This document shows positions 1 to 64,000 of a stretch of 64,000 nt of DNA, piece after piece. Source of the DNA: a virus (lineage: Duplodnaviria; Caudoviricetes); the IMG/VR virus record IMGVR_UViG_3300033069_001378, positions 128,001 through 192,000 of that record; one strand, written 5' to 3'. The translations under genes and the position numbers were made by a program. Within the stretch, counting starts at the first letter, position 1; each line of letters begins with the position of its first letter. The notes below the pieces were generated by a model. It was given only the letters and a program-made list of their open reading frames with translations, searched no databases and was not told where the DNA came from.

Positions 1-212
1 TCGCCAGAAACGTGAGATCCATTCAAGTAGCTGAAAAGAACGCCAGGATAGACGTTAAATGAAATCATCCTCCAATCGGGATCCTTGGATCGAAATTCAC
101 CAAGAAACTCGGAATGCCTCAAAATGAAATTGTTATGGAATCCGCGCTTAAGCGAACCATACACAAAAACGAAATGATAACCGTTGTTGGTGCCATTCGA
201 CGAATCTGACAT
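1..212 (-). CDS. gamma-glutamylcyclotransferase (GGCT/AIG2-like) protein, 5' part; runs off window edge
   Basis: Not in ORF track; hand translation from ATG at 212 gives MSDSSNGTNNGYHFVFVYGSLKRGFHNNFIL...YPGV...HVSG, with the FVYGSL..G..N signature of GGCT/AIG2 proteins. Confidence 0.85.
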   Translation of the reverse strand, partial: MSDSSNGTNNGYHFVFVYGSLKRGFHNNFILRHSEFLGEFRSKDPDWRMISFNVYPGVLFSYLNGSHVSG

Positions 213-216
213 TGTT

Positions 217-360
217 TCAGACCAATTCCTTGAAAAACTTGACTGCCTTGGCAGTACCAATTACAACCAAAAAGACGAGTGCCGCACCAATTTGAACCGG
301 CAAAAATGCCAGCGTTCGAACGGGGTGCGACTTGAGGCGGGTGAGAACCTTGTTTGTCAT
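217..360 (-). CDS. small 47-aa putative membrane protein
   Basis: Hand translation MTNKVLTRLKSHPVRTLAFLPVQIGAALVFLVVIGTAKAVKFFKELV; one hydrophobic stretch; directly downstream of a promoter-like motif, 4 nt before the GGCT start. Confidence 0.55.
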   Translation of the reverse strand: MTNKVLTRLKSHPVRTLAFLPVQIGAALVFLVVIGTAKAVKFFKELV

Positions 361-369
361 TGTATGTAT

Positions 370-398
370 ACAATAACATAGATTACACACAATGTAAA
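370..398 (-). promoter_or_regulatory. sigma70-like early promoter
   Basis: Minus strand gTTTACA-N17-TATTGT with TG extension, preceded by AATTTTCC as in the promoter at 3490-3518. Confidence 0.55.
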
Positions 399-414
399 CA
401 GCTATTTTGGAAAA

Positions 415-1050
415 TTATCCCTTGTTTTTTACAAGGAAAAACGACGATCCACCAAGTCCAAGCTCTTCCGCGTAAATCTTGGCAAGCTGCGTACGTGCTG
501 CGCGAGCATAAACTCCAGGCTCCGCAATTTCGTGAAACGAAAATGGACGTGAACCGATGCGAGAGAAGAATTGAGAGAAGTCTCCTGCGATGCTTCCCTG
601 TACGACTTCCTCTCCCTTGCCTGGATAAGCGTTCTCGCAATCGGAAGTGCCTACAAGAGTAACATCACTACCGCCTCGGTTAGAGAAGAGAATGCTATCT
701 TGCTCAAAAGCTCCACCAAGCGCAACGAGGTCTTCCTTGAGATTTCCCGAATCTTGAAGATCAACAACAAAGAAACTCTCTTCGCCAACTTCCTTGGCAG
801 TATCGGAACCATAGTCTTCAACGTATGAACCCTTAACCTTTGTGACTCCGTAACCCTTTGTTCGTAGGATTGCGTAAAGCTTTCTGTTTAGCGCACCCTT
901 CTCCTCGCGAGTGTATGGAGTACCCTGATTGCAATCCCTGGCAGAACGCCATGCGGTAATGAAACCGCAATCATGCTTTGCCAAGTGTTCGTGGATACGA
1001 GAGATTGAAGATTCTTGAAGAGAAGTTTTGTCGATTACTAGTACGTTCAT
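415..1050 (-). CDS. conserved phage hypothetical protein (FITAW motif, possibly DUF3293-like)
   Basis: 211 aa; ESSISRI...GFITAWRS...EESFFV...FEQDSILF pattern recalled from large myophage proteins; TATTTA motif 5 nt upstream of ATG. Confidence 0.6.
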   Translation of the reverse strand: MNVLVIDKTSLQESSISRIHEHLAKHDCGFITAWRSARDCNQGTPYTREEKGALNRKLYAILRTKGYGVTKVKGSYVEDYGSDTAKEVGEESFFVVDLQDSGNLKEDLVALGGAFEQDSILFSNRGGSDVTLVGTSDCENAYPGKGEEVVQGSIAGDFSQFFSRIGSRPFSFHEIAEPGVYARAARTQLAKIYAEELGLGGSSFFLVKNKG

Positions 1051-1082
1051 ATGGGTAAATACTCTTTCAGGCAGGATTTTTC

Positions 1083-1979
1083 CTAATCCTTCTTGGAGTT
1101 AAAAAGAACCAAGCTTCGATTTCCTCCAACCGACTTCTTGGTGAGGACAGTCTTACCGTCCTTATTCTTCTTCTTCTTGTTGTTGTTCTTCTGAACCTTC
1201 TTGCCCTGATTCCGGGGAACCAACAGAAGAGCCTCATCCTTTGGTGAAAGCTCTACATCAAGAATGTTCTTGCCACGGGGCGAGTGCGAATCGTTATTGT
1301 TGTTCTTGCGATACGCATAACCCTTGTCGAGCAGCAGCGTGTCATTGAGCTTCTTGATAAGAGGATTCTTCTCTTCCTTCTCAGCCTTGCTCACCGCACG
1401 AGCCTGAATCTCACGATAACCAGGCTTAAGCGAGTAAGTGTTGCTGTACCAGAGAGCGCCATTCTCCCAACCGGCAGCCTTGTTCACGAGAGCGATCTTG
1501 CCATCGCCGCGAAGGAAAACCATCTTGTTGATCTGACCAACGCGATTTGCCATCCGAGTAAGCTGATTCTTGTCGAAAAGACTATCGGCACCGTAGACAC
1601 GAAGGGAACCCCGAAGGTGCTTCGCAAACTTAACCGAATCCGACTCCTCTTCATCGGACTTGAGGAACATGAACGTTCCATTGTGCATCATAAAGAGATC
1701 GTGTCCATCAGCCTTGTGAGAAAGAACACGGTGGGGATGGCAGTTGTTCTCGTTGATAGGTCCGCGAGTCCGATACCGAAAATGAATCACGTAGGGAACA
1801 CCATCAAACTTGCCAAGCAGATCAATGATCTCGTCTGCATCGAGGATATCGCGATAGGTCTGGACGCGACCATCCTGTGCCCACATGATCCCAAACCCAT
1901 GCGGGTTGTTCTCGTGAGCAATCCGAATATGATGCTCAGGAACCTTGGATCCGTCCGAGTTATAGATGATTAGACACAT
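1083..1979 (-). CDS. class II (Ntn) glutamine amidotransferase with basic low-complexity C-terminal tail
   Basis: N-terminal MC nucleophile, NPHGFG, HFRYRTRG, NCHP, MMHNG, SDS motifs; last ~110 aa Lys/Asn-rich. Confidence 0.9.
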   Translation of the reverse strand: MCLIIYNSDGSKVPEHHIRIAHENNPHGFGIMWAQDGRVQTYRDILDADEIIDLLGKFDGVPYVIHFRYRTRGPINENNCHPHRVLSHKADGHDLFMMHNGTFMFLKSDEEESDSVKFAKHLRGSLRVYGADSLFDKNQLTRMANRVGQINKMVFLRGDGKIALVNKAAGWENGALWYSNTYSLKPGYREIQARAVSKAEKEEKNPLIKKLNDTLLLDKGYAYRKNNNNDSHSPRGKNILDVELSPKDEALLLVPRNQGKKVQKNNNKKKKNKDGKTVLTKKSVGGNRSLVLFNSKKD

Positions 1980-2029
1980 TTGATGTTTTCTCTTTTTTGA
2001 AATTTGAGAGGCTTGTATTGTCTATATTA

Positions 2030-2308
2030 TCAGTTAAGCTGCGAAATGTAAACAATACCAAGGGAAATCAGGTCGTTTGCAAAGTCGTTCGCGCTATCAC
2101 TTCGAACCGAAGCCCCAAACATGATATAGGCTCGCTTTGCAAAGTCTGCCATGTAGGCATCATCGCTCTCACGCGGGAAAAAGCTCGTATTGCGAAGCTT
2201 TGTCACGAAATCCGAATGGCTTGAAGCGACAATCGTGCAACCATCCAGAAGCTTGTAAGTATTGGCAGTCATTTCTTTCCTCTTGCTTCCTGTTAGGGCT
2301 ATTGCCAA
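2030..2308 (-). CDS. hypothetical protein, amidoligase-operon accessory
   Basis: ORF packed 2 nt after the amidoligase stop; true start may be the second Met (MTANTYKLL). Confidence 0.6.
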   Translation of the reverse strand: MAIALTGSKRKEMTANTYKLLDGCTIVASSHSDFVTKLRNTSFFPRESDDAYMADFAKRAYIMFGASVRSDSANDFANDLISLGIVYISQLN

Positions 2309-2310
2309 TC

Positions 2311-3459
2311 TCAGGCAGCGAGGTCGGAAATGCGCTCCTGATAGTAGTTGATAACCTGGCTATTGAGCCCGATGAAGCACGAATCGTCCGCAGGAAGGAC
2401 CGAATCGTAGCTAACGGTCGGAGTGGTGGGCGTGTTCAGGGCATAGGCACTAAGGTCGTCGAACCCAAGAGCCAAGTAGTAGCCGCGACGGCGCGAGTTA
2501 CGGATCAGGCTGCCTCGTCCCTCGGTACGAAGGACTCGACGAAGACCGGAAATGACTGCCGGGATCGACGCTTCCGCGATGCCAGCGAGCGAAGCGATCT
2601 CGCTCGGAGTGTGATAACAACCATCAGCAAGGATGGCACGAACGCGAGCCGGAGCAGCGGGGCGACGATTCGCACCACGACCACGACGACGCGGAGCGAC
2701 GGTAGCAGCGGGGGCAACCGTGGTAGCAGTCGTGGCAGGCAGAAGACTCGCATAACGACGCGAAGTCTCGACGAAGTTAACGCAGAAGCGAATCCAGTTA
2801 CAGACCTTTTCGGCATTAACCGAACCGGAATGCTGCCGAAACTCGACCGTACCATGGCGAAGATAGCTCTCAAGATTGAGCTTGAGAAAACGATTCTCGT
2901 CATTGGGATAGGTGCGAAGAGCGGTCACGCAATCCGCAGGGGTCGAAACCGTAGCAAGGCGCGCACTATTCGTGCGGACAAGGCTAACGACGGACTTGCA
3001 AAAACGATTGTAGCTGCCACGGCGCGAGACGGGAACCAAAGCATCAATAGACGCCTCGGTATTGGCATACCGCGTAACCGTCATCGCAATATCGCGAGCG
3101 GTAAGGTCGCGAGCATTGACGTGGACGTGAAGACCGCACGTCTTATTGACGGTCGCGCCAGCGGCAACAAGCGCGCGGCAAACCTTGCGAACTTCCTCAA
3201 GACCGTCTTCACCGACGAGAACCGGCGAGACAACCTCACAACCCGGAATGCCGTTGTTTCCGACGACCGACGCATCGGTGACAACCTTCCAATGGTTGCG
3301 AAGAGCGTGGTTATAGCCCTCGGCATGGGCATCGATGCCAGCGTTGCGCAGGGCAAGGACGACGGTAGGGATTGCCAGATTGACAATCTCAAGCTCGACG
3401 CCGAACTTGCGGGACTGGATCACGTTGGCAACAGGAATGGAAGCGGTGCTGGTCGGCAT
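2311..3459 (-). CDS. putative amidoligase (COOH-NH2 ligase, Amidoligase_2-like) with inserted winged-helix domain
   Basis: FGVELE, WKVVTDASV, EVVSPVL, TCGLHVHV, RFLKLN, GTVEFRQHSGS motifs; C-terminal ISGLRRVL...LIRNSRRRGYYL resembles an OmpR-type wHTH; GGAG SD. Confidence 0.9.
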   Translation of the reverse strand: MPTSTASIPVANVIQSRKFGVELEIVNLAIPTVVLALRNAGIDAHAEGYNHALRNHWKVVTDASVVGNNGIPGCEVVSPVLVGEDGLEEVRKVCRALVAAGATVNKTCGLHVHVNARDLTARDIAMTVTRYANTEASIDALVPVSRRGSYNRFCKSVVSLVRTNSARLATVSTPADCVTALRTYPNDENRFLKLNLESYLRHGTVEFRQHSGSVNAEKVCNWIRFCVNFVETSRRYASLLPATTATTVAPAATVAPRRRGRGANRRPAAPARVRAILADGCYHTPSEIASLAGIAEASIPAVISGLRRVLRTEGRGSLIRNSRRRGYYLALGFDDLSAYALNTPTTPTVSYDSVLPADDSCFIGLNSQVINYYQERISDLAA

Positions 3460-3489
3460 GGGTTCTCCGTGTGTCTCGATTCTTTATAT

Positions 3490-3518
3490 AGACTACCACG
3501 GAAAACCAAAAGAGTAAA
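3490..3518 (-). promoter_or_regulatory. sigma70-like early promoter of amidoligase operon
   Basis: Minus strand gTTTACT-N17-TAGTCT with TGG extended -10 and A-rich upstream element; resembles T4 early GTTTAC promoters. Confidence 0.65.
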
Positions 3519-3537
3519 CTGATTATGGAAAATTTTT

Positions 3538-4098
3538 TTAGCCCTTGTTTTTAGGGTCTTTTTTGATTTCTTGCCTGTTCTTCTTCATGTTTTCCTCTAG
3601 TTTTTCCTGCGAAAACCGATATCCATATTCGGGAACGTCGGGGAAAAGAGGCTTAATTTCAAGGGTTTTCTTGTTATGAATATTGGAGGCAGAGGTTTCC
3701 ATAAGCATGTAAAGCTCTTGTTTCAAGAGTCTTTCTGCTTCCATCTTTTTTTGAACTCCTGTCATTAGGCTATTTTCTGGCGGTCTGCTAGATAGGCTTG
3801 AAGAGATTGCTAGCAGATTTTGCTCAGATTCACGGAGCTTTCTAACCATGACCCTGCTTGTATCTAGTGCAGTCTCAAGGTTTTTAAGCTCAGAAGTAGC
3901 CTCGTCATAGACTTGCATAAGCCAATAGGTAAGAATACTCTTGGCTTTGTTGCGAAAGAGATCTCTACGTGAGCCGTTTAGCTTGGTTTCGTATGTTTCT
4001 TCAAACATAACTACCAAGTCATCGACCATGCGATCAAGATGCTCTAGGACTACTTGGTTCCTACGAAGATTTTCACCCTGATTTTTAGGACTATTCAT
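3538..4098 (-). CDS. hypothetical coiled-coil protein
   Basis: 186-aa ORF, GAGG SD, helical charged composition. Confidence 0.65.
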   Translation of the reverse strand: MNSPKNQGENLRRNQVVLEHLDRMVDDLVVMFEETYETKLNGSRRDLFRNKAKSILTYWLMQVYDEATSELKNLETALDTSRVMVRKLRESEQNLLAISSSLSSRPPENSLMTGVQKKMEAERLLKQELYMLMETSASNIHNKKTLEIKPLFPDVPEYGYRFSQEKLEENMKKNRQEIKKDPKNKG

Positions 4099-4109
4099 GA
4101 GGTTTACCT

Positions 4110-4150
4110 CTTTGACAAGAGAGTCCAGTTGGGCTCTTCAAAGATAAGTA
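4110..4150 (-). promoter_or_regulatory. RBS-overlapping hairpin preceded by TACTTA motif
   Basis: Minus strand CTTTGAAGAGCCCA...TGGACTCTCTTGTCAAAG stem whose 3' arm runs into the AGAGG SD; TACTTA at 4145-4150. Confidence 0.45.
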
Positions 4151-4175
4151 GACCATCATTATAGATATTATTGTC

Positions 4176-4325
4176 CTACTTGGTGAAAGTGCTCAAGAGT
4201 TTGCGACTTCGTTTCTCAATGCTTCGGTAGTACGAATTGAGATTTAGCTTCACAGGGATTTGAATTTCAAACGTAAACCACAGCCAGAGTGTGATCCAAG
4301 CGAAAAAACCGAGTAGAATTTGCAT
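4176..4325 (-). CDS. small 49-aa putative membrane protein
   Basis: Hand translation MQILLGFFAWITLWLWFTFEIQIPVKLNLNSYYRSIEKRSRKLLSTFTK; N-terminal hydrophobic helix, basic tail; fills an intergenic gap. Confidence 0.5.
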   Translation of the reverse strand: MQILLGFFAWITLWLWFTFEIQIPVKLNLNSYYRSIEKRSRKLLSTFTK

Positions 4326-4345
4326 GTTTTTTGTTTTCTGTTTTT

Positions 4346-4858
4346 TCAGGGGTAGACGAGATCCTTGAGAATCTCGAAGTTGTCAACAAGCTCGTTATGC
4401 TCAGAATCGAAGACTCGATCGTTGGCATAGAAGTTCTTTGCAGGATTTCCAACCTTCATAACGCCATAAGTAGAAGCATCGATGCTGTAGTAAGCACGCT
4501 TGATGCCGTAGTTAAACAAAACATGCTGACAAATCTCACAGGGACGAGCCATTCCTAGCTCTTGGTTGTCCTTACGGAGACGAATCACAAACATTTTGCA
4601 GCCAGATAGATCGGTTTTCTCTCGTCCCTTTAGGACTGCATCCATTTCGGCATGAGTGGACAAGCAGTAATCACGAGTTCCACGAACTTGATTCGTGTAA
4701 TGCTCGACAAAACTGTTCGTATTGTGCTTATTGTATCCGACAGAAACAACATTACCGCCACGTACAATGACAGCGGCAAGACGAAAATCCTGCTTTTCAT
4801 TGTAGGCATGACAGCGGCAATTTTGTTCTGCAATGCGTAGGAACTTGTGCATTGCCAT
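4346..4858 (-). CDS. cytidine/deoxycytidylate deaminase-family Zn-dependent deaminase
   Basis: HAE (THAEMDAV) and PCxxC (RPCEICQ) zinc motifs, VSVGYN; start may be Met at 4852. Confidence 0.85.
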   Translation of the reverse strand: MAMHKFLRIAEQNCRCHAYNEKQDFRLAAVIVRGGNVVSVGYNKHNTNSFVEHYTNQVRGTRDYCLSTHAEMDAVLKGREKTDLSGCKMFVIRLRKDNQELGMARPCEICQHVLFNYGIKRAYYSIDASTYGVMKVGNPAKNFYANDRVFDSEHNELVDNFEILKDLVYP

Positions 4859-4886
4859 ATATTACCACCTATTTCTAAAATGTAAA
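4859..4886 (-). promoter_or_regulatory. sigma70-like promoter, likely leaderless transcript for the deaminase
   Basis: gTTTACA-N16-TAATAT with TGG extension; ATG at 4852 lies 7 nt past the -10; the -35 is one arm of inverted repeat TGTAAAC-N10-GTTTACA. Confidence 0.5.
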
Positions 4887-4913
4887 CCAAAAAATCAGTT
4901 TACACAAAAATGG

Positions 4914-6716
4914 CTATCTTAGTACCCAATCCCATTCAGCGTTCGGGTTAATGTAGGGTTGTTGATTGGGTCTTGATTGTTGCTGTTGTGGCAAACCCAT
5001 TTCTTTTCTCAATTCGGAAAAGGCATCGGTCTGTACTGTAGCTGGAACTTTTGAAACTGTTGGGAGAAGTCCGGGAGCACCTGTTACTCTGTTCTGCTGT
5101 TGAGCAAAGTTATTGCCAACAAAGACAGGCATAGGCATATCGAGATTCTTTACCTCTTGAGAAACTCCGTATCCACCGTAACCATTGGAGGTAAGTGATA
5201 CGTTATTTCTTGCAAAGCTAAGCAGCATGGCTCTCGAATACTCGTCTTGTGAATATTGAGTTTGTCCAGAAACCTCAAACAATGAGACACCTATAGCTAG
5301 TGCCATTACCAAATCGTCATGGTAATTCTTCATTGCTTCGGCTCTATTGCCTTTCCAAATGAATACCTTGAACTCTTCTAGGATTCTCTTCGAGTTGATT
5401 CTAAGCTGACCATTCTTCAAAACGGTGTCAAGCTTTGCAAGCATCTCGTCTCTGTTCTTTGGACCAGTATAGATACCTGGCATATCTTGTGGTCTGATCT
5501 CTTGTTGTGTCATGTAAGCAGAGTAGATATTTTTGAACTTTTCATAAAAGAGGTTTGGATAGTTTGCATCTTTTATTGATTTTGCGACAATCAAACCATA
5601 AGAGTTCTGTTCTGGACAGAGCATTGCGAAATTGTATTCCTGACCAACCTTCATTAGTAGGTCTGCAAGGTGATCCGAAGGAATCTTGTTGCTTTGGAAC
5701 TCTCCAATAACAGAATCATTGGTTATGTTGATGATATGAAACGTTGAGTAATCCTTACCAGCACCAGAAGAAACGTCAGCAGCAATAACATACTTGCTGT
5801 CTGGTTCAGGCTTTTCCCAAATCCAAAGGTCTTCATGTAGAGGATGGATATACAAAGGATCTCTAACGGTCGAAGCAAGTAGATCCATTGTTGTGTTTGA
5901 AAGGAAGGTGTCACCGGATCCAAGAAAGGAACATAGAAGTTCTTGCTGGATTGCTCGTTCCGTTCCTAGTTCAGCGCACTGTTGCTCATACCATTTCTGA
6001 TCTCTTTCAGGTTGAACAGTCCAAGGAAGCTCGACGGGCTTGAAGCCGTTGTCTCCTTTTAATGCTCTTGTCCATAGAGAATGGAAAAGATTACCGACGC
6101 CGTTTGGAGTAGAGATAAGGATAGCACTTCCACCTGTAGAAAGGGTTGGTTGGAGAGCAAGCCAAAGCTCGTCGATGCCTTCAACGTGGGCAGCTTCGTC
6201 AACGATAAGGAGTGAGATAGCTTCACCACGTCCTGCGTCCGAGCTTGTTGGTACGGCTTTGATTGACGAACCGTTGTCAAACTTTATGTCTCTTACGGAG
6301 TGTGCCGTAATCTTTGGCATGATGAGCCAGTTTGGAATGCTTTTAAGCATTGCGTCAACCTTTCGAATGAAAAGCTTCGCAACTTCTAGCTTGGTAGCGA
6401 CAACAAGAATGTTCTTTTGTGGCTGGAAGATTGCCATCCAAATCGAGTAAGCAGCGGAGACTGTAGAAAGTCCTAGCTGTCTCGACTTGTTAACGATTAC
6501 GAATCTGTTTTGTTTAAAGCATTCTACACAGTCATCCTGATATTCAAAAGTCTTGAATGGGATGAGTCCCTTAACAGGGTGAGGAATCTTTACGTAAGTC
6601 TTAATGAAGTACGCAGGGTCTTTTCCGCAACGTATGATTTCTTTAACTTGATATTCTCTAGGAGGAATGCCCTTCATAGAGGTTTGAATATGTTCACTTT
6701 TGCTTGGTCTTGCCAT
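4914..6716 (-). CDS. terL: terminase large subunit, T4 gp17-like
   Basis: YQ adenine motif, Walker A KSRQLGLST, Walker B LIVDEAAH, ISTPNG, nuclease ADVSSGAGKDYS and HDDLVMALA. Confidence 0.95.
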   Translation of the reverse strand: MARPSKSEHIQTSMKGIPPREYQVKEIIRCGKDPAYFIKTYVKIPHPVKGLIPFKTFEYQDDCVECFKQNRFVIVNKSRQLGLSTVSAAYSIWMAIFQPQKNILVVATKLEVAKLFIRKVDAMLKSIPNWLIMPKITAHSVRDIKFDNGSSIKAVPTSSDAGRGEAISLLIVDEAAHVEGIDELWLALQPTLSTGGSAILISTPNGVGNLFHSLWTRALKGDNGFKPVELPWTVQPERDQKWYEQQCAELGTERAIQQELLCSFLGSGDTFLSNTTMDLLASTVRDPLYIHPLHEDLWIWEKPEPDSKYVIAADVSSGAGKDYSTFHIINITNDSVIGEFQSNKIPSDHLADLLMKVGQEYNFAMLCPEQNSYGLIVAKSIKDANYPNLFYEKFKNIYSAYMTQQEIRPQDMPGIYTGPKNRDEMLAKLDTVLKNGQLRINSKRILEEFKVFIWKGNRAEAMKNYHDDLVMALAIGVSLFEVSGQTQYSQDEYSRAMLLSFARNNVSLTSNGYGGYGVSQEVKNLDMPMPVFVGNNFAQQQNRVTGAPGLLPTVSKVPATVQTDAFSELRKEMGLPQQQQSRPNQQPYINPNAEWDWVLR

Positions 6717-7239
6717 CGGGCTTCTTCTGATCTATCAACTTCTTGTTGTGCTTGACTTGTTTGTCAACATTGTCTTGCACAGTCTTTTCCATCTTCTCGA
6801 AGTAATCCTCAACATCATCGCCACCTGTTACTTCAATGAGGGCAGTTACTCTTAACATTCCTGATTGAGTTGGTCTAAAAACCGAGTAAGAAGTGAATTC
6901 TACGTTGTCAACAACGGAGTTTTCGTTGATTGTTAGTGTTATTGACTTATCGAACTGCTCTTTGTATTCTCTTGCAAAGTTCTCTGTACCGCGTTTGATT
7001 GATGAAAGTGCGTCAGAGACAAGCTTACCCATTAGAGTTGAAAGCATTGATTTTGAAGGGACTGCAATAGCGCCTTGGTAATGAGCTTTTATCGTTCTTT
7101 CGTTGATTAACTCAAAACGAAGATGTTGTGTGGTTGTACCAGTATATCCAGAGCCGCCAGGTCCGTTAGAACCAAGGGTTGAGTTTGCAATTCTAGATAG
7201 TCTGTTGAACTTCTTAAGGTCTTTGATCAATCCTGACAT
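6694..7239 (-). CDS. hypothetical protein
   Basis: 181-aa ORF with GAGG SD, overlapping terL start; TACTTA motif 30 nt upstream. Confidence 0.7.
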   Translation of the reverse strand: MSGLIKDLKKFNRLSRIANSTLGSNGPGGSGYTGTTTQHLRFELINERTIKAHYQGAIAVPSKSMLSTLMGKLVSDALSSIKRGTENFAREYKEQFDKSITLTINENSVVDNVEFTSYSVFRPTQSGMLRVTALIEVTGGDDVEDYFEKMEKTVQDNVDKQVKHNKKLIDQKKPDGKTKQK

Positions 7240-7258
7240 ATTGGTATTTCCTCGTGTA

Positions 7259-7555
7259 TTACTTGAAAATAAGTATGGGTCTTGATTGCAATTCCCTATT
7301 TTTTATGTACTCATCCCATAACTCGGGAAAAACTACAGAAGGATGCTTCTCTTTTACTTGCCAGTCAACTTCAAGAACATAAGACCAGTTAATGTCACAC
7401 TTAGAGCAACAACCTTTTGATCTATATGAAATTGAATCATCGATTGTTTTCATTGGCTGTTGACATTCTTTACAAAACAATGGGACTTGTTGCTGTCTGA
7501 CTTCTTCATCAAACACAACAATCACCTTACCATTATTTTTGGATTCTATTGCCAT
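7259..7555 (-). CDS. small putative zinc-finger protein
   Basis: CKEC...CSKC pairs, 98 aa. Confidence 0.6.
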   Translation of the reverse strand: MAIESKNNGKVIVVFDEEVRQQQVPLFCKECQQPMKTIDDSISYRSKGCCSKCDINWSYVLEVDWQVKEKHPSVVFPELWDEYIKNRELQSRPILIFK

Positions 7556-7575
7556 AGTGACAATAGACTAACAGA

Positions 7576-8082
7576 TTACCACCAATATGGATTCTTTGTT
7601 GAACGCTTCCAAACAGCAAATCTAGCTTTGTCCATCTTGTAGTAGTTGCGATAGGACTGCACAGGATCGCCGGGGACCAAACATAAATTATGCTTTGCAG
7701 GATCTTTGGCATAGAATGCCATGGCAAAGCCAGTCATGTTGTCGGCTTGTATGTTTGGAACATGCTCAGAGAGCCATTTCAGATGAGGAGCACAAGCATG
7801 AATCTTACGATACCTTGCCGTGTATTCTTCTGAAATAGCTATTCCGTGTTTGACAAGCCACTTATAGTTTGCCTTTGAATCTCTTGCCCATTTGGAACAA
7901 GGATGATTGGCATGAGTTGGCTTATATGGCACAAGTTTCTTTGGTCCAGTTGGTTGCCCACCTGTTGCCCAATGAGCGGTATACAACATTTGAGTTGTTT
8001 CTACTGCCATTTTAGAAATGTGCTTATCGCATAAGAACTGCGCTGCTCTTTTTGGATTTGTGTCTAAAACGAAAATATTCAT
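7576..8082 (-). CDS. pyrimidine dimer DNA glycosylase/endonuclease V-like family protein
   Basis: MNIFVLD..P..AAQ.LCDKH..KM.VE..QML and YKPTH.NHPC..W.R.S..NY.WL family motifs. Confidence 0.75.
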   Translation of the reverse strand: MNIFVLDTNPKRAAQFLCDKHISKMAVETTQMLYTAHWATGGQPTGPKKLVPYKPTHANHPCSKWARDSKANYKWLVKHGIAISEEYTARYRKIHACAPHLKWLSEHVPNIQADNMTGFAMAFYAKDPAKHNLCLVPGDPVQSYRNYYKMDKARFAVWKRSTKNPYWW

Positions 8083-8132
8083 AGGAACCCTTTCATCAGG
8101 CTCCTATGATATCATCTTATCTTGAAGGAATA
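8080..8132 (-). promoter_or_regulatory. start-codon-occluding hairpin overlapped by a sigma70-like promoter
   Basis: Minus strand CATAGGAGCC-loop-GGTTCCTATG 10-bp stem ending in the ATG; TTTATT-N17-TATCAT overlaps its 5' arm. Confidence 0.5.
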
Positions 8133-8148
8133 AAGCAGTCTGCTAAAA

Positions 8149-8535
8149 TCAAGCAAATCTAACTTTGATGCCATCAACAGTCTTCTTGAGACTTGTGATT
8201 GCACTTCCGTCAGAATCAGCATAGAGATCTCTCCAGGCTTCTCCAAGTGAATCGTGTTCCTTCTTTTCAAGATATGGATTCAGTTGAAAGAATATTTGGG
8301 AAGCAATCGAGAACGAATCGTCGGACACACCCTCTGCTAAGGTATGATAGAACTTGTCCATCATTCGATAGAGTTGGTCCCTCTTGAATCCTACTGCTGG
8401 CTGTGTTTCAGCCTCTTGTTGCTGTTGTTGAAGCAAGCGTTGAGCCTGTGTCGTATAGCTGCGAACGTTTGTTGTTGTTGGGGTTGGAGTTACGGAAGAC
8501 TGTTGTTGCTTGTTTACAATGATATTACGTGACAT
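8149..8535 (-). CDS. hypothetical protein with Q/T-rich N-terminus
   Basis: 128 aa, QQQQQQ tract, helical C-terminal domain. Confidence 0.6.
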   Translation of the reverse strand: MSRNIIVNKQQQSSVTPTPTTTNVRSYTTQAQRLLQQQQQEAETQPAVGFKRDQLYRMMDKFYHTLAEGVSDDSFSIASQIFFQLNPYLEKKEHDSLGEAWRDLYADSDGSAITSLKKTVDGIKVRFA

Positions 8536-8574
8536 ATTGATACTTTTTGTGGTTTGTTGTTAAGAGTTTTGGTT

Positions 8575-9264
8575 TCAGATTGTTTCGCCGTCAATTGTAA
8601 AAGTCGTATAGTCGATTTCTACTTTCAAAGTTCTAACTTGGTCCCGTTCCATGGACAAGTCTCCGAAGTCGATTGCATGAACTCGTGGCTCGTCTAGAAC
8701 CATTGTCATAATGACCTCATCCTTCTCGCCAAGAAGCTCAATAGAGAAATCTTTGATTCCGTCTCTTGATGCCTTAAGCAAATCGGTATATGCGTTAATC
8801 TTTCCTTTTGGATCAATGCCTCCCATAACTTCAATCAAGACAAACTGCTTTGCCCCTTGACTGCTGTTCTGTTGTCTCATTGAAGGAATGAATCCAAACT
8901 TAGGAAGCTGGATATCGCTTATTAGGTCTACACACTTGATACTAGAAGACTTGACTCTGAAGTTATCTGAATAGACGACTTCATCTTCTTCTGGAGAAGA
9001 AGGAATCAGACTGCCTGCCTCTGTTGGCGTAAGCAGCGGATCAATTTGCAAATCTTTGTCGATAGGTCCGGGAATGAAGGATTTCATAATCTTGTTACTT
9101 TTGTTGCCCTTGCTCGCTGTTGACTTAGAAGAAACCTTCTTCTTTGCCATCTTCTTTGGTAGTTTGGCAGGCTTCAAGGATCTTGAGTATGCCTGTGGTC
9201 CCTTATACAAAGAAGAGATGCATGGTTTGGATAAAGACAACTTGTGTAAGTTTTCGATTTTCAT
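8575..9264 (-). CDS. hypothetical protein with tail-tube (gp19)-like C-terminal domain
   Basis: C-terminus KDFSIELL...IDFGDLSM...LKVEIDY resembles myophage tail tube proteins; Lys/Ser-rich N-terminal extension. Confidence 0.45.
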   Translation of the reverse strand: MKIENLHKLSLSKPCISSLYKGPQAYSRSLKPAKLPKKMAKKKVSSKSTASKGNKSNKIMKSFIPGPIDKDLQIDPLLTPTEAGSLIPSSPEEDEVVYSDNFRVKSSSIKCVDLISDIQLPKFGFIPSMRQQNSSQGAKQFVLIEVMGGIDPKGKINAYTDLLKASRDGIKDFSIELLGEKDEVIMTMVLDEPRVHAIDFGDLSMERDQVRTLKVEIDYTTFTIDGETI

Positions 9265-9268
9265 TAGT

Positions 9269-12200
9269 TTAAGCCTCGATTTTGGATTCTACGCCGTCGT
9301 TCTTGACTTCCAAGATTCGATCAGCAACTTCTTTTATAGCAGGTTCATGAGAGATAATCAACACAGACTTAAAATAAGTCCTTAACATGTTGAGCATTTC
9401 GAGACAAGCTTGCATGTTCTCTTCATCCAGAGCGGTGAATCCTTCATCAACAATGAATATATCGGAACGTGGAATCGATGACACATTGATCAGTGCGACT
9501 CTGATTGCAAGACTTGCGATGGTCTTCTCCATGCCAGAGCCAAGCTCTACGACACGACGAGAATGCATATCCTCTAGGTAGACGTCCATAGCATTTGAAG
9601 CTAGGTCGTTTTCCAAAACAATCTTGAAGTCAGTAACTCCCATGAGTATCTTCTCAAGCTCAGAGTTGATTGAAGGCAATTGAGTCTTTAGGATCATTGC
9701 AGGAATACCTGTTTTTGAAAAGGACTCTTGGATTGAAGACAAGACTGTGAAGTTCTCGTGAAGCTCCTTAAGCATATCCCTGTTTGCCTTAACGGTTTCA
9801 AGGTTGGTTTGATAACTTCCAAGTGACTTATAGAGGTCTGCAAGAGTCTTATCGAACTCTTTTATCTCTACTTCCATTCCTTCAACAAGCTTTTTGTTTG
9901 CAAGGTGTGTTTCGTCGCTGTCATAACTTGAATCTGCCTTCAACGACTTTGTGATTTCTTCAATCTCATTGACGATTTGAATTCTGTAGGCATTCTTGAA
10001 ATCATACTCGTTCCTCTTTGAAGCAAGAGAAGTCTTTGTTGAATTCACTGTTTCTTGAAGGCGATCCCTTTGCTTTATGCTTCTGTTGAAGTTTTCTATT
10101 TGCTCTTCAAGCTTTAGAGAAGCAAGTTCAGACATATCTGAAAGGATTGATACTTGCTCGTCAAGGAGCTGACGAAGATGGTTGTTTTGTTCGACTAACT
10201 TCTTCTTGTCCTCGTGAGAATCTCGAATAAAGTAGCAATCAGGAAACTGCTCGCCGCATGGTACGAGGTCAAGCTTCTTAACAGACTTGTCAAGATGGGC
10301 TTTTGTGTTCTGTTCAACATGAATCTCGGACTTTATGTGATTGCTCTTGGTCTTCTTATCGTTAAGAATGGCAAGTTTCTCATTAAGACCAACAAGATCA
10401 ACCAATCCAATAGCTGTTTCAAGAGAAACCATTTGTTGTTCTTGAGTCTCAAGCTTTCCAACAAGCAGATCAATGTCCTTCTTGATAGTTAACAGATCAT
10501 CATCCACAACAGACAAAGCTTTCTTCTTTGAAGAAAGGCTGTTTTGAATCATGAACCTGTCTTTGTTCTTGTTCTCGTATGAGAGGACCAAATCCTTTAG
10601 GTCTGTATGAGCAGACTGCTTCTTTGACTTCAACTGATTGGTGTTATCGATTTGGTAATCAACTCTATCGATTTCCTTGGAGATTTCGATTTCCTTCTTA
10701 TCCAAGTCTTCAATGGTTAGACCTTTTGTCTTGGCATTCAAGTTTACAACGTCATTTTTTACAAACGTGTATAGCTTTTCAAACAAGTCAATATCCAAGA
10801 ACCTGTTGAGGATCTTCTTTCTGTTGGTCGAGCCCTCGTTGATGAATCTCATGATATCACCCTGGGATGCAAGACTTGTCATCAGGAAATCTTCTGGAGT
10901 TCCGATTAGCTTTCGGATTTCCTTGTCTGTGTCATCGCGAGAAATGCTATTTCTCTCTATTTTGGTGATCTTTCCGTCTGCCTTGTACTTCACCTCAAAC
11001 AAGTTTACCTTTGTGGCACTCTTGGAAGGATCCTTTTGATTGGTTCTGGTTGTTTCACGCTCAATGATATAGTCAGTACCATCATGGCTAATGCAAATCT
11101 TTGCCCAACAGTTGTTCTTTCGCTTATTGATGATATCGCTTGCTTTGATAGAACCACGGTCAGTTGTGTTGAACAAAGCATACATGGTTGCAGCGATGAC
11201 GCTGCTCTTTCCAATTTTGTTCTTTCCAAACAAGCCGATGAGTCCAGTTTGCTTCTCAAAGTCAATCTTGTTGTTGTCTCCGTAGCGGAATAGGTTTCCG
11301 AACTCAAGCCACTTGACTGTCCACTGTTGATTTCCGATAACACCACCGTCGTATTGAACGGAGTTGTTGTACTGCTCAAGATAGGTCTTTATTTGCTCAT
11401 GAGCCTTTTGCTTCTGCTCTGCTGAGAGAAGAATTTGATTCTGACTTAGCATGAAGTCGTCGAAGAGCTTTACAATGGCATCGGAATCGTTTCTAAGGTT
11501 CTTTTTGGATGCCTTTGAACGTTCGATTTCCATGAAATCGTTATTCACGTCCTTTTCGTGCTTGAAAACAACTTCTTGAACTCCATAGTTGGTTCTAAGA
11601 ATGTTCACCAACGCTTCTGTGTGAGCTTGTGGAAGAACCTCTCTTGTAACGAACCTAAAGCGAGAGCCAGGAAGGATTGTTCCGTTTGGAACAACGTCTA
11701 GAACGTTTTGGATTGTGTCTTTTACGTTATTGACCCAACCGAGTGTGTAGAACGGTTGAAGATTGTCAAGCTCATGGAACTCAACGTCCCAATCATCCTT
11801 GGCACGAATATCCCAAACGTAGAAGCCTTTGGTGATTGACTCACCGAAGTTCTGTTGGATCAAAGAGCCAGGATAGCCCATGTAAGGCTTGAATGCACCT
11901 GTCTTATCTCTACGACGATCCATGAATTGCTGTTGATGAATATCTCCAAGCAATACGAAGTCGAAGATGTTCATATCCGAAACATCAATCTCTCCGTGTG
12001 GCCAGACCATTCCGTTGTCCATGACACAACCAGATACGGAGCCGTGAAACAATGCGATGTTGATCTTGTCTGGATCTGGAACCATGTTCTTCCAGCCATC
12101 TTTGTCGAATGGCGAGAAGCAATGAAACTTTACAGAAGGACGGAGTTTTTTGACGGCACTATCGTATGTTGTAATATCGTATGTTACCGAATTCCTGGAA

Positions 12201-12550
12201 AAATAAGTATTTTTACCAAATCCTGCTGTGTCTTCTTCATAAATTTGCTTCTCTAGGATTGTAGAGATGATATCCTTACGAGAAAGGTTGGTAAGATTGC
12301 CGTCGTGGTTTCCAAGAATCGTAATATTGTTACCAGCCAACTTTGACAACTGGTCAAACATCCAAGTCATGCGCTCAACAATCTCTGGTGAGATCGATTG
12401 TGTCTTGGTATGAAAGATATCGCCTGTGTTTACGATAACGTCAGGCTTGATTTCTTTTATCTTCTTGAAGAGGAGTTCAAAGGCATTTGTGTACTCTTCA
12501 TGCCTTGACAAGCCGCGCCAGTGAATGTCACTGATATGTACTATTTTCAT
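9269..12550 (-). CDS. fused Mre11/SbcD nuclease - Rad50/SbcC ATPase (T4 gp47-gp46-like)
   Basis: Phosphoesterase motifs SDIH, GDIFH, GNHD, FHG, GDIH, YPGS; Walker A GKNKIGKSS, Q-loop SQG, coiled coil, signature GSGME, Walker B IVDEGF, ISHE. Confidence 0.93.
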   Translation of the reverse strand: MKIVHISDIHWRGLSRHEEYTNAFELLFKKIKEIKPDVIVNTGDIFHTKTQSISPEIVERMTWMFDQLSKLAGNNITILGNHDGNLTNLSRKDIISTILEKQIYEEDTAGFGKNTYFSRNSVTYDITTYDSAVKKLRPSVKFHCFSPFDKDGWKNMVPDPDKINIALFHGSVSGCVMDNGMVWPHGEIDVSDMNIFDFVLLGDIHQQQFMDRRRDKTGAFKPYMGYPGSLIQQNFGESITKGFYVWDIRAKDDWDVEFHELDNLQPFYTLGWVNNVKDTIQNVLDVVPNGTILPGSRFRFVTREVLPQAHTEALVNILRTNYGVQEVVFKHEKDVNNDFMEIERSKASKKNLRNDSDAIVKLFDDFMLSQNQILLSAEQKQKAHEQIKTYLEQYNNSVQYDGGVIGNQQWTVKWLEFGNLFRYGDNNKIDFEKQTGLIGLFGKNKIGKSSVIAATMYALFNTTDRGSIKASDIINKRKNNCWAKICISHDGTDYIIERETTRTNQKDPSKSATKVNLFEVKYKADGKITKIERNSISRDDTDKEIRKLIGTPEDFLMTSLASQGDIMRFINEGSTNRKKILNRFLDIDLFEKLYTFVKNDVVNLNAKTKGLTIEDLDKKEIEISKEIDRVDYQIDNTNQLKSKKQSAHTDLKDLVLSYENKNKDRFMIQNSLSSKKKALSVVDDDLLTIKKDIDLLVGKLETQEQQMVSLETAIGLVDLVGLNEKLAILNDKKTKSNHIKSEIHVEQNTKAHLDKSVKKLDLVPCGEQFPDCYFIRDSHEDKKKLVEQNNHLRQLLDEQVSILSDMSELASLKLEEQIENFNRSIKQRDRLQETVNSTKTSLASKRNEYDFKNAYRIQIVNEIEEITKSLKADSSYDSDETHLANKKLVEGMEVEIKEFDKTLADLYKSLGSYQTNLETVKANRDMLKELHENFTVLSSIQESFSKTGIPAMILKTQLPSINSELEKILMGVTDFKIVLENDLASNAMDVYLEDMHSRRVVELGSGMEKTIASLAIRVALINVSSIPRSDIFIVDEGFTALDEENMQACLEMLNMLRTYFKSVLIISHEPAIKEVADRILEVKNDGVESKIEA

Positions 12551-12554
12551 TAGG

Positions 12555-13574
12555 TTATTCCTGCAAACTGTTGATCTTCATTCGAAGAATGTAGTCTTCA
12601 CTATAGTCTATAGCAGTTGAGTAGATATGAGTAAACTGGTCTGTGGATAAACTGCCTACGTCCTCGATATCATTTGGCAAGTCAATGATCTTGACTTCAT
12701 TTCCAAACTCGTGAAGTCTTTGTGCAATTCTATACTGCTTCTTGCTTGCATCAGGATCCAAGCAGATCACCACAGGGGTTTTGTTAACGACGATTTTCTC
12801 AAAAAGACGATAATCGGAACTTAACTCGGACCCCATCAAACAAGTAGCATTTTCATTTGCGTCTTTTGTCTTGATCAGGTCCATTGGTCCCTCTACGATC
12901 AAAAGTTCCTTAGACCAATCTATGTTCAACTCATTGAAAATGATTGGCTCTCTCTTGTTCTCAGGATTTTTGTATCTGAGAAAGGACTTTGGATTGATTG
13001 TTCTTGCTGTCCAATAGTTGAGATAGCCGTCTGCATCGAACGACGGAATGATGATTCTGTATTTCAGATCCTTATCATCCCAAGGTACGATTCCTATCTT
13101 CCAATACCAGAGTTCGGAGTCATCGTTGTTCAATGCTATGCCACGGTTATGCAAATACTCTAGATGGCTCTTGACGTACTTGGAGCTAGACTGACAGGTT
13201 GCTAGCATTTGGAAGCCTTCTGGAAGGCGTGGAGGGGCTTCGTTGGCATCTTCCAAGCCTAACTCCACCTTCTCCTCTATTGAGAGCTTGAGAAGCTGTG
13301 CATCGCCAAGAAACCCTTCAATGTACTCTTGTAGATAGAAGGGTTTGTACTTTCTCAGAAGGAATACAAGGTTTCTTGCCTTATATCCACAACTCCAGCA
13401 ATGGAGCATGAAGTTATCCGTGCGAATAACCAACTTCTGCTTTGAGAAAGTTTCGCTCTTGAAGCTTTTGCATATTGGACAAACAACAGAAATGTTAAGT
13501 CCTTGGTTTGATGGCTTGCCATTTCCAAAGACTTTTTCTATGAACTGCGTTGCTTGTCCTTGTGTGAAAAACAC
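12555..13574 (-). CDS. DNA primase (Zn finger + Toprim)
   Basis: CPIC...HCWSC zinc ribbon, YLHNRGI, RIIIP, VEGPMD, CLDPD, EDVG. Confidence 0.88.
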   Translation of the reverse strand: MFFTQGQATQFIEKVFGNGKPSNQGLNISVVCPICKSFKSETFSKQKLVIRTDNFMLHCWSCGYKARNLVFLLRKYKPFYLQEYIEGFLGDAQLLKLSIEEKVELGLEDANEAPPRLPEGFQMLATCQSSSKYVKSHLEYLHNRGIALNNDDSELWYWKIGIVPWDDKDLKYRIIIPSFDADGYLNYWTARTINPKSFLRYKNPENKREPIIFNELNIDWSKELLIVEGPMDLIKTKDANENATCLMGSELSSDYRLFEKIVVNKTPVVICLDPDASKKQYRIAQRLHEFGNEVKIIDLPNDIEDVGSLSTDQFTHIYSTAIDYSEDYILRMKINSLQE

Positions 13575-13582
13575 AATCTAGT

Positions 13583-14317
13583 CTACTTTTTTGTTTTGGT
13601 TTTTGTTGGTTTAAGAATGTTGTTGATGCTGTTCCAGTTGCCACGAGCTACAACCCAAGAATCTGCCATGTCCTCGTTTTGCTTGTCATAGACAATCTGA
13701 CCTTTACTCTTACCATTCTTTGCCACATGAGTCAACCAAGGGAATTCAGGATTCTTTTCCTTAACCAAATCGAAAACCTTCTGCTTTGTTGTTTTCGACT
13801 TGTCTTTGAAGTCGATATTGATTCCCAAAACACTTCTCATCGTTCGTACGTTTACCTTGACTGGCTTAATTTGATAAGTGTCGTAGATGAATTGACATAT
13901 TGCATGGTTGAACTTTGCCAGAGTAAACAAAGTGTCTGCGCTTGAAAAGCCTGCTGAGAACTGCTTTGCAAACTCTTCAACGGCTATATTTCTAAGCCTC
14001 CAGTTTGGATTGCTGCTGATAAGTGCCTTGAGAACGGTTCTTGCTTCGTCAACCTTTTCGTAAATGTCTTCGAACTTGGTGGACTTCAACTCTATATGAG
14101 TTAACGAAATCATCTCGCCGTTTCCAGCATTCAGAACACAGACTCCGATGACGCTGGTTGAGATATCCAGTCCAATGTCCACCGCAATCGATTCTATAAC
14201 GTTATCATTATGTTCTACGGGTTGGATTGGCTCAGAGCCTTCAGACTCTCCCTTACCTTTTCCAAATGCTTTTGTTTTTGTTCTTTGAGAATCTGCTGAA
14301 TCTTTACGCCTGTCCAT
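13583..14317 (-). CDS. RuvC-like Holliday junction resolvase
   Basis: IGLDISTSVIG, IAVEE, EDMADS RNase H-fold acidic motifs; real start probably nearer 14182 (GTG) given the overlap with the upstream gene. Confidence 0.8.
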   Translation of the reverse strand: MDRRKDSADSQRTKTKAFGKGKGESEGSEPIQPVEHNDNVIESIAVDIGLDISTSVIGVCVLNAGNGEMISLTHIELKSTKFEDIYEKVDEARTVLKALISSNPNWRLRNIAVEEFAKQFSAGFSSADTLFTLAKFNHAICQFIYDTYQIKPVKVNVRTMRSVLGINIDFKDKSKTTKQKVFDLVKEKNPEFPWLTHVAKNGKSKGQIVYDKQNEDMADSWVVARGNWNSINNILKPTKTKTKK

Positions 14318-14781
14318 ATTTCATACTCCGCATTGTTCTTGCTACACCATTGAATTGCAGCTTCAGTCTTTTTCAGTGTAATAGGATGGTTGACTTTATT
14401 GTCAGCTTTGACTTCGATAATTTTTCTTGTTCCATCAACGTAGAAAACAAAGAAGTCAACGATGTACTTCTTGTTTTTCTGTTGTGTGATTCTTGTTCTG
14501 TAAGGTATGATAAGGTCTTCGTAAAAGTATTCCTTAACCAAAGGATCCTCATCAAGATGCTCACACACAGTCAACTCCCATCCAGAACGATAGGAGATTG
14601 GCTTTTTGCATTTAGGAGAGTTGTGGATTCCTGTGTGAAATCTACCTCTTCTGGTCTTTTTCTTGGTCTTTTTTACAACCTTGGTAGCCTTGGCAGCGTT
14701 TTTCTTTGGTTTTGCTTTTTTGGTAGGAAGAGAAGTAGCGGGCTTCTTGGTAGCAGCTACTTTGGATAAGACATTAATCAT
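14215..14781 (-). CDS. PD-(D/E)XK nuclease, T4 gp4 head-completion / TnsA-N-like
   Basis: YRSGWE, IPY, YIVDF, IIEVK, K..AA..WC motifs; Lys-rich N-terminus. Confidence 0.8.
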   Translation of the reverse strand: MINVLSKVAATKKPATSLPTKKAKPKKNAAKATKVVKKTKKKTRRGRFHTGIHNSPKCKKPISYRSGWELTVCEHLDEDPLVKEYFYEDLIIPYRTRITQQKNKKYIVDFFVFYVDGTRKIIEVKADNKVNHPITLKKTEAAIQWCSKNNAEYEIWTGVKIQQILKEQKQKHLEKVRESLKALSQSNP

Positions 14782-14829
14782 AACAGTGGAACCTTATAAG
14801 ACAATAGAAGAGAGGAGGGAGACTCTCTC

Positions 14830-17358
14830 TTAGAAATCTAGTTTATTCTTAAACTGGATCCTATCGCCAGATAGTTTCTGAATTGGTTGTGCTAAATTGG
14901 TTCTCATAACAACGTTTAGATTCTCATCGTGTATGTTTAGACCAGTAAGATATACAAATCTCTGATCTGCTTCGTTGTATAGGTCTTCATCTGGCTTCTG
15001 CAATAGAGAACTGCTGAAGGTTGTGTTTGAGGAACTGATCAACGTACCTGCTTGTGCAGTTGCATTCAGAGTCATTACGTGAATGTTCTGAGTTCCTTTG
15101 ACTTCTACTTGGAACTGGCACTCTCCAAAGAAGTAGAGTTGTGGATATTTGATTACAATGATTCCCTCGTTGTAAAGCACATTTCCAACACTTGCCCAAG
15201 TTGGGTTTACATTGTCTGAAGTATCTGCTCTATATAGATTGCCGTGTCCATCGTCTTTGAGAGTAACAGTGAGGTTTGTACCAGAGATAGCAGTATCTTT
15301 AAGAACAACCGAGCCAGGTTTGATTTGCTTTCCATAGAACATATTGCTAATGTCGTAGAAAACAACCTGATTCGAAGAAGTGTCTCTTAATCTATGAAGA
15401 AGAGTCAAGCTTGAAGCTGTAACTGCCGTAAGATTCGTTGGAGTTGGACCAAGGATATTTCCGAGGATTGGTTGAGTGCTTGACATTTCTGTTAATGCAA
15501 TTGACGCTGTGTATGCACTCGTAACTGTCATGTTGTTCAAGGAAATGACTCCAAGGTCTTGATTTCCTAGATCGTTTGCAAATCTGAACGTGTTATAGTT
15601 GTTTAGAATCTTGAAATTTGGAACAACGTTTCCGTTATCACAAGGCATTACTGTGTAAAGCCTCTTTATATTAGAGCCGGTAGCGTAAAGGAATGAGTTT
15701 GCTGACAGTGAATCCGATGCTCCGTTGTAGATATCAAGAGGAGTTGCCTCAAGATTCCAGAGTCTTGGATAATTTCCAATAGCAAAGTCTCTTCCATAGT
15801 TGTCAAGATTGATGTTATGTCCCCAAACTCCATATGCCATCTTTACACCAAATGGAGTGTCTGTAGACGCACTGACATTCGCTTGGAATGGAGTTAATAG
15901 CTCGTTGCTTCTCACTGGTGATTCGTAAGTGAAGAACGGTGGAACATAGAACTTAAGATTATCAAAGTTGGTTACTCCACCAGACTGATAGGACTGAATC
16001 TCAGGCATGGTAAGCATCTTATCGAATATCTTTAGCTCATGAACTTCTGCTTTCAACGGAAAGTTAAAAGAGAATGAAGTTGGCTCATAAGGTGGTGTGT
16101 CTGAGTAGTTTCCTGGGGCAAGGGTTGGATAAGAACCTGTTGTAGCGAGGTATTTCGCATATGATTGCTCATACAAGTAGGTTGCTGCGCCATTCAAGTA
16201 GTAAATGTCGTCATATTGTCCAGCAGGGAACTGTGGATCTGGGAAAAACATCGAAACATCGGCTGTGCCTGTGTAGAAGTTTCCAACAAACAAAGCGTTT
16301 GAGCCATCTTTTTGGAATCCGCAGTCTCCAACAATGTTTGAGTCAATATACCAGTCGGCAGAGAATGTTGTGTCTACTGTAGAGTCAATCATGATGGAGC
16401 CAGTTGGGAAGTCTGGTCCTCCCCAACGAACTGTTACGTGACTCCACTTGTTTCTATCGAGAGCATTGTCGCTCGACCAAACGATTCCATAGTCAGTTTG
16501 GTTCAGAACGTTTGTTCCATTGGTCAATAGGTCTGGTCTGTAGGTTCTTCCGTATTGGAAGCAAAGACGATACTGGTCCACAAGACCATTTTGGTCTTTT
16601 GCAGAACCGCTATGAAGAGTAATAGCATATGCTCCGGTCATATGGAATATTCCACCGGGAACATAGTGCTCAGTATCAGAAGATTGCTGTTGGGTTGGTT
16701 TAATCCAGAAATCAAAAGTGAATGAACTTGAAAGCTGGTACTGAGTTTTGATTGAGTTATAGTCGCTGTTGTAGAAGACAGCATTATACAATGGATCGCC
16801 AACAGAGTCCCATGGATTTTCCTTGTTCAAGTCATCTGGATCGTACCATGTTGGATTCATGTAGATGAGAACCGAACTAGTTGGAACGTTATTGTCTGTG
16901 AAGAAGTTCAGGGAGTTGTAGTTTGTTGTATTCCATTGCATTCTTGGATACGAAGAATGGTAGAATGGATACATGACTTCTCTCACCGTGTTTTTTCTCA
17001 AGGTATTTGAGTTAAGAACCGGAGGAGGTGTGAACCTCTCTATGAAAAGTTGTTGCTCAAGACGAGCGGAAGCTCCTTGGTCTTTGACGGCATTCAAATA
17101 GCTTTGAAGCATTGTCTGCTTGTTTGTTGATCCAGAATAAAGAGCAATGCTTGTTCTCAGAGAGTCCAAGTTCATATCGTCGAACGTATTCAACTTGAAC
17201 ATAGAAAGAGGAAATACTTCTTTCTCTGCTTGGCTTCTGAATGCATACAAATGAACACTTCCCGTAATACCAAGAGAGCTAGACGAGTAAACCTTTTTTG
17301 GATTTGTCTCTAGCCTGAAATACTCAAGGTCATCGGGAAATATTCTGTATAACGACAT
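14830..17358 (-). CDS. virion protein with LamG/ConA-like domain and tail-collar-like C-terminus
   Basis: FTFDFWIKP, WSHVTVRW, ELKIFDKML LamG motifs; C-terminal YLTGLNIHDENLNVV...PIQK...KLDF. Confidence 0.7.
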   Translation of the reverse strand: MSLYRIFPDDLEYFRLETNPKKVYSSSSLGITGSVHLYAFRSQAEKEVFPLSMFKLNTFDDMNLDSLRTSIALYSGSTNKQTMLQSYLNAVKDQGASARLEQQLFIERFTPPPVLNSNTLRKNTVREVMYPFYHSSYPRMQWNTTNYNSLNFFTDNNVPTSSVLIYMNPTWYDPDDLNKENPWDSVGDPLYNAVFYNSDYNSIKTQYQLSSSFTFDFWIKPTQQQSSDTEHYVPGGIFHMTGAYAITLHSGSAKDQNGLVDQYRLCFQYGRTYRPDLLTNGTNVLNQTDYGIVWSSDNALDRNKWSHVTVRWGGPDFPTGSIMIDSTVDTTFSADWYIDSNIVGDCGFQKDGSNALFVGNFYTGTADVSMFFPDPQFPAGQYDDIYYLNGAATYLYEQSYAKYLATTGSYPTLAPGNYSDTPPYEPTSFSFNFPLKAEVHELKIFDKMLTMPEIQSYQSGGVTNFDNLKFYVPPFFTYESPVRSNELLTPFQANVSASTDTPFGVKMAYGVWGHNINLDNYGRDFAIGNYPRLWNLEATPLDIYNGASDSLSANSFLYATGSNIKRLYTVMPCDNGNVVPNFKILNNYNTFRFANDLGNQDLGVISLNNMTVTSAYTASIALTEMSSTQPILGNILGPTPTNLTAVTASSLTLLHRLRDTSSNQVVFYDISNMFYGKQIKPGSVVLKDTAISGTNLTVTLKDDGHGNLYRADTSDNVNPTWASVGNVLYNEGIIVIKYPQLYFFGECQFQVEVKGTQNIHVMTLNATAQAGTLISSSNTTFSSSLLQKPDEDLYNEADQRFVYLTGLNIHDENLNVVMRTNLAQPIQKLSGDRIQFKNKLDF

Positions 17359-17385
17359 TCTGATTTGACATTTCTGTAAGAGAAA

Positions 17386-18555
17386 TCAGTAATCAAGTCT
17401 GATTTTAAGTGTTTCTGCTCGCTCGTTGTCCTTAAGAACTGGTCTTGAGAGTTTTGCAACAGCAAGGAGATTGTCAAATGCGTCGTATAGTCCAACGGTT
17501 GTAATGAATGTGAATGCTTGTTGCACATCTTCTTGACCTGGATCAATAACGATGATTCTTCCATCTGTGTCTGAGTATGTTGGATTTGCAGAGTAGTTGA
17601 ACTCATCTGCTCCAAGGTTTGCGAAATAGATGGTTGAGTTAATGTTTGTTGCGTTCTGGAAGGTCATAGCTGTTTCATTGACGCCAGAGAATCTTGTTTG
17701 GCACATGTAATCAACGAAATCGTCAATCGAAGAACTAATCATGAGGTACTTCATCGAACCATTGAAGTCTGCAAAGCCCGTAGAGCCGACAGCAGAGGCA
17801 ATTGAGCCTGTGAGCCAGTTGGTAGAGCTTGTATCTTGCATATCAAAGCTTCTGGAAAGGTCGAGTACAAGAACACCCTTATCGATAAAGAGAAGTCCTC
17901 TTGGCTTTGTTGTATCTGAGCTATCAACAACGGTTGAAACTTGACCACCAAACTCATAAGCCTTGTTTGTGATACTGTTGACGTCGGTGTAGATCTTTGG
18001 AGCTGTTGAGGTTGGATCGGTCATGACACCAGATTGAATGGTGTTGACCTTGATTGCAAATGTTTCTCTCTTGATTTGATCTCTATGGAACAAACGTCTA
18101 AAGTCAATGAAGAGAGCTTCTGTGATATTGACCGAGCTATTTGTTGTATCGGTTGCAGCAGAGAACTTTGCCGTTGCATCTCCAAGAAGATTTTGTGCAT
18201 GAAGACGATAGATATCCATCTTTTCACGCATTTGAAGGGTTGATGCAGGGAAGATGTACTTTCCATTGGCATCAATGCTTGGACCTGCCATTGTTACAAT
18301 GTCAGAATCAACATGGAACCCAAATGTCATATCGAAAATTGGGTTGGCTGTTTGAAGCGTAAAGTCTTGGTCGTAAACAGTTTGAAAGAGAGAAGAAGTA
18401 ACGCCAGGATTTCCAATAGAACCTGTTACCCATACTTCATACTTTCTTCTTGTTTGCGAAGAAGAAATATCGGTGTTGATGATATCGACGATTTGGTTAA
18501 GATAACTTCTTGCCGTTTGAATGTCGGAGTTTTCCAATTCCTTGAAAATTGCCAT
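17386..18555 (-). CDS. virion/baseplate protein with tail-collar-like C-terminal motif
   Basis: C-terminal EFNYSANPT...FITTVGLYD...LLAVAKLSRPVLK...KIRLDY. Confidence 0.7.
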   Translation of the reverse strand: MAIFKELENSDIQTARSYLNQIVDIINTDISSSQTRRKYEVWVTGSIGNPGVTSSLFQTVYDQDFTLQTANPIFDMTFGFHVDSDIVTMAGPSIDANGKYIFPASTLQMREKMDIYRLHAQNLLGDATAKFSAATDTTNSSVNITEALFIDFRRLFHRDQIKRETFAIKVNTIQSGVMTDPTSTAPKIYTDVNSITNKAYEFGGQVSTVVDSSDTTKPRGLLFIDKGVLVLDLSRSFDMQDTSSTNWLTGSIASAVGSTGFADFNGSMKYLMISSSIDDFVDYMCQTRFSGVNETAMTFQNATNINSTIYFANLGADEFNYSANPTYSDTDGRIIVIDPGQEDVQQAFTFITTVGLYDAFDNLLAVAKLSRPVLKDNERAETLKIRLDY

Positions 18556-18608
18556 GTTGTGTTCTTCCTTTTGATTCTTCTCTTAAATAGTAGGTTAGTT
18601 TTTTGTGA

Positions 18609-19325
18609 TCAGAGTGCCTTGTTTATTTGAACTTCAAATTCATAAACAGCACCAGACTGAATGCCTGTAACCTTTACGAACGTACTGATCAAGCTCTTGT
18701 TATAGGAAGTACCATAAACCTGGAACTGTCCGTCTGTGATTGACTTTGTTGACAACGTGAACGACACTCTAGAACCACCAAGAGAAGTTTCTCCTGCGTT
18801 TCTTGGAAGAATGTAAGTTGCTCTTTGTTGAGAGCTGATGCTGTCAGGGGTAGACTGTCCTGCAATCTGTAGGAACATGTTTGACATTTCGATAATGAAC
18901 GCTTGGTCTTTAAGCTCTACGTCAATAGAAGTCTCGTTCTGAATGGTTTGTGAAACAGAAAGGGTTCTTGTTCTTGTGGTCGTTGCTCCAATGGACACAA
19001 TCTTGGCTGTAGAGTCAACGCCTTCTCCAGATAGTTGAATGACAGGAAGACGTAGAAGGTTTGGGTTCGATACCGAGATACAGCGGTACTTCAGAGCGTA
19101 AGATTCATTGGTAAGAGCTTCAAAAACAGGGGTATTCTTCTCAATTTTCTCTTTGCCGATTGTTCTTCCAAACTTTCTGATAATGCTGTAGTCAACTTCG
19201 TCATCTCCAACAGCAAACTTAACAATAGAAAAGCTACCGTCGTTTCTAGCCAATAGTTCTCTACCCTTGTCAGTCAATACTGCGTCAAGAATCAAGCTGT
19301 TTGTATCATTTTGCAGAAAACCCAT
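18609..19325 (-). CDS. virion/baseplate protein with tail-collar-like N-terminal motif
   Basis: MGFL...DAVLTDKGRELLA...IVKFAVGDDEVDY. Confidence 0.7.
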   Translation of the reverse strand: MGFLQNDTNSLILDAVLTDKGRELLARNDGSFSIVKFAVGDDEVDYSIIRKFGRTIGKEKIEKNTPVFEALTNESYALKYRCISVSNPNLLRLPVIQLSGEGVDSTAKIVSIGATTTRTRTLSVSQTIQNETSIDVELKDQAFIIEMSNMFLQIAGQSTPDSISSQQRATYILPRNAGETSLGGSRVSFTLSTKSITDGQFQVYGTSYNKSLISTFVKVTGIQSGAVYEFEVQINKAL

Positions 19326-19365
19326 AATTCACCTATAATTTAACTTATTTTAAGTCTTATTCTTT

Positions 19366-21210
19366 CTATTGTCTTTTGTCGTCAACTCTAATGCCGAAGA
19401 TTTCTTGTTTCTGTAAGTCAACGTTAATCATTTGAACGCGGTAGACGTTACCATCGGAAAGTTTCTTACTTGTATTCAAAAGATGAAGACTGTTTTTCTT
19501 ACCACCATCGATTTTATACACATCTAAATACTCGGGCGTGAAATAAATATGCATTCTTTTTGCTCCGCTGGTCTTAATTGTGTCAACAAACAGATCTTCA
19601 AGAATGTTCATGTTTGGATAAGGCTTTGGAGCACCGGATTTTGAGATAATCTTTTTGTCTAGGGAGTTTGTAGCTCTGTTGAACTTAACTTGTATCTGTG
19701 TTGAGTAGTTTGAACTATACCCATGAGCGTCTACTGAACAGACTGTGTAGATGTATGAGTCTTCATACTGTTTGAACTCATCATCTCTGTAGTGGGTTGA
19801 ATCTGTCTTATTCACAAGAGAAGCGTCATCGTTTGTCAGATAGCCACGAATGTCTGACTCTTGGATTGCTGTTCGAATCATGCTGTCATCGAAGTCATAC
19901 AAAGCCAGAAGCTCAAATGGGTCATCCACGGTCTTTCTTCTGAACACCTGGAAATATTTGATATCTCTCTGGGTGTTTACAGGAAATGACCAAGTTACAG
20001 AGGGCTTTCTCTTTACGTAATCCCAGATGACATTGAAATCTGCTGGTGGAGGAGGCACAACAGCCTCATCGCATGTGATTATCTGAATTGTTGGCTTCGA
20101 TCTCATTAGGAATGTGACCGCAACAACTTGAGATGTGTCAACGTTCACAGAGCGAACGTCAAACGAAACTACTGTGTAGATTTTGTAAATGTACTTCGAA
20201 CCATACTTGACTTCAAAGTCAATTGTCTCTCCAACAAAAGGAGTCTCAACAATGATCTCTGGATGGATGATAGGTCCAGAGTTTGATTGAGGAATCTCAG
20301 TCTTTTCAATTATGTAGCCAATTACGTGAGATTGAGACTCGTAGAAATCAGAATTGACAAGTTTTAAGTCAACGTAGTTTGCAATCTCAATATCATAATC
20401 CGAACCACGAATCATAGTAGAAGAGTTGTTCTTTACTGCACTCTCTTGTTCAATCCTAGCTTGATCAAGCATCTGGTTTGAAATCTCGTCGTAGTAAATG
20501 TTGATTGGGTTCTCTCTAGACGTTTGAAGAACGGTATTGAGAAACTTCTTGTTGATTTGAACATCAGTTCTAACAGTTCTGAGGTCTGTTAGAATATTGT
20601 CGGTAAGAAGCTTGTTATTGGCTTGATTGAAATACTTTATGCTGCCGTTATGAAGGTCATGAAGAGCGTCAGCCAAGAAATCAGGAGCGACGGTAGGAGA
20701 GGTATTCCTATTTGCATACTCTGTCAAGTCCATAAGACTCATTTGTCCCATAGGAGTCTGTCTGGTGACTTTGTTCTTGTTCACAATGTCTTGAATAAGC
20801 CTTTGAACGAAGAAACCCATCTTTTGATCAATCTGAGTATCTTGAAATGAAACGTTCTTGAAGTCTTCAATTGCAAACGTCTCTTCGTCATAGATTTTGT
20901 GACGATTTGCGGCTATTGAAATGTCGCCGGCAACGTCTTTTGAAGTTCTTGGGTCTGTAACTGTTACAACGGGACTCCAAGAGAACTTGACATATCTAGG
21001 AACGAACCTATCAAACGAAGAAAGATTTCCCGCAACGTTACTTGGATCAAGTCCTTTGATTCTATCCCTTATCGAGCTTCTCAAGGTTGTAAGTCCACCA
21101 TTCAAACGTTCATCCGGGGTGAAGAAGTTATAGACAAACTTACCTTTGAAGCCAGTGACTTCAGGAACGTCTGTGATTATAGCCTTTTTAGATGGATATG
21201 ATTGACTCAT
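19366..21210 (-). CDS. putative virion protein, FN3/Ig-like repeats
   Basis: 614 aa; VTWSFP...FQVFRR...YRD...YIYTVCSVDAHGYSSNYS fibronectin-III-like pattern; within structural block. Confidence 0.6.
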   Translation of the reverse strand: MSQSYPSKKAIITDVPEVTGFKGKFVYNFFTPDERLNGGLTTLRSSIRDRIKGLDPSNVAGNLSSFDRFVPRYVKFSWSPVVTVTDPRTSKDVAGDISIAANRHKIYDEETFAIEDFKNVSFQDTQIDQKMGFFVQRLIQDIVNKNKVTRQTPMGQMSLMDLTEYANRNTSPTVAPDFLADALHDLHNGSIKYFNQANNKLLTDNILTDLRTVRTDVQINKKFLNTVLQTSRENPINIYYDEISNQMLDQARIEQESAVKNNSSTMIRGSDYDIEIANYVDLKLVNSDFYESQSHVIGYIIEKTEIPQSNSGPIIHPEIIVETPFVGETIDFEVKYGSKYIYKIYTVVSFDVRSVNVDTSQVVAVTFLMRSKPTIQIITCDEAVVPPPPADFNVIWDYVKRKPSVTWSFPVNTQRDIKYFQVFRRKTVDDPFELLALYDFDDSMIRTAIQESDIRGYLTNDDASLVNKTDSTHYRDDEFKQYEDSYIYTVCSVDAHGYSSNYSTQIQVKFNRATNSLDKKIISKSGAPKPYPNMNILEDLFVDTIKTSGAKRMHIYFTPEYLDVYKIDGGKKNSLHLLNTSKKLSDGNVYRVQMINVDLQKQEIFGIRVDDKRQ

Positions 21211-24200
21211 AGAATTATGTCACTTCCTTCAATCGTAACAAAGTAGTCTACGAATATTGCTTCTTTTGAGTCTGCTGGTTTTAGATACGATTCACCGTTT
21301 GTTGATTTAACAATCTTGTTGTTCAAAGCCAAACTCTGTAGAGACAGAACACCTGTTTGAGTCTTCTTTGACGCATCAAAGTCGATGTAGAACGGATCTA
21401 CGTTTTCTGTTGTGATAGGAATATGTAAGACTCTTTCAAACATCTTTGGAATCATGACCTTGTTGAATAAGTAGTCTGGATTGAAAACATACGAGAAGGA
21501 TATGAGGTTCAAGAAGTCCTTTGCGTCCTTTGGGACGTTTGGATCCTTGATTACGGCATCAAAGGTTCTTCCAGATAGTCCAGTGACACCCATTGTCAAT
21601 TCAAGGTATCTATAAACCATTTCTCTGAACTGTCCTTGAACTGCAACAGGAATGTTTGTGATATTGTTGATGACACTTAGAGCACTTCCAGCTTTGACTG
21701 CGTAGAAGGTACCTTCATTGATGTTCAAGCCAGTTGTGTAATTAAGATATCTCTCAAGCAAGTAGCTTTCAAGATGATTTGTGAAAATCTGCTTTCTAGC
21801 GTCGTCACTAATCAAACGATATCTTTCGTTGTTTTGAGCAATAGACCTGTAGGAGTAGCTCTTTGCTTGGTTGTTGACAAGCGTTCCGTAATCATACAAG
21901 AGGTTGAACTCTTTGCACGAATCATAGGTCACATCATCTAGATTTGCAAATGGGTTGAATTGTTGGTCATCTTGATAGAGACTCAAATCAAACTGATATG
22001 TTTTTGGCTTGAACACGATTTCATCAAAACGATAGTCGCGCTTGTAGACGTTGATGTTGACAATATCTGTATTCGTTCTACCGTGGAAATTGTTTGACTG
22101 ACCGTCTCTCTTCATTCTCTCTGTGATGGTTTTAGAAAAGCCCACAGGCACTCCTACGGAGATAATTTTGGTCCTATCTGCCGCAAGGTTCCTTGTCAAG
22201 AACTTGTCTTGGGAAAGAAACTTGAACATCAACTGAAGTTCTTTCTTTGTTGGTACGAATCCCGCAAAGATTGGTCGAAGAGCGTCATCAATGTTTGTGT
22301 TTTCTATTTGTGGAGCATTTTCAAGCTGATACTTGAACCTATCTAGGTATCTTGTGGCAATTTGAACTTGAGATCTGTCTTTGAAGAATGAGTATTCTCC
22401 TGTGAACTGAGAGAAGAAGTTGATTGTTGCTGTATTGAGAGGTTTTGTGTTTGTTCCCTGCGCTGGTGCGACTCCTGTTGGATTAAACACATTGAATGTG
22501 GCACCAACAGCATTCACAATTCCCTTCATGTTGGTCTGAATGACCGTGAACATGCTCAAGATTCCTTCAATTGCCTTCGCATCGTTGACAAGACTCTTTT
22601 CTGTCTGCTGATATGCTCCAACATTGTTGTACGAACCATAGAGTTTAACAAGTTGGTCCAGAGAGTCTGTTGAGATTTGGGTTTGAGTTTGATTACTTGT
22701 CTTTGGAACGACCAACACCTTTTGTCCTGTAACTGTTTGAGTCAAAGTAATTTCTGCGTTTGGACTCCACTTACCTGTCGTTGCGTTGAACAAGAAGTTA
22801 AATGAAGGCTTGAGATAGTTGCTTTGAGTTGCTGTTAGATCAGAGGTTGGAGTTGGATTGTTGAACGTAGAAGTTATTCTTGGATCAAGCTTTAGCAACG
22901 AGAAACTGTCAACTTCTTTGTTTGAAGCAACGTAGTTTCCATACATATCGTTGATGATTTTCTGTATTTCGTTATTGACATAGACCATGAAAGCATTGCT
23001 TCCAAAGGTTGTCTCAATAGCAAAGTCTGCCTTCACGTATTGCTGTGACACAGACAAGAAGATTTCATACAACATAAGCATTTGACCGCTTGTTGTTACA
23101 AGATTGAATCGTGTTTGAGGAACAGAGTTGGCAGTACCAGCCACTATGAAGTTAGCTGTATTGTTTTCCATTGCCAAATCATAGAAAAGGTCTGCTGTAT
23201 AGATGAATTCTGAAATGAGGTTGGTGTATGGAATGTTTGAATCAGTTGGATAAACAACAGATTTCAAAATAGAAGAAATGTCACCATTTTGAAGAATCAC
23301 ACTTGTTACATTGTCCAAGCCGATGGTTTGAACACCGGATGGTCCTAGAATCTTTCCCTTATCCGTTGAGAATGAGTACGCTGCTGAGAATCCACCTGGA
23401 ACAATGGCTGGACCAGAGATCTCAGAAGTGCCTCCCGCATTCCTATAGAGAGCATTCATGATGTACTGCTCTATCAACTGTGCAGACTTCTCAATAATCA
23501 CACTGAACGAAACGTCTCCGTCAAAGGCTACGTTGGTTGCACCGGCAATCTTTGGAAGATACGGCAGTTCAGCAGTTGTCTTTAGCTCTTGGCTAAGATG
23601 CTCAAAGACTTTCTTATCTCCTTTTTGCTTTGCAATAACGATACCGCAAAGAAGAATGTATTGAAATAGCATTGCTTTCAGAGTTGGATCCGAATATGCA
23701 TACCTGAATATAGCACAGATTGCTGCTTGATCTGGACTTACAGACTTTTCGTAAATAAGACCCTGTGTAGACATAAAGGTTCTTTGAAGAATCTTTCTAA
23801 ACATGGTTACTGGATTGAGTTGTGTAACTCCTCCGTTGTTCACGTCCAACAAACTTCTGATTATGTCATTGGCTGCTTGAAGCTTTCTGTTTGTACTGTT
23901 GGCATAAGCCGTTATTGGGTTTATGCTGAAGATAATGTCGTTCAACACTCCATTGACGTTCACTTGTTGATTAGAGAAATCAACAATGGTATCAACCAAG
24001 TAGTTAGAGCCAGGAATATAAGTCTTATCTCCAACTTTGATTGGTCCACCGTAGCCAACACCTATTGTAGAAGCAAAAACGTCTTTATCAATGTACTTGT
24101 TCTCAAATGGGAACACATCAACAGTAGCATCAGAGGTGCTCTTAAGTTTGGCAACAGATGCCAATGACTTATCGCCTCGAATGTCATCAAATATGGACTG

Positions 24201-25412
24201 TCCAGGGCTTCCACAGATATTGTCGAATGGATTTCCAATATTTCCTGCACCAAACTCTGTTTGAAGAATGCTTGCAACGTTAGAGTTGCCAAGACCCTTT
24301 GAGATTCTGTATTCCTTGCTCAAGATGGTTGTTAGAAGCTTGATACGGTCTTCTGGTTGAATTGGCATCATCTTGTAGAAGTTGTCAAAGTGAACCTGTC
24401 TGGTTGCTCCAAGAACTGTTCCATCTGTAGGAATCCACTTGTCAAGTGTGAATCTACTGTCCTTAACAGAAGAGCCGTAAGTTACGTCTATTGAGAATGG
24501 ATCTGTGAATTGTCCTCTATCCGTATCCGTGTCACTGAACAACTCAAGACTATAAGACTCAAGCATTGCTTTTAAGTCGCAGACCATTTGAAGATATAGC
24601 TTTGTGTTCGTGAACTTCTCCACGTCTGCTGGATTGAACTTCATGTATCTGTTGATGAAGGTTCTTGTGTCAATGGTCAATGAGGTTCTGTTTGGATCAA
24701 TGGCTCCTTGAAGAGAGAACTGTCCAAGATTGTATTTGATAATATAGGACTTTAGTTCGTCATAGAAATCCAAGAGATTTTTGATTTGGTCAAGTGTTGT
24801 GTGAATTTCATTGGCATATTTGACATAACCGTTTACAAGACCAAACTTTGTATCGAAATCTGCCTTCATTTGACCAAAAATGCTCGCGGCATTGTTCAAG
24901 GTCAATGACATATTGTTCACATTTACAGATAGATTGTCTTGTCTTAGCTGTGTTGCCTTGTTGACAATATCAATCATTGTTCCATGAGCAGTTAGATTCA
25001 TTCCAATCTTTCCACCTTCATTTGTGTAAATGAAAACAGGAGAAAAGTTGGCAACAGAAATCATCTCAGGACGCAAAGAAGAGATTCCGTTTGCAGAAAC
25101 TCTTTGATATCCGTTATTTGCCAAATGAGTATCTGCAATAGAGACAGCATCATCCTTGTAATACTGTTTCATACCACTATCTCTTACAGTTACAGGCTCA
25201 ATTGGTCTTACAAAGCTAAAATTTCCTGTTGGAATGATGGCTGTTGAATTGGTTGTTGTAACTGAAGCTGCTGTGGTTGATGTAGAACTTACGTTTGGAG
25301 AACTTTGGACAGTTGCAGCACTATTCTGCGAATTGACTGTAGCTGCCCCAGGTGGAGGCATGGGAGCTACTGCTATCGCTGGTGTTCCTTGTCTTGTGGA
25401 TGTTATTGCCAT
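21207..25412 (-). CDS. large putative virion protein with S/T/P-rich N-terminus
   Basis: 1401-aa ORF in structural block; no recognisable catalytic motif. Confidence 0.6.
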   Translation of the reverse strand: MAITSTRQGTPAIAVAPMPPPGAATVNSQNSAATVQSSPNVSSTSTTAASVTTTNSTAIIPTGNFSFVRPIEPVTVRDSGMKQYYKDDAVSIADTHLANNGYQRVSANGISSLRPEMISVANFSPVFIYTNEGGKIGMNLTAHGTMIDIVNKATQLRQDNLSVNVNNMSLTLNNAASIFGQMKADFDTKFGLVNGYVKYANEIHTTLDQIKNLLDFYDELKSYIIKYNLGQFSLQGAIDPNRTSLTIDTRTFINRYMKFNPADVEKFTNTKLYLQMVCDLKAMLESYSLELFSDTDTDRGQFTDPFSIDVTYGSSVKDSRFTLDKWIPTDGTVLGATRQVHFDNFYKMMPIQPEDRIKLLTTILSKEYRISKGLGNSNVASILQTEFGAGNIGNPFDNICGSPGQSIFDDIRGDKSLASVAKLKSTSDATVDVFPFENKYIDKDVFASTIGVGYGGPIKVGDKTYIPGSNYLVDTIVDFSNQQVNVNGVLNDIIFSINPITAYANSTNRKLQAANDIIRSLLDVNNGGVTQLNPVTMFRKILQRTFMSTQGLIYEKSVSPDQAAICAIFRYAYSDPTLKAMLFQYILLCGIVIAKQKGDKKVFEHLSQELKTTAELPYLPKIAGATNVAFDGDVSFSVIIEKSAQLIEQYIMNALYRNAGGTSEISGPAIVPGGFSAAYSFSTDKGKILGPSGVQTIGLDNVTSVILQNGDISSILKSVVYPTDSNIPYTNLISEFIYTADLFYDLAMENNTANFIVAGTANSVPQTRFNLVTTSGQMLMLYEIFLSVSQQYVKADFAIETTFGSNAFMVYVNNEIQKIINDMYGNYVASNKEVDSFSLLKLDPRITSTFNNPTPTSDLTATQSNYLKPSFNFLFNATTGKWSPNAEITLTQTVTGQKVLVVPKTSNQTQTQISTDSLDQLVKLYGSYNNVGAYQQTEKSLVNDAKAIEGILSMFTVIQTNMKGIVNAVGATFNVFNPTGVAPAQGTNTKPLNTATINFFSQFTGEYSFFKDRSQVQIATRYLDRFKYQLENAPQIENTNIDDALRPIFAGFVPTKKELQLMFKFLSQDKFLTRNLAADRTKIISVGVPVGFSKTITERMKRDGQSNNFHGRTNTDIVNINVYKRDYRFDEIVFKPKTYQFDLSLYQDDQQFNPFANLDDVTYDSCKEFNLLYDYGTLVNNQAKSYSYRSIAQNNERYRLISDDARKQIFTNHLESYLLERYLNYTTGLNINEGTFYAVKAGSALSVINNITNIPVAVQGQFREMVYRYLELTMGVTGLSGRTFDAVIKDPNVPKDAKDFLNLISFSYVFNPDYLFNKVMIPKMFERVLHIPITTENVDPFYIDFDASKKTQTGVLSLQSLALNNKIVKSTNGESYLKPADSKEAIFVDYFVTIEGSDIIL

Positions 25413-25421
25413 ACTTTGTTA

Positions 25422-28094
25422 TCACTTAATCACAATTCTGTTTGTAGAAAATGGTGTTCCTCTGGTTCCGTCAAAGAATATAGGTATGATATTGAAGGCA
25501 ACAGCACCCTTTGTATTGTTGGTATAATTATAGACGTAGGTTAAATTGGTTGTGTTTGGAAGGCTATGAGCAACTGCTACGATAGAACTAATCTTACCGA
25601 TTTGAATGACAATGGCATAATGGTCTATTTTCTTGGCATTTCCTTTTATTGACCATTCAACAACAAGCTTGTTGTGAGTTACAGAAGTACACTTAGCTGC
25701 CGTAATAACAGGGTTATCCTCTGGAATGGTCATAGTGATAGTGTCTATGTCGAGAATGTCACCTAGAGCAAACGTAGAGGCAGCGTGATTGCGTTTGAGT
25801 GAGTTTGCTGACACCAAGTTACCTTGATTCAAAGTCACAGGATTTAGGAACTTAGATGGCTTATAGGAATAGCTCTTTCCTGTGTTGGTGTCTGTCTTTG
25901 TAATGACCTTCGAAGGGAATAGGGTGTCTACGGTTCTTCCATAGGTCACTATCTTGTATTCGTAGGTATTTCCAGGCTGAAGAGGCTTAACTCTCGCTGG
26001 AGTACCAAATCTTACGTCAGAGAACTGATCTGATGACACGAATCCAAAATACTCAACCTCAGAAGTAGACTTGTTTGTTCTAAACACTTGTGTTCCAAAC
26101 AATTGCATAAGATTGCTCTTATCATCAAGACTCTCCTGGGAATATAGTCCAGCAAGTCCCTGCTCTTCAAGATATTGTTGAATGAGGTTTGGATCTGTCT
26201 TGTTTACTTGTTTTATGATGTTGAACTTGATGTTGTAAATGTTTCCGTTGATTGTTTCAATAACAGGACTGTCAATCGAAGTTGCCATCACATTCTTTGT
26301 CACTTCTTTGTACTCAACGATGTGATTGGTCTTGCCAAACTTGTAAGTTCCATCCTTGTAAAGCATTCCCACTCTGTATTCATAGATTCTTCCATATGTG
26401 ACGCTGTTGTCAACGAATGAAATTGAAGCCGCTGTGTTGGTCACAGGAACAAACCTGTTGTTTTCAACATATTCAATGGCTTTCTGTGGATTGCTTATGT
26501 CTTTCTTTGTCAAGTCTATCGAAATGACGCCAGATGGAAGGTCTTTTACCAAAATAACAATGCGTTGGTCCGATGTTCTATCAACCAAAGAAGAAATGTT
26601 CACAGAACGTTTCTTGCTAGAGGCACCACTGTTCTTTGAAATGAACTTCTTGCTGTTCTGAATAGCCGCACTTCCATAGACGGTAGATTCTACCAAGTCA
26701 TTGTTGACACTGGTGACTCTATAGAACGAAGGGTTGCTTCCTGCGCTAACTGGATCGTAGAATCTTATGAAGTCTTGCCCATAAGTACATGGAATGGTTC
26801 CAATCAAAGCATAATTTGCATCTCTCTCAATGGAACTTAGAGAAATGTCTTTCTTATAGATTTTGACAGAGGTTCCGTTTTGATCCATTTGCTTTATGTC
26901 AAGATAGTTCTTGCCAATGTCACACTTCGGATTTGTCAATACGCTTGGTGCCACGCTTGGAATTGTGCTTGCCCTGCTGAATAGTCCATGGCTTACGTTG
27001 CTGTTGAAAAGCTGAACTACTCTTCCTTGTACGTCAACAACTTCAAACATGAGTGTGAAATCTTGTCTGCCAATAGCAACAATTGGAATATCAACATACT
27101 CTGTAACATGTTGAACGTTATAGGTCTTGAAAACAGGAATGCTTAGAATGTCATTGTCGTTAATCAATCTGTTTGAATCAAGAGTTGCGTTGTTGACGTT
27201 CAAAAGAGCTGATCTGATGGTAGAGATACCTGGAATAGTCTTAAGGTCATTGATCGAAGGAAGATTGTTTGAGGAAACTCCTGCCAAGGCATTGTAGACA
27301 CCGATGTAGTTTCCATTTAGGACTTGGAAATCAGCAGGATCTCTGAGAAGTTCAAGAGAAAGGGTATTCATTGCTTGCTTGAACTGGTCTTGGAAGTTGT
27401 CCAAGGTATTTCTGAGGGCATTCAGGTCTTCGTTCGAACTAGCCAATGTATTTGTTGTTGTATCAATTGCAGCAACGTTATTGGTCCTCAAGTCTCCTGC
27501 CAAATAGTTCTCTAGTTCTTTTCTTTTCTCTATGTAGAAAGACTTTAGGTTATTCAGATAATCTGTTGTTCCAAGGGCATATCTGATTGAGTTAAGCGTC
27601 TCTTTTTTGAGATTGCTGCTCAAGTCAAAGGTGAATTTGAGAACGATGTTCTTTGCACGTTCTGCTTTTACGAAATCAAGTCTGTTAGATCCTTGAACAA
27701 GGATAGCAGTAGTCATCTCTTCTGGTGTTCTTGAAGTTCCATTGACAACGGTTACTTGATTGCTAAGAAGAGCATTTCCAAGACCAAAGTTTCCACCTTG
27801 CTCAGTTACATAGACGTTCAACTTATAGGCATTGACCCTTGTAGCTGTTATATAGTCAACAAGCAAATCTGTCTTGTATCTATAGATTGGAATTCTTGTT
27901 TGTTGGTCGATGTAAATCTCATCAAGAGCAATTCCAATGGTGTCTGTGTCTAGGCTCACAATCTTCTTCTGTTGTGTTGCATTAGCTACGCTGCCCTGAG
28001 TCGTGTTTGTTTGCCCAACGGTTGAGGTTGGATTAACAGAATTACTCTGAGTGCTTAAGTCGTTAGATGGAAAGCCTGAGATTAGGATTGTCAT
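25422..28094 (-). CDS. putative virion protein, tandem FN3/Ig-like domains
   Basis: 890 aa; repeated FVD..V..G..YEYRV and PGNTYEYKI beta-sandwich patterns. Confidence 0.6.
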   Translation of the reverse strand: MTILISGFPSNDLSTQSNSVNPTSTVGQTNTTQGSVANATQQKKIVSLDTDTIGIALDEIYIDQQTRIPIYRYKTDLLVDYITATRVNAYKLNVYVTEQGGNFGLGNALLSNQVTVVNGTSRTPEEMTTAILVQGSNRLDFVKAERAKNIVLKFTFDLSSNLKKETLNSIRYALGTTDYLNNLKSFYIEKRKELENYLAGDLRTNNVAAIDTTTNTLASSNEDLNALRNTLDNFQDQFKQAMNTLSLELLRDPADFQVLNGNYIGVYNALAGVSSNNLPSINDLKTIPGISTIRSALLNVNNATLDSNRLINDNDILSIPVFKTYNVQHVTEYVDIPIVAIGRQDFTLMFEVVDVQGRVVQLFNSNVSHGLFSRASTIPSVAPSVLTNPKCDIGKNYLDIKQMDQNGTSVKIYKKDISLSSIERDANYALIGTIPCTYGQDFIRFYDPVSAGSNPSFYRVTSVNNDLVESTVYGSAAIQNSKKFISKNSGASSKKRSVNISSLVDRTSDQRIVILVKDLPSGVISIDLTKKDISNPQKAIEYVENNRFVPVTNTAASISFVDNSVTYGRIYEYRVGMLYKDGTYKFGKTNHIVEYKEVTKNVMATSIDSPVIETINGNIYNIKFNIIKQVNKTDPNLIQQYLEEQGLAGLYSQESLDDKSNLMQLFGTQVFRTNKSTSEVEYFGFVSSDQFSDVRFGTPARVKPLQPGNTYEYKIVTYGRTVDTLFPSKVITKTDTNTGKSYSYKPSKFLNPVTLNQGNLVSANSLKRNHAASTFALGDILDIDTITMTIPEDNPVITAAKCTSVTHNKLVVEWSIKGNAKKIDHYAIVIQIGKISSIVAVAHSLPNTTNLTYVYNYTNNTKGAVAFNIIPIFFDGTRGTPFSTNRIVIK

Positions 28095-29128
28095 GTTGCC
28101 TTTGTAACTCCAACAGGTCCACCTTCAATGTCGAAAACTATCGTAAACAAGTTGATGTAGGTTGGAGCTTTCATGTTATCGATAAATATTTTTCCACAGA
28201 AAAACACATGCTTTGTAATTGTGTTTCCTGCATCGTCGAGGTCTTCAAATGCTCCAAAGTCAATAACATCTAACTTTCCCATGACACCTTTCTTCATTTC
28301 AAAGAATTGCATTACAAGATTGTTCTCTCTCGATGTTTCGGTAAAGTTGACCTGTTGATGATATCCAATTTTCTCAAACGCATCAAGTTCTGCTTTGATA
28401 TCTGGATCGTATTTGAGAATTGGAGCCTGATTCAATGGCTTATAGTTACCAATTGGCTTAGCTGTAGATGGGCTCTTTCCATACTGCAATTTGTTCACAG
28501 GTGGAAGGAACTTATAGTTCGGAGTGTTTGATAGTCTCTTGTCAAGGAAGAAGGACTCGGCTTGGTCAACGTTGACTTCCTGTATTTGGTTTAGAGCAAT
28601 AGGTCTGTTGGGAGTTATGTTGAACACCCTGCCACCAGGACCGATTCTAAAAAGCCTCTCGGTGTCATCCACTGGATCGGGGCTTGAGAGTATCATCTGA
28701 TTCTTAAAAGCGTTCAGGGACGAGGAAACAATACCTTCAGATAGACTTGCAAAGGTGTCATTGTCGATGACTTCAGAAACCTGACTGGAACCCGTTAGGA
28801 TGAACATCTTGCCGGAACGAATGTTCACAGGCTGTTGATTTGTTAGGTTTGTAGGAGGATTTGCGTTAATCTTACCGGAATCATCCGTCTCGTAGACGAT
28901 GATATCTTGTGGAAGGTTTGTTGCCTCAAAGCAAAGTCTGTAAGTCTCGTTGAATGGAAGTCCACCGGCAGATAGAGTACCAGATACAATCGTATCCATT
29001 GAGTAGAGAGCGCCCATATCCGTAAACGAATAATAGGTTGCCTTTAGGCTTGAGTGCGCTATCTGCCTTCTACCCTCTGTTGTTAGGATTGTATCTAGCA
29101 CAACCTCTTTTGGATTCAAAATACCCAT
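28091..29128 (-). CDS. virion/baseplate protein with tail-collar-like N-terminal motif
   Basis: MGIL...LDTILTTEGRRQIA...YYSFTD, paralogous start to 18609-19325. Confidence 0.6.
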   Translation of the reverse strand: MGILNPKEVVLDTILTTEGRRQIAHSSLKATYYSFTDMGALYSMDTIVSGTLSAGGLPFNETYRLCFEATNLPQDIIVYETDDSGKINANPPTNLTNQQPVNIRSGKMFILTGSSQVSEVIDNDTFASLSEGIVSSSLNAFKNQMILSSPDPVDDTERLFRIGPGGRVFNITPNRPIALNQIQEVNVDQAESFFLDKRLSNTPNYKFLPPVNKLQYGKSPSTAKPIGNYKPLNQAPILKYDPDIKAELDAFEKIGYHQQVNFTETSRENNLVMQFFEMKKGVMGKLDVIDFGAFEDLDDAGNTITKHVFFCGKIFIDNMKAPTYINLFTIVFDIEGGPVGVTKAT

Positions 29129-29156
29129 AATACGAACCTATTATCATTTTGTTTAC

Positions 29157-30698
29157 TCAGACGTCTCTATCTTCAAATGGAATGGAAGAACGATATTCAA
29201 AGTCGTAAATACCTGATTCTCTGCTATTTGATAAGTAGGTGATTAGCTGTAAGTTTGGATCAAACTGTTTGTATTGGGATGCAGTTAGATAAGCTTGTGA
29301 TCCGGGGGCAAATGTGATTGTTACTGGAGCTTGTCCAATTATGTTTTTCAAAACACCCTTACCAGAACGCTCAGTTACTTTGTTGATTAAGACAGGTCTT
29401 GATGGATCGGGACTGAGATCAGACATTCCATTGTAATAGAACTTTGAATACTGCCTTTGTTCAAGTCTGTCCCTGAACTGTCCGTAATGGTCACGTCTCC
29501 AATAAGCCTTGGTGCTTGCTGCGTTTGCCTTGTAAATACCGTACTTGTATCCACGAATGCTTGGTGCCATTGTTACGAAATAGGAATTAACCAAGAAATT
29601 TGGGAAGTTTCTTGTTCTGATACCTGTTGTTGGAACGAGGATGGTGTTCATGGTTCCATAGTCACCAAGGCAGAAGAAAATGTTCTGAATATCGGTTATT
29701 TTCGATACTGTCTTACGGTTAAGGGCAGTCTGAATGACGCTTAGATTGGTCGATAATCCAGAGTAAAGATACTCTCCCTCGGAGCCAGAAATAACCATAT
29801 CTGATAAGAACTGAAGGTTCTGTGAGTTGTCTGGAGTGAATGATGTACCTGTCGCTGGCTCAAGTGCGGTACCGGACGTGAATATTGCAACAGTTCCAAC
29901 TATGTTTGATGATAGTGGATCAAGTGTGGCACTTCCTGCTACGTTTACATTGGTTGTGATTGGGTACTGAAGTTCTCTGGAAACCTTAAGGCTTCTTCCA
30001 AGTGCCTTGTACTTGATCGAGTATGGATAGTTAAGTCTCCATTGAGTGTCGTCCACTCCTGAGTATGGATAGCCAGCAGCAGCATTGTAGTGAGTTCCTA
30101 GATTGGTTAGAACGATAGCAAGGCTGTTTGAAATGTACGGATATGAAAAGTCCTCTATATATTCTCCCGATGCCAGATTCTTTCTGGAGCCTGAGTAATG
30201 GTCACAGAATTGGACTTCGCTCCATGTACCGTATGGATAAGCTGGATCATCTCCAACTGTGTTGGATGCATAGTTTCCACCATTAATCTTATACATTTGG
30301 AAAAGGTTTGGTGTGAATGAGTCGTAAAAGAACTCTGATTCATCGTTGAACTGAGCAGCGTAGTTTGCTGTTCTGCTTGGGAGGTATCTTCCATAAACAA
30401 GTTGAATATAGTCAGATAACCACATGGTCTTGTTTTGAAGTGCGATTGACTTTCTTATTTCATCTGAATTTGCCTGTGTAGAGAAGGCAATTTCAGAGCG
30501 TCTAAAGTCAACTGATGATGTATATCCAGCGGGATAACATTGAAGCATTCCATAAGTCTTGCCACCAGAAGATCCCTCAATATATGTGTGAGGCACAGAT
30601 GCAATGTTGCCATACATATAGTGATCGGAGTACGATCCAGAGTATGCTGACAAGTTTTCGATCATGAATTGATCTGGTAGTATTTTTGTTGTTGCCAT
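29157..30698 (-). CDS. putative virion protein
   Basis: 513 aa, Y/S/T-rich; C-terminal RRDHYGQFRDRLEQR motif; in structural block. Confidence 0.55.
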   Translation of the reverse strand: MATTKILPDQFMIENLSAYSGSYSDHYMYGNIASVPHTYIEGSSGGKTYGMLQCYPAGYTSSVDFRRSEIAFSTQANSDEIRKSIALQNKTMWLSDYIQLVYGRYLPSRTANYAAQFNDESEFFYDSFTPNLFQMYKINGGNYASNTVGDDPAYPYGTWSEVQFCDHYSGSRKNLASGEYIEDFSYPYISNSLAIVLTNLGTHYNAAAGYPYSGVDDTQWRLNYPYSIKYKALGRSLKVSRELQYPITTNVNVAGSATLDPLSSNIVGTVAIFTSGTALEPATGTSFTPDNSQNLQFLSDMVISGSEGEYLYSGLSTNLSVIQTALNRKTVSKITDIQNIFFCLGDYGTMNTILVPTTGIRTRNFPNFLVNSYFVTMAPSIRGYKYGIYKANAASTKAYWRRDHYGQFRDRLEQRQYSKFYYNGMSDLSPDPSRPVLINKVTERSGKGVLKNIIGQAPVTITFAPGSQAYLTASQYKQFDPNLQLITYLSNSRESGIYDFEYRSSIPFEDRDV

Positions 30699-33529
30699 TA
30701 TCCAATTGTCTCGTGTATTGCGTTACTTGTAAGTAGTTGGTTGAGAGTTTCTGAGTCTGACATTGGCTTGTTGTTTCCAAGTGCTGAGCCGTATAGGGAA
30801 ATCTTTACAGTTCCTTGATCGGCAATGGTCAACCTGTTGCATTCGAAATATCCAGTGCCACCGAACGTAGCATCATATTTCCATTCATGACTGGTTGGAT
30901 CATAGGTTCCAGAAACAGACATTGAAGCAAATGTGTTAAAGCCCATTGTGTTTATTAGCGGAAGTTGCCATCCGATGATAAGCTCATCCTCTGGATATAA
31001 TAGATATGGATTTATCTTGCCAAGAGTATATGGAGCGTTCACGTCTGCTGCAATTTGATGAGCGTTGTAGAATGTTGAAATGCTTGTTGCCGAGTTTGTG
31101 TAGATATCTGGATCAATCTGTCCAGGTGCAAGTGCATCAAATCCAAACCATACAGGAACCTGCTTCGTTCTTTCACTCTCAGAATATTTCAAATACTCAT
31201 TTGCCCTTTCTTCAAAGGCATTTGAATCACCCTGTTGAATATCGGAAGTCGCGTTAACGCCTCTCATATACCCTTGCATGAACTCAGCAAGAACGTTTGC
31301 TTCGTTAACAGCACCAAACGAGTTTAAGAAATCTCTTGTTGACAAGTGGTTAAAGCCTACGCCGTTTCTACCACCCTTCCAGAAATCATATCCGTCAATC
31401 ATTCCACCCTTTAGAGAGTTGATAACTGACTCTTGTGTGTTGTTTGACAAAAGACCGTTGATAGTTGATACGTCGATTCCCTTGGACAAATCGAACACCT
31501 GACCACCTGAGCCAGAAATTGCTGTTTGAAGAATATCTTTCATAGCAGTCTCAAGATATCCATAACTGAATGGCGATTTGCATGTGATTGGAATTGTGAG
31601 ATTCTGATTTGTAAATGAAAAAGCTTGCGTTCCACTCTGAGCTATCGACATTCCAGTATCAACATAGCACTCAGCATTTAGAGCTCTTTTTAGATCAATA
31701 CTCTGTGTCACAACAACGTCATTTGCAGAATACATGGCGGCAATTCTGTTTCTAACGATTTCGACTATATCTTCGCTTGACATACCTCTTGCTGAGTAAG
31801 CTGATCCAAGCAAAGAAGCATACCAGACCAAATACAAGTCACTTGCCGGATATAACACAAACGTTGTTTGGAATGTGTCATGAAGATGCCAAATGTTTGT
31901 GTACTTGTTTCCAAAGAACTCGTCGAAATAGTATGTTACACCAGAACCAGTCATAGATAAAAGGCTATGAAGAATTGGTCTAACCATGTGTCTTGTATAT
32001 GTGCCTGTAACTTCATTTGGACAACTGACAATGGTACCAAATCCAATCAAGTCTCTTGTTGTGTTAACGTATGTTTGTTCTATTGGCTCGCCACCGCCAT
32101 AATACCACGATTCCCATTGGTCTGCATCGGAGAAGTACGTTGGAATAGAAACTTCTTTGCTCCACTGTCCCACAAGTGAAGAGGTTCCCATTTGTTGCTC
32201 TTGAGTTGTTATTGGGTTTTCTCTTTGAATATTGTAGCCAAATCTCGAGGTTTTTCTCTGAAGATTGAATGCGTATGTGTTTGGATCTGTGTATCTGAAG
32301 CTTTGATTCTTCTTTTGATTCATGATGAACACAGTGTTCATTGCAACAGGAAAAATCAAACCCTCTTTTTGGTAGAAGTAGTTTGGCGTTGGTGAGCCTT
32401 CAAAATCTCCAGGAATAATCAAATTTGGCATAGAAAAATCAACGCCAGATATTTGAATGACAATCTTCTCAACAAGAAACGGTTTGTTTATGAAGTCTTT
32501 GAGTTTGATTGTTTGATCTGTGTTTGCCTGATATTGAGGACCATAAGGAAAAGCATAATTGCTCATTGGTTGAGCCATTTCTTGCATGTACTCAACATTG
32601 TTGTATAGTAGACTGTTGGAGCAATAGGAAAGAAGAAGCTCATAACTTCTTGTTGTTGCCATCAACGATTGTGTGAAGTATGAGTTGATGAAAACGGAAC
32701 CTGATGTTCCACCCTTAGACGTTGCCAACCCAAGTGGTGAGTAATTTACTGCAAATCCAGGACTAAACCCATATGTGCCACTGGCATACATGATTGAAGG
32801 AGCAGCACCATACGCATCAATGATTGGCATAATCTGTCCACCAATCGGATCCCATTGATTACTGCCAAGATATACCATTGGTCTGTTTGCACCATGAACA
32901 AGAACAGGGTAGTCTACATTCGTGTAATCATACACCTTATCGTAGCTGAATGATGACGAAGCTATGTTTTGCTTTACATCATCCTGATAGAATTGTTGTC
33001 TTATGGTATTTCCTGGGATAAATCCTCTGTTGATCTCGATAATATTCTTGGACCAGAGAGGTTGATCAAATCCACCTTCTCCAACCTTTGACTCAAGAGT
33101 GCCTGTGGCATAGAACGGATCATTTGTTGACTTACCGTCAGCAGCATGGCGATCAAAATCTCTAAATGGTTGTAGATTTTGCTGTGGCATTGTACCCATT
33201 GTCTTTTCAAGATAAGGGGTTATGTATTGGTCAGTTATGCTTGAGTTAACGCTTCCTGTTTCAATAAGGCTTGTGGTGTTCTCTGTGGTTATGTACTGAG
33301 TGTCAGAAACACGAAGACCCGTTCCAAGATATACGTCTACAGATGCAGTTGAGAAGATGAGTGGGGTTGTATCATCGAAAAAGGTATTGTAACCACCCTT
33401 TCTGTTATCAGCGGCAAGTCTTTGAATAGTCGGGAAGCTTCCGGTCGCAGCATCTCTTGCTGTCAACTGAAGTCTTGCTGGAATTCCCTTTATTCTAGAT
33501 AGTTTTTCGTTACGTGCCATTTGATTCAA
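30698..33529 (-). CDS. putative virion protein
   Basis: 943 aa, S/T/G/Y-rich; translationally coupled to neighbours. Confidence 0.55.
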   Translation of the reverse strand: MNQMARNEKLSRIKGIPARLQLTARDAATGSFPTIQRLAADNRKGGYNTFFDDTTPLIFSTASVDVYLGTGLRVSDTQYITTENTTSLIETGSVNSSITDQYITPYLEKTMGTMPQQNLQPFRDFDRHAADGKSTNDPFYATGTLESKVGEGGFDQPLWSKNIIEINRGFIPGNTIRQQFYQDDVKQNIASSSFSYDKVYDYTNVDYPVLVHGANRPMVYLGSNQWDPIGGQIMPIIDAYGAAPSIMYASGTYGFSPGFAVNYSPLGLATSKGGTSGSVFINSYFTQSLMATTRSYELLLSYCSNSLLYNNVEYMQEMAQPMSNYAFPYGPQYQANTDQTIKLKDFINKPFLVEKIVIQISGVDFSMPNLIIPGDFEGSPTPNYFYQKEGLIFPVAMNTVFIMNQKKNQSFRYTDPNTYAFNLQRKTSRFGYNIQRENPITTQEQQMGTSSLVGQWSKEVSIPTYFSDADQWESWYYGGGEPIEQTYVNTTRDLIGFGTIVSCPNEVTGTYTRHMVRPILHSLLSMTGSGVTYYFDEFFGNKYTNIWHLHDTFQTTFVLYPASDLYLVWYASLLGSAYSARGMSSEDIVEIVRNRIAAMYSANDVVVTQSIDLKRALNAECYVDTGMSIAQSGTQAFSFTNQNLTIPITCKSPFSYGYLETAMKDILQTAISGSGGQVFDLSKGIDVSTINGLLSNNTQESVINSLKGGMIDGYDFWKGGRNGVGFNHLSTRDFLNSFGAVNEANVLAEFMQGYMRGVNATSDIQQGDSNAFEERANEYLKYSESERTKQVPVWFGFDALAPGQIDPDIYTNSATSISTFYNAHQIAADVNAPYTLGKINPYLLYPEDELIIGWQLPLINTMGFNTFASMSVSGTYDPTSHEWKYDATFGGTGYFECNRLTIADQGTVKISLYGSALGNNKPMSDSETLNQLLTSNAIHETIG

Positions 33530-34416
33530 GATCCTCTGTAGGTATTTGTGTATGCAAGACTATCGGTACCGTATCTTCTCATGTTTGGACCATATACCGT
33601 AGAACCTGCACTTGTTGAACGATAACCATACTCTTGTCTCAAATCTTCATCGAGATTCCAGTCCATAGAAGTGCTGTTCAAAAGGTTAATCAAATCGGTA
33701 TCTGTTGTACTGAGTAGGCTTGTTAAAGGCTGGTTTGGTCCATTGGACCTTGTGTCGTCAAACGGTCTTACCTTGTCTTTGTCAGAAGACATATAACCTG
33801 GGACCACTATCTTGTCACTTAGTTGTGCTCCGTCTCCAAAGTATGTTCCACCTTGGTCAAGAAAGAAGAAGTCACACTGTTCTTGTTGTTGATAGAAGTA
33901 TGGTTCTCTTTGATCTGCTTGGGCTCCGTAATCTATGAAGCCTCTTGGCATGTGAGCCATGTTCTTGACGTCTTCGTTTGTGTTCTTTCTGAAAGCAATC
34001 GTCAAAGGTTCAATAGATAGTTCTTCTTTCTGCTGTGGACCGTCATTGAAGATAAGTGGATATGGGTATGAGTCTCTTTCGTTGATGAATTGAATTGGGT
34101 CAAACTTCTTTAACTTATCGTCAAATGAAGTTCTTCCTGAGTATTCGACATAACTGTCAAACTGACCATATGTGTTAACTCTTGTAAAGCCACAGGTATT
34201 GCCCGACCAAATCTTTGGAGTGGTTCCAAGAGTTGTCATCTTGTTGGTTGTAATTTCTACACCCTGACGAAATCTGTCAATTTGGCTGGTGTTGATTCCA
34301 TTCGTTGTTACAGAACTGTTTTGTTGAACTCTTCCAATCCTTGATTGCTCATAGGCATCATTGAATGGAGTAAATCCATGTAGCTCTGTATCTGAATTGC
34401 TGCAAAAGTTCGACAT
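33526..34416 (-). CDS. putative virion protein
   Basis: 296-aa ORF in the same operon. Confidence 0.5.
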   Translation of the reverse strand: MSNFCSNSDTELHGFTPFNDAYEQSRIGRVQQNSSVTTNGINTSQIDRFRQGVEITTNKMTTLGTTPKIWSGNTCGFTRVNTYGQFDSYVEYSGRTSFDDKLKKFDPIQFINERDSYPYPLIFNDGPQQKEELSIEPLTIAFRKNTNEDVKNMAHMPRGFIDYGAQADQREPYFYQQQEQCDFFFLDQGGTYFGDGAQLSDKIVVPGYMSSDKDKVRPFDDTRSNGPNQPLTSLLSTTDTDLINLLNSTSMDWNLDEDLRQEYGYRSTSAGSTVYGPNMRRYGTDSLAYTNTYRGS

Positions 34417-34424
34417 AACAGTCC

Positions 34425-37400
34425 TCAGTAGCGGTTAACAATGCCTGTGATTAGTTGTAATAGAATTGTTGCCTTCAAGCCATTTCTATTTGTGTCTCCA
34501 AGGTAAATATCATCAGAATGGTATTGTACTTTTGGTCTAGACAATACGTTGTTTTCAACAATGAAGTTGGTTCCAGCGAATTTTGTCTTGTAAGGTAGCA
34601 ACTGGGAAACGAATGTTCCAATGTTTGTGTCAAACCACTTATAGAACTCAAAGAAGCCTTTGAGGTTAACCTTGTCAGTTAGTTTGTTGAAGTAGTTTTT
34701 CTTTATGACTTCAAGGTCCATGTATTGTGGAGCATAGAGAAGTTCTGGTGAACCAAGAGCGTTGTCAAACTCTTCCAACGAAGATAGAATGGTTATGATA
34801 TCCTGATTCAAGAAGTCCATGATTGAGAAGTCGATGGTGAACTTTGTGCTGTCAAATGGCTTCTCTGAGGGAGGGAGTTCATACATAGGAGCCGCTCCAG
34901 CCCAAGGCTCTGCATTCAAAAGATTGTCATACTCTTGGTATGAGCGAACTCTTACCTTTTCAACGGTGCTACCTTCGTCGAATCTTGGAGATAGGTACGA
35001 ATAATAAACTTGATGTGGAGAGAATACAATAGAGCTTGTTGCTGGAAACAAACTTCCTGTGAAGCTTATGTTGTTCTGTGAGAAGTCTGTTAGGAACAAA
35101 CCTCCATCAGCAGTAGTTGTCTCATTAACTTGGTCAACTTGAATTTCCATTCTAAGTCTATTCCATGAGCCTGTAGTAACGGTGTCAAAGTTCCAGTTTG
35201 TCTTTGGATCATTGACGCCAACAGAATGATAGTTTCTTACATGCTCTTGCCATTCGGTATTGTTTAGATTCTTTGACCAAAAACGAATTTGACTTAACTT
35301 TCCATCAAAGTCTGTGACTCTCAAGGAGTCAGGAACAACAACGGAATCGTTTAGGAAGACGCTTAGAGCACTTGTTTGAATTGATTGAGAACCGACGGTA
35401 AGATATGGGGCACTAGAAGTGACTGGAGCGAAATTCGCAACGTCAAATTGGTCTAGATTATAGAACTGCTCTATTTCATACCATGAAGAGGTGGAATATG
35501 ATTCATAGATTTCTCCATTGACATTCTTCGCTGCACGAAGGAAGAAAGAAGATGACGCAACAGAATTCAACTGGGCATATTCATCGTCATGCCTTACCTT
35601 GCCAACAGAGATGTACCAAGGATCTCCATTGGTCATATCAATCGACGGGATTGACATTCTTAGTGGTTGTGAATTTCCGGTAAAATCTGATCTATAGGCA
35701 AACTCAAGCTTTCTATCTTCATAGTTGTAAATCAAGTTTCCAAAAAACAACTGATCAACACCACCGCCAAGGCTTGTTGATGCAAACATTCTCATGAGAC
35801 TTTGTGATAAGACTTGAGAATATGGATTAAGCCTGTAAAGACCTTCATATGTCCATGAGCCAGAAGTCATCAATGAGTCGTTGGACGTGCCATCAGAGTA
35901 TGGCCAGCCTGGCTCAACCTTTGAGCAGCTTAGAGGCTTGCTCTCAATGAACCCACCGGAGATAAAGTCAACCATTGTCAAAACGTCAGAACGCTTGTCT
36001 CTTACCCATGTAAGGTTTCTGCTTGTTGGTCCACCATATTCTCTTATTCTGAAGTTGTTGTCTGGATCGATACCAACGGAGCGAAGATATGCCTTCACAG
36101 AATGGATGGTACCCTTGGAACGAAGAACGTCTTGCATGTTGATCAAAATTCTTCTCCAGATTTGGCTTTGAACGTTCTTCAAAGTCTCTGATGAAGTGCT
36201 GATGTTGCCTTCAATGTTTTCACCATCAAAATACTGTTCAAGAGAAGCATCTTGGAACAAGTAAGGAAGCTCAATGCCGGATTGTCTTGCGATATTCTGC
36301 AAGAATTCGTTTGGCGTGTTGTTCTTTGGATCGTAATCGACCCAATTCAAGTTTGAGAACTCTTGAATGTAGAGTTTTAGTTCATCGAAGTATTTTGCCC
36401 ATGTATACATGAGTAGAAGCATGGCTTGGGTTGCTCCAAGCTTTGCACTTCTTGGATCTGTGCCTGATTGAAGCATATCCACAATGCTCCCACCCTCTGT
36501 ATTCAGAATGTCGTCTTCAACGTTCTGAATGAGGTAATGTTTTGGAATTAATCTGGTGATTAGATTTGGATTTTGTTCGTCGAACTCAGCAGACTGGCTT
36601 ACAAGCGTTGTTCTTAGAGTTGTGGTATCATCATAGTCAGGAAATAGAACAGGATTGAGGAAAGACCTCTCGTAAGTCATTGGAGAAGTTCCGGCTATGG
36701 AAGCTGTTGAAATGTTTCTAACACCAAGGAGATATCCTGTAGATGATAGTCTTCCGTGAACAGAGTTGCTTGAGTAATCAACAACAACGTCTGAGTTGAT
36801 GTTTGCTGGTTCGTTGAAACGGTAGTAAAGCTTTAGATGGCTATCGGCAAATACATTCTTTGCTGCATATTGCTGGAGATCAGACGCACTTCTTGGCTCA
36901 TTCCAGATTCTAAGTTCGTCAATGGCTCCAGAGAAGGTTGTGTTTGGAGTGAAGAGAGTTCCAAGGTTTGAACCAGAGCCAATAAGCAAATCGGTTGTGT
37001 CACAAGAGAGATATCCAAATTCCTTTGTTGAAAGGGTTTGGTTTACAAGCTGTTCGTTGAGATATCCGTAAATCTTGCCAACGCCAGGAGTTCTATCCCA
37101 TACGAAAGCAACGTGATTCCATTGACCTTTCAAAATAGGCATTGTAAGGCTATCCACAAGGGTTCCAGACACTAGATAGAAGCCAAGATTGGCTCCAGAG
37201 CTTCCACCGTCAGATTCCAAACTAACGTAGTAACCAACATCGTTCAAATGCTTATCTATAACCGCTGTAGAGTCGTTTGCTTGAGCAGGGACATAGACTT
37301 GCATCTCAATGGTTAGAGAGTCGTCACCGGGATTTAGAATCGATTGACCGCTCTTATTGGAAGACATTCCAGGATACGCAGAACCAGCAATGTCCTTAAC

Positions 37401-37832
37401 GGAAACATAGGTTCCACCATAACCCTCAGAAGCCTGAGTTCCTGAGAAGAAGAGATAGCCTTTGTTCTTTGGGAAATTATCATAAACATACTTTTCAAAA
37501 CCTGTAAGTTGGTCAAGGAATATGTTTGTGTCCTTTTGAGATCCGTTAAATGGGAAATCATTAAGGATTCTATCAAAGGCTACGTTTGTTTTTACCTGGG
37601 CAGAGTTGAAGAATGTGTGTTGAGAGAAGTCAGACCAGTCAATGTTCAACTGTTGAGTTGACAACAACCCAGATCCCTCTGGGTTTGTTCTGAAAGAGCT
37701 TGTGCTGTCAAAGTCATAGCTCTTCAATGCATCTGCATCGACCTTTTTGACATAGTTTGGCGCAAACAAACGCAATGAGTTTGCTTGGGACGTGCTATAA
37801 CCATTTTTTCCGAATATTGTCATGCTACTCAA
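34425..37832 (-). CDS. baseplate-associated virion protein with LamG domains
   Basis: LTIEMQVY, GQWNHVAFVW, FSGAIDELRIWN, LKLYYRFNE; second FDGKLSQIRFW; central SKGT...LRSVGI wedge-like motif. Confidence 0.75.
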   Translation of the reverse strand: MSSMTIFGKNGYSTSQANSLRLFAPNYVKKVDADALKSYDFDSTSSFRTNPEGSGLLSTQQLNIDWSDFSQHTFFNSAQVKTNVAFDRILNDFPFNGSQKDTNIFLDQLTGFEKYVYDNFPKNKGYLFFSGTQASEGYGGTYVSVKDIAGSAYPGMSSNKSGQSILNPGDDSLTIEMQVYVPAQANDSTAVIDKHLNDVGYYVSLESDGGSSGANLGFYLVSGTLVDSLTMPILKGQWNHVAFVWDRTPGVGKIYGYLNEQLVNQTLSTKEFGYLSCDTTDLLIGSGSNLGTLFTPNTTFSGAIDELRIWNEPRSASDLQQYAAKNVFADSHLKLYYRFNEPANINSDVVVDYSSNSVHGRLSSTGYLLGVRNISTASIAGTSPMTYERSFLNPVLFPDYDDTTTLRTTLVSQSAEFDEQNPNLITRLIPKHYLIQNVEDDILNTEGGSIVDMLQSGTDPRSAKLGATQAMLLLMYTWAKYFDELKLYIQEFSNLNWVDYDPKNNTPNEFLQNIARQSGIELPYLFQDASLEQYFDGENIEGNISTSSETLKNVQSQIWRRILINMQDVLRSKGTIHSVKAYLRSVGIDPDNNFRIREYGGPTSRNLTWVRDKRSDVLTMVDFISGGFIESKPLSCSKVEPGWPYSDGTSNDSLMTSGSWTYEGLYRLNPYSQVLSQSLMRMFASTSLGGGVDQLFFGNLIYNYEDRKLEFAYRSDFTGNSQPLRMSIPSIDMTNGDPWYISVGKVRHDDEYAQLNSVASSSFFLRAAKNVNGEIYESYSTSSWYEIEQFYNLDQFDVANFAPVTSSAPYLTVGSQSIQTSALSVFLNDSVVVPDSLRVTDFDGKLSQIRFWSKNLNNTEWQEHVRNYHSVGVNDPKTNWNFDTVTTGSWNRLRMEIQVDQVNETTTADGGLFLTDFSQNNISFTGSLFPATSSIVFSPHQVYYSYLSPRFDEGSTVEKVRVRSYQEYDNLLNAEPWAGAAPMYELPPSEKPFDSTKFTIDFSIMDFLNQDIITILSSLEEFDNALGSPELLYAPQYMDLEVIKKNYFNKLTDKVNLKGFFEFYKWFDTNIGTFVSQLLPYKTKFAGTNFIVENNVLSRPKVQYHSDDIYLGDTNRNGLKATILLQLITGIVNRY

Positions 37833-39471
37833 CTACTTTGAATCTAAAACCAGGGTTCTCAATATAGGTATCTTTGCCAGTGGAATCTGAGCGTATTAGA
37901 AAGTCTATTTGATAAACAATGTTGACTTCTAAGTCCCCTGGCCAAATATCAAAGAACATTCCTTCGTGATCAAAAGATAGTCTTGTAGCGTCTTCGTGAT
38001 ATGGGATAACCTCGATGTTCTCGTAAGCTTTTCGAAGTCTCCAGTACATGTTTGGAATGATTACAGACTGTGATTGTGTATATGTCTTGTAAGCTTTCAT
38101 ATCTGCGTCATAATTCTGAACAAAGACTCTTAGCCTCACCTGATCGCCAGATTGATACTCTTGTCTTAGGTTCGTTATGTTGGCAACAATATTTCTGTCT
38201 GTAACGTTTGAGAAGGTTCCAAATCTGTATTCAAAAGTCTCGTAAAGAGCAGCATAAGTGATTGAACTATCGAGACTCTTCCATGAAACCTTGAACTCAT
38301 GACTTGATGCCCCAGACAAGAAAGCCTTGAGACTTGAAGTCATATCTGGGTCAATTACGAATGTTGACTTATAGATACCAGTCTGACTATTTTCACCAAT
38401 CACATGCTGCGATCCAATGAATGATGCTGTGAACACATCAAGTGATCTTGTTTTATGTGTGATTGAAGCACTGTGAGAGATACTCCAGCTTTGGGTGAAG
38501 TATTCAACGCTATGAGAAGCAGCAAGTTCCAAAGTCAAACAGTTTGCTCCAGAGACTACAGACGAACCAGAGGTAAAGTTAGCATAGTTTCCATAATCGT
38601 TCTTGTTGTAAATGTAGAATGTCTGTGGAGCAGAACTGAAATTGGACAAAGCTGTTTGATCTTCGATTCTTTCGCCAGAATATCTGATATGAAGCTTTGG
38701 CTTTAGGTCATCGTTGTAAGCGTGACGAGTTCCAAAACGCTTAACGAAGTACGTTGTGTCTGAGTTTTCTTCTTGAGCTGTGTATGAGACTCTAAATCCG
38801 TTGTTAGGCAAAATACCAGCTACGGAAGCAGAAACAAGTTGGGTAATGTCTACCCAAAGGTCTTCATCTCCTCTTCTGAAGAACTGAGAGGTTTTGAGGG
38901 ATTGATTTCCAGAGCCAATATTTCCAGAAACCCAAACGTCTACATCTGTACCATCCGTTAAAGAACCAGAAGCATTTGCTCCTTCAAGTGACCAAGTTAC
39001 ATAGGTAGAGTTGACGACAGAGGCAGTTAGGAAATTGCAAACGTCGAGTTGTCTGTATGAAATAACATCAGAGCCTCTTCCTTCATTCCAGTCTTTTGCC
39101 AATGGAATGATTTCAACTGTGTAGTTTGAAGGAACGGTCTGACCACCGTAAATATCTTTCATCGACATGTAAGCTTTGAAAGAAGAATCATTCATGTCGA
39201 GGACGCTTGAAGTTAAAGAAGTAAGTTGCGAATAATCAAATTTGATGAGCAATCTAGAGACTTCTCTTACAGGATCATAGGTTCCTGTATTGTAAATCAT
39301 AACTCCACTTACAATTGAGCCAGTATTTGAAGTTGGAACGTAAGTTTCAGCATATAGACTGTAAAGATCAAGGGTTCCCGCTTGTCCTGTATTTGCGTCA
39401 GTGCAACGGACTCCTTTGATGTACTTGTTTTGAATGTAAGCGTCTTGAGACGCAGATAGTAGACGATACAT
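37825..39471 (-). CDS. virion protein with DNRLRE-like N-terminal domain
   Basis: ASQDAYI...NTG...L...SRLLIKFD, W.EG.G, VDITQLV, KPKL.I pattern. Confidence 0.6.
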   Translation of the reverse strand: MYRLLSASQDAYIQNKYIKGVRCTDANTGQAGTLDLYSLYAETYVPTSNTGSIVSGVMIYNTGTYDPVREVSRLLIKFDYSQLTSLTSSVLDMNDSSFKAYMSMKDIYGGQTVPSNYTVEIIPLAKDWNEGRGSDVISYRQLDVCNFLTASVVNSTYVTWSLEGANASGSLTDGTDVDVWVSGNIGSGNQSLKTSQFFRRGDEDLWVDITQLVSASVAGILPNNGFRVSYTAQEENSDTTYFVKRFGTRHAYNDDLKPKLHIRYSGERIEDQTALSNFSSAPQTFYIYNKNDYGNYANFTSGSSVVSGANCLTLELAASHSVEYFTQSWSISHSASITHKTRSLDVFTASFIGSQHVIGENSQTGIYKSTFVIDPDMTSSLKAFLSGASSHEFKVSWKSLDSSITYAALYETFEYRFGTFSNVTDRNIVANITNLRQEYQSGDQVRLRVFVQNYDADMKAYKTYTQSQSVIIPNMYWRLRKAYENIEVIPYHEDATRLSFDHEGMFFDIWPGDLEVNIVYQIDFLIRSDSTGKDTYIENPGFRFKVVE

Positions 39472-39505
39472 GCTTATTTGATCTTTCTTCTTTTTCTGTT
39501 ACTCT

Positions 39506-41371
39506 TCAAACTATCATTCCAACAATGTCAAAGTCGAGGTATCTTATTTCGAAGATTCCTCCTATTGGCGGAAATACTATTCCTTTGTTTGTGTTTCCAT
39601 TCACATCAAACTGAACGTCCGAATACAATCTTGTATCTCCTGGTCCAGAAGCGGTAGCGTTAGAAGCTCCTGTGAGATTTGTAATGTTGATATCTGGAAC
39701 GGAGATTACACCTTGACTGTTGTAGATCAGGTTATTGATATCGGAACGAATAAGAGGTTGGTCGATTTGAAAGGCTCTTGTTGCAAAGAAGTTTTTGATA
39801 GATGATATAACGGTTCCAAGAACTGCGTTCTTGTTCATGTTTGGATCTGCCACAATTGAGAAGGTGATCTTCAAATTGATGACCTTTGCATCCAAGATAT
39901 CAATCGCATCAGAAATCAATCTGTATTCATTGAGGTATCTTGCAAGATTCTTCTTCAAGGTATCTGGAGATACGATGAGTTTGTTGCTTGGATCTCTAGA
40001 AATCACATAAAGCTGTGAAGCAAGAGGGTTATTTGGATTTGAATGGATAGCTGCTCTATAGACTCTTCCAAAATCTGATGGCATTGTGTAAATTCTTGAA
40101 ATCAAATCTGGTTTGCTTACAATTCTTCCTTGAGCATTTGAGTATTGTGGAATCTGTGCCCTTAGTTGGTCTATGGTAGGAGCATCCTCTCCTCCAGAAG
40201 CGTTTTTGTTATTGATTGTGCTGATACTGTTACGAACGAACTGTGCTGTTGAAACCGTTGGCTCGCCTGGGAATGCGATTTGAATGTTGGTAACGTTCTT
40301 GATAGAGTTGGCTGCGACGTTGTGACTCAGACCACCACCATAACGATATTGAATGGTTAGAGTTGAGTTTGGAACAACTGTACCAAGGGTTGTGGTTTGA
40401 AGCATGTTATTTGGATTGATTGTGAATCTTGAAACAACTCTCTTGCCGTAGAGTGGAACGGAAAACTGCGATGGATCTGGAAGAATGTCGTCGTTGAGAG
40501 TCTCAGATGATCCTCCACCGAAAGTCAAAGTGGTTAGCTTCGTGTTTACGTCCATTCTTTTCACAAATCTGTAGGGAGCAGGAGTTGGAATGAAGTTTTC
40601 CTTTACGATCTCCTTGTCATAGCTAAGATTTGGAAGTGCCTTGTATACAGTATCTTGAGTTAGGAATTCAACCTCGAAATATTCGTTTCCAAGATTGTCT
40701 GTAGCACGAATGATGCTTGAAACGTTTGGTTGTCCAAGTGTGAACTGCGTAAATGCCTTAAAAGCTCCAAAGCTAAGAGTTTCCGAAGCGAGAAGACCAG
40801 AGATGCAGTCTCCGTTCAAGGAAACGTAGTATGAGGTTGGATTGCTCTGAGCATCTCTTCTGCCAACTTCGTAACTTGCTTTGAACTTGCCTGTAGAGTC
40901 TGTTGCGGAAAAGTCCAGATCATCAACAAGCTGAAATTGGACACCATTGGTTGAAGTTACTGTTGTTCCTGCAAATAGCTTTGGCATTGCTGTTGCATCA
41001 GGCTTTGTTCTGTCAGCAGGATCAACGGGTATTTCAAAAGTGAAGGTTTGGCTAACAACTGCTGGAGAAGAGCCTACGATTGGTACGCTAGAACGTTCAA
41101 GGTGTCTCTGAATGTTTCTTGGTTCAACTGCCAAGAGAGGATCGAGTTCAAAGAACTGATGGTCTAGATAAAACGACGTTACGTCACCAATGTATGCAGG
41201 CATATCCATTAGAAGACCACTGAATGATGCATCAGAGTCATCTACAGGAGTATCTGGAAAGAAAGTACGCTTATACGTTAACAGATCAGCTCTAAAGCTA
41301 TCAAAATCCTTGTTTAGATAGCTTCTTTCTTTTACTCTCTTGAGAACTTCTCTTTTAGATTCGTTTGACAT
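39506..41371 (-). CDS. baseplate wedge subunit (T4 gp6 / baseplate J-like)
   Basis: YLNKDFDSFRADL, AYIGDVTSFYLD, IQYRYGGG, ASGGEDAPT...QGRIVSKPD. Confidence 0.85.
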   Translation of the reverse strand: MSNESKREVLKRVKERSYLNKDFDSFRADLLTYKRTFFPDTPVDDSDASFSGLLMDMPAYIGDVTSFYLDHQFFELDPLLAVEPRNIQRHLERSSVPIVGSSPAVVSQTFTFEIPVDPADRTKPDATAMPKLFAGTTVTSTNGVQFQLVDDLDFSATDSTGKFKASYEVGRRDAQSNPTSYYVSLNGDCISGLLASETLSFGAFKAFTQFTLGQPNVSSIIRATDNLGNEYFEVEFLTQDTVYKALPNLSYDKEIVKENFIPTPAPYRFVKRMDVNTKLTTLTFGGGSSETLNDDILPDPSQFSVPLYGKRVVSRFTINPNNMLQTTTLGTVVPNSTLTIQYRYGGGLSHNVAANSIKNVTNIQIAFPGEPTVSTAQFVRNSISTINNKNASGGEDAPTIDQLRAQIPQYSNAQGRIVSKPDLISRIYTMPSDFGRVYRAAIHSNPNNPLASQLYVISRDPSNKLIVSPDTLKKNLARYLNEYRLISDAIDILDAKVINLKITFSIVADPNMNKNAVLGTVISSIKNFFATRAFQIDQPLIRSDINNLIYNSQGVISVPDINITNLTGASNATASGPGDTRLYSDVQFDVNGNTNKGIVFPPIGGIFEIRYLDFDIVGMIV

Positions 41372-41375
41372 ATTT

Positions 41376-41858
41376 TCACATCACTCGTATTTCTACTTGT
41401 ACCATATCTTCTGTAATGTTCGCTGCTGGAACTGAATAAACGATAAATAGGTCTATGATGCCAATGTATCTGTTTTGTTCATAATTTGGCTTTGATTCAT
41501 ATGCGGTTAGTTCTACATACGGCATCCACTTTTTTACTGCTGTTTTTATTCTTGCCATTGCCTCGGAATCAAAGTCATCTTTGTTTGAAAACTCCGAAGC
41601 AAGCGGAAGAATGTTGGCACCGAAATCAACGATGCCAAGTCTTTCGCCGTAGTTGGTCGCAATCAGATTCCTAAGATTATCAGCAATCTGACTCTTGAGA
41701 GATTCGTTGGTTGTGAAGAGGTTTGAATCATAGGACAGCTCCAAAGGAGTCTTTATTCCAAAAGGAACCTGTGAAACGGTTTTGACCGCATCATAAGAGT
41801 CTCTTACCGTCTCAAGAATACCAACGTCTACGAATTTTAGTTTAGCCATAATGTTCAA
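41376..41858 (-). CDS. baseplate wedge protein, gp25/GPW-like
   Basis: QIADNLRNLIATNYGER...DFGANI, KWMPYVEL; adjacent to gp6-like gene. Confidence 0.85.
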   Translation of the reverse strand: MNIMAKLKFVDVGILETVRDSYDAVKTVSQVPFGIKTPLELSYDSNLFTTNESLKSQIADNLRNLIATNYGERLGIVDFGANILPLASEFSNKDDFDSEAMARIKTAVKKWMPYVELTAYESKPNYEQNRYIGIIDLFIVYSVPAANITEDMVQVEIRVM

Positions 41859-41874
41859 TACCTAAATACTTGTC

Positions 41875-42405
41875 TCAAGGAGTTCTGATGCCTGCTGCCG
41901 CAGTTGTAACTTGAGTCTGTTGAGTAATAACTGCTGCCTGATGCTGTTGAAATCTTTGAGTTGCTAGTTGATGGGCAGCTTGTCTCGCAGGTTCAATCTT
42001 GGCTGAAACTTCTGCAAATTTCTTTGTTATGTCAACCACACCAGATGCAAGCTGATTGGCTTTTGATTTAAGTTGTGCCAATCCTCCTACAATTCCAGAT
42101 AAAAAGAATGGAAGTTCGGCACTCAGTAAGTCTTGTGCCTTTGGCAAGAACTGGTCTATTCCACCAACTCCTGCAACTTGCGGAGTCTGTATTTGTGGTA
42201 CAGATGGAGTTGTAGGTGCTGTGAAGCCTAACTGTCCAGGTAAAGCCGTTGTTGCATTCTGAGTCAGTTGCTTTATTTGATTCTGCAACTGAGTTGCATG
42301 AGTATCAATGCTGTTCTGAACGGTTGTCAGTTGAGCTTGAGAGTTTATCGTGCTTGGAACAAGAGAAGACAAGGCACTGTTTGGATCTGGTAGTTGGAAA
42401 GTCAT
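41875..42405 (-). CDS. hypothetical Q/T/A-rich protein
   Basis: 176-aa ORF between hub and wedge genes. Confidence 0.55.
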   Translation of the reverse strand: MTFQLPDPNSALSSLVPSTINSQAQLTTVQNSIDTHATQLQNQIKQLTQNATTALPGQLGFTAPTTPSVPQIQTPQVAGVGGIDQFLPKAQDLLSAELPFFLSGIVGGLAQLKSKANQLASGVVDITKKFAEVSAKIEPARQAAHQLATQRFQQHQAAVITQQTQVTTAAAGIRTP

Positions 42406-42409
42406 ATGA

Positions 42410-44233
42410 TTAAGAACCGTAGATTATGCTTGAATGCTTTGTTCTGTTAACATTGTCATTCATGTTTGTCGTCTGTAATTGAGTGATTGTGTTTGTGCCT
42501 TGGTGCGTATGAGTTTGAACATTACTGTTTGGAGAGTTGACAGTATTCTCCCAAATAGTCTTCATAGCAATTGCCATAGCTGCTACGGCAGGGTTTGGTC
42601 CGTTTGGAGGACATACGTTTCCTGCTGTCGCTGCTGTGTTTACAGCCTCAAAGATTGCCGTAAGAGCTTGATATATACCATTTGAAGATCCACCTTGATT
42701 GTTTGCAAGCTGTCTTATCTGTTGTTGAAGGTTGTCAATTGTTTCTGCATACTTTGACCATAAAACATAAGGCTCTTGTTGGTCTTTTGATGGTCCGATA
42801 TAGATTTTCTTTGCCTGAACCTGTATTCCGTCATCGGTTATGTAGATATAGGCAAGGTCTTTCTCTTGTGTATCAAAGTTTGTTTGATCTCCGCGAGCCA
42901 TTTGGTCTTGTTGCCCAGAGATGCCTTCCTTAATCAAAAGAATTGAACCGTTCACACCCAGATCGGCATCTTTTCTTGCAACAATTCGAATGTGGTCGCC
43001 CTTTTGAACAACATAACTTCTGTTGAATGACCCAGAGATATCTTGAACTGTTGCTCTTGAAGCTTCTGGCTGAGTTACCTTCAATGAGTTGTTTGGATAC
43101 TGAATATCTGATAACCCAAAGTTAACGTCTGCTTCGGTTTGCATGGAAATCAAGATTCTTGCTGCGTCTTTATCAAAATCTGGATCTCCTTCCTTTGGAT
43201 TATTGGATACCCTTCCTCCATCTGAGCGTTTCTGACGGAATGGAGCCTTGTCCGTCTCGAAGCTTCCACGTTGGTTTTGTATGACTCTAGGAGCCGTCCC
43301 TACGGGCGTCTGTTCGCCAGCGGGACCAACCGAGAGGTCAGCAGCTTGATTGGTCACAGAGGAGTTATAGTTATTGTCTGCACTTGGCATTGCTCTGCCA
43401 CGTCCAACGATCAGGTCTATGGTTCCTGCAAATCCCTTTTTGTCGGTCTTGTTATTTCCGTTAACGTTTGGATCAACAGAACCAGAAACGTGACCAAACC
43501 TATCTTCTCCCATCATGATGAGAGTATTGTTAGAACCTTGAAGAACAAGTTCTTGTGGTCTTTTGTGCCAACGAGGTACCGGCTCTGGCGTGATCAACTT
43601 TGATGATGCTGCTTCTTTTGCAAAAACGTCATATGGATTTTGATCGTCTATTGGGGTTAATGTAACTGTTGTATCTGTTCCACCACCGTTTTGGAAATTT
43701 GGAGGAGAGCATTTGGTGATATCTTGTCTGTCTTGAATGGACCAATATCCAAGATTGTTCCTTGCATCATATTGTCTATCGTTATGTGTGTAGTTCACAT
43801 CTTCAATAGTTCCTTGACCATGTGGTCTTGTTATCCAATAGCCAAGTTTGTTTCCAAGGTTGGCATAGTCTTCATAGATGACATATACAACCTCTCCTGG
43901 CTGCACGGGCAACATGATATGAGAGGAAAAGAAAGGAAAGAGAATGGTATCCCTTGCATTGATGAGTCCTTGACCTGTAGATATAAGTCTTGCTATCACA
44001 GCATTTGCTGGAATGACTTCAACAAGCTCTGGATTGTTCACAATCAAAGCTATCTGCTGCTTGTAGTCATCTGAGAGTTCATCAGGGTTAACAATAACGT
44101 CCATAACAACAGCCCTGTGAAGGGTAGGCTCTGTTCCCTTCTTGGCTGCTTGCTCTGCTATCTCTTGTTGATTAGCATAGATGGCATTTTTGCCACCTGT
44201 GGTTTGAATTCTGGATGCGTTACGGTTAAGCAT
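42410..44233 (-). CDS. putative baseplate hub/central spike (gp5/VgrG-like)
   Basis: N-terminal OB-fold-like ILFPFFSSHIMLPVQPGEVV...YW, ELVLQGSNNTLIMMG, C-terminal HTH (His-x-His) tip motif; upstream of gp25/gp6. Confidence 0.6.
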   Translation of the reverse strand: MLNRNASRIQTTGGKNAIYANQQEIAEQAAKKGTEPTLHRAVVMDVIVNPDELSDDYKQQIALIVNNPELVEVIPANAVIARLISTGQGLINARDTILFPFFSSHIMLPVQPGEVVYVIYEDYANLGNKLGYWITRPHGQGTIEDVNYTHNDRQYDARNNLGYWSIQDRQDITKCSPPNFQNGGGTDTTVTLTPIDDQNPYDVFAKEAASSKLITPEPVPRWHKRPQELVLQGSNNTLIMMGEDRFGHVSGSVDPNVNGNNKTDKKGFAGTIDLIVGRGRAMPSADNNYNSSVTNQAADLSVGPAGEQTPVGTAPRVIQNQRGSFETDKAPFRQKRSDGGRVSNNPKEGDPDFDKDAARILISMQTEADVNFGLSDIQYPNNSLKVTQPEASRATVQDISGSFNRSYVVQKGDHIRIVARKDADLGVNGSILLIKEGISGQQDQMARGDQTNFDTQEKDLAYIYITDDGIQVQAKKIYIGPSKDQQEPYVLWSKYAETIDNLQQQIRQLANNQGGSSNGIYQALTAIFEAVNTAATAGNVCPPNGPNPAVAAMAIAMKTIWENTVNSPNSNVQTHTHQGTNTITQLQTTNMNDNVNRTKHSSIIYGS

Positions 44234-44241
44234 TGCTGATA

Positions 44242-44697
44242 TTAGCTCCTGTTGATTTGATCATAGAGGGAATCGTTACTGAACATTGTCTCTTCTGCTT
44301 CTTGAGACTCCTTGTCAACGAGGTCAGCCAACTTAATCAATTGATCGTTTGCTTTTGACATTCTTTCTAGATATTTGCTTAGGTTTATCCCGTGAACACC
44401 ATGGTTTGCCGCATCTCCTGCCACCATGTTATATAGATCACCAAAAAGAACATAAGCATTTCGCCTATCAATTAAGGCATTTTGGTAAATTTGCTTCCAA
44501 AGTGACTTTTTTTTCGCTTCTGTTGTTGACATTGAGTCCAAAAGTGCGTTAAAGTCATCCATGTTGCGGTCGTTCTCCGTATCTAGCTCGGCTGCCTTTG
44601 GAGGAACGAACTTTAGCTCCTCTGTTTCCACCTCTTCCAAATCAATACCAAGTTGCTTTGCTTGTTTGCTAACACCATTTTTGTTTTGTTTTGCCAT
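44242..44697 (-). CDS. conserved helical phage protein (possible terminase small subunit)
   Basis: 151 aa; LWKQIYQNA...KYLERMSKANDQLIKLADLV; the function is a guess. Confidence 0.5.
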   Translation of the reverse strand: MAKQNKNGVSKQAKQLGIDLEEVETEELKFVPPKAAELDTENDRNMDDFNALLDSMSTTEAKKKSLWKQIYQNALIDRRNAYVLFGDLYNMVAGDAANHGVHGINLSKYLERMSKANDQLIKLADLVDKESQEAEETMFSNDSLYDQINRS

Positions 44698-44737
44698 ATT
44701 TATTGAACTCCGTCCTATTTTGCTATATGAGATAAGT

Positions 44738-45361
44738 ATGTTTTACCCAAGTTTACAACATTTGCTAAAAGAAAACGAAAAAGAATCCATTGAGGACCAT
44801 CTGAGGATGCGTGGTGTAGACCCAAACCGCATTCATCTGTTGGTTGACAAGGATTCCAACACCGCTACGTTTTTGTTGTTCAACCTATCGGGAAAGCTGA
44901 TTGGGTACCAGCAGTACAATCCAAGTGGCACCAAGCAGGTCAGGCAGTCCAAGGACGAGAAGTACAAGGACTTGGCTAAGTATTGGACCTACGTAACCAA
45001 GGGTGGTGAATTCAACAACAAGCGAGAGATTGCTGTTTGGGGACTTGACACCTATGATTTGTCGTCGGAACTCTTTCTAACCGAAGGAATCTTCGATGCT
45101 GCCAAAATCCATAACGCAGGATATGCTGCCATTGCCACTCTAGCCAATGATCCCGAGCCTGTTCGGGAATGGCTTAGAATCATCGGCAAGCAGAAGAAGA
45201 TCATCGCAATTCTTGACAACGACAAGGAGACGAACGCAGGTAACGCTCTTCAAAAGTATGCTCACAAAAGCTATAAAACCCCCGATCCATATAAGGATCT
45301 AGGGGATATGCCTCAAGAGCTAGTGAACGACTTTATCAAGTCGATCGTCATCAATAGCTGA
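44738..45361 (+). CDS. stand-alone Toprim primase-like protein lacking a Zn-binding domain
   Basis: Start MFYPSL at 44738; HLRMRGV, LFNLSGKLIGYQQY, LTEGIFDA, ILDND...AG, KDLGD; only credible plus-strand gene. Confidence 0.8.
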   Translation: MFYPSLQHLLKENEKESIEDHLRMRGVDPNRIHLLVDKDSNTATFLLFNLSGKLIGYQQYNPSGTKQVRQSKDEKYKDLAKYWTYVTKGGEFNNKREIAVWGLDTYDLSSELFLTEGIFDAAKIHNAGYAAIATLANDPEPVREWLRIIGKQKKIIAILDNDKETNAGNALQKYAHKSYKTPDPYKDLGDMPQELVNDFIKSIVINS

Positions 45362-46103
45362 ACTCTTCGTTCTTCTTAATGTCTTTGTACTGCTTCTTTA
45401 GGGAAGACAGGCAGAGACTTAGTTGTTTTGAGTTTAGCTGTGTTATTTCTCTCACATAGAGAAGCAAAGCTCTCTTTGAGAAGAATTCAAGATTGTCAAT
45501 GTTGTCCATGATATCTCTAACGGCGGCAATGGTTAGCTTTTCATTTGTTGATTTAGCTCTGCCATCTAGTTCCGTTAGAATCTTGTCAAGATATATCTTC
45601 ATTTCCTTTGTTGAAGTTACTTCGTCATAGGATGGGATATAGTTGTGGCTTTCAATCTTCTCTGCATCGGCAACAGACATATTCTCTGTGTCGTCAATGC
45701 TGACGTACTGTTGAACCTTCTTAGCATTCTGCTTGCTCTTTATGGTAAGCCAATGCTTTGCAACTACGTTGAAGTAAGAGAATGCCTTGGAACTCTTTGT
45801 AACGTCGTACTTGTGTACGGTGCCATAAAGAAACTCCATGCACTCATGCTTTAGATCTTCTTTGGAGTCCAACTGAACCTTGAAGCCGTAAACGTTGATC
45901 AAGTTCTCAACAAGAGAATCAAACGCTGGAAGGATTTCCTTAACGTAAATGTACTCCTTCATTTGAGGAACCGATTCTTCTTGGTACCTTACGATTGCCT
46001 TTTGGGTGTCTTGAGTAAAGTAGGTCTTTGAAGGACCGGAACCAGGCTTCTTACGCTTGATCTTCCTTTTAATCAACTTGTCACCCTTGATTGGTGCTTT
46101 CAT
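45351..46103 (-). CDS. phage RNA polymerase sigma factor (gp55-like, probably late)
   Basis: YFT...AIVRY, LVENLIN.Y, EDLKHECMEFL...KYD...SKAFSYFNVVAK region-2-like motif. Confidence 0.75.
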   Translation of the reverse strand: MKAPIKGDKLIKRKIKRKKPGSGPSKTYFTQDTQKAIVRYQEESVPQMKEYIYVKEILPAFDSLVENLINVYGFKVQLDSKEDLKHECMEFLYGTVHKYDVTKSSKAFSYFNVVAKHWLTIKSKQNAKKVQQYVSIDDTENMSVADAEKIESHNYIPSYDEVTSTKEMKIYLDKILTELDGRAKSTNEKLTIAAVRDIMDNIDNLEFFSKRALLLYVREITQLNSKQLSLCLSSLKKQYKDIKKNEEFSY

Positions 46104-46657
46104 ATATTTCGCGCCTTTCTAGCGGCAGTCATTTCATCTGTTGTCATAAAGTAGACGTCTGCATCTTCTCCAAGCTCTTGCTTGAATCCAAGGATTCTAC
46201 TTGTAATGAGTTCGTCATTGATAGCCCCAGGCTGTCCTCTGACTTGCTCAACTTCTACGGGCTCTTCGTAAATTACGTATTGTTGTTTGCTACGTTCCAC
46301 AAACCTTTGTGCCATCTGTCTTACCTTAACTCGGCACATCATAACTTCTTGTCTTGCGGCATCTACAACAGGTCTAACGTGCTCAGAATCGAAGAAGAGT
46401 CTTAGAGAAATTACGTTTTCTAGGCTTTCTTCGCACTCTTTGAATGTTTGAAGGGTTGTAGCGATATCTTCTTCGAAGATAAGAATGATTCTCATGAACC
46501 GATATAGATAAAATAGAGATACAGAAAGAGCAATTCCCAAAACCGCGCTAAGAAACTTGAAATCATACAAATAGAATCCAAGAGAGAACAAAGCAATCGC
46601 TGCTAAGGTACCCAATATTCTATATACCCATTTATTCATAGCGTCTCCCTTGTTCAA
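46100..46657 (-). CDS. membrane protein, two N-terminal TM helices
   Basis: ILGTLAAIALFSLGFYL and FLSAVLGIALSVSLFYLY hydrophobic segments. Confidence 0.65.
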   Translation of the reverse strand: MNKGDAMNKWVYRILGTLAAIALFSLGFYLYDFKFLSAVLGIALSVSLFYLYRFMRIILIFEEDIATTLQTFKECEESLENVISLRLFFDSEHVRPVVDAARQEVMMCRVKVRQMAQRFVERSKQQYVIYEEPVEVEQVRGQPGAINDELITSRILGFKQELGEDADVYFMTTDEMTAARKARNI

Positions 46658-47862
46658 ATCTTGTCGTTGAAGATTTCATCATATCTCTTTGAGATAGCTT
46701 CGTGTGAGTATTTCTGGCGAATGGTTACTCCAAGATCCTTTGCCCATTGCTTTGGAATGGAAGAAGCTGCGTAGAACTTCTTTAGCTTAGCAATAGCATC
46801 TGGTTCACGAGCACTTGCCCACTTTGAACCTGGGATGAAGATTTGGTTATCGATTCTTGATTCATGAACTGGAACAAGATCCTTTTCAACCTTGACCCAC
46901 TTGCCTTCGTTTAGGAATTCTGTATGAGCAGACCAGTCGGTTGCGATAACAGGAAGGTCCGAAGCTGCTGCTTCAAGCATTGGAAGACCAAAGCCCTCGC
47001 CTCTTGTAAGAGAAATCAAAGCTTTCACCTTTGGGTTTCTATACATGTTGGCAACTTCTTGATTGTCCATATCGCCATGAAGGATATAGACCTTTGGACC
47101 CTTGGAGTCCTTGTACTTCAATTGCATTTGTAGCTGTGTGAAGAGCGACATAACCTGTGCTCTGTCAACAGAGGTGTTTCTGCCTGCATTGGTCTTAACG
47201 ATGATTCCAACGTTTTCGTTATCCTTGAAAGCTTCGTAGAGAGCCTTCATGGTGTATCCAAAGTTCTTTCTGTCGTTCTCTGGATTGTTACCTGTTAACT
47301 GTCCGAAGAGTAGGAAGTTGAAGTCTGTTGGGATATTTTTGAACATATCAACAACGTCAACTGTTGTGTTTGCCACTTCTTCTGTGAATGACTCAGGGAT
47401 CACAACGATGTTTGTCTTGATTTCCTTGTTGATCATCTTTGCTGTGTTGACAAAACAGGTCTTTGTGAACTCGGATGGAACAATAACCAAATCCATTCTG
47501 TTAATACCGTCAATCCAAACAGGATTGCAGATATCAGTCTCTACACCAGCGGTCACACCGATGTTATAGTTAGCAGCAAAAGCATTCCATTCGTTTGGAA
47601 GTTGGACTTGAACAGATAGGTCATAGGAATCAAGCTTCTTAGCATTCTGAATCATCCAGCCTGGAAGACCTTGTGTGTTTGTGATCCAAGGTGTGATTCC
47701 CCAAGGTAGAAGTTCAAAAGATACGTCTAGCTTGTCTGCACCAACAGCATTTTGCTTGTCGAAGAACCATTTTGCAATTTGACGAGCATGTACGCCATAA
47801 CCACTCTCGGTAATGAATGGACCTCTTAGCAAGACATTTTTCTTTTTCTGTTCTTCGCTCAT
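46654..47862 (-). CDS. GT-B glycosyltransferase (GT4-like)
   Basis: SGYGVHAR, VPSEF, RKN, RGEGFGLPMLEAAA...PVIATDWS. Confidence 0.9.
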   Translation of the reverse strand: MSEEQKKKNVLLRGPFITESGYGVHARQIAKWFFDKQNAVGADKLDVSFELLPWGITPWITNTQGLPGWMIQNAKKLDSYDLSVQVQLPNEWNAFAANYNIGVTAGVETDICNPVWIDGINRMDLVIVPSEFTKTCFVNTAKMINKEIKTNIVVIPESFTEEVANTTVDVVDMFKNIPTDFNFLLFGQLTGNNPENDRKNFGYTMKALYEAFKDNENVGIIVKTNAGRNTSVDRAQVMSLFTQLQMQLKYKDSKGPKVYILHGDMDNQEVANMYRNPKVKALISLTRGEGFGLPMLEAAASDLPVIATDWSAHTEFLNEGKWVKVEKDLVPVHESRIDNQIFIPGSKWASAREPDAIAKLKKFYAASSIPKQWAKDLGVTIRQKYSHEAISKRYDEIFNDKI

Positions 47863-49361
47863 TGTGCTACTCCTTGTGCTGTTACCTTTTTAAGACCCAT
47901 TGGCTTCTTCTCTATAAGTGCTTGATCGTTTGCAATTGCTTGTGCAGATGGTTGTGGCATCTTGAACTGCTCTTGTGGACCGATGATTTTTGGCATTACT
48001 GCCTGTGGTTGATCGATTCTTGTTCCGGCAGATACAACTTCTTGAAGTGTCCAACGACCATACTTGTTTCTGTTATTGTTCTTGTAGTCTGTGATACAGG
48101 TATCCATTGTGGTATCCCACTTGTTTACCATATCATTGTAGTTGAATTCGAAATCAACATAGTCAACGCAACGCTTTTCCATTGCGTCCTTTTCTTCTTC
48201 TGTCATTTCATAAATCTTCATGAACGCATCAACAATATCTTGTGTTCCTGCGTAGTCTTCATAGATGTATGGAACTTGTTGTGAGCCGACGAGAAGTCTC
48301 TTACAAGGTTCAATAGCAACGCCGTGTTCAAAGCCGTCTCTCCAGTCAATAACCTGGCGTGTTTCGCCACCTGTCTTTAGAGCAACGATTGGCTTACCAA
48401 CTTGTAGCGAGGTCAATGTTGAAAGACCAAAACCTTCGTTCTTTGAGATATTTACAACTCCGTCAACGATGTTATGAAGAACGTTCATTTGTTCAAATTG
48501 AAGCTTCTCAACGGAGAACCATACATTGTCTTGGATTCCTAGCTGTTGAGAAACAGCAATGATATCTGGACCTTCTGGATCCTTTGGATCTGTGTGCATT
48601 ATGAGAACGGCTCTCTTATGACCATGCTTTGCTTGCAGATTGTCAATGAACAATCTCCATGCTTCCATGACGTCAGATGGACACTTTCTCGTAGCATTTC
48701 TGTTAACCCAAAGCATCTTGTACCAGTCTGCCTTGTCCCCGAACTGTTGAGCAGCTACATTTGCACGAGTTGCCTTGTCAAGTGGGAAATATACGTTCTT
48801 TGGAAATGCGTGAGGAATGTAGTTTGTCTTCTCTGGGAAATTTGGCTTAACAAGCTCGTATGTCTTGTGAGAAAGACAATTGATTAGCTCTGTTCCTTCA
48901 TACCATGCACGATTGAAAGCAGGATATGGATCGTTGTCCCATACGTGCCAATAAACAATTGGACAGACTTGCTTTATTTCGTCTTCCATTTCCCATAGCC
49001 AAGTGAACTGGCGAGGATCTGTGAAGATAAAGATAGCATCTGGCTTTTCTGAAATGAGAATGGAACGGATCATATCCTTGGTTCCAAACCCATCAACAGG
49101 TTGAATGATGAAGTCTTCGTTCACTTGAATGGTTCTGTAATCCGAGTGCTTCATAGCACCACCCAAACAACGGAACGTGTACTTTCCTGTATCAATCAAG
49201 CCATTGATCAAAAATCTTGCCTGAACTCCTACACCACTTGTTGCAAGTGGATGATCGGATAAGAACAAAATCTTGTGCTTCTTTTTTGGCTTGAAGAAAA
49301 AGTCTTCTTCATTATCATCTTGAACGCTGATTGTGCTTGTCTGTGGTTCTGTCATTGTCAA
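47859..49361 (-). CDS. GT-B glycosyltransferase (GT4-like)
   Basis: SDHPLATSGVG, NRNATRK, NEGFGLSTLTSL..GKPIV. Confidence 0.88.
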   Translation of the reverse strand: MTMTEPQTSTISVQDDNEEDFFFKPKKKHKILFLSDHPLATSGVGVQARFLINGLIDTGKYTFRCLGGAMKHSDYRTIQVNEDFIIQPVDGFGTKDMIRSILISEKPDAIFIFTDPRQFTWLWEMEDEIKQVCPIVYWHVWDNDPYPAFNRAWYEGTELINCLSHKTYELVKPNFPEKTNYIPHAFPKNVYFPLDKATRANVAAQQFGDKADWYKMLWVNRNATRKCPSDVMEAWRLFIDNLQAKHGHKRAVLIMHTDPKDPEGPDIIAVSQQLGIQDNVWFSVEKLQFEQMNVLHNIVDGVVNISKNEGFGLSTLTSLQVGKPIVALKTGGETRQVIDWRDGFEHGVAIEPCKRLLVGSQQVPYIYEDYAGTQDIVDAFMKIYEMTEEEKDAMEKRCVDYVDFEFNYNDMVNKWDTTMDTCITDYKNNNRNKYGRWTLQEVVSAGTRIDQPQAVMPKIIGPQEQFKMPQPSAQAIANDQALIEKKPMGLKKVTAQGVAQ

Positions 49362-49364
49362 ATC

Positions 49365-49446
49365 ACCTATATCTCCATTTTGGAATAGACTATTGCTTAG
49401 AAACGCCCTTGTCCAACATATTTAAGGGCACTCAAAAGATATAGGT
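49365..49446 (-). promoter_or_regulatory. structured leader with SD-sequestering stem and internal sigma70-like promoter
   Basis: Perfect 10-bp inverted repeat ACCTATATCT/AGATATAGGT covering the AGGT SD; inner GCCCTT/AAGGGC hairpin; TGGACA-N17-TAGTCT inside. Confidence 0.55.
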
Positions 49447-49456
49447 AGAATACAGA

Positions 49457-50428
49457 CTATTTGACTATGTTTTCTATCTCGTGATCATACATGAGCTTAA
49501 CAAGGTCTAAGAATTTCGTTCTTGGAGTCCAACCAAGCTTTTGCTTTGCTTTTGCATAATCACCTAGCAAATAAGGTACTTCCTCGGGTCTGCAAAGACG
49601 TTCATCAAAATGAACGTGCTCCTCAACCGAAAGACCTGCTAGCTTAAACGTTTCATAAAGAAATTCGGTGACTTTGTGAGTCTGACCTGTTGCCAGAACG
49701 TAGTCATCTGGCTTGTCTTGTTGAAGCATTAGCCACATTCCTTCAACGTAGTCAGGTGCGTAGCCCCAATCTCTGTAGGCTTCAAGATTTCCAAGATATA
49801 GCTTATCTTGTACGCCTGTTTTTATTCTGGCTGCTGCCATGGAAATCTTTCTTGTAACAAACGTCTCACCGCGACGTTCTGACTCATGGTTGAACAAGAT
49901 TCCACAGCTTGCATGAAGACCATAGGACTCTCTATAGTTTCTGGTAATGTTATGAGCGTAGAGTTTGGCACAAGCATATGGCGATGCTGGAAGCATCTTT
50001 GATTCTTCTGTATATCCTGTTAATGGGCAAGGAGATACACCATACATTTCCGAGGAGCTTGCCTGATAGAACCTTGCGTTTGGAACAAGCTCCTTCATTG
50101 CGTTCAAGAGCTTAAGTGTACCCATGCTCACGGCTTCCAAAGTCTCTTCGGGCACATCGAACGACACCCTTACATGAGATTGAGCAGCGAGGTTATAGAT
50201 TTCATCTGGCTTGTACCTATTCAGAATCTTGTATAGCGAATGAGAGTCTGTTATGTTTCCCCACTCCATAACAAAATTTGGATGCTTGTAGATATTCTCA
50301 AGCCGTTCTGTGTTGAACGTACTTGTTCTTCTTCTCAAACCAACGACCTTGTAACCCTTTGACAAAAGAAGTTCGGCAAGATGGCTTCCATCCATGCCGG
50401 TGATTCCTGTAATAAACGCTGTCTTCAT
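49457..50428 (-). CDS. gmd: GDP-mannose 4,6-dehydratase
   Basis: [59 protein letters not shown]; start at MKTAF. Confidence 0.95.
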
Positions 50429-51420
50429 ATTCCTCTTACCTTTGGATACTGTGATGCGAACCATTCACATGTTTCTTTTAATGCCGTATCAAAGTCAGTA
50501 TAGAATTGAGACTCATCTTGCACAGACGAATCCACAAAAAGATTCATGAAGTTTCCGTTATCGCTTGGCTTTCTAAAGATTCCATTTGGCTTATCATCAT
50601 CCCACTTTACTTGCCACTTGTCATAACCAAATATGTCGCAAACCTTGTTTACAGCGGCACTTATGGCATATTCTTGATTCGTTCCGATATTAACCAAGGT
50701 ATAGTTCTTGTAGAGTCTCTTGCCATTTAGCTTGTTTGCCTTGCATACATGGTCCACTCTATCAATCACAGTCATTATTGCTTTAGCCACATCTTTTGAA
50801 TATGTGAACTGACGTAGAGAACGACCGTTGCCCCAAAAGACAGGACGTTCGTTGGTTAGCTTGGCTTCATAGATTCTTCTAATGATTGCAGGGAGTACAT
50901 GACCATTTTCTAGATCAAAGTTATCGTGCGGACCAAAGATGTTATTTGGAATGACGCAAATATACTTTCTGCCATGCTGTTCTCTATAGATTCTTGATTG
51001 AACGTCTAGCATTCTCTTTGCGTATGCATATCCAAAGTTTGAATCGTGAGGTTCTCCGTCATGGAGATCTCTCTCGTCGTAAGGCATACCTTTTCTTGGC
51101 TTCTCTGGAAAGATGCAAGTGCTCAGCATCGAAACAACCATATCGACGTTGCATGTATGTGCTGCGCGAAGAACGTTTGTGTTGATTGCAAGATTCTCAT
51201 GAAAGAAACCGTCTTGGTCTTTCATGTTGCCTTGAACACCACCAACCTTTGCAGCTAGATGAATGATTACGTCAGGCTGATGCCTACAGAGAAGTCTTAC
51301 AGTGTCTTCATAGCTCTTGAGATCGCAATCTCCAGAACCAACAAGGATACAATTTGGATAAGCCTCGAAAGCTTTTCCAACCATTCCCGTTCCACCTGTT
51401 ACAAGTATTTTCTTTGTCAT
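50425..51420 (-). CDS. fcl: GDP-L-fucose synthase-like epimerase/reductase
   Basis: [42 protein letters not shown]. Confidence 0.9.
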
Positions 51421-52274
51421 TGTTGTTTGTTCCTGTGGTGCTCAATAACTTTTGCTATGCCAGCTTCCAGATCAATCTTTGGCTGCCAGATTGAAGCTAT
51501 ATTTCTGTTTGGTTCATATGGTGTTTGCTCGTGAACCGTATCTTTTTTGTCTCCGGGGCTCCAAGAAGAACCATTCAGTTGACCTGCTACCAAGTTGGCA
51601 ACGTCTGCAATGGAAGACCACACATAACTTGTCACATTGTAATCAATCGTTCTATCTATGCTGTTGTAGTTTTCCATTAGGGCAATGAAAGCTTCACAAC
51701 AATCATCTGCATGAAGAAACTGTCTCTTCTCAGTACCGTCCGTAAGAAGCTTTGCTTCGTGAGGAGGTTTTATCATCTGCCTAACAAGGTCTGTGATCAC
51801 ATGGGACTTCTCATTGTCCTCTTCGATTCCATAAACATTCCAAAGCCTTGTAACGACTCCACCTAGAGCATACGTGTAAAACTCTCCTAGACGCTTTTGT
51901 ATTCCGTATGGTGAGTTTTGATTATTGGCAAGTTGACTTGAAACAAAGAGAAATGGAGTCTTTGTTCTTTCAAGATTTTCAAATACGTTCGACATAATCT
52001 CCGTATTGCTTTGAAGGAACGGATAAGAGCCCTGTTTTGTATTTAGATACTTCGACCCTCCAACATCAAATGCCAGAAAGAACACAAAGTCGGATTCAAG
52101 AATGTGCCTTGTTAGCGAATAACTGTTTGGTATTCTGATATCTTGAATCAGAGAGTTTTTGATATCAAACTCAAAAACCTCGTAACCATGCTGTCTAAGC
52201 GATTCGGTTAAAGGTTTTCCAATTTGTCCTGCGGAACCGAGGACCAACACTTTTTTGATTTTCTTCTTATTCAT
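51417..52274 (-). CDS. NAD-dependent sugar epimerase/dehydratase (SDR)
   Basis: GSAGQIG, FLAFDVGG, YGIQK, NVYG, RQFLHADD. Confidence 0.85.
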   Translation of the reverse strand: MNKKKIKKVLVLGSAGQIGKPLTESLRQHGYEVFEFDIKNSLIQDIRIPNSYSLTRHILESDFVFFLAFDVGGSKYLNTKQGSYPFLQSNTEIMSNVFENLERTKTPFLFVSSQLANNQNSPYGIQKRLGEFYTYALGGVVTRLWNVYGIEEDNEKSHVITDLVRQMIKPPHEAKLLTDGTEKRQFLHADDCCEAFIALMENYNSIDRTIDYNVTSYVWSSIADVANLVAGQLNGSSWSPGDKKDTVHEQTPYEPNRNIASIWQPKIDLEAGIAKVIEHHRNKQQ

Positions 52275-53433
52275 TTTTTGTCATCATCCATTCGTCGAGC
52301 CAATCTTCTTTTACCACAGAATGATAGCAAGAGTAAATCTCTTCATATATCTCTATGAACTTTTTGATATTTGACTCAAGGGAAAGATGGCTCTCAAATC
52401 TATTTTTTGCTTCCTGTTTCCTAAAACTCAAATAGGATATGTCCTCCAAAAGCTTATTCATTTCAGCTTCGTATGCTGAAACGGAATTGACAACGTTGCC
52501 TCCTGCACCTATCGTCTCTACATGCCCCATTGCTGGCGCTACGTGACTGATTACGGGCAGTCCTGCTCTCATAGCTTCAGCGATAGCCATTCCATACGTC
52601 TCGCCGTCAGAACGACCGTGAGCGAATACGTTTAATGTGTTGAGGAACTTTTGAATCTCGTCATAGTTTCCGCTATGACTTATCTGAAATACTTGCTTAA
52701 GCCCTAGCTTATCTATTTGCTCTTGGTATTTGGAAGAACCTCCCATGATGAGAAATGCTACGCGGGACTTGTGCTTTTTTTCCAAAAGTTGAAATGCTTC
52801 CAATGGAATTGGAGAGAATATTCCGTCATCTACTCTTTGATGAAAGCCATAAACGAATGTTCCTGGCAAGAGCCCGAGGCTATTTCTTAAGTTGGAAGAT
52901 TCTGTTGACTTTGGAAACTCTGTGAGCAAAGGGATTACCTTAACCTTGTGTGGTTCTCCACCGGCTCTAATCCAAGTCTGTGCCTGGAACTCTGAGATAT
53001 GAACAACTGCAAGAGAGTTGCTCTTCCTTTCTGCCATTCCTGGAAGAGTGATTAGGTCCACAACAGGCTTATTGTTGATTAGAGTAAACGGATACTCTGC
53101 ATGACCAGCCCTGGCAGATTGGATTATGTCGTATTTGGATTCGTCAAACAGTTCCCAAAGGTTTGTGTCAACCCAATCATGAGTTGGAACCGTTATGTTC
53201 TTGGCTCCAACGTGAAACTCTATAAGATTGACTCCTGCATCTTCCATGTACTTCTTTCTAGAAGAATCGGTTCCTGCATGAACAACATCAGCCCCAATGT
53301 AGGGTGCTGTGTCACAATAATAGTAATCGACTTGAAATCTGTCTTTTGGCAAATTGGCAGCAATGGTTTGAAGACCTTTTTCGGTTCCACCAGCAGCCAG
53401 TCCTCCAAACTTTATGAATGCAATCTTAATCAC
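52267..53433 (-). CDS. GT-B glycosyltransferase (GT4-like)
   Basis: GGTEK, GETYGMAIAEAMRAGLPVI. Confidence 0.88.
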   Translation of the reverse strand: MIKIAFIKFGGLAAGGTEKGLQTIAANLPKDRFQVDYYYCDTAPYIGADVVHAGTDSSRKKYMEDAGVNLIEFHVGAKNITVPTHDWVDTNLWELFDESKYDIIQSARAGHAEYPFTLINNKPVVDLITLPGMAERKSNSLAVVHISEFQAQTWIRAGGEPHKVKVIPLLTEFPKSTESSNLRNSLGLLPGTFVYGFHQRVDDGIFSPIPLEAFQLLEKKHKSRVAFLIMGGSSKYQEQIDKLGLKQVFQISHSGNYDEIQKFLNTLNVFAHGRSDGETYGMAIAEAMRAGLPVISHVAPAMGHVETIGAGGNVVNSVSAYEAEMNKLLEDISYLSFRKQEAKNRFESHLSLESNIKKFIEIYEEIYSCYHSVVKEDWLDEWMMTKNE

Positions 53434-54170
53434 TTGCTTAGCTTCTTGAAAATTCGATTATGAGTTACGGTAAGCACTTCTTTGTAGTTTGGATTTTTCT
53501 CAATTGTGTCTCGAACAGCATCCGAAACTTCTACAATTCCCTTGAACTGAATATCTCCGAGTCCGTTCATGTTCTTGTGATTCGATGCGTCATCAATTAC
53601 CATATAACCACCCACCTTTAGCATGGCATCGTAGTTCTCAATGTCAAACTTGGCACCTTCATAGGAATGATCTCCATCAATGAGAATCGCATCATATGGT
53701 CCGATCTCTGATGCACCTGCGATTATCTTCTTGTCGGTCGAGAAGCCATCAAAAATCTTTGTGTTGTCAAGAGTCAATTCAAACTGCTTGTATAGCTGCT
53801 TAATCCAAGGGAATCTATTGTAGGCAGCGAAGTCTTTGTCCATGAGTGGAGTAACTGCCGAGATAGAGACGTTCTTGTTTGACTTGTCTGCAAGCATCTG
53901 AATAAGAGAAATGATCTGTCCCTTATAGACTCCTATTTCTAGAAACTTGAAATCGGATGGCATCTCATCGACAATAAGCTTCCACATGTATTGAAGCTCT
54001 CTGTTACCGTGACCATAGATCACACCATTTCTGTAACTCTCTTCAATGAAGTCTCTGTGTGCCTTCAAATAATCAAAACTGTTTGTGCCAGCGAAAAAGT
54101 CTTTTTGTATCTCTTCGTGGCACTCAATGGTGTCTTCGTATGTGGTTATGTAGTCTTGTAAGGTTTTCAT
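53430..54170 (-). CDS. class I SAM-dependent methyltransferase (Methyltransf_24-like)
   Basis: FLEIGVYKG, ILIDGDHSYEG...LKVGGYMVIDD; start at MKTLQ. Confidence 0.85.
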   Translation of the reverse strand: MKTLQDYITTYEDTIECHEEIQKDFFAGTNSFDYLKAHRDFIEESYRNGVIYGHGNRELQYMWKLIVDEMPSDFKFLEIGVYKGQIISLIQMLADKSNKNVSISAVTPLMDKDFAAYNRFPWIKQLYKQFELTLDNTKIFDGFSTDKKIIAGASEIGPYDAILIDGDHSYEGAKFDIENYDAMLKVGGYMVIDDASNHKNMNGLGDIQFKGIVEVSDAVRDTIEKNPNYKEVLTVTHNRIFKKLSK

Positions 54171-54171
54171 T

Positions 54172-55194
54172 CTATTTCCAGTATGAGTAGATGCCCTGTT
54201 CAATCTCGTATTTCATCTTTTTGACTTCTCTGTTTGGTTGAGTCAATGCCCAAGCATACATTTTATCAATCAAAGAATCTAAATCGGTTCCGTCTTTAAA
54301 GTTCAGGATTGTTTTTGCTTTTGTGTGATCGCACCAAGCAAGATGAACTTCTTGTCTTGGTTCAAGATGTTGGATGCCAATATCTTTACCCTCACGACGC
54401 TTCGCTGCCTTTTGAACTGCTTTTGCCAAGTCCAAAATTGTTGTTGGTTGATCTGCTCCAATGTTGAAGGTATGATTTTCGTGCTTGTATATAAGCCTCT
54501 CAAGAGGTGCCATGTAAAAGTCTATGTCAGAGAACGCTCTCACTTGTGTACCGTCACCATAGATTGTTAGGTCTTCGTTGTTAATAGCTTTGCGAATGAA
54601 GATTCCTATTACGTTTCTGTAACGGTCCCAAATGTTCTGGTAAATACCATGAACATTATGTGGTCTAACGATGTTGTACTTCAAACCAAAACGCTTGTTG
54701 GCTTCGAATAGATCAAGCTCCACGGCATGTTTTGCAATTGCATATGGATCGCTTGTCTCTGGTCTTAGAAGCATTTCTTCCGTGAACGGTGGAGTTCCTT
54801 CTCCATAGACAGTCATTGATGACGTGAAAACAAACTTCTCCACGTTGTTTCTTACGCTTGAGTTTATCAGCTTTACAGATGCCATCAAATTGTTCCTGTA
54901 AGAAAACTCTCTGATGAAAGGACTAAGACCACAAGCTGCAAAGGCAGCGAAATGATAAACGTACTTGATGTTGTGTTCAACAAAAATACGATCAAGCTCT
55001 GGCTGCGTTATTTCTCCAAGGTCTGCTTTGACAAAAGTGAACTTGTCAGAAGACTTTGGAAGGAAGTCTTCGTATCCACCCGACAAGTCATCGATTCCAA
55101 CCACTTGATATCCTGCATTCAAAAGATATCTTGAGAAGTTAGCTCCAAAGAGTCCTGCGACTCCAGTTATTAGAACCTTTTTCACCTGGCTCAT
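54172..55194 (-). CDS. NAD-dependent sugar epimerase/dehydratase (SDR)
   Basis: GVAGLFG, DDLSGG, HFAA, TSSMTVYG, YAIAK, RPHNVHG. Confidence 0.9.
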   Translation of the reverse strand: MSQVKKVLITGVAGLFGANFSRYLLNAGYQVVGIDDLSGGYEDFLPKSSDKFTFVKADLGEITQPELDRIFVEHNIKYVYHFAAFAACGLSPFIREFSYRNNLMASVKLINSSVRNNVEKFVFTSSMTVYGEGTPPFTEEMLLRPETSDPYAIAKHAVELDLFEANKRFGLKYNIVRPHNVHGIYQNIWDRYRNVIGIFIRKAINNEDLTIYGDGTQVRAFSDIDFYMAPLERLIYKHENHTFNIGADQPTTILDLAKAVQKAAKRREGKDIGIQHLEPRQEVHLAWCDHTKAKTILNFKDGTDLDSLIDKMYAWALTQPNREVKKMKYEIEQGIYSYWK

Positions 55195-55197
55195 CGT

Positions 55198-55878
55198 TCA
55201 TGCCTTCTTCTTTTTGATTAGGACCAAGAAATAGTGCGCCATTGTTCTAACAACATGTGAGAACGGATATGCTTGTACGTTATAGGAAGAAAGAATATGC
55301 TCTTTCCAAAACTGCTCTGGAAAGACAGACTGATGCAAATGAATGATTCCGCCATCTGGAAGCTCTCTGTAGTCTGGTCCTGTGTTGATACTTCCGATGA
55401 AGACTCCATCCTCTGCAAGATTATCGAATACGTACGAGAAGAATGTGTGAATCTCTGTTGGATGAATGTGCTCGATGACTTCCCAGGCACTAATCACATC
55501 GAACAAAACCTTTTCTCCATTCTTTTCAACGTGATATGGCTTTGTCAAATCTGCTGTATGAAGAACTGTCTTGTGATATTCTGGCCAGTTATGAAGTCCT
55601 CTCTTGATTGAGTGATCCGAGCCTTCAAGACCAATTGAGAAATGACCTCTCTTGGCAAAGTCAACGGCAAGCTGTCCACCAGCACAACCAATGTCCATAT
55701 AGTTGAACTTTTCCTTGCCCATGTTGTCAAGAACGTACTTCTCAACTTCGGCAAGATAGCCATCAGATGAATGGTTGTCGTTAATTGTACCAACAGGACA
55801 AATGTGATCGGGAGATTGTTCAGCTACAGTAGCTTGTGCTACGATTTCTACGTTTTCGTATTTCTCTTTGTCAAACAT
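55198..55878 (-). CDS. class I SAM-dependent methyltransferase
   Basis: MDIGCAGG, FDVISAWEVIEHI. Confidence 0.85.
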   Translation of the reverse strand: MFDKEKYENVEIVAQATVAEQSPDHICPVGTINDNHSSDGYLAEVEKYVLDNMGKEKFNYMDIGCAGGQLAVDFAKRGHFSIGLEGSDHSIKRGLHNWPEYHKTVLHTADLTKPYHVEKNGEKVLFDVISAWEVIEHIHPTEIHTFFSYVFDNLAEDGVFIGSINTGPDYRELPDGGIIHLHQSVFPEQFWKEHILSSYNVQAYPFSHVVRTMAHYFLVLIKKKKA

Positions 55879-56785
55879 GATTCTTAATCCATTCCTTGAG
55901 GCTTACTTGTGGCTCAAATCCCAATTCTTTTCTCGCTAGCTTGATATTTGCCATTGTCAATTTTGGTTCGATGCGCTCTGGCAAGAACTTGACGTTTTTT
56001 ACACCAAACATATCGCTTATTATTTGGTTTAGGCTGTATTGTGTTCCTGAGCCTACGTTGTAGATAGCAAACTTCTCTTTGCAGTCGAATGCTGCTTTTA
56101 CATTTGCCTGAACAACATCGTCTACGCATACGAAGTCTCTAACTTGGTTTCCGTCGCCTGTGACAGTCAAAGGCTTTCCTTGTTTTAGCTGCTCCATCCA
56201 GATTCCGATTACTGGAACATAGGAGCCGATTGTTGGCTGTCTGTTTCCGTAGACGTTGAAGTATCTTAGGCAGATTGCTTCAAGACCATAGAGGTCCGAG
56301 AACAGCTTCAAATACTGTTCTCCAATTTGCTTATGAAGAGCATAGGGAGACATTGGATTGCATGGTTCGTCTTCCGAGGTAGGGACATTTTGAGGTTGTC
56401 CATAAACAGACGAAGAGGAACTAAACACAATTCTCTTGACTTGCGTTCCACAAAGCTTCATTGCTTCAAGAAGATTGACGGTACCGTCGATGTTAATCTT
56501 ATGGCTTGTAAATGGATCTATGATTGAAGGCTCAACTCTTGGAAGAGCAGCTACGTGAAACACAAGCTCTATATTGTTTGTCTTGATGTATGATTCTATG
56601 TTGCAGACGTTATTCGCTTGCGACAGATCCAGCATGAGAAAGTCTGCGTTTGGATTTACGTACTCAATGAATCCTGTTGACAGATCATCAATAACAAAAA
56701 CATTGTGTCCAAGCTCAACAAGCCTGTCTACAAGATTGCTTCCAATAAAGCCTGCTCCACCTGTTACCAATATGTTCTTTGTCAT
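55871..56785 (-). CDS. NDP-sugar 4-epimerase (GalE/WbpP-like SDR)
   Basis: GGAGFIGS, DDLSTG, SSSSVYG, SPYALHK, RYFNVYG, RDFVCVDD. Confidence 0.9.
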   Translation of the reverse strand: MTKNILVTGGAGFIGSNLVDRLVELGHNVFVIDDLSTGFIEYVNPNADFLMLDLSQANNVCNIESYIKTNNIELVFHVAALPRVEPSIIDPFTSHKINIDGTVNLLEAMKLCGTQVKRIVFSSSSSVYGQPQNVPTSEDEPCNPMSPYALHKQIGEQYLKLFSDLYGLEAICLRYFNVYGNRQPTIGSYVPVIGIWMEQLKQGKPLTVTGDGNQVRDFVCVDDVVQANVKAAFDCKEKFAIYNVGSGTQYSLNQIISDMFGVKNVKFLPERIEPKLTMANIKLARKELGFEPQVSLKEWIKNHV

Positions 56786-57513
56786 TTTCTATTCTTCTTA
56801 TCTTCTTCGGCTTGCCAGATTCTTTCTCTGAGTCCTGTTGTTGACCAACCGTGACTCCTATCAATGTAGTGAATAGGGATGCCTAAATCTTGTCCAGTAT
56901 ACGATTTTCCATCGTAGTCTGTACCCAAAAACCGTATTTGCGGCTTCTTATCTTTCATCAGTTGAACAAGGCTCTCTTCTGTATCATAAGCAATAACCTC
57001 ATCAACGTATTTGATGGAGGAAAGAACAATCATTCTTTCTTCCAATGACTGAACTGGTCTATTCTTTGATTTTCTTTCAACAGAAGGGTCTGTATGAATT
57101 CCACAAATGAGATAGTCACAGTTCTCCTTTGCTTCTTTCAACATTTTGATATATCCAGGATGCATCAAGTCAAACGAGCTTGCAACAAACCCAATCTTTT
57201 CATGTAGGTTGTTTTCCTTACGCCAGTCTTTGATGTTCATAACCTTGTCGTCAATCAGAAGGTCAAAGTGAGGCTTTGAGTTCATGATTAGTTCACTGAA
57301 ATACACTCCCCACCGATTGAGTTGATTTAGAGTGAAGTCCGACCAATCTTTTCCTGATACGCATCCTCTTGCGGTGAAAATCTTTATTGTGTTGCCTTGT
57401 CTATAAAGTTCGTTCACATGGTCAATAACGTCTTGGTATGGCAATGCCATTTCATATTGACCGTTTTGAGTCAACGTACACAAGGTTCCATCGAGGTCAA
57501 AGCAATAGATCAT
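56782..57513 (-). CDS. HAD phosphatase - cytidylyltransferase-family nucleotidyltransferase fusion
   Basis: N-terminal FDLDGT, TARG, KP, IDDK; C-terminal SSFDLMHPGY (HIGH variant), RPVQSLEER, GTDY, WSTT. Confidence 0.88.
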   Translation of the reverse strand: MIYCFDLDGTLCTLTQNGQYEMALPYQDVIDHVNELYRQGNTIKIFTARGCVSGKDWSDFTLNQLNRWGVYFSELIMNSKPHFDLLIDDKVMNIKDWRKENNLHEKIGFVASSFDLMHPGYIKMLKEAKENCDYLICGIHTDPSVERKSKNRPVQSLEERMIVLSSIKYVDEVIAYDTEESLVQLMKDKKPQIRFLGTDYDGKSYTGQDLGIPIHYIDRSHGWSTTGLRERIWQAEEDKKNRK

Positions 57514-57516
57514 TTT

Positions 57517-58029
57517 TCAGTTGCCCAAGATTGAATGGAGGAATATCTGGTGTACGCACTCTACAACTCCGTAGTCTTTGGATGGTACCCAAAAGTTTAG
57601 AAGCCTATATTCAGACTGCATTTTACACAAAGGATTCGATGACGAAAAACCAGACAAGGATATCCATCTTATTCCATTGCTCTCACAATAGTCGGCTGTG
57701 TTCAAGATGTTCATGGAATTTCCAGATGACGAAATGAGAATGACAAGAGTGTCATCCTTGTCTGCAAACTCTTTTACAAACTGCCTATACGCTTCATCTC
57801 TACCGTAGTCGTTGATGTAACAAGTAAGTCTTGATGGATCGGAAAACGAAAAAGCTCTCTTTCCCAGTTGCTTCGTATAGTCTTGAGAAATATGAGAAGC
57901 AATAGAGTTTGAACCACCGTTTCCAATGATTATGATCTGCTTGTATTTTGGTGAAGTAATGATATCCTTAAGACTGCTCGCGCATTCGTAAGCAATATCG
58001 ATTCCTTCTTGAAGTTCTTGTTTGTTCAT
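57517..58029 (-). CDS. SIS-domain phosphoheptose isomerase-like protein (GmhA-like)
   Basis: GNGGSNSIASH, NDYG, ISSSGNSMNI, YGVVECVHQIFLH. Confidence 0.85.
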   Translation of the reverse strand: MNKQELQEGIDIAYECASSLKDIITSPKYKQIIIIGNGGSNSIASHISQDYTKQLGKRAFSFSDPSRLTCYINDYGRDEAYRQFVKEFADKDDTLVILISSSGNSMNILNTADYCESNGIRWISLSGFSSSNPLCKMQSEYRLLNFWVPSKDYGVVECVHQIFLHSILGN

Positions 58030-59006
58030 ATGATGTGTCCCTTTACTCCACTGTCAGATACGAAAATAGAAATAGGCTCATGTTCCATTCCATCTTTTTT
58101 CATTCGTTCTTTCAGTTTAGTCACACAATTTGGCTTTAGCAAAAGAAAAAAGTAGCCTCCTGCTCCTGCGCCAAGCAATTTGTATCCAAGCACATATGGT
58201 TCGTTTAACAAATCTTCGAACTTATGGAAATCATCAATCTCATCAAAGATCTTTGGAGAGCTTTGTCTCTTGGCTATCCAAGCCTGGTTAAACGTTTTTA
58301 GAAACCCTTCGGTGTCTCCAAGGTCCAAGGACTCATCCACCCTGTCTACAAGGGCAAGGAGCGAATATGATTTTGATACGTCGATAGATTTGAGAACCTC
58401 TGTCGAGCTTCTCTTGATTCCGGTATAGACAAGGCACATATCGAAATTGTCTTGAAGGAACTTAGTCTCGAAGTATCGGAACTTTGGCTTCTTTCCTTTT
58501 TCAAAAACAATACGCTTGAATCCAGAAATGCCACAACCATATGAGTCTTGGTATCCTGTAAGTGGATTGAACTCTCTTTCAAGCTCAATTGACAGTTTGC
58601 ATATTTCGAAATCGCTAATGTCAAGACCAAGATAGAGAGATACAGCCTTGATTGTAGCAATCATGTAGGCAGAAGAAGTAGCAAGTCCAGAGCCATGACT
58701 GATAATGTCACTGTTGAACGTGATCGTAATGTTCTTCTTGTCGTTTGTTACTTCAAGTTCTTTTCTAAAGTGTCTCATTACCACTCTAACCACGTCATTT
58801 TTGATTTGGTCAATCGAATCAACCTCTTCCTTATGAGAGTAGTTGACGATGATCTTGTTTCTGTGGTTCGTATGAAGAGTCACATACACGTAAAGATTTG
58901 AAGGAAAGCTTATTACCGAACCTGTTCCATAGGTATCAATAAACTCCTCCAAATCAGTTGAACCTCCAACAAGGGAGATTCTAAGTGGACACTTGGTAAC
59001 GATCAT
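58026..59006 (-). CDS. GHMP sugar kinase, HddA-like (heptose-7-phosphate 1-kinase)
   Basis: PLRISLVGGSTD, GSGLATSSA, GYQD, YTGIKR, KLLGAGAGG; start at MIVTK. Confidence 0.88.
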   Translation of the reverse strand: MIVTKCPLRISLVGGSTDLEEFIDTYGTGSVISFPSNLYVYVTLHTNHRNKIIVNYSHKEEVDSIDQIKNDVVRVVMRHFRKELEVTNDKKNITITFNSDIISHGSGLATSSAYMIATIKAVSLYLGLDISDFEICKLSIELEREFNPLTGYQDSYGCGISGFKRIVFEKGKKPKFRYFETKFLQDNFDMCLVYTGIKRSSTEVLKSIDVSKSYSLLALVDRVDESLDLGDTEGFLKTFNQAWIAKRQSSPKIFDEIDDFHKFEDLLNEPYVLGYKLLGAGAGGYFFLLLKPNCVTKLKERMKKDGMEHEPISIFVSDSGVKGHII

Positions 59007-59890
59007 ACTCTTGGTTCTCTGCCTGTACGAGAAACAAACTCTCTTTTCAAGAAGTCCATGTGCCAAATCTGGAGAGGCTCAAAGAACTCGATTCCGTGCT
59101 CATCAAAGTAGGCTAAAATAGCACCTTTTCTCCAAGAGTTTAGCTCGTTTGTCATGTTTGGCATCGGATCAATATACCAGTCTGGTTCTATTGCTTTGAC
59201 CCTGGTATTTGGATCGTCAAGAGTGATTGCATATTTTTGATTTATGGATTGAGCATGTTCTCTTCCAAGTCTTATTAGCTCGGCAGCTCTTAGAAAGCAT
59301 TGCTTCATCTGGAAGTTATCAAATTCCGAGAACTGGAAGTGCATGATAGCACCAAACTTTGGTTGAAGTTGGAGATTCGTTTGTTCGTTTGTTGGTCCCG
59401 GAGTTCTTGGAGTATGCATCCATACGTTTGGATACGTTACCTTTCCATCGTCACAGAATACAAAGTCTTTGTAGTTGTTGGACCATACAGAATGATCATG
59501 TTTATAGTGGTCAACACTCTTCCACATTGCCAACCATTGCATTAGCAGCTTGTTTCCTGGCTGCATCTTGCTCATAATCTGTCTTCCACGAGAAACGAAT
59601 GGCATGGTGAATGCTTCGTCTGCGTCTAAGCATACGAAGTGTGTTCCACCAGCTTCTCTTCCTAGTTCAAGAAGCTTTTCTCTTATTCCAAGCTCTGCCC
59701 AACCAGACTTTTCTTTGAACGAGTTGTTCAAAATAACTGTGGCACCTGCATCTAACAAAATCTGTGCTCCGTTATCCGATGAGTTGTCGTCGATTGCAAT
59801 AATCTGATCAACTACAGGCTTTACGGACGCTACGTATGACTTTAGGAACTTTTCTTCATTCTTGAACGGGAGTAGAGCTATGACTTTCAT
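59003..59890 (-). CDS. GT-A glycosyltransferase (GT2-like)
   Basis: FKNEE, DDNSSD, LDADE; start at MKVIA. Confidence 0.85.
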   Translation of the reverse strand: MKVIALLPFKNEEKFLKSYVASVKPVVDQIIAIDDNSSDNGAQILLDAGATVILNNSFKEKSGWAELGIREKLLELGREAGGTHFVCLDADEAFTMPFVSRGRQIMSKMQPGNKLLMQWLAMWKSVDHYKHDHSVWSNNYKDFVFCDDGKVTYPNVWMHTPRTPGPTNEQTNLQLQPKFGAIMHFQFSEFDNFQMKQCFLRAAELIRLGREHAQSINQKYAITLDDPNTRVKAIEPDWYIDPMPNMTNELNSWRKGAILAYFDEHGIEFFEPLQIWHMDFLKREFVSRTGREPRV

Positions 59891-60698
59891 GTTTGTTTGA
59901 AAACCTTTCAATTGGAATCTTCTGACCAAAGTTTACGATAATCTGTGGGTCATAGTCTTTGAACAAAGGATGCAAAGTCCATTGTTTCTCTATCTTGTCA
60001 AGAATGGCATAGCGAGTTTCTATTACAGTTCTCTCGACTGGCTGTTTTGCACTTCCATTCGTAGAAGCTCCTCTGCCTTCGTCAAGATAGTATCCCAAAA
60101 CTCCATGAATCATTCCAACCTTTGAATGCATAGCCAATCTGATTGCTAGATCAAAGTCTGCTCCAGTCTTGAGTTGTTCATCGAAGTAACCAGCCTTATC
60201 ACAAAGGCTCTTTCTCCACATGAAGAAAGGACCAAGCATCATTCCTCTGATGAGTTCTTCTGGTCTGTCTAAAGTCCATGTGTGGTCAATGTATTGCCCA
60301 TGTGTTGAACCAAATTGGTTAACGATTACGAAGTTGCCATGAACAACATCATGATTATGATGGCTGTCAAGAAAATCTATTTGCTTTTGTATGCTGTCTG
60401 GTGTTCTTAGGTCGTCAATATTCCAAATTGTTACGTACTCGCCAGATGCTTCTTTGATACACCTGTTCATCGAAATACCAATTGGATCAACAGGATTGAC
60501 AACAATATGCTTTAAGCGACCTGGGTACTTGGCATTGAAATTTGAAACAAGAGCAAGTTCTGCTTCGGTTGGTTCATTATGATCAAGCACAATCTCAAGC
60601 TTGTCAAAACAAGTTTGCTTTGGAAGCTCATTTAGAAACTTCTCAAGATAGCGTTCTCCCTTGAAACAAGGGGTTATTGTACTGACTTTGTTGTTCAT
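59856..60698 (-). CDS. GT-A glycosyltransferase (GT2)
   Basis: VSTITP, ASGEYVTIWNIDD, GYFDE, ADFDLAIR. Confidence 0.88.
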   Translation of the reverse strand: MNNKVSTITPCFKGERYLEKFLNELPKQTCFDKLEIVLDHNEPTEAELALVSNFNAKYPGRLKHIVVNPVDPIGISMNRCIKEASGEYVTIWNIDDLRTPDSIQKQIDFLDSHHNHDVVHGNFVIVNQFGSTHGQYIDHTWTLDRPEELIRGMMLGPFFMWRKSLCDKAGYFDEQLKTGADFDLAIRLAMHSKVGMIHGVLGYYLDEGRGASTNGSAKQPVERTVIETRYAILDKIEKQWTLHPLFKDYDPQIIVNFGQKIPIERFSNKHESHSSTPVQE

Positions 60699-61537
60699 AG
60701 TGTTTTCAGTATCTCAATGTAAGCTTTTGCTTTTTCAAGAAAGCCGTGCTCTTTCAAGATATAGTCTCTAGGTTTGTAAGAACCGAGGTTGTCCCTAAGC
60801 TCTTGGATTCTTGAGCAGTCAAGATTATCTACGACAATGCCACAGGCATCAGAGAAGTAGGGTACAGAAGAGGCTGGAACGGTTATCTGACCGTCGTCGC
60901 TGGTCCACGTAGTCTTGTTGAGGACGTAGCATGGCACATTGCAAGATAGCATCTGCATGTACGCAAGTCCTTGACTTTCCGTTCCCGTTAGGAGTACAGC
61001 AAACTTTGCCCTGTCACAAAGAGAGCTAAGAGCATTCTCATGGTAGGTTCCGTAGGAAATTACTTCATACTTCAGTCCCATGGAATCCAATTGCTTCTTC
61101 ACTTCGTCGAGTTCAGATTGTTCTCTGTTCTTGAAATAGACAAAGCAGTCGAGGTCTTTGTTCGCATTCAAGCTTGGCTTCCATGTTTTTGTGTCGATTC
61201 CTGCCGACCACACATGTATGGTTTTTCCATTCATTTCGGGGAACTGCTCGTACAGTTTCTTTACCCAAAGAGAAGGAACGACAAAGTGTTTTCCAAACTT
61301 GCAGAGTTCTTTGTTGTCGCTTGGAACGACGAAAACATTTGGACCAATTAAAGTGCGATCAGGATTTAACTGTTGCCAGGTGGCTCCAAGGTCTTGCAAA
61401 TAAGCGTAATAATCGCAGTTGCCTTGATTGTTGTATACCATAACATCGCGACAAACAGATATACCCCAATAGAGATTTCTATATACACCTCCGGGACCAC
61501 GATGGCTTGTGTTGTTTGCCAATAACGATATCTTCAT
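60695..61537 (-). CDS. GT-B-like glycosyltransferase
   Basis: GPGGV, IGPN, VVPSLWV, GIDT, ESQGLAYMQMLSCNVP. Confidence 0.75.
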   Translation of the reverse strand: MKISLLANNTSHRGPGGVYRNLYWGISVCRDVMVYNNQGNCDYYAYLQDLGATWQQLNPDRTLIGPNVFVVPSDNKELCKFGKHFVVPSLWVKKLYEQFPEMNGKTIHVWSAGIDTKTWKPSLNANKDLDCFVYFKNREQSELDEVKKQLDSMGLKYEVISYGTYHENALSSLCDRAKFAVLLTGTESQGLAYMQMLSCNVPCYVLNKTTWTSDDGQITVPASSVPYFSDACGIVVDNLDCSRIQELRDNLGSYKPRDYILKEHGFLEKAKAYIEILKTL

Positions 61538-61540
61538 GTG

Positions 61541-62200
61541 TCACTTCTTTCTAAGATAGAGAGCATCGCCCCAACCGTACTCCGTTGGGCAGGTTGCAGC
61601 AGGATGAAATCCATAATTTCCCAACAGTACGTTCAAGAATGGCATAGTCTTGGCTCCTTTGTAAACCTCTTCGAAGTTTACTTCGGTGTAGACTGCATCA
61701 ATTCTAAAGTCTCTGTTGTGGTGAGAAAGTAAATCTCCAAATCCTTGAAGGACTTCAAACTCTACACCCTGCACATCTAGATTCACAAAAACACTTCTGC
61801 CTTCTAGCTTGTATTGATTTGGCTCTTCTTTGATTAGCGAATCAAATCTTCTTGTTGTCACTTTGATTGTTTCTGTAACAGAGATTTGAGGATAATGTTT
61901 CTTGTGCGTTCCCATTTCCAAAAGAGAGCTTGATTGACCGTTGTTGGTTATCTTGAACTCAATCTCTTTGCCATCAACGTTGAACAAAGCTGCGCATTCA
62001 AAATCATCAAGTGCTCTGTACTTCTCTACGTTCTCAACAAGAGGCTTAATCAAATTTGGATTTGCTTCATACCAGAATGTCTTTTTAACGCCATATTTTG
62101 CGTAATCTTGAGCTTCTTCTCCAAGATGGGCTCCGATATGAATTACGTAGTCAAAAGAATGTCCAGCAATCTCTAAGCATTTCGAGTAAGGTATCAACAT
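61541..62200 (-). CDS. FkbM-family methyltransferase
   Basis: HIGAHLGEE, YEANP, SSSLL, NLDVQGVE, YTEVN, WGDALY; start at MLIPY. Confidence 0.88.
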   Translation of the reverse strand: MLIPYSKCLEIAGHSFDYVIHIGAHLGEEAQDYAKYGVKKTFWYEANPNLIKPLVENVEKYRALDDFECAALFNVDGKEIEFKITNNGQSSSLLEMGTHKKHYPQISVTETIKVTTRRFDSLIKEEPNQYKLEGRSVFVNLDVQGVEFEVLQGFGDLLSHHNRDFRIDAVYTEVNFEEVYKGAKTMPFLNVLLGNYGFHPAATCPTEYGWGDALYLRKK

Positions 62201-62213
62201 TGTTTTCGGTCTT

Positions 62214-62927
62214 TCAGTTTTTGACGAGGAGTTCGTTTTTGATGAATAATAGATTTTCCCAGTTGTCAACAGACACAACGTCAGAAGCGGTCTTCACTAT
62301 ATTTCCAGGAGCTACGTCACCGTAGAAGATTGAGTATCCAAAGCTATCGAAGAACTTAACGAAGTCATCAATAGAGATACCTGCATCTTTGAATGTGTCA
62401 CCAATCTCAAACTGTCCAGCATTCACGATGCCAGATTGAAAAGTGTTGACGGCTCCTTTTAATGCTTCAAGTTCATGACCTTCAACGTCAATTTTCAAGT
62501 AGTTGATTTGGGTTATGTTGTTTTTGGAAACATAAGAGTCGATCGAAATCAAACTTACTTCAACGGGCACAGGCTGGTCCTCTGGTTTGAACCCTTCATA
62601 TGCCTTTCGATTGTATAAGCTCGCTATGGCAGAGCCGACACTACCTGGGTCATAGAGGTCCATCTTGTGTTCGGACGAGCTTACGCCTACGTTGTTGAGC
62701 GTTACGTTAGGTTGTGTTCCGTATCTCTCGTTGAGTCTTTCAAAGGCTTTTGGATTTGGCTCAAACGAGTGAACAACAAAGTTTGCCTGAACCATCGAGT
62801 TGAGAAGCTCAATGTAGTCTCCTATGTTGGAGCCGACGTCAAATATCACAAAAGGAGACGACTTGTCTGTTTTATGGGTTATGTATTTTACTGCCCTATG
62901 AAGGCATAGATTGTCTTGAGTTATCAT
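62214..62927 (-). CDS. FkbM-family methyltransferase
   Basis: FDVGSNIG, SFEPNP, LKIDVEGHELEALKG, QFE; start at MITQD. Confidence 0.9.
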   Translation of the reverse strand: MITQDNLCLHRAVKYITHKTDKSSPFVIFDVGSNIGDYIELLNSMVQANFVVHSFEPNPKAFERLNERYGTQPNVTLNNVGVSSSEHKMDLYDPGSVGSAIASLYNRKAYEGFKPEDQPVPVEVSLISIDSYVSKNNITQINYLKIDVEGHELEALKGAVNTFQSGIVNAGQFEIGDTFKDAGISIDDFVKFFDSFGYSIFYGDVAPGNIVKTASDVVSVDNWENLLFIKNELLVKN

Positions 62928-63685
62928 AAACCTCTTAGCCAAGCATCATTCGTGCTTGAATTTCTACGATAGCAGTATAGTGGCAACTTGACTGCGGAGG
63001 TCTTTTGCAAAAGCAAAGTGAACTTCGTATTGAGATCAGAATCCTCTGCTCGTTGTATCCTTAGATTCATATCGGGTGGAACATATCTCATCCCGTCTTG
63101 CCATTTTGATGTTTCAAACATGCAAGCTCCACCATGGACTTCATATTCAGGAGAAGCAACATAATGCCCAATTCCGGGAACAGATCTGGAGTTACGACAA
63201 GAATCATAGGTATGCTTATGGTCCAAAAGCAAACTTCCCAAATTCGATAAATCATACGTTTCATTATAGTGGCTCTCCATATCCTCATCTGTGTGACAGT
63301 GATAAAATCCAACAAGATTGTGGCAGCTTCCTAGTAACTGCATTGCTTTGACCTGCACCTCAATCTTTTGAGACAAGGCTACGTCGTCAGCATCATGAAT
63401 CATAACAAGAGGAGAAGAGACTTTGGAAATGGCTTCATTCAAAACTGCCCACTTTCCCTTGTTCTTGTCGTTCAGGATTGTTGTTATGGACTCATCTTCC
63501 CAACAGATTTCACTTAAGACCTCTTTGGTATATGGATCGGTTGAACCATCATCAATCAAGATGATTTCGAAATTCGAATAAGTCTGTCTTTTGATTGACT
63601 CAATGGACTTCTTCAAATACTTTCCATGGTTGTAGTTCGTTATGATAACGGAAACTTTTGGATCATCACTTGACATATTCATCAA
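62924..63685 (-). CDS. GT-A glycosyltransferase (GT2)
   Basis: VSVIITNYN, IDDGSTD, HDADD, AEDSD, LYCYR. Confidence 0.9.
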   Translation of the reverse strand: MMNMSSDDPKVSVIITNYNHGKYLKKSIESIKRQTYSNFEIILIDDGSTDPYTKEVLSEICWEDESITTILNDKNKGKWAVLNEAISKVSSPLVMIHDADDVALSQKIEVQVKAMQLLGSCHNLVGFYHCHTDEDMESHYNETYDLSNLGSLLLDHKHTYDSCRNSRSVPGIGHYVASPEYEVHGGACMFETSKWQDGMRYVPPDMNLRIQRAEDSDLNTKFTLLLQKTSAVKLPLYCYRRNSSTNDAWLRGL

Positions 63686-64000
63686 ACACTTTCTTTGGAA
63701 TTATGAAATGAGCAGCGTTAACAACAACGTTTTCTCTAATCATTTTGATGAGTTCACTTGTTGACATTTTGGTTCCTCTTAACAAAGCTTCATTCAATTC
63801 TTCTGGAGAGTAGGTGTTTTCGTGCTTGTTTTGGATAACGCCTTGAACTCTGTTGCATGGAAAGTTGAACAATCTTGAAGCCTCGGGATAGCAAGTCAAA
63901 ACCTGTGGGACGGTTCCAGAGAACTTTCTCATTTGGGCAAAATCGTTAAGAGCACCTTCAAGAGTGTTTGGATGCGTGAACTTTTCATCAGGTATCTTTG
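63666..64000 (-). CDS. hypothetical protein, 3' part (start outside window), possibly glycosyltransferase-like
   Basis: Frame stays open to the window edge: KIPDEKFTHPNTLEGAL...NFPCNRVQ...ELNEALL. Confidence 0.55.
   Translation of the reverse strand, partial: KIPDEKFTHPNTLEGALNDFAQMRKFSGTVPQVLTCYPEASRLFNFPCNRVQGVIQNKHENTYSPEELNEALLRGTKMSTSELIKMIRENVVVNAAHFIIPKKVFDEYVK

Follow-up and report, generated by a model that had tools for sequence, protein, structure and literature searches.

The window, a 64,000-nucleotide stretch of a 252.5-kb contig (G000) from an uncultured jumbo phage, contains GGCC at exactly four positions (12000, 35902, 37940, and 55583), which an earlier sequence-only reading had found by eye and exact counting (n = 4) reproduced. 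Each lies within a TGGCCA on the minus strand and encodes an in-frame Trp-Pro pair, again in agreement with that reading: MVWPHG (11999..12004; Trp183-Pro184) in an SbcCD/Mre11-Rad50-like gene (9269-12550); PGWPYS (35901..35906; Trp643-Pro644) in a LamG-domain protein (34425-37832), where relatives have Tyr-Pro; DIWPGD (37939..37944; Trp510-Pro511) in a 548-aa gene (37825-39471), at a position unconserved among relatives; and HNWPEY (55582..55587; Trp98-Pro99) in a SAM-dependent methyltransferase of the glycan island (55198-55878). A maximal-order Markov model predicts 85.2 copies in the window, giving GGCC a z of -10.8, the lowest among all 256 4-mers, and the near-elimination proposed earlier was upheld, including its absence from the amidoligase gene (58% GC; 0 copies). 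Across the contig, 9 copies were counted versus 305 (Markov) or 291 ± 13 (synonymous-codon shuffle) expected. All nine are in-frame TGG-CCA Trp-Pro codon pairs, and every Trp-Pro pair of the called proteome corresponds to one of them. Here a "forced" Trp-Pro site means only that the synonymous escape is absent, and homologues have Tyr-Pro, Phe-Pro, or other residues at several of these pairs.

Two findings had been named as capable of overturning a selective interpretation, namely unforced GGCC sites and an origin in GGC/GCC codon usage. The contig has 0 unforced copies of ~280 avoidable ones; by codon frame, none was present at GGC|C, nnG|GCC, or non-Trp nGG|CC, where the codon shuffle predicts 143, 118, and 18, respectively, and noncoding DNA is likewise empty (0 vs 29 expected), with 6,496 positions of the contig a single substitution away from the word. 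The idea that TGGCCA is immune was rejected, as unforced TGGCCA is also missing (0 remaining of ~55 expected). Many palindromes, and GGCG, are mildly depleted in this DNA, in keeping with a neutral removal of GGCC by biased use of codons or codon pairs or by mutational decay at methylated cytosines. However, the codon shuffle leaves the depletion unaccounted for, and outside this word GGC and GCC are frequently used codons: the Gly codon GGC occurs 271-432 times before A, G, or T and 0 times before C, and Ala following G shifts mainly to GCA. The deamination products GGTC and GACC show no excess. Codon usage and methyl-C deamination are thus refuted as explanations, and neutral composition as a whole retains almost no probability.

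The forced sites themselves may have been thinned. Trp-Pro is the rarest of the 400 dipeptides in the phage proteome (9 vs 29.5; Poisson p ~0.003), comparison of WP with PW gave a Fisher p of 0.02, and Trp-Pro was retained at 0/7 orthologous positions versus 36% (p 0.04). Trp-Pro is also low in nonavoiding relatives (pooled 0.72, with one at 0.37), and we regard these data as suggestive of selection at the amino acid level, rejecting any claim of proof.

The loss of GGCC is part of a broader pattern. Three other words singled out by the sequence-only reading are also depleted on the contig (CTGCAG, 0; GTCGAC, 0; GAGCTC, 8 vs 41-47 expected). When a site was scored as eliminated at an observed/expected ratio <0.1 with an expected count >15 (the Rusinov criterion), 36 REBASE Type II entries passed, of which 30 are independent; GGCC is among them (9/305 by Markov and 9/291 by codon shuffle), and the other ~29 span 6-11 bp. 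Seven relatives have 1-10 eliminated list entries each versus the 30 independent sites found here, and none of the Type I bipartite motifs was depleted. The elimination of ~30 independent Type II sites indicates that host restriction pressure is real, and the list is a precise constraint for host finding, given methylomes of the source community. Site avoidance itself is well known, with GGCC-poor Bacillus phages as classic cases. Nontemperate dsDNA phages typically eliminate orthodox Type II sites (PMC6286503), and G000 resembles these in losing Type II sites while sparing Type I motifs; it differs in the unusual breadth of the purge, in reaching the limit of the genetic code, and in that the likely GGCC enzyme is encoded by the phage.

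About 110 kb upstream of the window, on the plus strand, lies the gene of P0241 (G000:16005-16922 = L004:16005-16922), which by its AF2 model (pLDDT 92) is a PD-(D/E)xK nuclease with an intact catalytic core and an MspI/HinP1I-like fold. The best PDB folds were HinP1I (Z 6.1, rmsd 4.5, 195 aligned) and MspI (Z 5.8, rmsd 5.2, 187 aligned), and the catalytic-type residues E12, P102, D104, S118, and K120 are invariant across 88 homologues. P0241 shares with these monomeric four-base cutters a PD-x(13)-S-x-K core and an N-terminal Glu; however, its identity to them is just 8-11% at a Z of ~6, so that specificity is unreadable from the fold. The top ESM Atlas clusters of P0241 were RE_HaeIII at 0.97 (10/10 in one family; 217/256 features), and a structure row matched, at TM 0.69/0.84, a cluster in which RE_HaeIII makes up 20% of the members, a likeness to be taken as works-like evidence only. 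Pfam RE_HaeIII (PF09556) matched neither P0241 nor 87 homologues, and comparison with three Nostoc HaeIII-family REases yielded an hhalign probability of 0.1 and no HMM match. A monomeric GGCC cutter has a suggested precedent in BspRI (PMC2978348). Homologues of P0241 number 915, with 0 among 50,697 GenBank phage records; Pfam misses the candidate phage-borne restriction-modification pair, and the nuclease family is an unannotated viral one.

A leader ORF (G000:15703-16008, plus strand) stands upstream of P0241; in G000 it is a separate ORF that overlaps the nuclease gene at an ATGA, and the two are not joined by any in-frame extension. Most P0241 homologues carry capsid-targeting-type leaders, and 72/76 of the leader-bearing homologues end the leader in [ILVM]xE (5% in controls), a cleavage motif of the T4 gp21 type. 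Also upstream of the nuclease gene are TATTTA (G000:15661) and a TAYTTA (15815), TAYTTA being the most enriched upstream motif and a putative late-promoter element. The chlorovirus restriction enzymes CviAI and CviAII are packaged in virions, and T4 has capsid-targeted internal proteins. G000 recalls the former in its virus-encoded restriction-modification pair and the latter in the leader end of P0241 homologues, but it is a bacteriophage rather than an algal virus, and packaging of P0241 is uncertain since its leader is a separate overlapping ORF.

On the minus strand, 2.2 kb from the nuclease gene, is an M.CbeI-type methylase (G000:19170-20012 = L005:1171-2013). Its best PDB match was 7M6B, M.CbeI (E 4e-53; DpnM, 8e-11), its best plasmid matches include Nostoc methylases directly adjoining HaeIII-family REases, and the phage and Nostoc methylases have in common an NRxxFSG..SGG motif (NRITFSG..SGGYS) absent from Dam types. 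A single-sequence fold of the methylase was discarded (pLDDT 33). M.CbeI is a D12-annotated GGCC m4C enzyme whose partner, CbeI, is a HaeIII isoschizomer (PMC3425538), and membership of the M.CbeI/DmtB alpha class would imply m4C on the inner cytosine of GGCC. The phage DNA is probably m4C methylated at GGCC. No C5 or PF01555 methylase was found in the contig. The arrangement resembles CbeI/M.CbeI of Caldicellulosiruptor bescii, and DmtB of Anabaena, in having a D12-annotated alpha-class methylase with the common recognition motif near a restriction-fold nuclease. It differs in that the methylase is phage borne, the two genes converge across 2.2 kb, the nuclease gene follows a late-promoter motif, and no sequence link between P0241 and the annotated HaeIII-family REases tested could be detected.

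The window itself encodes an S-adenosylmethionine lyase family protein (415..1050, minus strand; PF23780, E 1e-10) that is syntenic in relatives. It is a candidate counterdefense against SAM-dependent Type I, Type III, and BREX systems; as in T3, a SAM-destroying gene may cover such systems in this phage. The lyase would also deprive the phage-encoded methylase of SAM.

In a quick tree, P0241 falls in a subclade of six nucleases (SH-aLRT 96), all from GGCC-poor phage DNA, with observed/expected counts of 9/305, 3/34, 0/146, 4/23, 0/19, and 12/48, rows that are not fully independent. The M.CbeI-type methylase accompanies the nuclease in 5/6 members (G000 and four others), and GGCC is the most depleted 4-bp palindrome in L392, L342, and L360; G515 also lacks GATC and CGCG. 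Only 7/45 terminase-selected relative loci have a GGCC ratio <=0.26, and both genes are missing from G002, the closest long relative, in which 173 GGCC remain. Outside the subclade, 35/76 nuclease carriers are without GGCC depletion; a C5 methylase, which we had expected near nonpurged carriers, was seen near no carrier of either kind. Depleted or purged GGCC was also found in G005, G006, and G007, whose fragments lack such a nuclease, and in methylase-bearing cyanophage stretches (S-SSM5, 7/27; Syn9, 11/34); the whole genome of S-SSM5 has no P0241-type nuclease.

The sequence-only reading attributed the loss to strong, long-term selection by a host GGCC system. Selection by restriction enzymes is supported, but a host origin is put in doubt by the candidate GGCC restriction-modification pair in the phage's own genome. 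We lean, with modest confidence, toward restriction-site elimination under purifying selection with this pair as a main agent. P0241 would be a monomeric four-base GGCC cutter, made late in infection, with unmethylated DNA of the host or of competitors as its target; bacterial DNA, where GC rich, contains one GGCC per ~110-140 bp. The phage would protect itself (i) by rewording every avoidable GGCC and (ii) by placing m4C, through the M.CbeI-type enzyme, on the remaining Trp-Pro sites, with the SAM lyase making methylation unreliable and so favoring elimination. GGCC loss may therefore guard the phage from its own enzyme as much as from host defenses; for the other ~29 eliminated sites the pressure would come from Type II systems of the host, and GGCC enzymes of host origin may contribute to the loss of GGCC as well. 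The data establish the counts, their independence of codon usage, the two genes with their folds or families, and the co-occurrence of these genes, whereas specificity, activity, timing, target, and any virion packaging are predictions. Counting against the phage's own pair are the middling structural Z near 6, the lack of an RE_HaeIII Pfam or profile link, the 35/76 nondepleting carriers, the GGCC-poor DNA of G005, G006, G007, and the methylase-bearing cyanophages, the further lack of GATC and CGCG in G515, the incomplete independence of the subclade rows, and the consideration that a GGCC enzyme in the host would favor both the purge and the carriage of a methylase.

That last consideration leads to a serious rival, which we rate as a real but doubtful possibility: a HaeIII/BsuRI-like enzyme in the host population alone drives the purge, the phage methylase serves as an antirestriction gene, and the nuclease either acts on a different target or was captured along with the methylase as a passenger. 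Since ~30 independent Type II sites are more than the phage could cover with cutters of its own, and since such elimination is typical of nontemperate dsDNA phages (PMC6286503), host enzymes could do the same for GGCC, as the GGCC depletion of relatives and cyanophages without the nuclease in the DNA seen would also suggest. Yet host enzymes alone do not predict that, in a nuclease subclade whose six members are all GGCC poor, a GGCC-type methylase should be linked to the gene with the REase fold in 5/6, and RE_HaeIII was not found in 251 genomes each of the candidate host phyla Myxococcota and Chloroflexi, a test made weak by equally silent controls. The predicted GGCC methylase and the GGCC-poor, methylase-bearing cyanophages would also fit an attack by Type IV/IIM (McrBC-like) systems of other hosts on phage- or host-methylated GGCC; this we consider quite improbable, as retaining a target-creating methylase would cost the phage, and the Type IV ratios of Rusinov et al. 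are mostly ~1, with non-Type II elimination <0.5% (PMC6286503).

Returning to the phage's own pair, missing restriction words are usually read as a host fingerprint and can instead report the phage's own enzyme: here the most extreme missing word coincides with a candidate phage-borne pair, and the GGCC gap would predict the specificity of the P0241 family. A fuller scenario, which we offer tentatively and consider unlikely, is that a lytic jumbo phage turns a late-made, possibly capsid-delivered, GGCC-specific restriction enzyme, from a viral family not yet described, against the DNA of its host or of competitors, self-protection having driven its genome to the limit of the code, with Trp-Pro thinned and an m4C methylase covering the rest. 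A literature search of partial coverage returned nothing on sites forced by Trp-Pro pairs and nothing on the degradation of host DNA by REases of lytic phages; the present case adds a complete candidate pair for GGCC and an unusually broad purge.

As a clue to the host, the use first proposed for it, GGCC proved poor, since it is purged in many unrelated viruses. Terminase (no cultured relative >38%), GroEL (~43% to everything), L,D-transpeptidase, and rare words led to no host assignment. Named matches of the L,D-transpeptidase were to Myxococcota and Chloroflexi; pooled Myxococcota loci lacked a matching depletion, and Chloroflexi loci were palindrome poor but not specifically so (p 0.14). 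Microcystis was rejected, its rare-6-mer list being without CTGCAG, GGTCTC, GCAGTG, GACATC, and CCCAGC. The further proposal that the DNA is free of bulky modification and of a nucleus-like shell does not follow from GGCC alone, a word free of A and T. The wider set of eliminated sites that do contain A/T makes it reasonable, as do searches of the contig (estimated 66% complete) that found no tubulin (PF00091), thymidylate-synthase-type hydroxymethylase, or DpdA/TGT. ThyX, dUTPase, RNR, and dCMP deaminase are present in the contig.

GGCC was found at 4 sites in the window against 85 expected, making it the most depleted of all 4-mers, and at 9 sites against 305 expected in the whole 252,526-bp contig of this T4-like jumbo phage (estimated completeness 66%; the window covers bases 128,001-192,000), for which terminase identity to cultured relatives did not exceed 38%. 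The four window positions are exactly those picked out by eye in the sequence-only reading, and its claim that GGCC survives only where Trp-Pro forces it held across the contig: all nine sites were in-frame TGG-CCA, and the same nine represented every Trp-Pro pair in the called proteome. The avoidable frames were empty (0/143, 0/118, and 0/18 observed/expected by codon shuffle of the contig), and non-coding DNA was likewise devoid of the site (0/29). Codon usage alone, which that reading had named as a competing cause, did not account for the loss, with synonymous-codon shuffling of the contig predicting 291 ± 13 sites. Decay of methylated cytosine was also rejected, as the C-to-T products GGTC and GACC were not in excess in the phage DNA. 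With 6,496 positions a single substitution away from GGCC, new sites must be purged continually. The purge was common to sister phages at ~70% nucleotide identity; the single GGCC left in loci L260 and L261 is a terminase Trp-Pro.

Site elimination, defined as a ratio < 0.1 with an expected count > 15 among sites of Biopython's REBASE list, extended to 36 entries in the phage (30 once nested ones were dropped), including GGTCTC (0/100), CAGCTG (0/66), GCAGTG (0/54), CTGCAG (0/49), CAGN3CTG (0/47), CCCAGC (0/44), GACATC (3/140), and CCAN5TGG (2/70); each of seven relatives had 1 to 10. GAATTC, AAGCTT, GATATC, GGATCC, and GATC were not eliminated in the phage, and no Type I bipartite motif was depleted. 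Among the palindromes singled out in the earlier reading, CTGCAG was thus absent, while GAGCTC was strongly but incompletely depleted, as were GACATG/CATGTC (9 versus 100, coding DNA), TGTACA, CTCGAG, and GGCG contig-wide; these words may reflect older, newer, or weaker pressures. In purging Type II sites the phage follows a pattern that Rusinov et al. described for non-temperate dsDNA phages under attack by orthodox Type II systems (PMC6286503); thus, restriction pressure from the host is real. The relatives G001 (CGCG 0/85, TTCGAA, CAGCTG, and CTGCAG eliminated; L202-L204) and G002 (AGGCCT, CTGCAG, CAGCTG, GAGCTC, and CTCGAG; L211-L221, L250-L254) purge different site sets, and a 45-kb, 47%-GC phage fragment, G515 (L308/L395-L397), had GGCC 0/146, GATC 0/133, and CGCG 0/82. 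L260/L261 (ENA ERZ4198739, SRR12487039) had most eliminated sites in common with the phage, excluding CAGCTG, GCATGC, and TGTACA; a 3.5-kb block 92% identical amid ~70% elsewhere suggests recent exchange.

A SAM-lyase-family (S-AdoMet lyase) gene (window 415-1050, - strand), located inside the amidoligase/GGACT cluster and conserved in four related loci, is a candidate anti-Type I/BREX gene, whose product would, by analogy with T3, cover SAM-dependent systems. Two more methylases, a phage-type Dam (PF05869) and a partial, D12-like one (G000:14852-15313 and 121330-121911), may explain why GATC-containing sites escape elimination. The earlier claim that the DNA lacks bulky shielding did not follow from GGCC, which is silent on modified A or T; however, the A/T-containing eliminated sites, together with the lack of tubulin, hydroxymethylase, and TGT genes in this incomplete contig, argue against such shielding. 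As to the host, Shine-Dalgarno signals were weak and the L,D-transpeptidase was nearest to Myxococcota and Chloroflexi; comparisons of composition favored neither phylum. Host-like genes included GroEL, IF-1, peptide deformylase, and an Fe-SOD domain (G000:97994-99727, 103396-103698, 7142-7774, and 237101-238051).

The contig also encodes a candidate GGCC nuclease, P0241, an unannotated 305-aa ORF (G000:16005-16922, + strand) matching RE_HaeIII clusters of the ESM Atlas at 0.97. Among 48,161 chains, its model (pLDDT 92) came nearest to two enzymes that cut four-base sites, HinP1I (Z 6.1) and MspI (Z 5.8), both with middling scores, and E12, D104, S118, and K120 were invariant in 88 homologues. 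By sequence, neither the Pfam HMM nor three Nostoc HaeIII-family REases matched P0241, which would thus work like the HaeIII family without being filed there. Located 2.2 kb downstream, a 'D12' methylase gene (G000:19170-20012, - strand) had as best solved relative 7M6B (E 4e-53), which is M.CbeI (PMC8616854), a D12-annotated enzyme shown to set m4C on GGCC and partnered by the HaeIII isoschizomer CbeI (PMC3425538). Its best plasmid matches (40-42%) include Nostoc methylases directly adjoining HaeIII-family REases, and an NRxxFSG..SGG motif common to the phage and Nostoc methylases was absent from Dam-type enzymes.

We lean toward the phage's own candidate nuclease as a main driver of the purge. 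The nuclease family as a whole was mixed, with GGCC ratios < 0.2 in 43 and >= 0.4 in 35 of 80 viral loci; P0241, however, sits in a six-member subclade (SH-aLRT 96, quick tree) whose members all occur in GGCC-poor DNA (9/305, 3/34, 0/146, 4/23, 0/19, and 12/48), compared with 7 of 45 terminase-chosen loci that were as low in GGCC. An M.CbeI-type methylase adjoins the nuclease in five of the six, the sixth being a 25%-complete fragment, whereas G002, the closest long relative, lacks both genes and keeps 173 coding GGCC. These correlations weigh against a host GGCC enzyme acting alone, which we regard as possible though not probable; such an enzyme would likewise favor purge and methylase together. 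Also in its favor, G005-G007 deplete GGCC with no P0241-type nuclease in their fragments, and methylase-bearing cyanophage stretches were GGCC-poor in S-SSM5 (7/27; whole genome without the nuclease) and Syn9 (11/34). The phage nuclease and host enzymes can act jointly. With the phage nuclease as driver, late-made enzyme would cut unmethylated GGCC in co-infecting or host DNA (one site every 137 bp in sampled Polyangiaceae loci and 108 bp in Chloroflexi loci), while the phage retains almost no sites, m4C would shield the remaining Trp-Pro ones, and SAM depletion would make protection by methylation alone unsafe. The purge is real and a variant of an already known phenomenon, to which this phage adds (i) a candidate GGCC pair that is complete and linked to a characterized methylase; (ii) the subclade correlation; and (iii) an unusually broad eliminated-site set.

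At the protein level, Trp-Pro was the rarest of 400 dipeptides in the phage (0.31, versus about 0.72 in non-avoiding relatives) and was found at none of seven well-aligned sites with Trp-Pro in a relative, which is suggestive only of thinning by the purge (p 0.003-0.04). At one terminase position (Q189-P190; window 6147-6152, - strand), the phage has Gln-Pro, whereas its nearest relatives carry Trp-Pro encoded by TGG-CCA, which is the sole or principal GGCC they retain; across 83 homologues, the residue seen most often there is Trp. The Pro codon was CCA at all nine survivors, although CCA makes up 57% of Pro codons (0.57^9, ~0.006); a single enzyme with a flank preference is a possible cause. 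Immunity of TGGCCA was rejected, as unforced copies were nowhere found. The 16 tRNA calls in the contig include tRNA-Pro(UGG), the reader of CCA.

A late-promoter-type TATTTA precedes the nuclease, and its operon mates have leader-like N-termini. Of the 76 homologues extended at the N terminus, 72 have [ILVM]xE as the last residues of the extension, immediately ahead of the conserved start (controls, 5%), an ending like that of T4 capsid-targeting leaders. The phage's own leader, by contrast, is a separate 101-aa ORF (G000:15703-16008, + strand) that overlaps the nuclease start by ATGA and is homologous to the fused leader of the nuclease homologue P0245 (E 2e-7); for packaging in the virion, either a -1 frameshift or some non-covalent route would therefore be required, and the junction (L004:15703-16010) may reflect such a frameshift or a gene that has been split. 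TACTTA/TATTTA was the top enriched motif upstream of genes contig-wide, with related words depleted within genes, and is probably a late promoter, not a restriction site.

Follow-up and report, generated by a model that had tools for sequence, protein, structure and literature searches.

The window analysed here, a 64,000-nt stretch of a viral record of 252,526 bases (66% complete by CheckV), carries a compact gene cassette surrounded by a 17-kb island of glycosyltransferases and methyltransferases. The source is a large marine T4-like phage. All cassette genes are real open reading frames on the minus strand, with neighbouring genes overlapping by 4 nt or standing 3 nt apart:

59003..59929, minus strand: GT2 glycosyltransferase (PF00535 and PF13704 matches), translationally coupled to the kinase
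58026..59006, minus strand: GHMP sugar kinase of HddA-like type, 326 aa when started at the ATG at 59006; putative heptose-7-phosphate 1-kinase
57517..58029, minus strand: GmhA-like SIS isomerase, 170 aa; proposed to convert sedoheptulose-7-P to heptose-7-P
56782..57513, minus strand: HAD-transferase fusion, whole, 243 aa
57214..57513, minus strand: phosphatase domain at the N-terminus of the fusion (residues 1-100), a capless HAD; proposed to act as heptose-1,7-bisphosphate 7-phosphatase
56782..57198, minus strand: nucleotidyltransferase domain at the C-terminus of the fusion (residues ~106-243), of cytidylyltransferase fold; motifs H-P-G-Y and R-x-H-x-W-S-T-T
55871..56785, minus strand: GalE-like SDR, 304 aa, overlapping the fusion gene by 4 nt; proposed NDP-heptose epimerase
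55198..55878, minus strand: SAM methyltransferase, 226 aa, overlapping the SDR gene (PF13489, 2.6e-9); possible heptose O-methyltransferase

The first-pass annotation had placed HddA-like and GmhA-like genes beside a HAD-cytidylyltransferase fusion, and the open reading frames, profile matches and PDB matches bear this arrangement out. The full kinase frame (58026-59066) opens with TTG, and its internal ATG at 59006 overlaps the stop of the upstream GT2 gene. No GT2 homologue was found in the other loci that carry the cassette, and we treat this gene as context only, not as conserved with the cassette. Loci L073 and L074 have methyltransferase homologues (42-45% identity) within or next to the cassette.

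Comparison of gene neighbourhoods across IMG/VR and GTDB loci showed that the kinase-isomerase-fusion-SDR block is found in nine other loci, including the cultured Synechococcus phage SynMITS9220M01. The same gene order was seen in SynMITS9220M01, in seven IMG/VR contigs (one of them truncated) and in two SAG/MAG contigs. The fusion itself belongs to a family with 505 matches at E <= 1e-5 among protein clusters, the best 120 of which span the full length with 48-62% identity; viral sequences make up 98-100% of its nearest ESM Atlas clusters. Conservation in nine other loci, together with the 505 family matches, indicates that the gene set is not a product of chance. Just two matches to the fused form came from bacterial assemblies, one on a Prochlorococcus single-cell contig and one on a 13-kb Acidimicrobiaceae MAG contig; since both contigs carry the phage-type cassette, neither was counted as a bacterial source. 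A blastn search of the region against the phage collection gave no match, and the informative searches were those at the protein level only.

The kinase matches PF00288 (E = 4.6e-11), and its best PDB matches are the HddA-type chains 4n3o (9e-22) and 3k85 (6e-21), along with WcbL 4usk (5e-15). The best NCBIfam match is HddA (NF049969); at 102 bits this falls far under the cut-off of 600, and orthology to HddA is therefore not established. In the alignment to WcbL 4usk, WcbL residues R13, D22, S118-120, Q162 and D163 correspond to R9, D18, T110, S111, S112, Q153 and D154 of the phage kinase, every position expected of an HddA/WcbL-type enzyme being kept, with Thr for the first Ser of the triplet. 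All five mutationally validated WcbL positions are among those retained. WcbL is a heptokinase, and it binds the alpha anomer (PMC4691232).

The SIS protein, whose gene overlaps the end of the kinase gene by 4 nt, matches PF13580 and PF01380, and its 13 best PDB matches are all phosphoheptose isomerases (GmhA). Residues N52, S55, H61, D94, S119, S124 and H180 of E. coli GmhA are identical in the phage protein, and three substitutions (E65 to D, T120 to S and Q172 to H) recur in all nine phage copies. The catalytic Glu/His pair and sugar-phosphate-binding Ser/Thr positions of a GmhA-type SIS protein are recognisable, though its score against gmhA TIGR00441 (58.6 bits) is under the cut-off of 209.

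The N-terminal part of the fusion (residues 1 to ~100) carries all four motifs of the HAD superfamily, namely I (DxDxT, here F-D-x-D-G-T), II (T/S, in T-A-R-G), III (K80) and IV (D88-D89). D6, D8, K80, D88 and D89 do not vary across 18 homologues, and T10 and T47 hardly do. Matches at the family level were weak, to HAD-IIIA TIGR01662, capsule phosphatase TIGR01689 and PNKP-type models and to PDB 9iqw (3.6e-8), and profile searches of the Pfam/NCBIfam type returned no GmhB match for the domain. We therefore rejected orthology to GmhB and place the domain in a small capless HAD family. Its identity to the small HAD that stands alone in PfkB-type phage heptose modules is 41-48%, and relatives occur in other higher-sugar clusters, such as one with NeuB and a CMP-sugar synthetase in an Azonexaceae MAG.

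The C-terminal part (residues ~106-235) belongs to the cytidylyltransferase-like superfamily, matching PF01467 at 3.1e-15 and 57 bits (cut-off 21). The second His of HxGH is replaced by Tyr, and the resulting H-P-G-Y, already remarked on in the first-pass annotation, is moreover present in 108 of the 120 fused homologues; it is a lineage trait rather than a one-off, and might lower or alter activity. Towards the C-terminus lies R-S-H-G-W-S-T-T. An AF2 model of the fusion (pLDDT 85) gave TagD 1coz (TM 0.87 across the TagD chain), HldC 5xf2 and CCT as best Foldseek matches, which confirms the cytidylyltransferase fold while leaving TagD and HldC unseparated; with the whole fusion as query, the top of the Foldseek list held no HAD match.

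The earlier annotation had pointed to TagD and HldC/HldE as the families to compare, and a tree of the transferase domain rooted on TagD puts it next to HldC/HldE without nesting it among them, and at a distance from TagD. The domain sits in a clade with 98% SH-aLRT support that joins HldC/HldE in a 99% clade, with TagD outside. Like TagD/TarD, it has the fold and an Arg that opens an R-T-E-G-I-S-T-T-type motif. In contrast to TagD/TarD, it lacks the K-x-K glycerol-phosphate/substrate motif and an intact HxGH, reaches 66 bits against a TIGR01518 cut-off of 165, and has no CDP-glycerol-using genes nearby. We rejected TagD identity on the grounds of the tree and the missing K-x-K. The best NCBIfam match of the domain is rfaE_dom_II (TIGR02199), at 90.5 bits against a cut-off of 181.5, and it shares a D-P-S..K..[KR]-P stretch with HldE. 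As a sister lineage scoring below that cut-off, with Y-x-T-E in place of F-[DE]-E-D-T-P, it does not qualify as an HldC/HldE domain II, and R-x-H-x-W-S-T-T replaces the HENase motif (F/L)xxGxSTT. The STTR5 arginine marks NTP promiscuity (Tang et al. 2024; PMC11573728, PMC11461863); at position 5 the phage domain has Trp, and the clade as a whole Trp, Tyr or Phe. In many phages stand-alone clade members adjoin DNA-replication genes, in Chryseobacterium their neighbours are a 4,6-dehydratase and an aminotransferase, and in locus L102 one adjoins a PfkB kinase, so that the clade is not strictly tied to GHMP kinases. The clade is functionally mixed, and we dropped substrate assignment by clade membership alone because its stand-alone members occur in such unrelated contexts.

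The SDR, which directly follows the fusion in 9/9 loci, matches PF01370 at 4e-59. It scores higher against GalE (TIGR01179, 184 bits) than against HldD (TIGR02197, 133 bits), both under the cut-off, and its best PDB matches are GalE, WbgU and WbpP. No HldD appeared among the 60 PDB matches listed, and an HldD identity was rejected on these two counts.

The observation that the window lacks HddC held up, and beyond the window the search was likewise negative as far as a 66%-complete record allows: PF00483, the profile of the HddC-type GT-A transferase, had no match anywhere in the 252,526-base record, while a control matched 14 of 14 genomes. The part of the record that is missing could contain an HddC gene. 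PF00294, which would mark a PfkB kinase (HldA or HldE domain I), was also without a match in the record, and four other viral fragments carrying the cassette had no PF00483 match either. SynMITS9220M01 does have a PF00483 gene at another point of its glycan island, 6 kb away, and this gene is the neighbour of a second GHMP kinase that differs from the cassette's. A Prochlorococcus single-cell assembly has six PF00483 matches, showing that hosts carry such enzymes.

Judged from its sequences, the cassette fairly likely encodes a complete pathway of the phage's own that turns sedoheptulose-7-phosphate into a nucleotide-activated heptose and would feed the glycosylation island. The GmhA-like SIS protein would produce D-glycero-D-manno-heptose-7-P, which the HddA-like GHMP kinase would, by analogy, phosphorylate at O1 to the alpha-1,7-bisphosphate; the small HAD domain would remove the 7-phosphate, the fused cytidylyltransferase-fold domain would join heptose-1-P and an NTP, and the GalE-like SDR, perhaps with the methyltransferase, would tailor the NDP-heptose. 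The earlier proposal of a hybrid route with four steps encoded by three genes thus gains support from synteny, catalytic residues, the transferase tree and the absence of HddC from the record and the four fragments. A counterpoint is that kinase, SIS protein and fusion all score far under the NCBIfam equivalog cut-offs.

The enzyme mix matches neither textbook heptose route, and we found no paper on this combination. The cassette probably represents a third NDP-heptose route, and by analogy with characterised kinases this route would probably be alpha-anomeric. We infer that the substrate is a heptose; GDP-alpha- or ADP-beta-heptose as made by known enzymes is not the expected product, which is probably a sugar donor not yet characterised. 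We tentatively suggest a more specific version, in which an alpha-specific GHMP heptokinase feeds a cytidylyltransferase-fold enzyme, the product of this third, phage-borne route is a non-GDP, alpha-linked NDP-heptose, and the transferase clade, fused and stand-alone, in phages and Bacteroidota, may constitute an unrecognised family of sugar-1-phosphate nucleotidyltransferases.

The best NCBIfam match of the transferase and its position as sister to HldC/HldE would also fit a different history, in which a GHMP kinase has displaced PfkB non-orthologously, yields or tolerates the beta anomer, and supplies a fused transferase that is a normal HldC. The use of the same small HAD family in PfkB-type phage modules and the PfkB neighbour in L102 are consistent with this. 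We nevertheless regard it as unlikely: the kinase retains the catalytic geometry of WcbL/HddA, and WcbL binds the alpha anomer (PMC4691232), the (F/L)xxGxSTT motif has been replaced, and the SDR is not HldD-like. Two dual-module contigs also argue against it. In L073 and L151 a PfkB kinase and an HldC-clade transferase lie directly upstream of the cassette, and the two adjacent kinase/transferase pairs would be redundant if both made the beta form. Only one SIS and one HAD were found in these loci, and the 90-kb record of L073 holds no second copy of either. That two pairs share a single SIS and HAD argues that the pairs are not redundant, and the arrangement points to a branch into two different products.

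An improbable alternative to the heptose route is that the substrate is a hexose or some other higher-carbon sugar, for instance an octose, or that the transferase acts on a polyol or other non-anomeric phosphate (glycerol-3-P, ribitol-5-P or a sugar-6-P). Every match lies under its equivalog cut-off, ECT and TagD rank above HldC when the transferase is searched against the PDB with phmmer, the JGI name of the fusion family is glycerol-3-phosphate cytidylyltransferase, HAD relatives occur in NeuB-type clusters, and stand-alone clade members occur without any heptose genes. Against this, the isomerase has exclusively GmhA among its 13 best PDB matches and keeps the GmhA catalytic residues, the best matches of the kinase are heptokinases, and the transferase lacks K-x-K and excludes TagD from its clade. 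Moreover, a kinase paired with a phosphatase is sensible only with a bisphosphate intermediate, and no polyol-phosphate dehydrogenase or CDP-glycerol transferase was found within the cassette.

A standard GDP-alpha-heptose route completed by an HddC that the host or the unsequenced third of the phage genome provides, with the fused transferase serving some other purpose, is very unlikely despite the incomplete record and the PF00483 genes of SynMITS9220M01 and the Prochlorococcus assembly, as the transferase is fused to the pathway phosphatase and co-inherited with kinase and isomerase in 10/10 cassette copies (the window and nine loci), the SynMITS9220M01 gene is paired with its own GHMP kinase, and four further fragments bear the cassette with no PF00483.

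The activated heptoses known are the ADP-beta and GDP-alpha forms, to which CDP-beta and UDP-beta forms were added recently. To our knowledge, in each of them a given kinase fold always goes with a given transferase fold. The phage cassette resembles the GDP-alpha-heptose pathway in its SIS isomerase, in a GHMP anomeric kinase whose catalytic residues agree, and in the four-step logic of isomerase, kinase, phosphatase and transferase. It differs in that a cytidylyltransferase-fold domain replaces the GT-A (PF00483) guanylyltransferase and in that the phosphatase is a capless HAD of ~100 aa, from another subfamily and fused to the transferase. With the ADP-L-glycero-beta-D-manno-heptose pathway (GmhA, HldE or HldA plus HldC, GmhB and HldD) it shares the transferase fold, as a sister clade of HldC/HldE, and with ADP-beta-heptose/HENase systems the small HAD family, found in PfkB-type phage modules such as that of P-SSM2. 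Unlike these, the phage set has no PfkB kinase, carries R-x-H-x-W-S-T-T and H-P-G-Y, and has a GalE-like rather than an HldD SDR. The lincosamide GDP-octose relay (LmbN/LmbP/LmbK/LmbO) applies the same logic of isomerase, GHMP kinase, HAD phosphatase and transferase to a higher-carbon sugar, but with a GT-A guanylyltransferase and a dedicated transaldolase that makes the octulose phosphate.

A cross-kingdom survey of NDP-heptose biosynthetic enzymes did not report any viral phosphatase (Tang et al. 2024; PMC11573728, PMC11461863), whereas the cassette has one fused to its transferase. In the phage 'contig 53' cluster, a bifunctional HAD-like/APH-like kinase enzyme, a cytidylyltransferase and a GT-B are all required for placing heptose onto 5hmC DNA in E. 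coli (bioRxiv 10.1101/2023.12.21.572611). Compared by description, both phage systems combine a non-PfkB kinase, a HAD phosphatase and a cytidylyltransferase-fold enzyme for a heptose donor. In 'contig 53', however, the kinase is APH-like rather than GHMP, the fusion is HAD-kinase rather than HAD-transferase, the acceptor is 5hmC DNA, and the system relies on a host isomerase.

If the proposed alpha-anomeric route is correct, it would break the rule that the cytidylyltransferase fold takes only beta-heptose-1-P while alpha sugar-1-phosphates need GT-A transferases, and would widen the known substrate range of that fold. With such a widespread phage cassette mixing the two pairings, the most abundant viruses of the ocean would possess a further donor molecule. 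The transferase clade would then supply private sugar donors for glycosylation of the phage virion, the host surface or DNA, and a phage with a donor of its own could glycosylate its targets and not have to compete with the LPS synthesis of the host.

Current annotations of the cassette genes are unreliable, the labels in use being 'glycerol-3-phosphate cytidylyltransferase', 'hypothetical protein' and 'ADP-heptose 6-epimerase'. The small HAD of P-SSM2 carries a similarly unreliable label, 'phosphoheptose isomerase'.

The first-pass annotation had proposed a hybrid NDP-heptose route in which an alpha-type GHMP kinase is paired with a HAD-nucleotidyltransferase fusion, and its three open reading frames were all recovered in place, followed by two further genes:

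58026-59006, minus strand: GHMP kinase; 326 aa from the ATG at 59006, which lies over the stop of the GT2 gene upstream; the open frame itself runs from a TTG at 59066
57517-58029, minus strand: SIS isomerase; 4-nt overlap with the kinase end
56782-57513, minus strand: HAD-transferase fusion, 243 aa; 3-nt gap after the SIS gene
55871-56785, minus strand: SDR; 4-nt overlap with the fusion gene
55198-55878, minus strand: methyltransferase; 8-nt overlap with the SDR gene

Superfamily-level domains were unambiguous (GHMP_kinases_N; SIS; CTP_transf_like after a weak HAD/PNKP-type match), and the best family models were HddA, GmhA and rfaE domain II, all scoring far below their curated equivalog cut-offs (102 against 600, 58.6 against 209 and 90.5 against 181.5, respectively). 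The SDR is of a GalE-like and not an HldD type, as would suit an enzyme that tailors a D,D-heptose donor and not an LPS-type L,D-heptose. Conservation of the cassette, retention of active sites and placement of the transferase support the proposed reading. The cassette quite probably makes an NDP-heptose, and we lean towards a self-contained phage route from sedoheptulose-7-phosphate to a nucleotide-activated heptose by a hybrid enzyme set; that the product is alpha-linked and unlike both textbook donors we regard as an even call.

Among cultured phages, tblastn found an intact fusion (45% identity) in Synechococcus phage SynMITS9220M01, whose genome announcement lists host-like heptose genes and leaves the fusion unmentioned (PMC7378029). 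Scans of IMG/VR and GTDB species genomes yielded the fused form in eight further loci, with the kinase-SIS-fusion-SDR order kept in every non-truncated one and identities of 39-42% (GHMP kinase), 50-57% (SIS protein) and 36-42% (SDR); a homologue of the methyltransferase accompanies the cassette in two loci. Of the two GTDB ‘genome’ loci, one is on a Prochlorococcus single-cell contig and the other on a MAG contig of 13 kb; both contigs bear the phage-type cassette. Within a 5.8-billion-protein collection the fusion had 505 matches at E <= 1e-5, the best 120 of which all span its full length, at 48-62% identity, and bear, if named at all, the name glycerol-3-phosphate cytidylyltransferase. The ESM Atlas clusters nearest the fusion are 98-100% viral. 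SynMITS9220M01 also carries, in genes 196-198 (L001:1-1944), a second, different GHMP kinase, 27% identical to the cassette kinase. Next come a small ‘nucleotidyltransferase’ and a GT-A transferase of PF00483, and the arrangement has the look of an independent sugar-1-phosphate activation pair within the same glycan island.

Alignment to E. coli GmhA showed that N52, S55, H61, D94, S119, S124 and H180 are kept in all nine phage SIS proteins (9/9), with E65 conservatively replaced by Asp, T120 by Ser and Q172 by His. E65 and H180 form the acid/base pair proposed for GmhA. Kinase residues R9, D18, T110-S111-S112, Q153 and D154 align with R13, D22, S118-S120, Q162 and D163 of WcbL. Mutation of these WcbL residues abolished activity, and WcbL binds the alpha anomer (PMC4691232).

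The transferase half was modelled with AF2 from an alignment of 18 sequences (pLDDT 85); Foldseek matched the model to TagD, HldC and CCT, which confirms the cytidylyltransferase fold but not the substrate. We then placed the domain in a maximum-likelihood tree of 88 domains, comprising fused forms, stand-alone phage and Bacteroidota forms, P-SSM2-type phage HldC and bacterial HldE/RfaE2, with three TagD sequences as outgroup. A clade with 99% SH-aLRT leaves out TagD. Of its two branches, one is HldC/HldE (87%) and the other (98%) contains all GHMP-associated fusions along with the stand-alone forms, placing the domain beside HldC/HldE and apart from TagD; this deep placement, drawn from few columns with TagD as the only outgroup, should be treated with care. 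At the sequence level, motif comparison agrees with the tree: D-P-S..K..[KR]-P is common to the 98% clade and HldE, TagD K-x-K is absent from that clade, Y-x-T-E stands where HldE has F-[DE]-E-D-T-P, and R-x-H-x-[WFY]-S-[TS]-[TS] (R-S-H-G-W-S-T-T in the fusion itself) stands where HENases have (F/L)xxGxSTT. The atypical H-P-G-Y noticed earlier is present, and it occurs in 108/120 fused homologues versus 14/134 stand-alone ones, with H-A-G-H in most of the remainder, which argues that the Tyr is a selected lineage trait, not decay.

Clade membership alone does not fix the substrate, since one stand-alone member (L102) adjoins a PfkB kinase and many others lie by DNA-replication genes or 4,6-dehydratases. 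Stand-alone members in IMG/VR (L005-L147; 45-57% identical to window 56782-57198) are common in phages and sit mostly amid DNA-replication genes (SF2 helicase, family-B polymerase, gp32-like protein, Asn-synthase/radical-SAM fusion), a setting which hints that they serve to modify DNA and not surface glycans. In Chryseobacterium luteum (L157:4278-7444, also with a DegT aminotransferase) and Synechococcus phage S-B43 (L148:4998-7743), the clade transferase adjoins a 4,6-dehydratase-type SDR, in place of the expected GT-A RmlA-like enzyme.

The fusion’s N-terminal domain keeps HAD motifs I-IV. By sequence the domain does not resemble GmhB; it comes closest to TIGR01689 and to 9iqw (3.6e-8), a ‘capsule biosynthesis protein’ of 134 aa. 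A stand-alone version, a 114-aa protein 43% identical, occurs in the PfkB-type module of Prochlorococcus phage P-SSM2. This protein, PSSM2_311 (L002:7086-7430), is named ‘phosphoheptose isomerase’, probably wrongly given that identity and its lack of a SIS domain; the surrounding 6 kb showed no SIS gene. In an Azonexaceae MAG (L207:5340-11460), a bacterial homologue (48% identity) shares its cluster with NeuB, CMP-sugar synthetase, class IV aminotransferase, SDR, methyltransferase, SIS and GT9 heptosyltransferase genes. From the P-SSM2 copy and this NeuB-cluster relative, the family seems to comprise phosphatases that act on the terminal phosphate of higher sugars. Tang et al. (Science 2024; as summarised in PMC11573728 and PMC11461863) extended beta-NDP-heptose enzymes to viruses, defined the STTR5 motif and reported no viral phosphatase, a gap that the small fused HAD may explain. 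In an independent HAD-transferase fusion (L112:6998-7792), the transferase half falls within HldC/HldE, and a PfkB kinase gene lies nearby. Archaeal, bacterial (GmhB-HldC) and giant-virus fusions of a HAD with a cytidylyltransferase appear in the ESM Atlas as well, and such fusions therefore seem to have arisen several times.

The absence of HddC near the cassette extends beyond the window: neither PF00483 nor PfkB was found in the whole 252,526-base IMG/VR record (66% complete by CheckV), and the same searches matched 14/14 control genomes. Outside the window, the record has a weak CTP_transf_like match (G000:C1:104397-104495; 19 bits, below cut-off) within an 864-aa open frame.

Cyanophages carry two module types, one of PfkB kinase, HldC-clade transferase and small HAD, often with a cupin (P-SSM2, S-CAM1, P-TIM68), and the other the GHMP, SIS, HAD-transferase and SDR cassette. 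Both occur in one run in two loci, L073 (a 90-kb viral record; 4036-8615) and L151 (3764-8652), ordered PfkB, HldC-type transferase, cupin and, directly downstream, the cassette. In each locus two kinase/transferase pairs but only one SIS and one HAD were found, and the 90-kb L073 record has no second copy of either. The simplest reading is that a shared isomerase and phosphatase would feed two non-redundant pairs yielding two different NDP-heptoses, an arrangement suggestive of a branched heptose locus with two products.

A literature search found no paper pairing a GHMP kinase with a cytidylyltransferase-fold heptose transferase. That phages can activate heptose in a non-canonical way has an experimental precedent in a preprint on phage DNA glycosylation, where making heptosyl-5hmC in E. 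coli required each of three proteins: a bifunctional enzyme of HAD-APH-like type, a cytidylyltransferase and a GT-B (bioRxiv 10.1101/2023.12.21.572611).

The window, bases 128001-192000 of the record, has T4-type baseplate and tail genes among its neighbours, and by protein comparison its nearest annotated relatives are cyanomyoviruses (Kyanoviridae). The cassette sits within a long co-oriented minus-strand run. Besides glycosyltransferases, SDR enzymes and methyltransferases, the run encodes an Fcl-like protein and a true Gmd, which scores 427 bits on TIGR01472 (cut-off 415). This GDP-mannose 4,6-dehydratase and Fcl-like reductase lie at the island edge (49457-51420), and the phage can probably also convert host GDP-mannose into GDP-fucose or a related 6-deoxy sugar.
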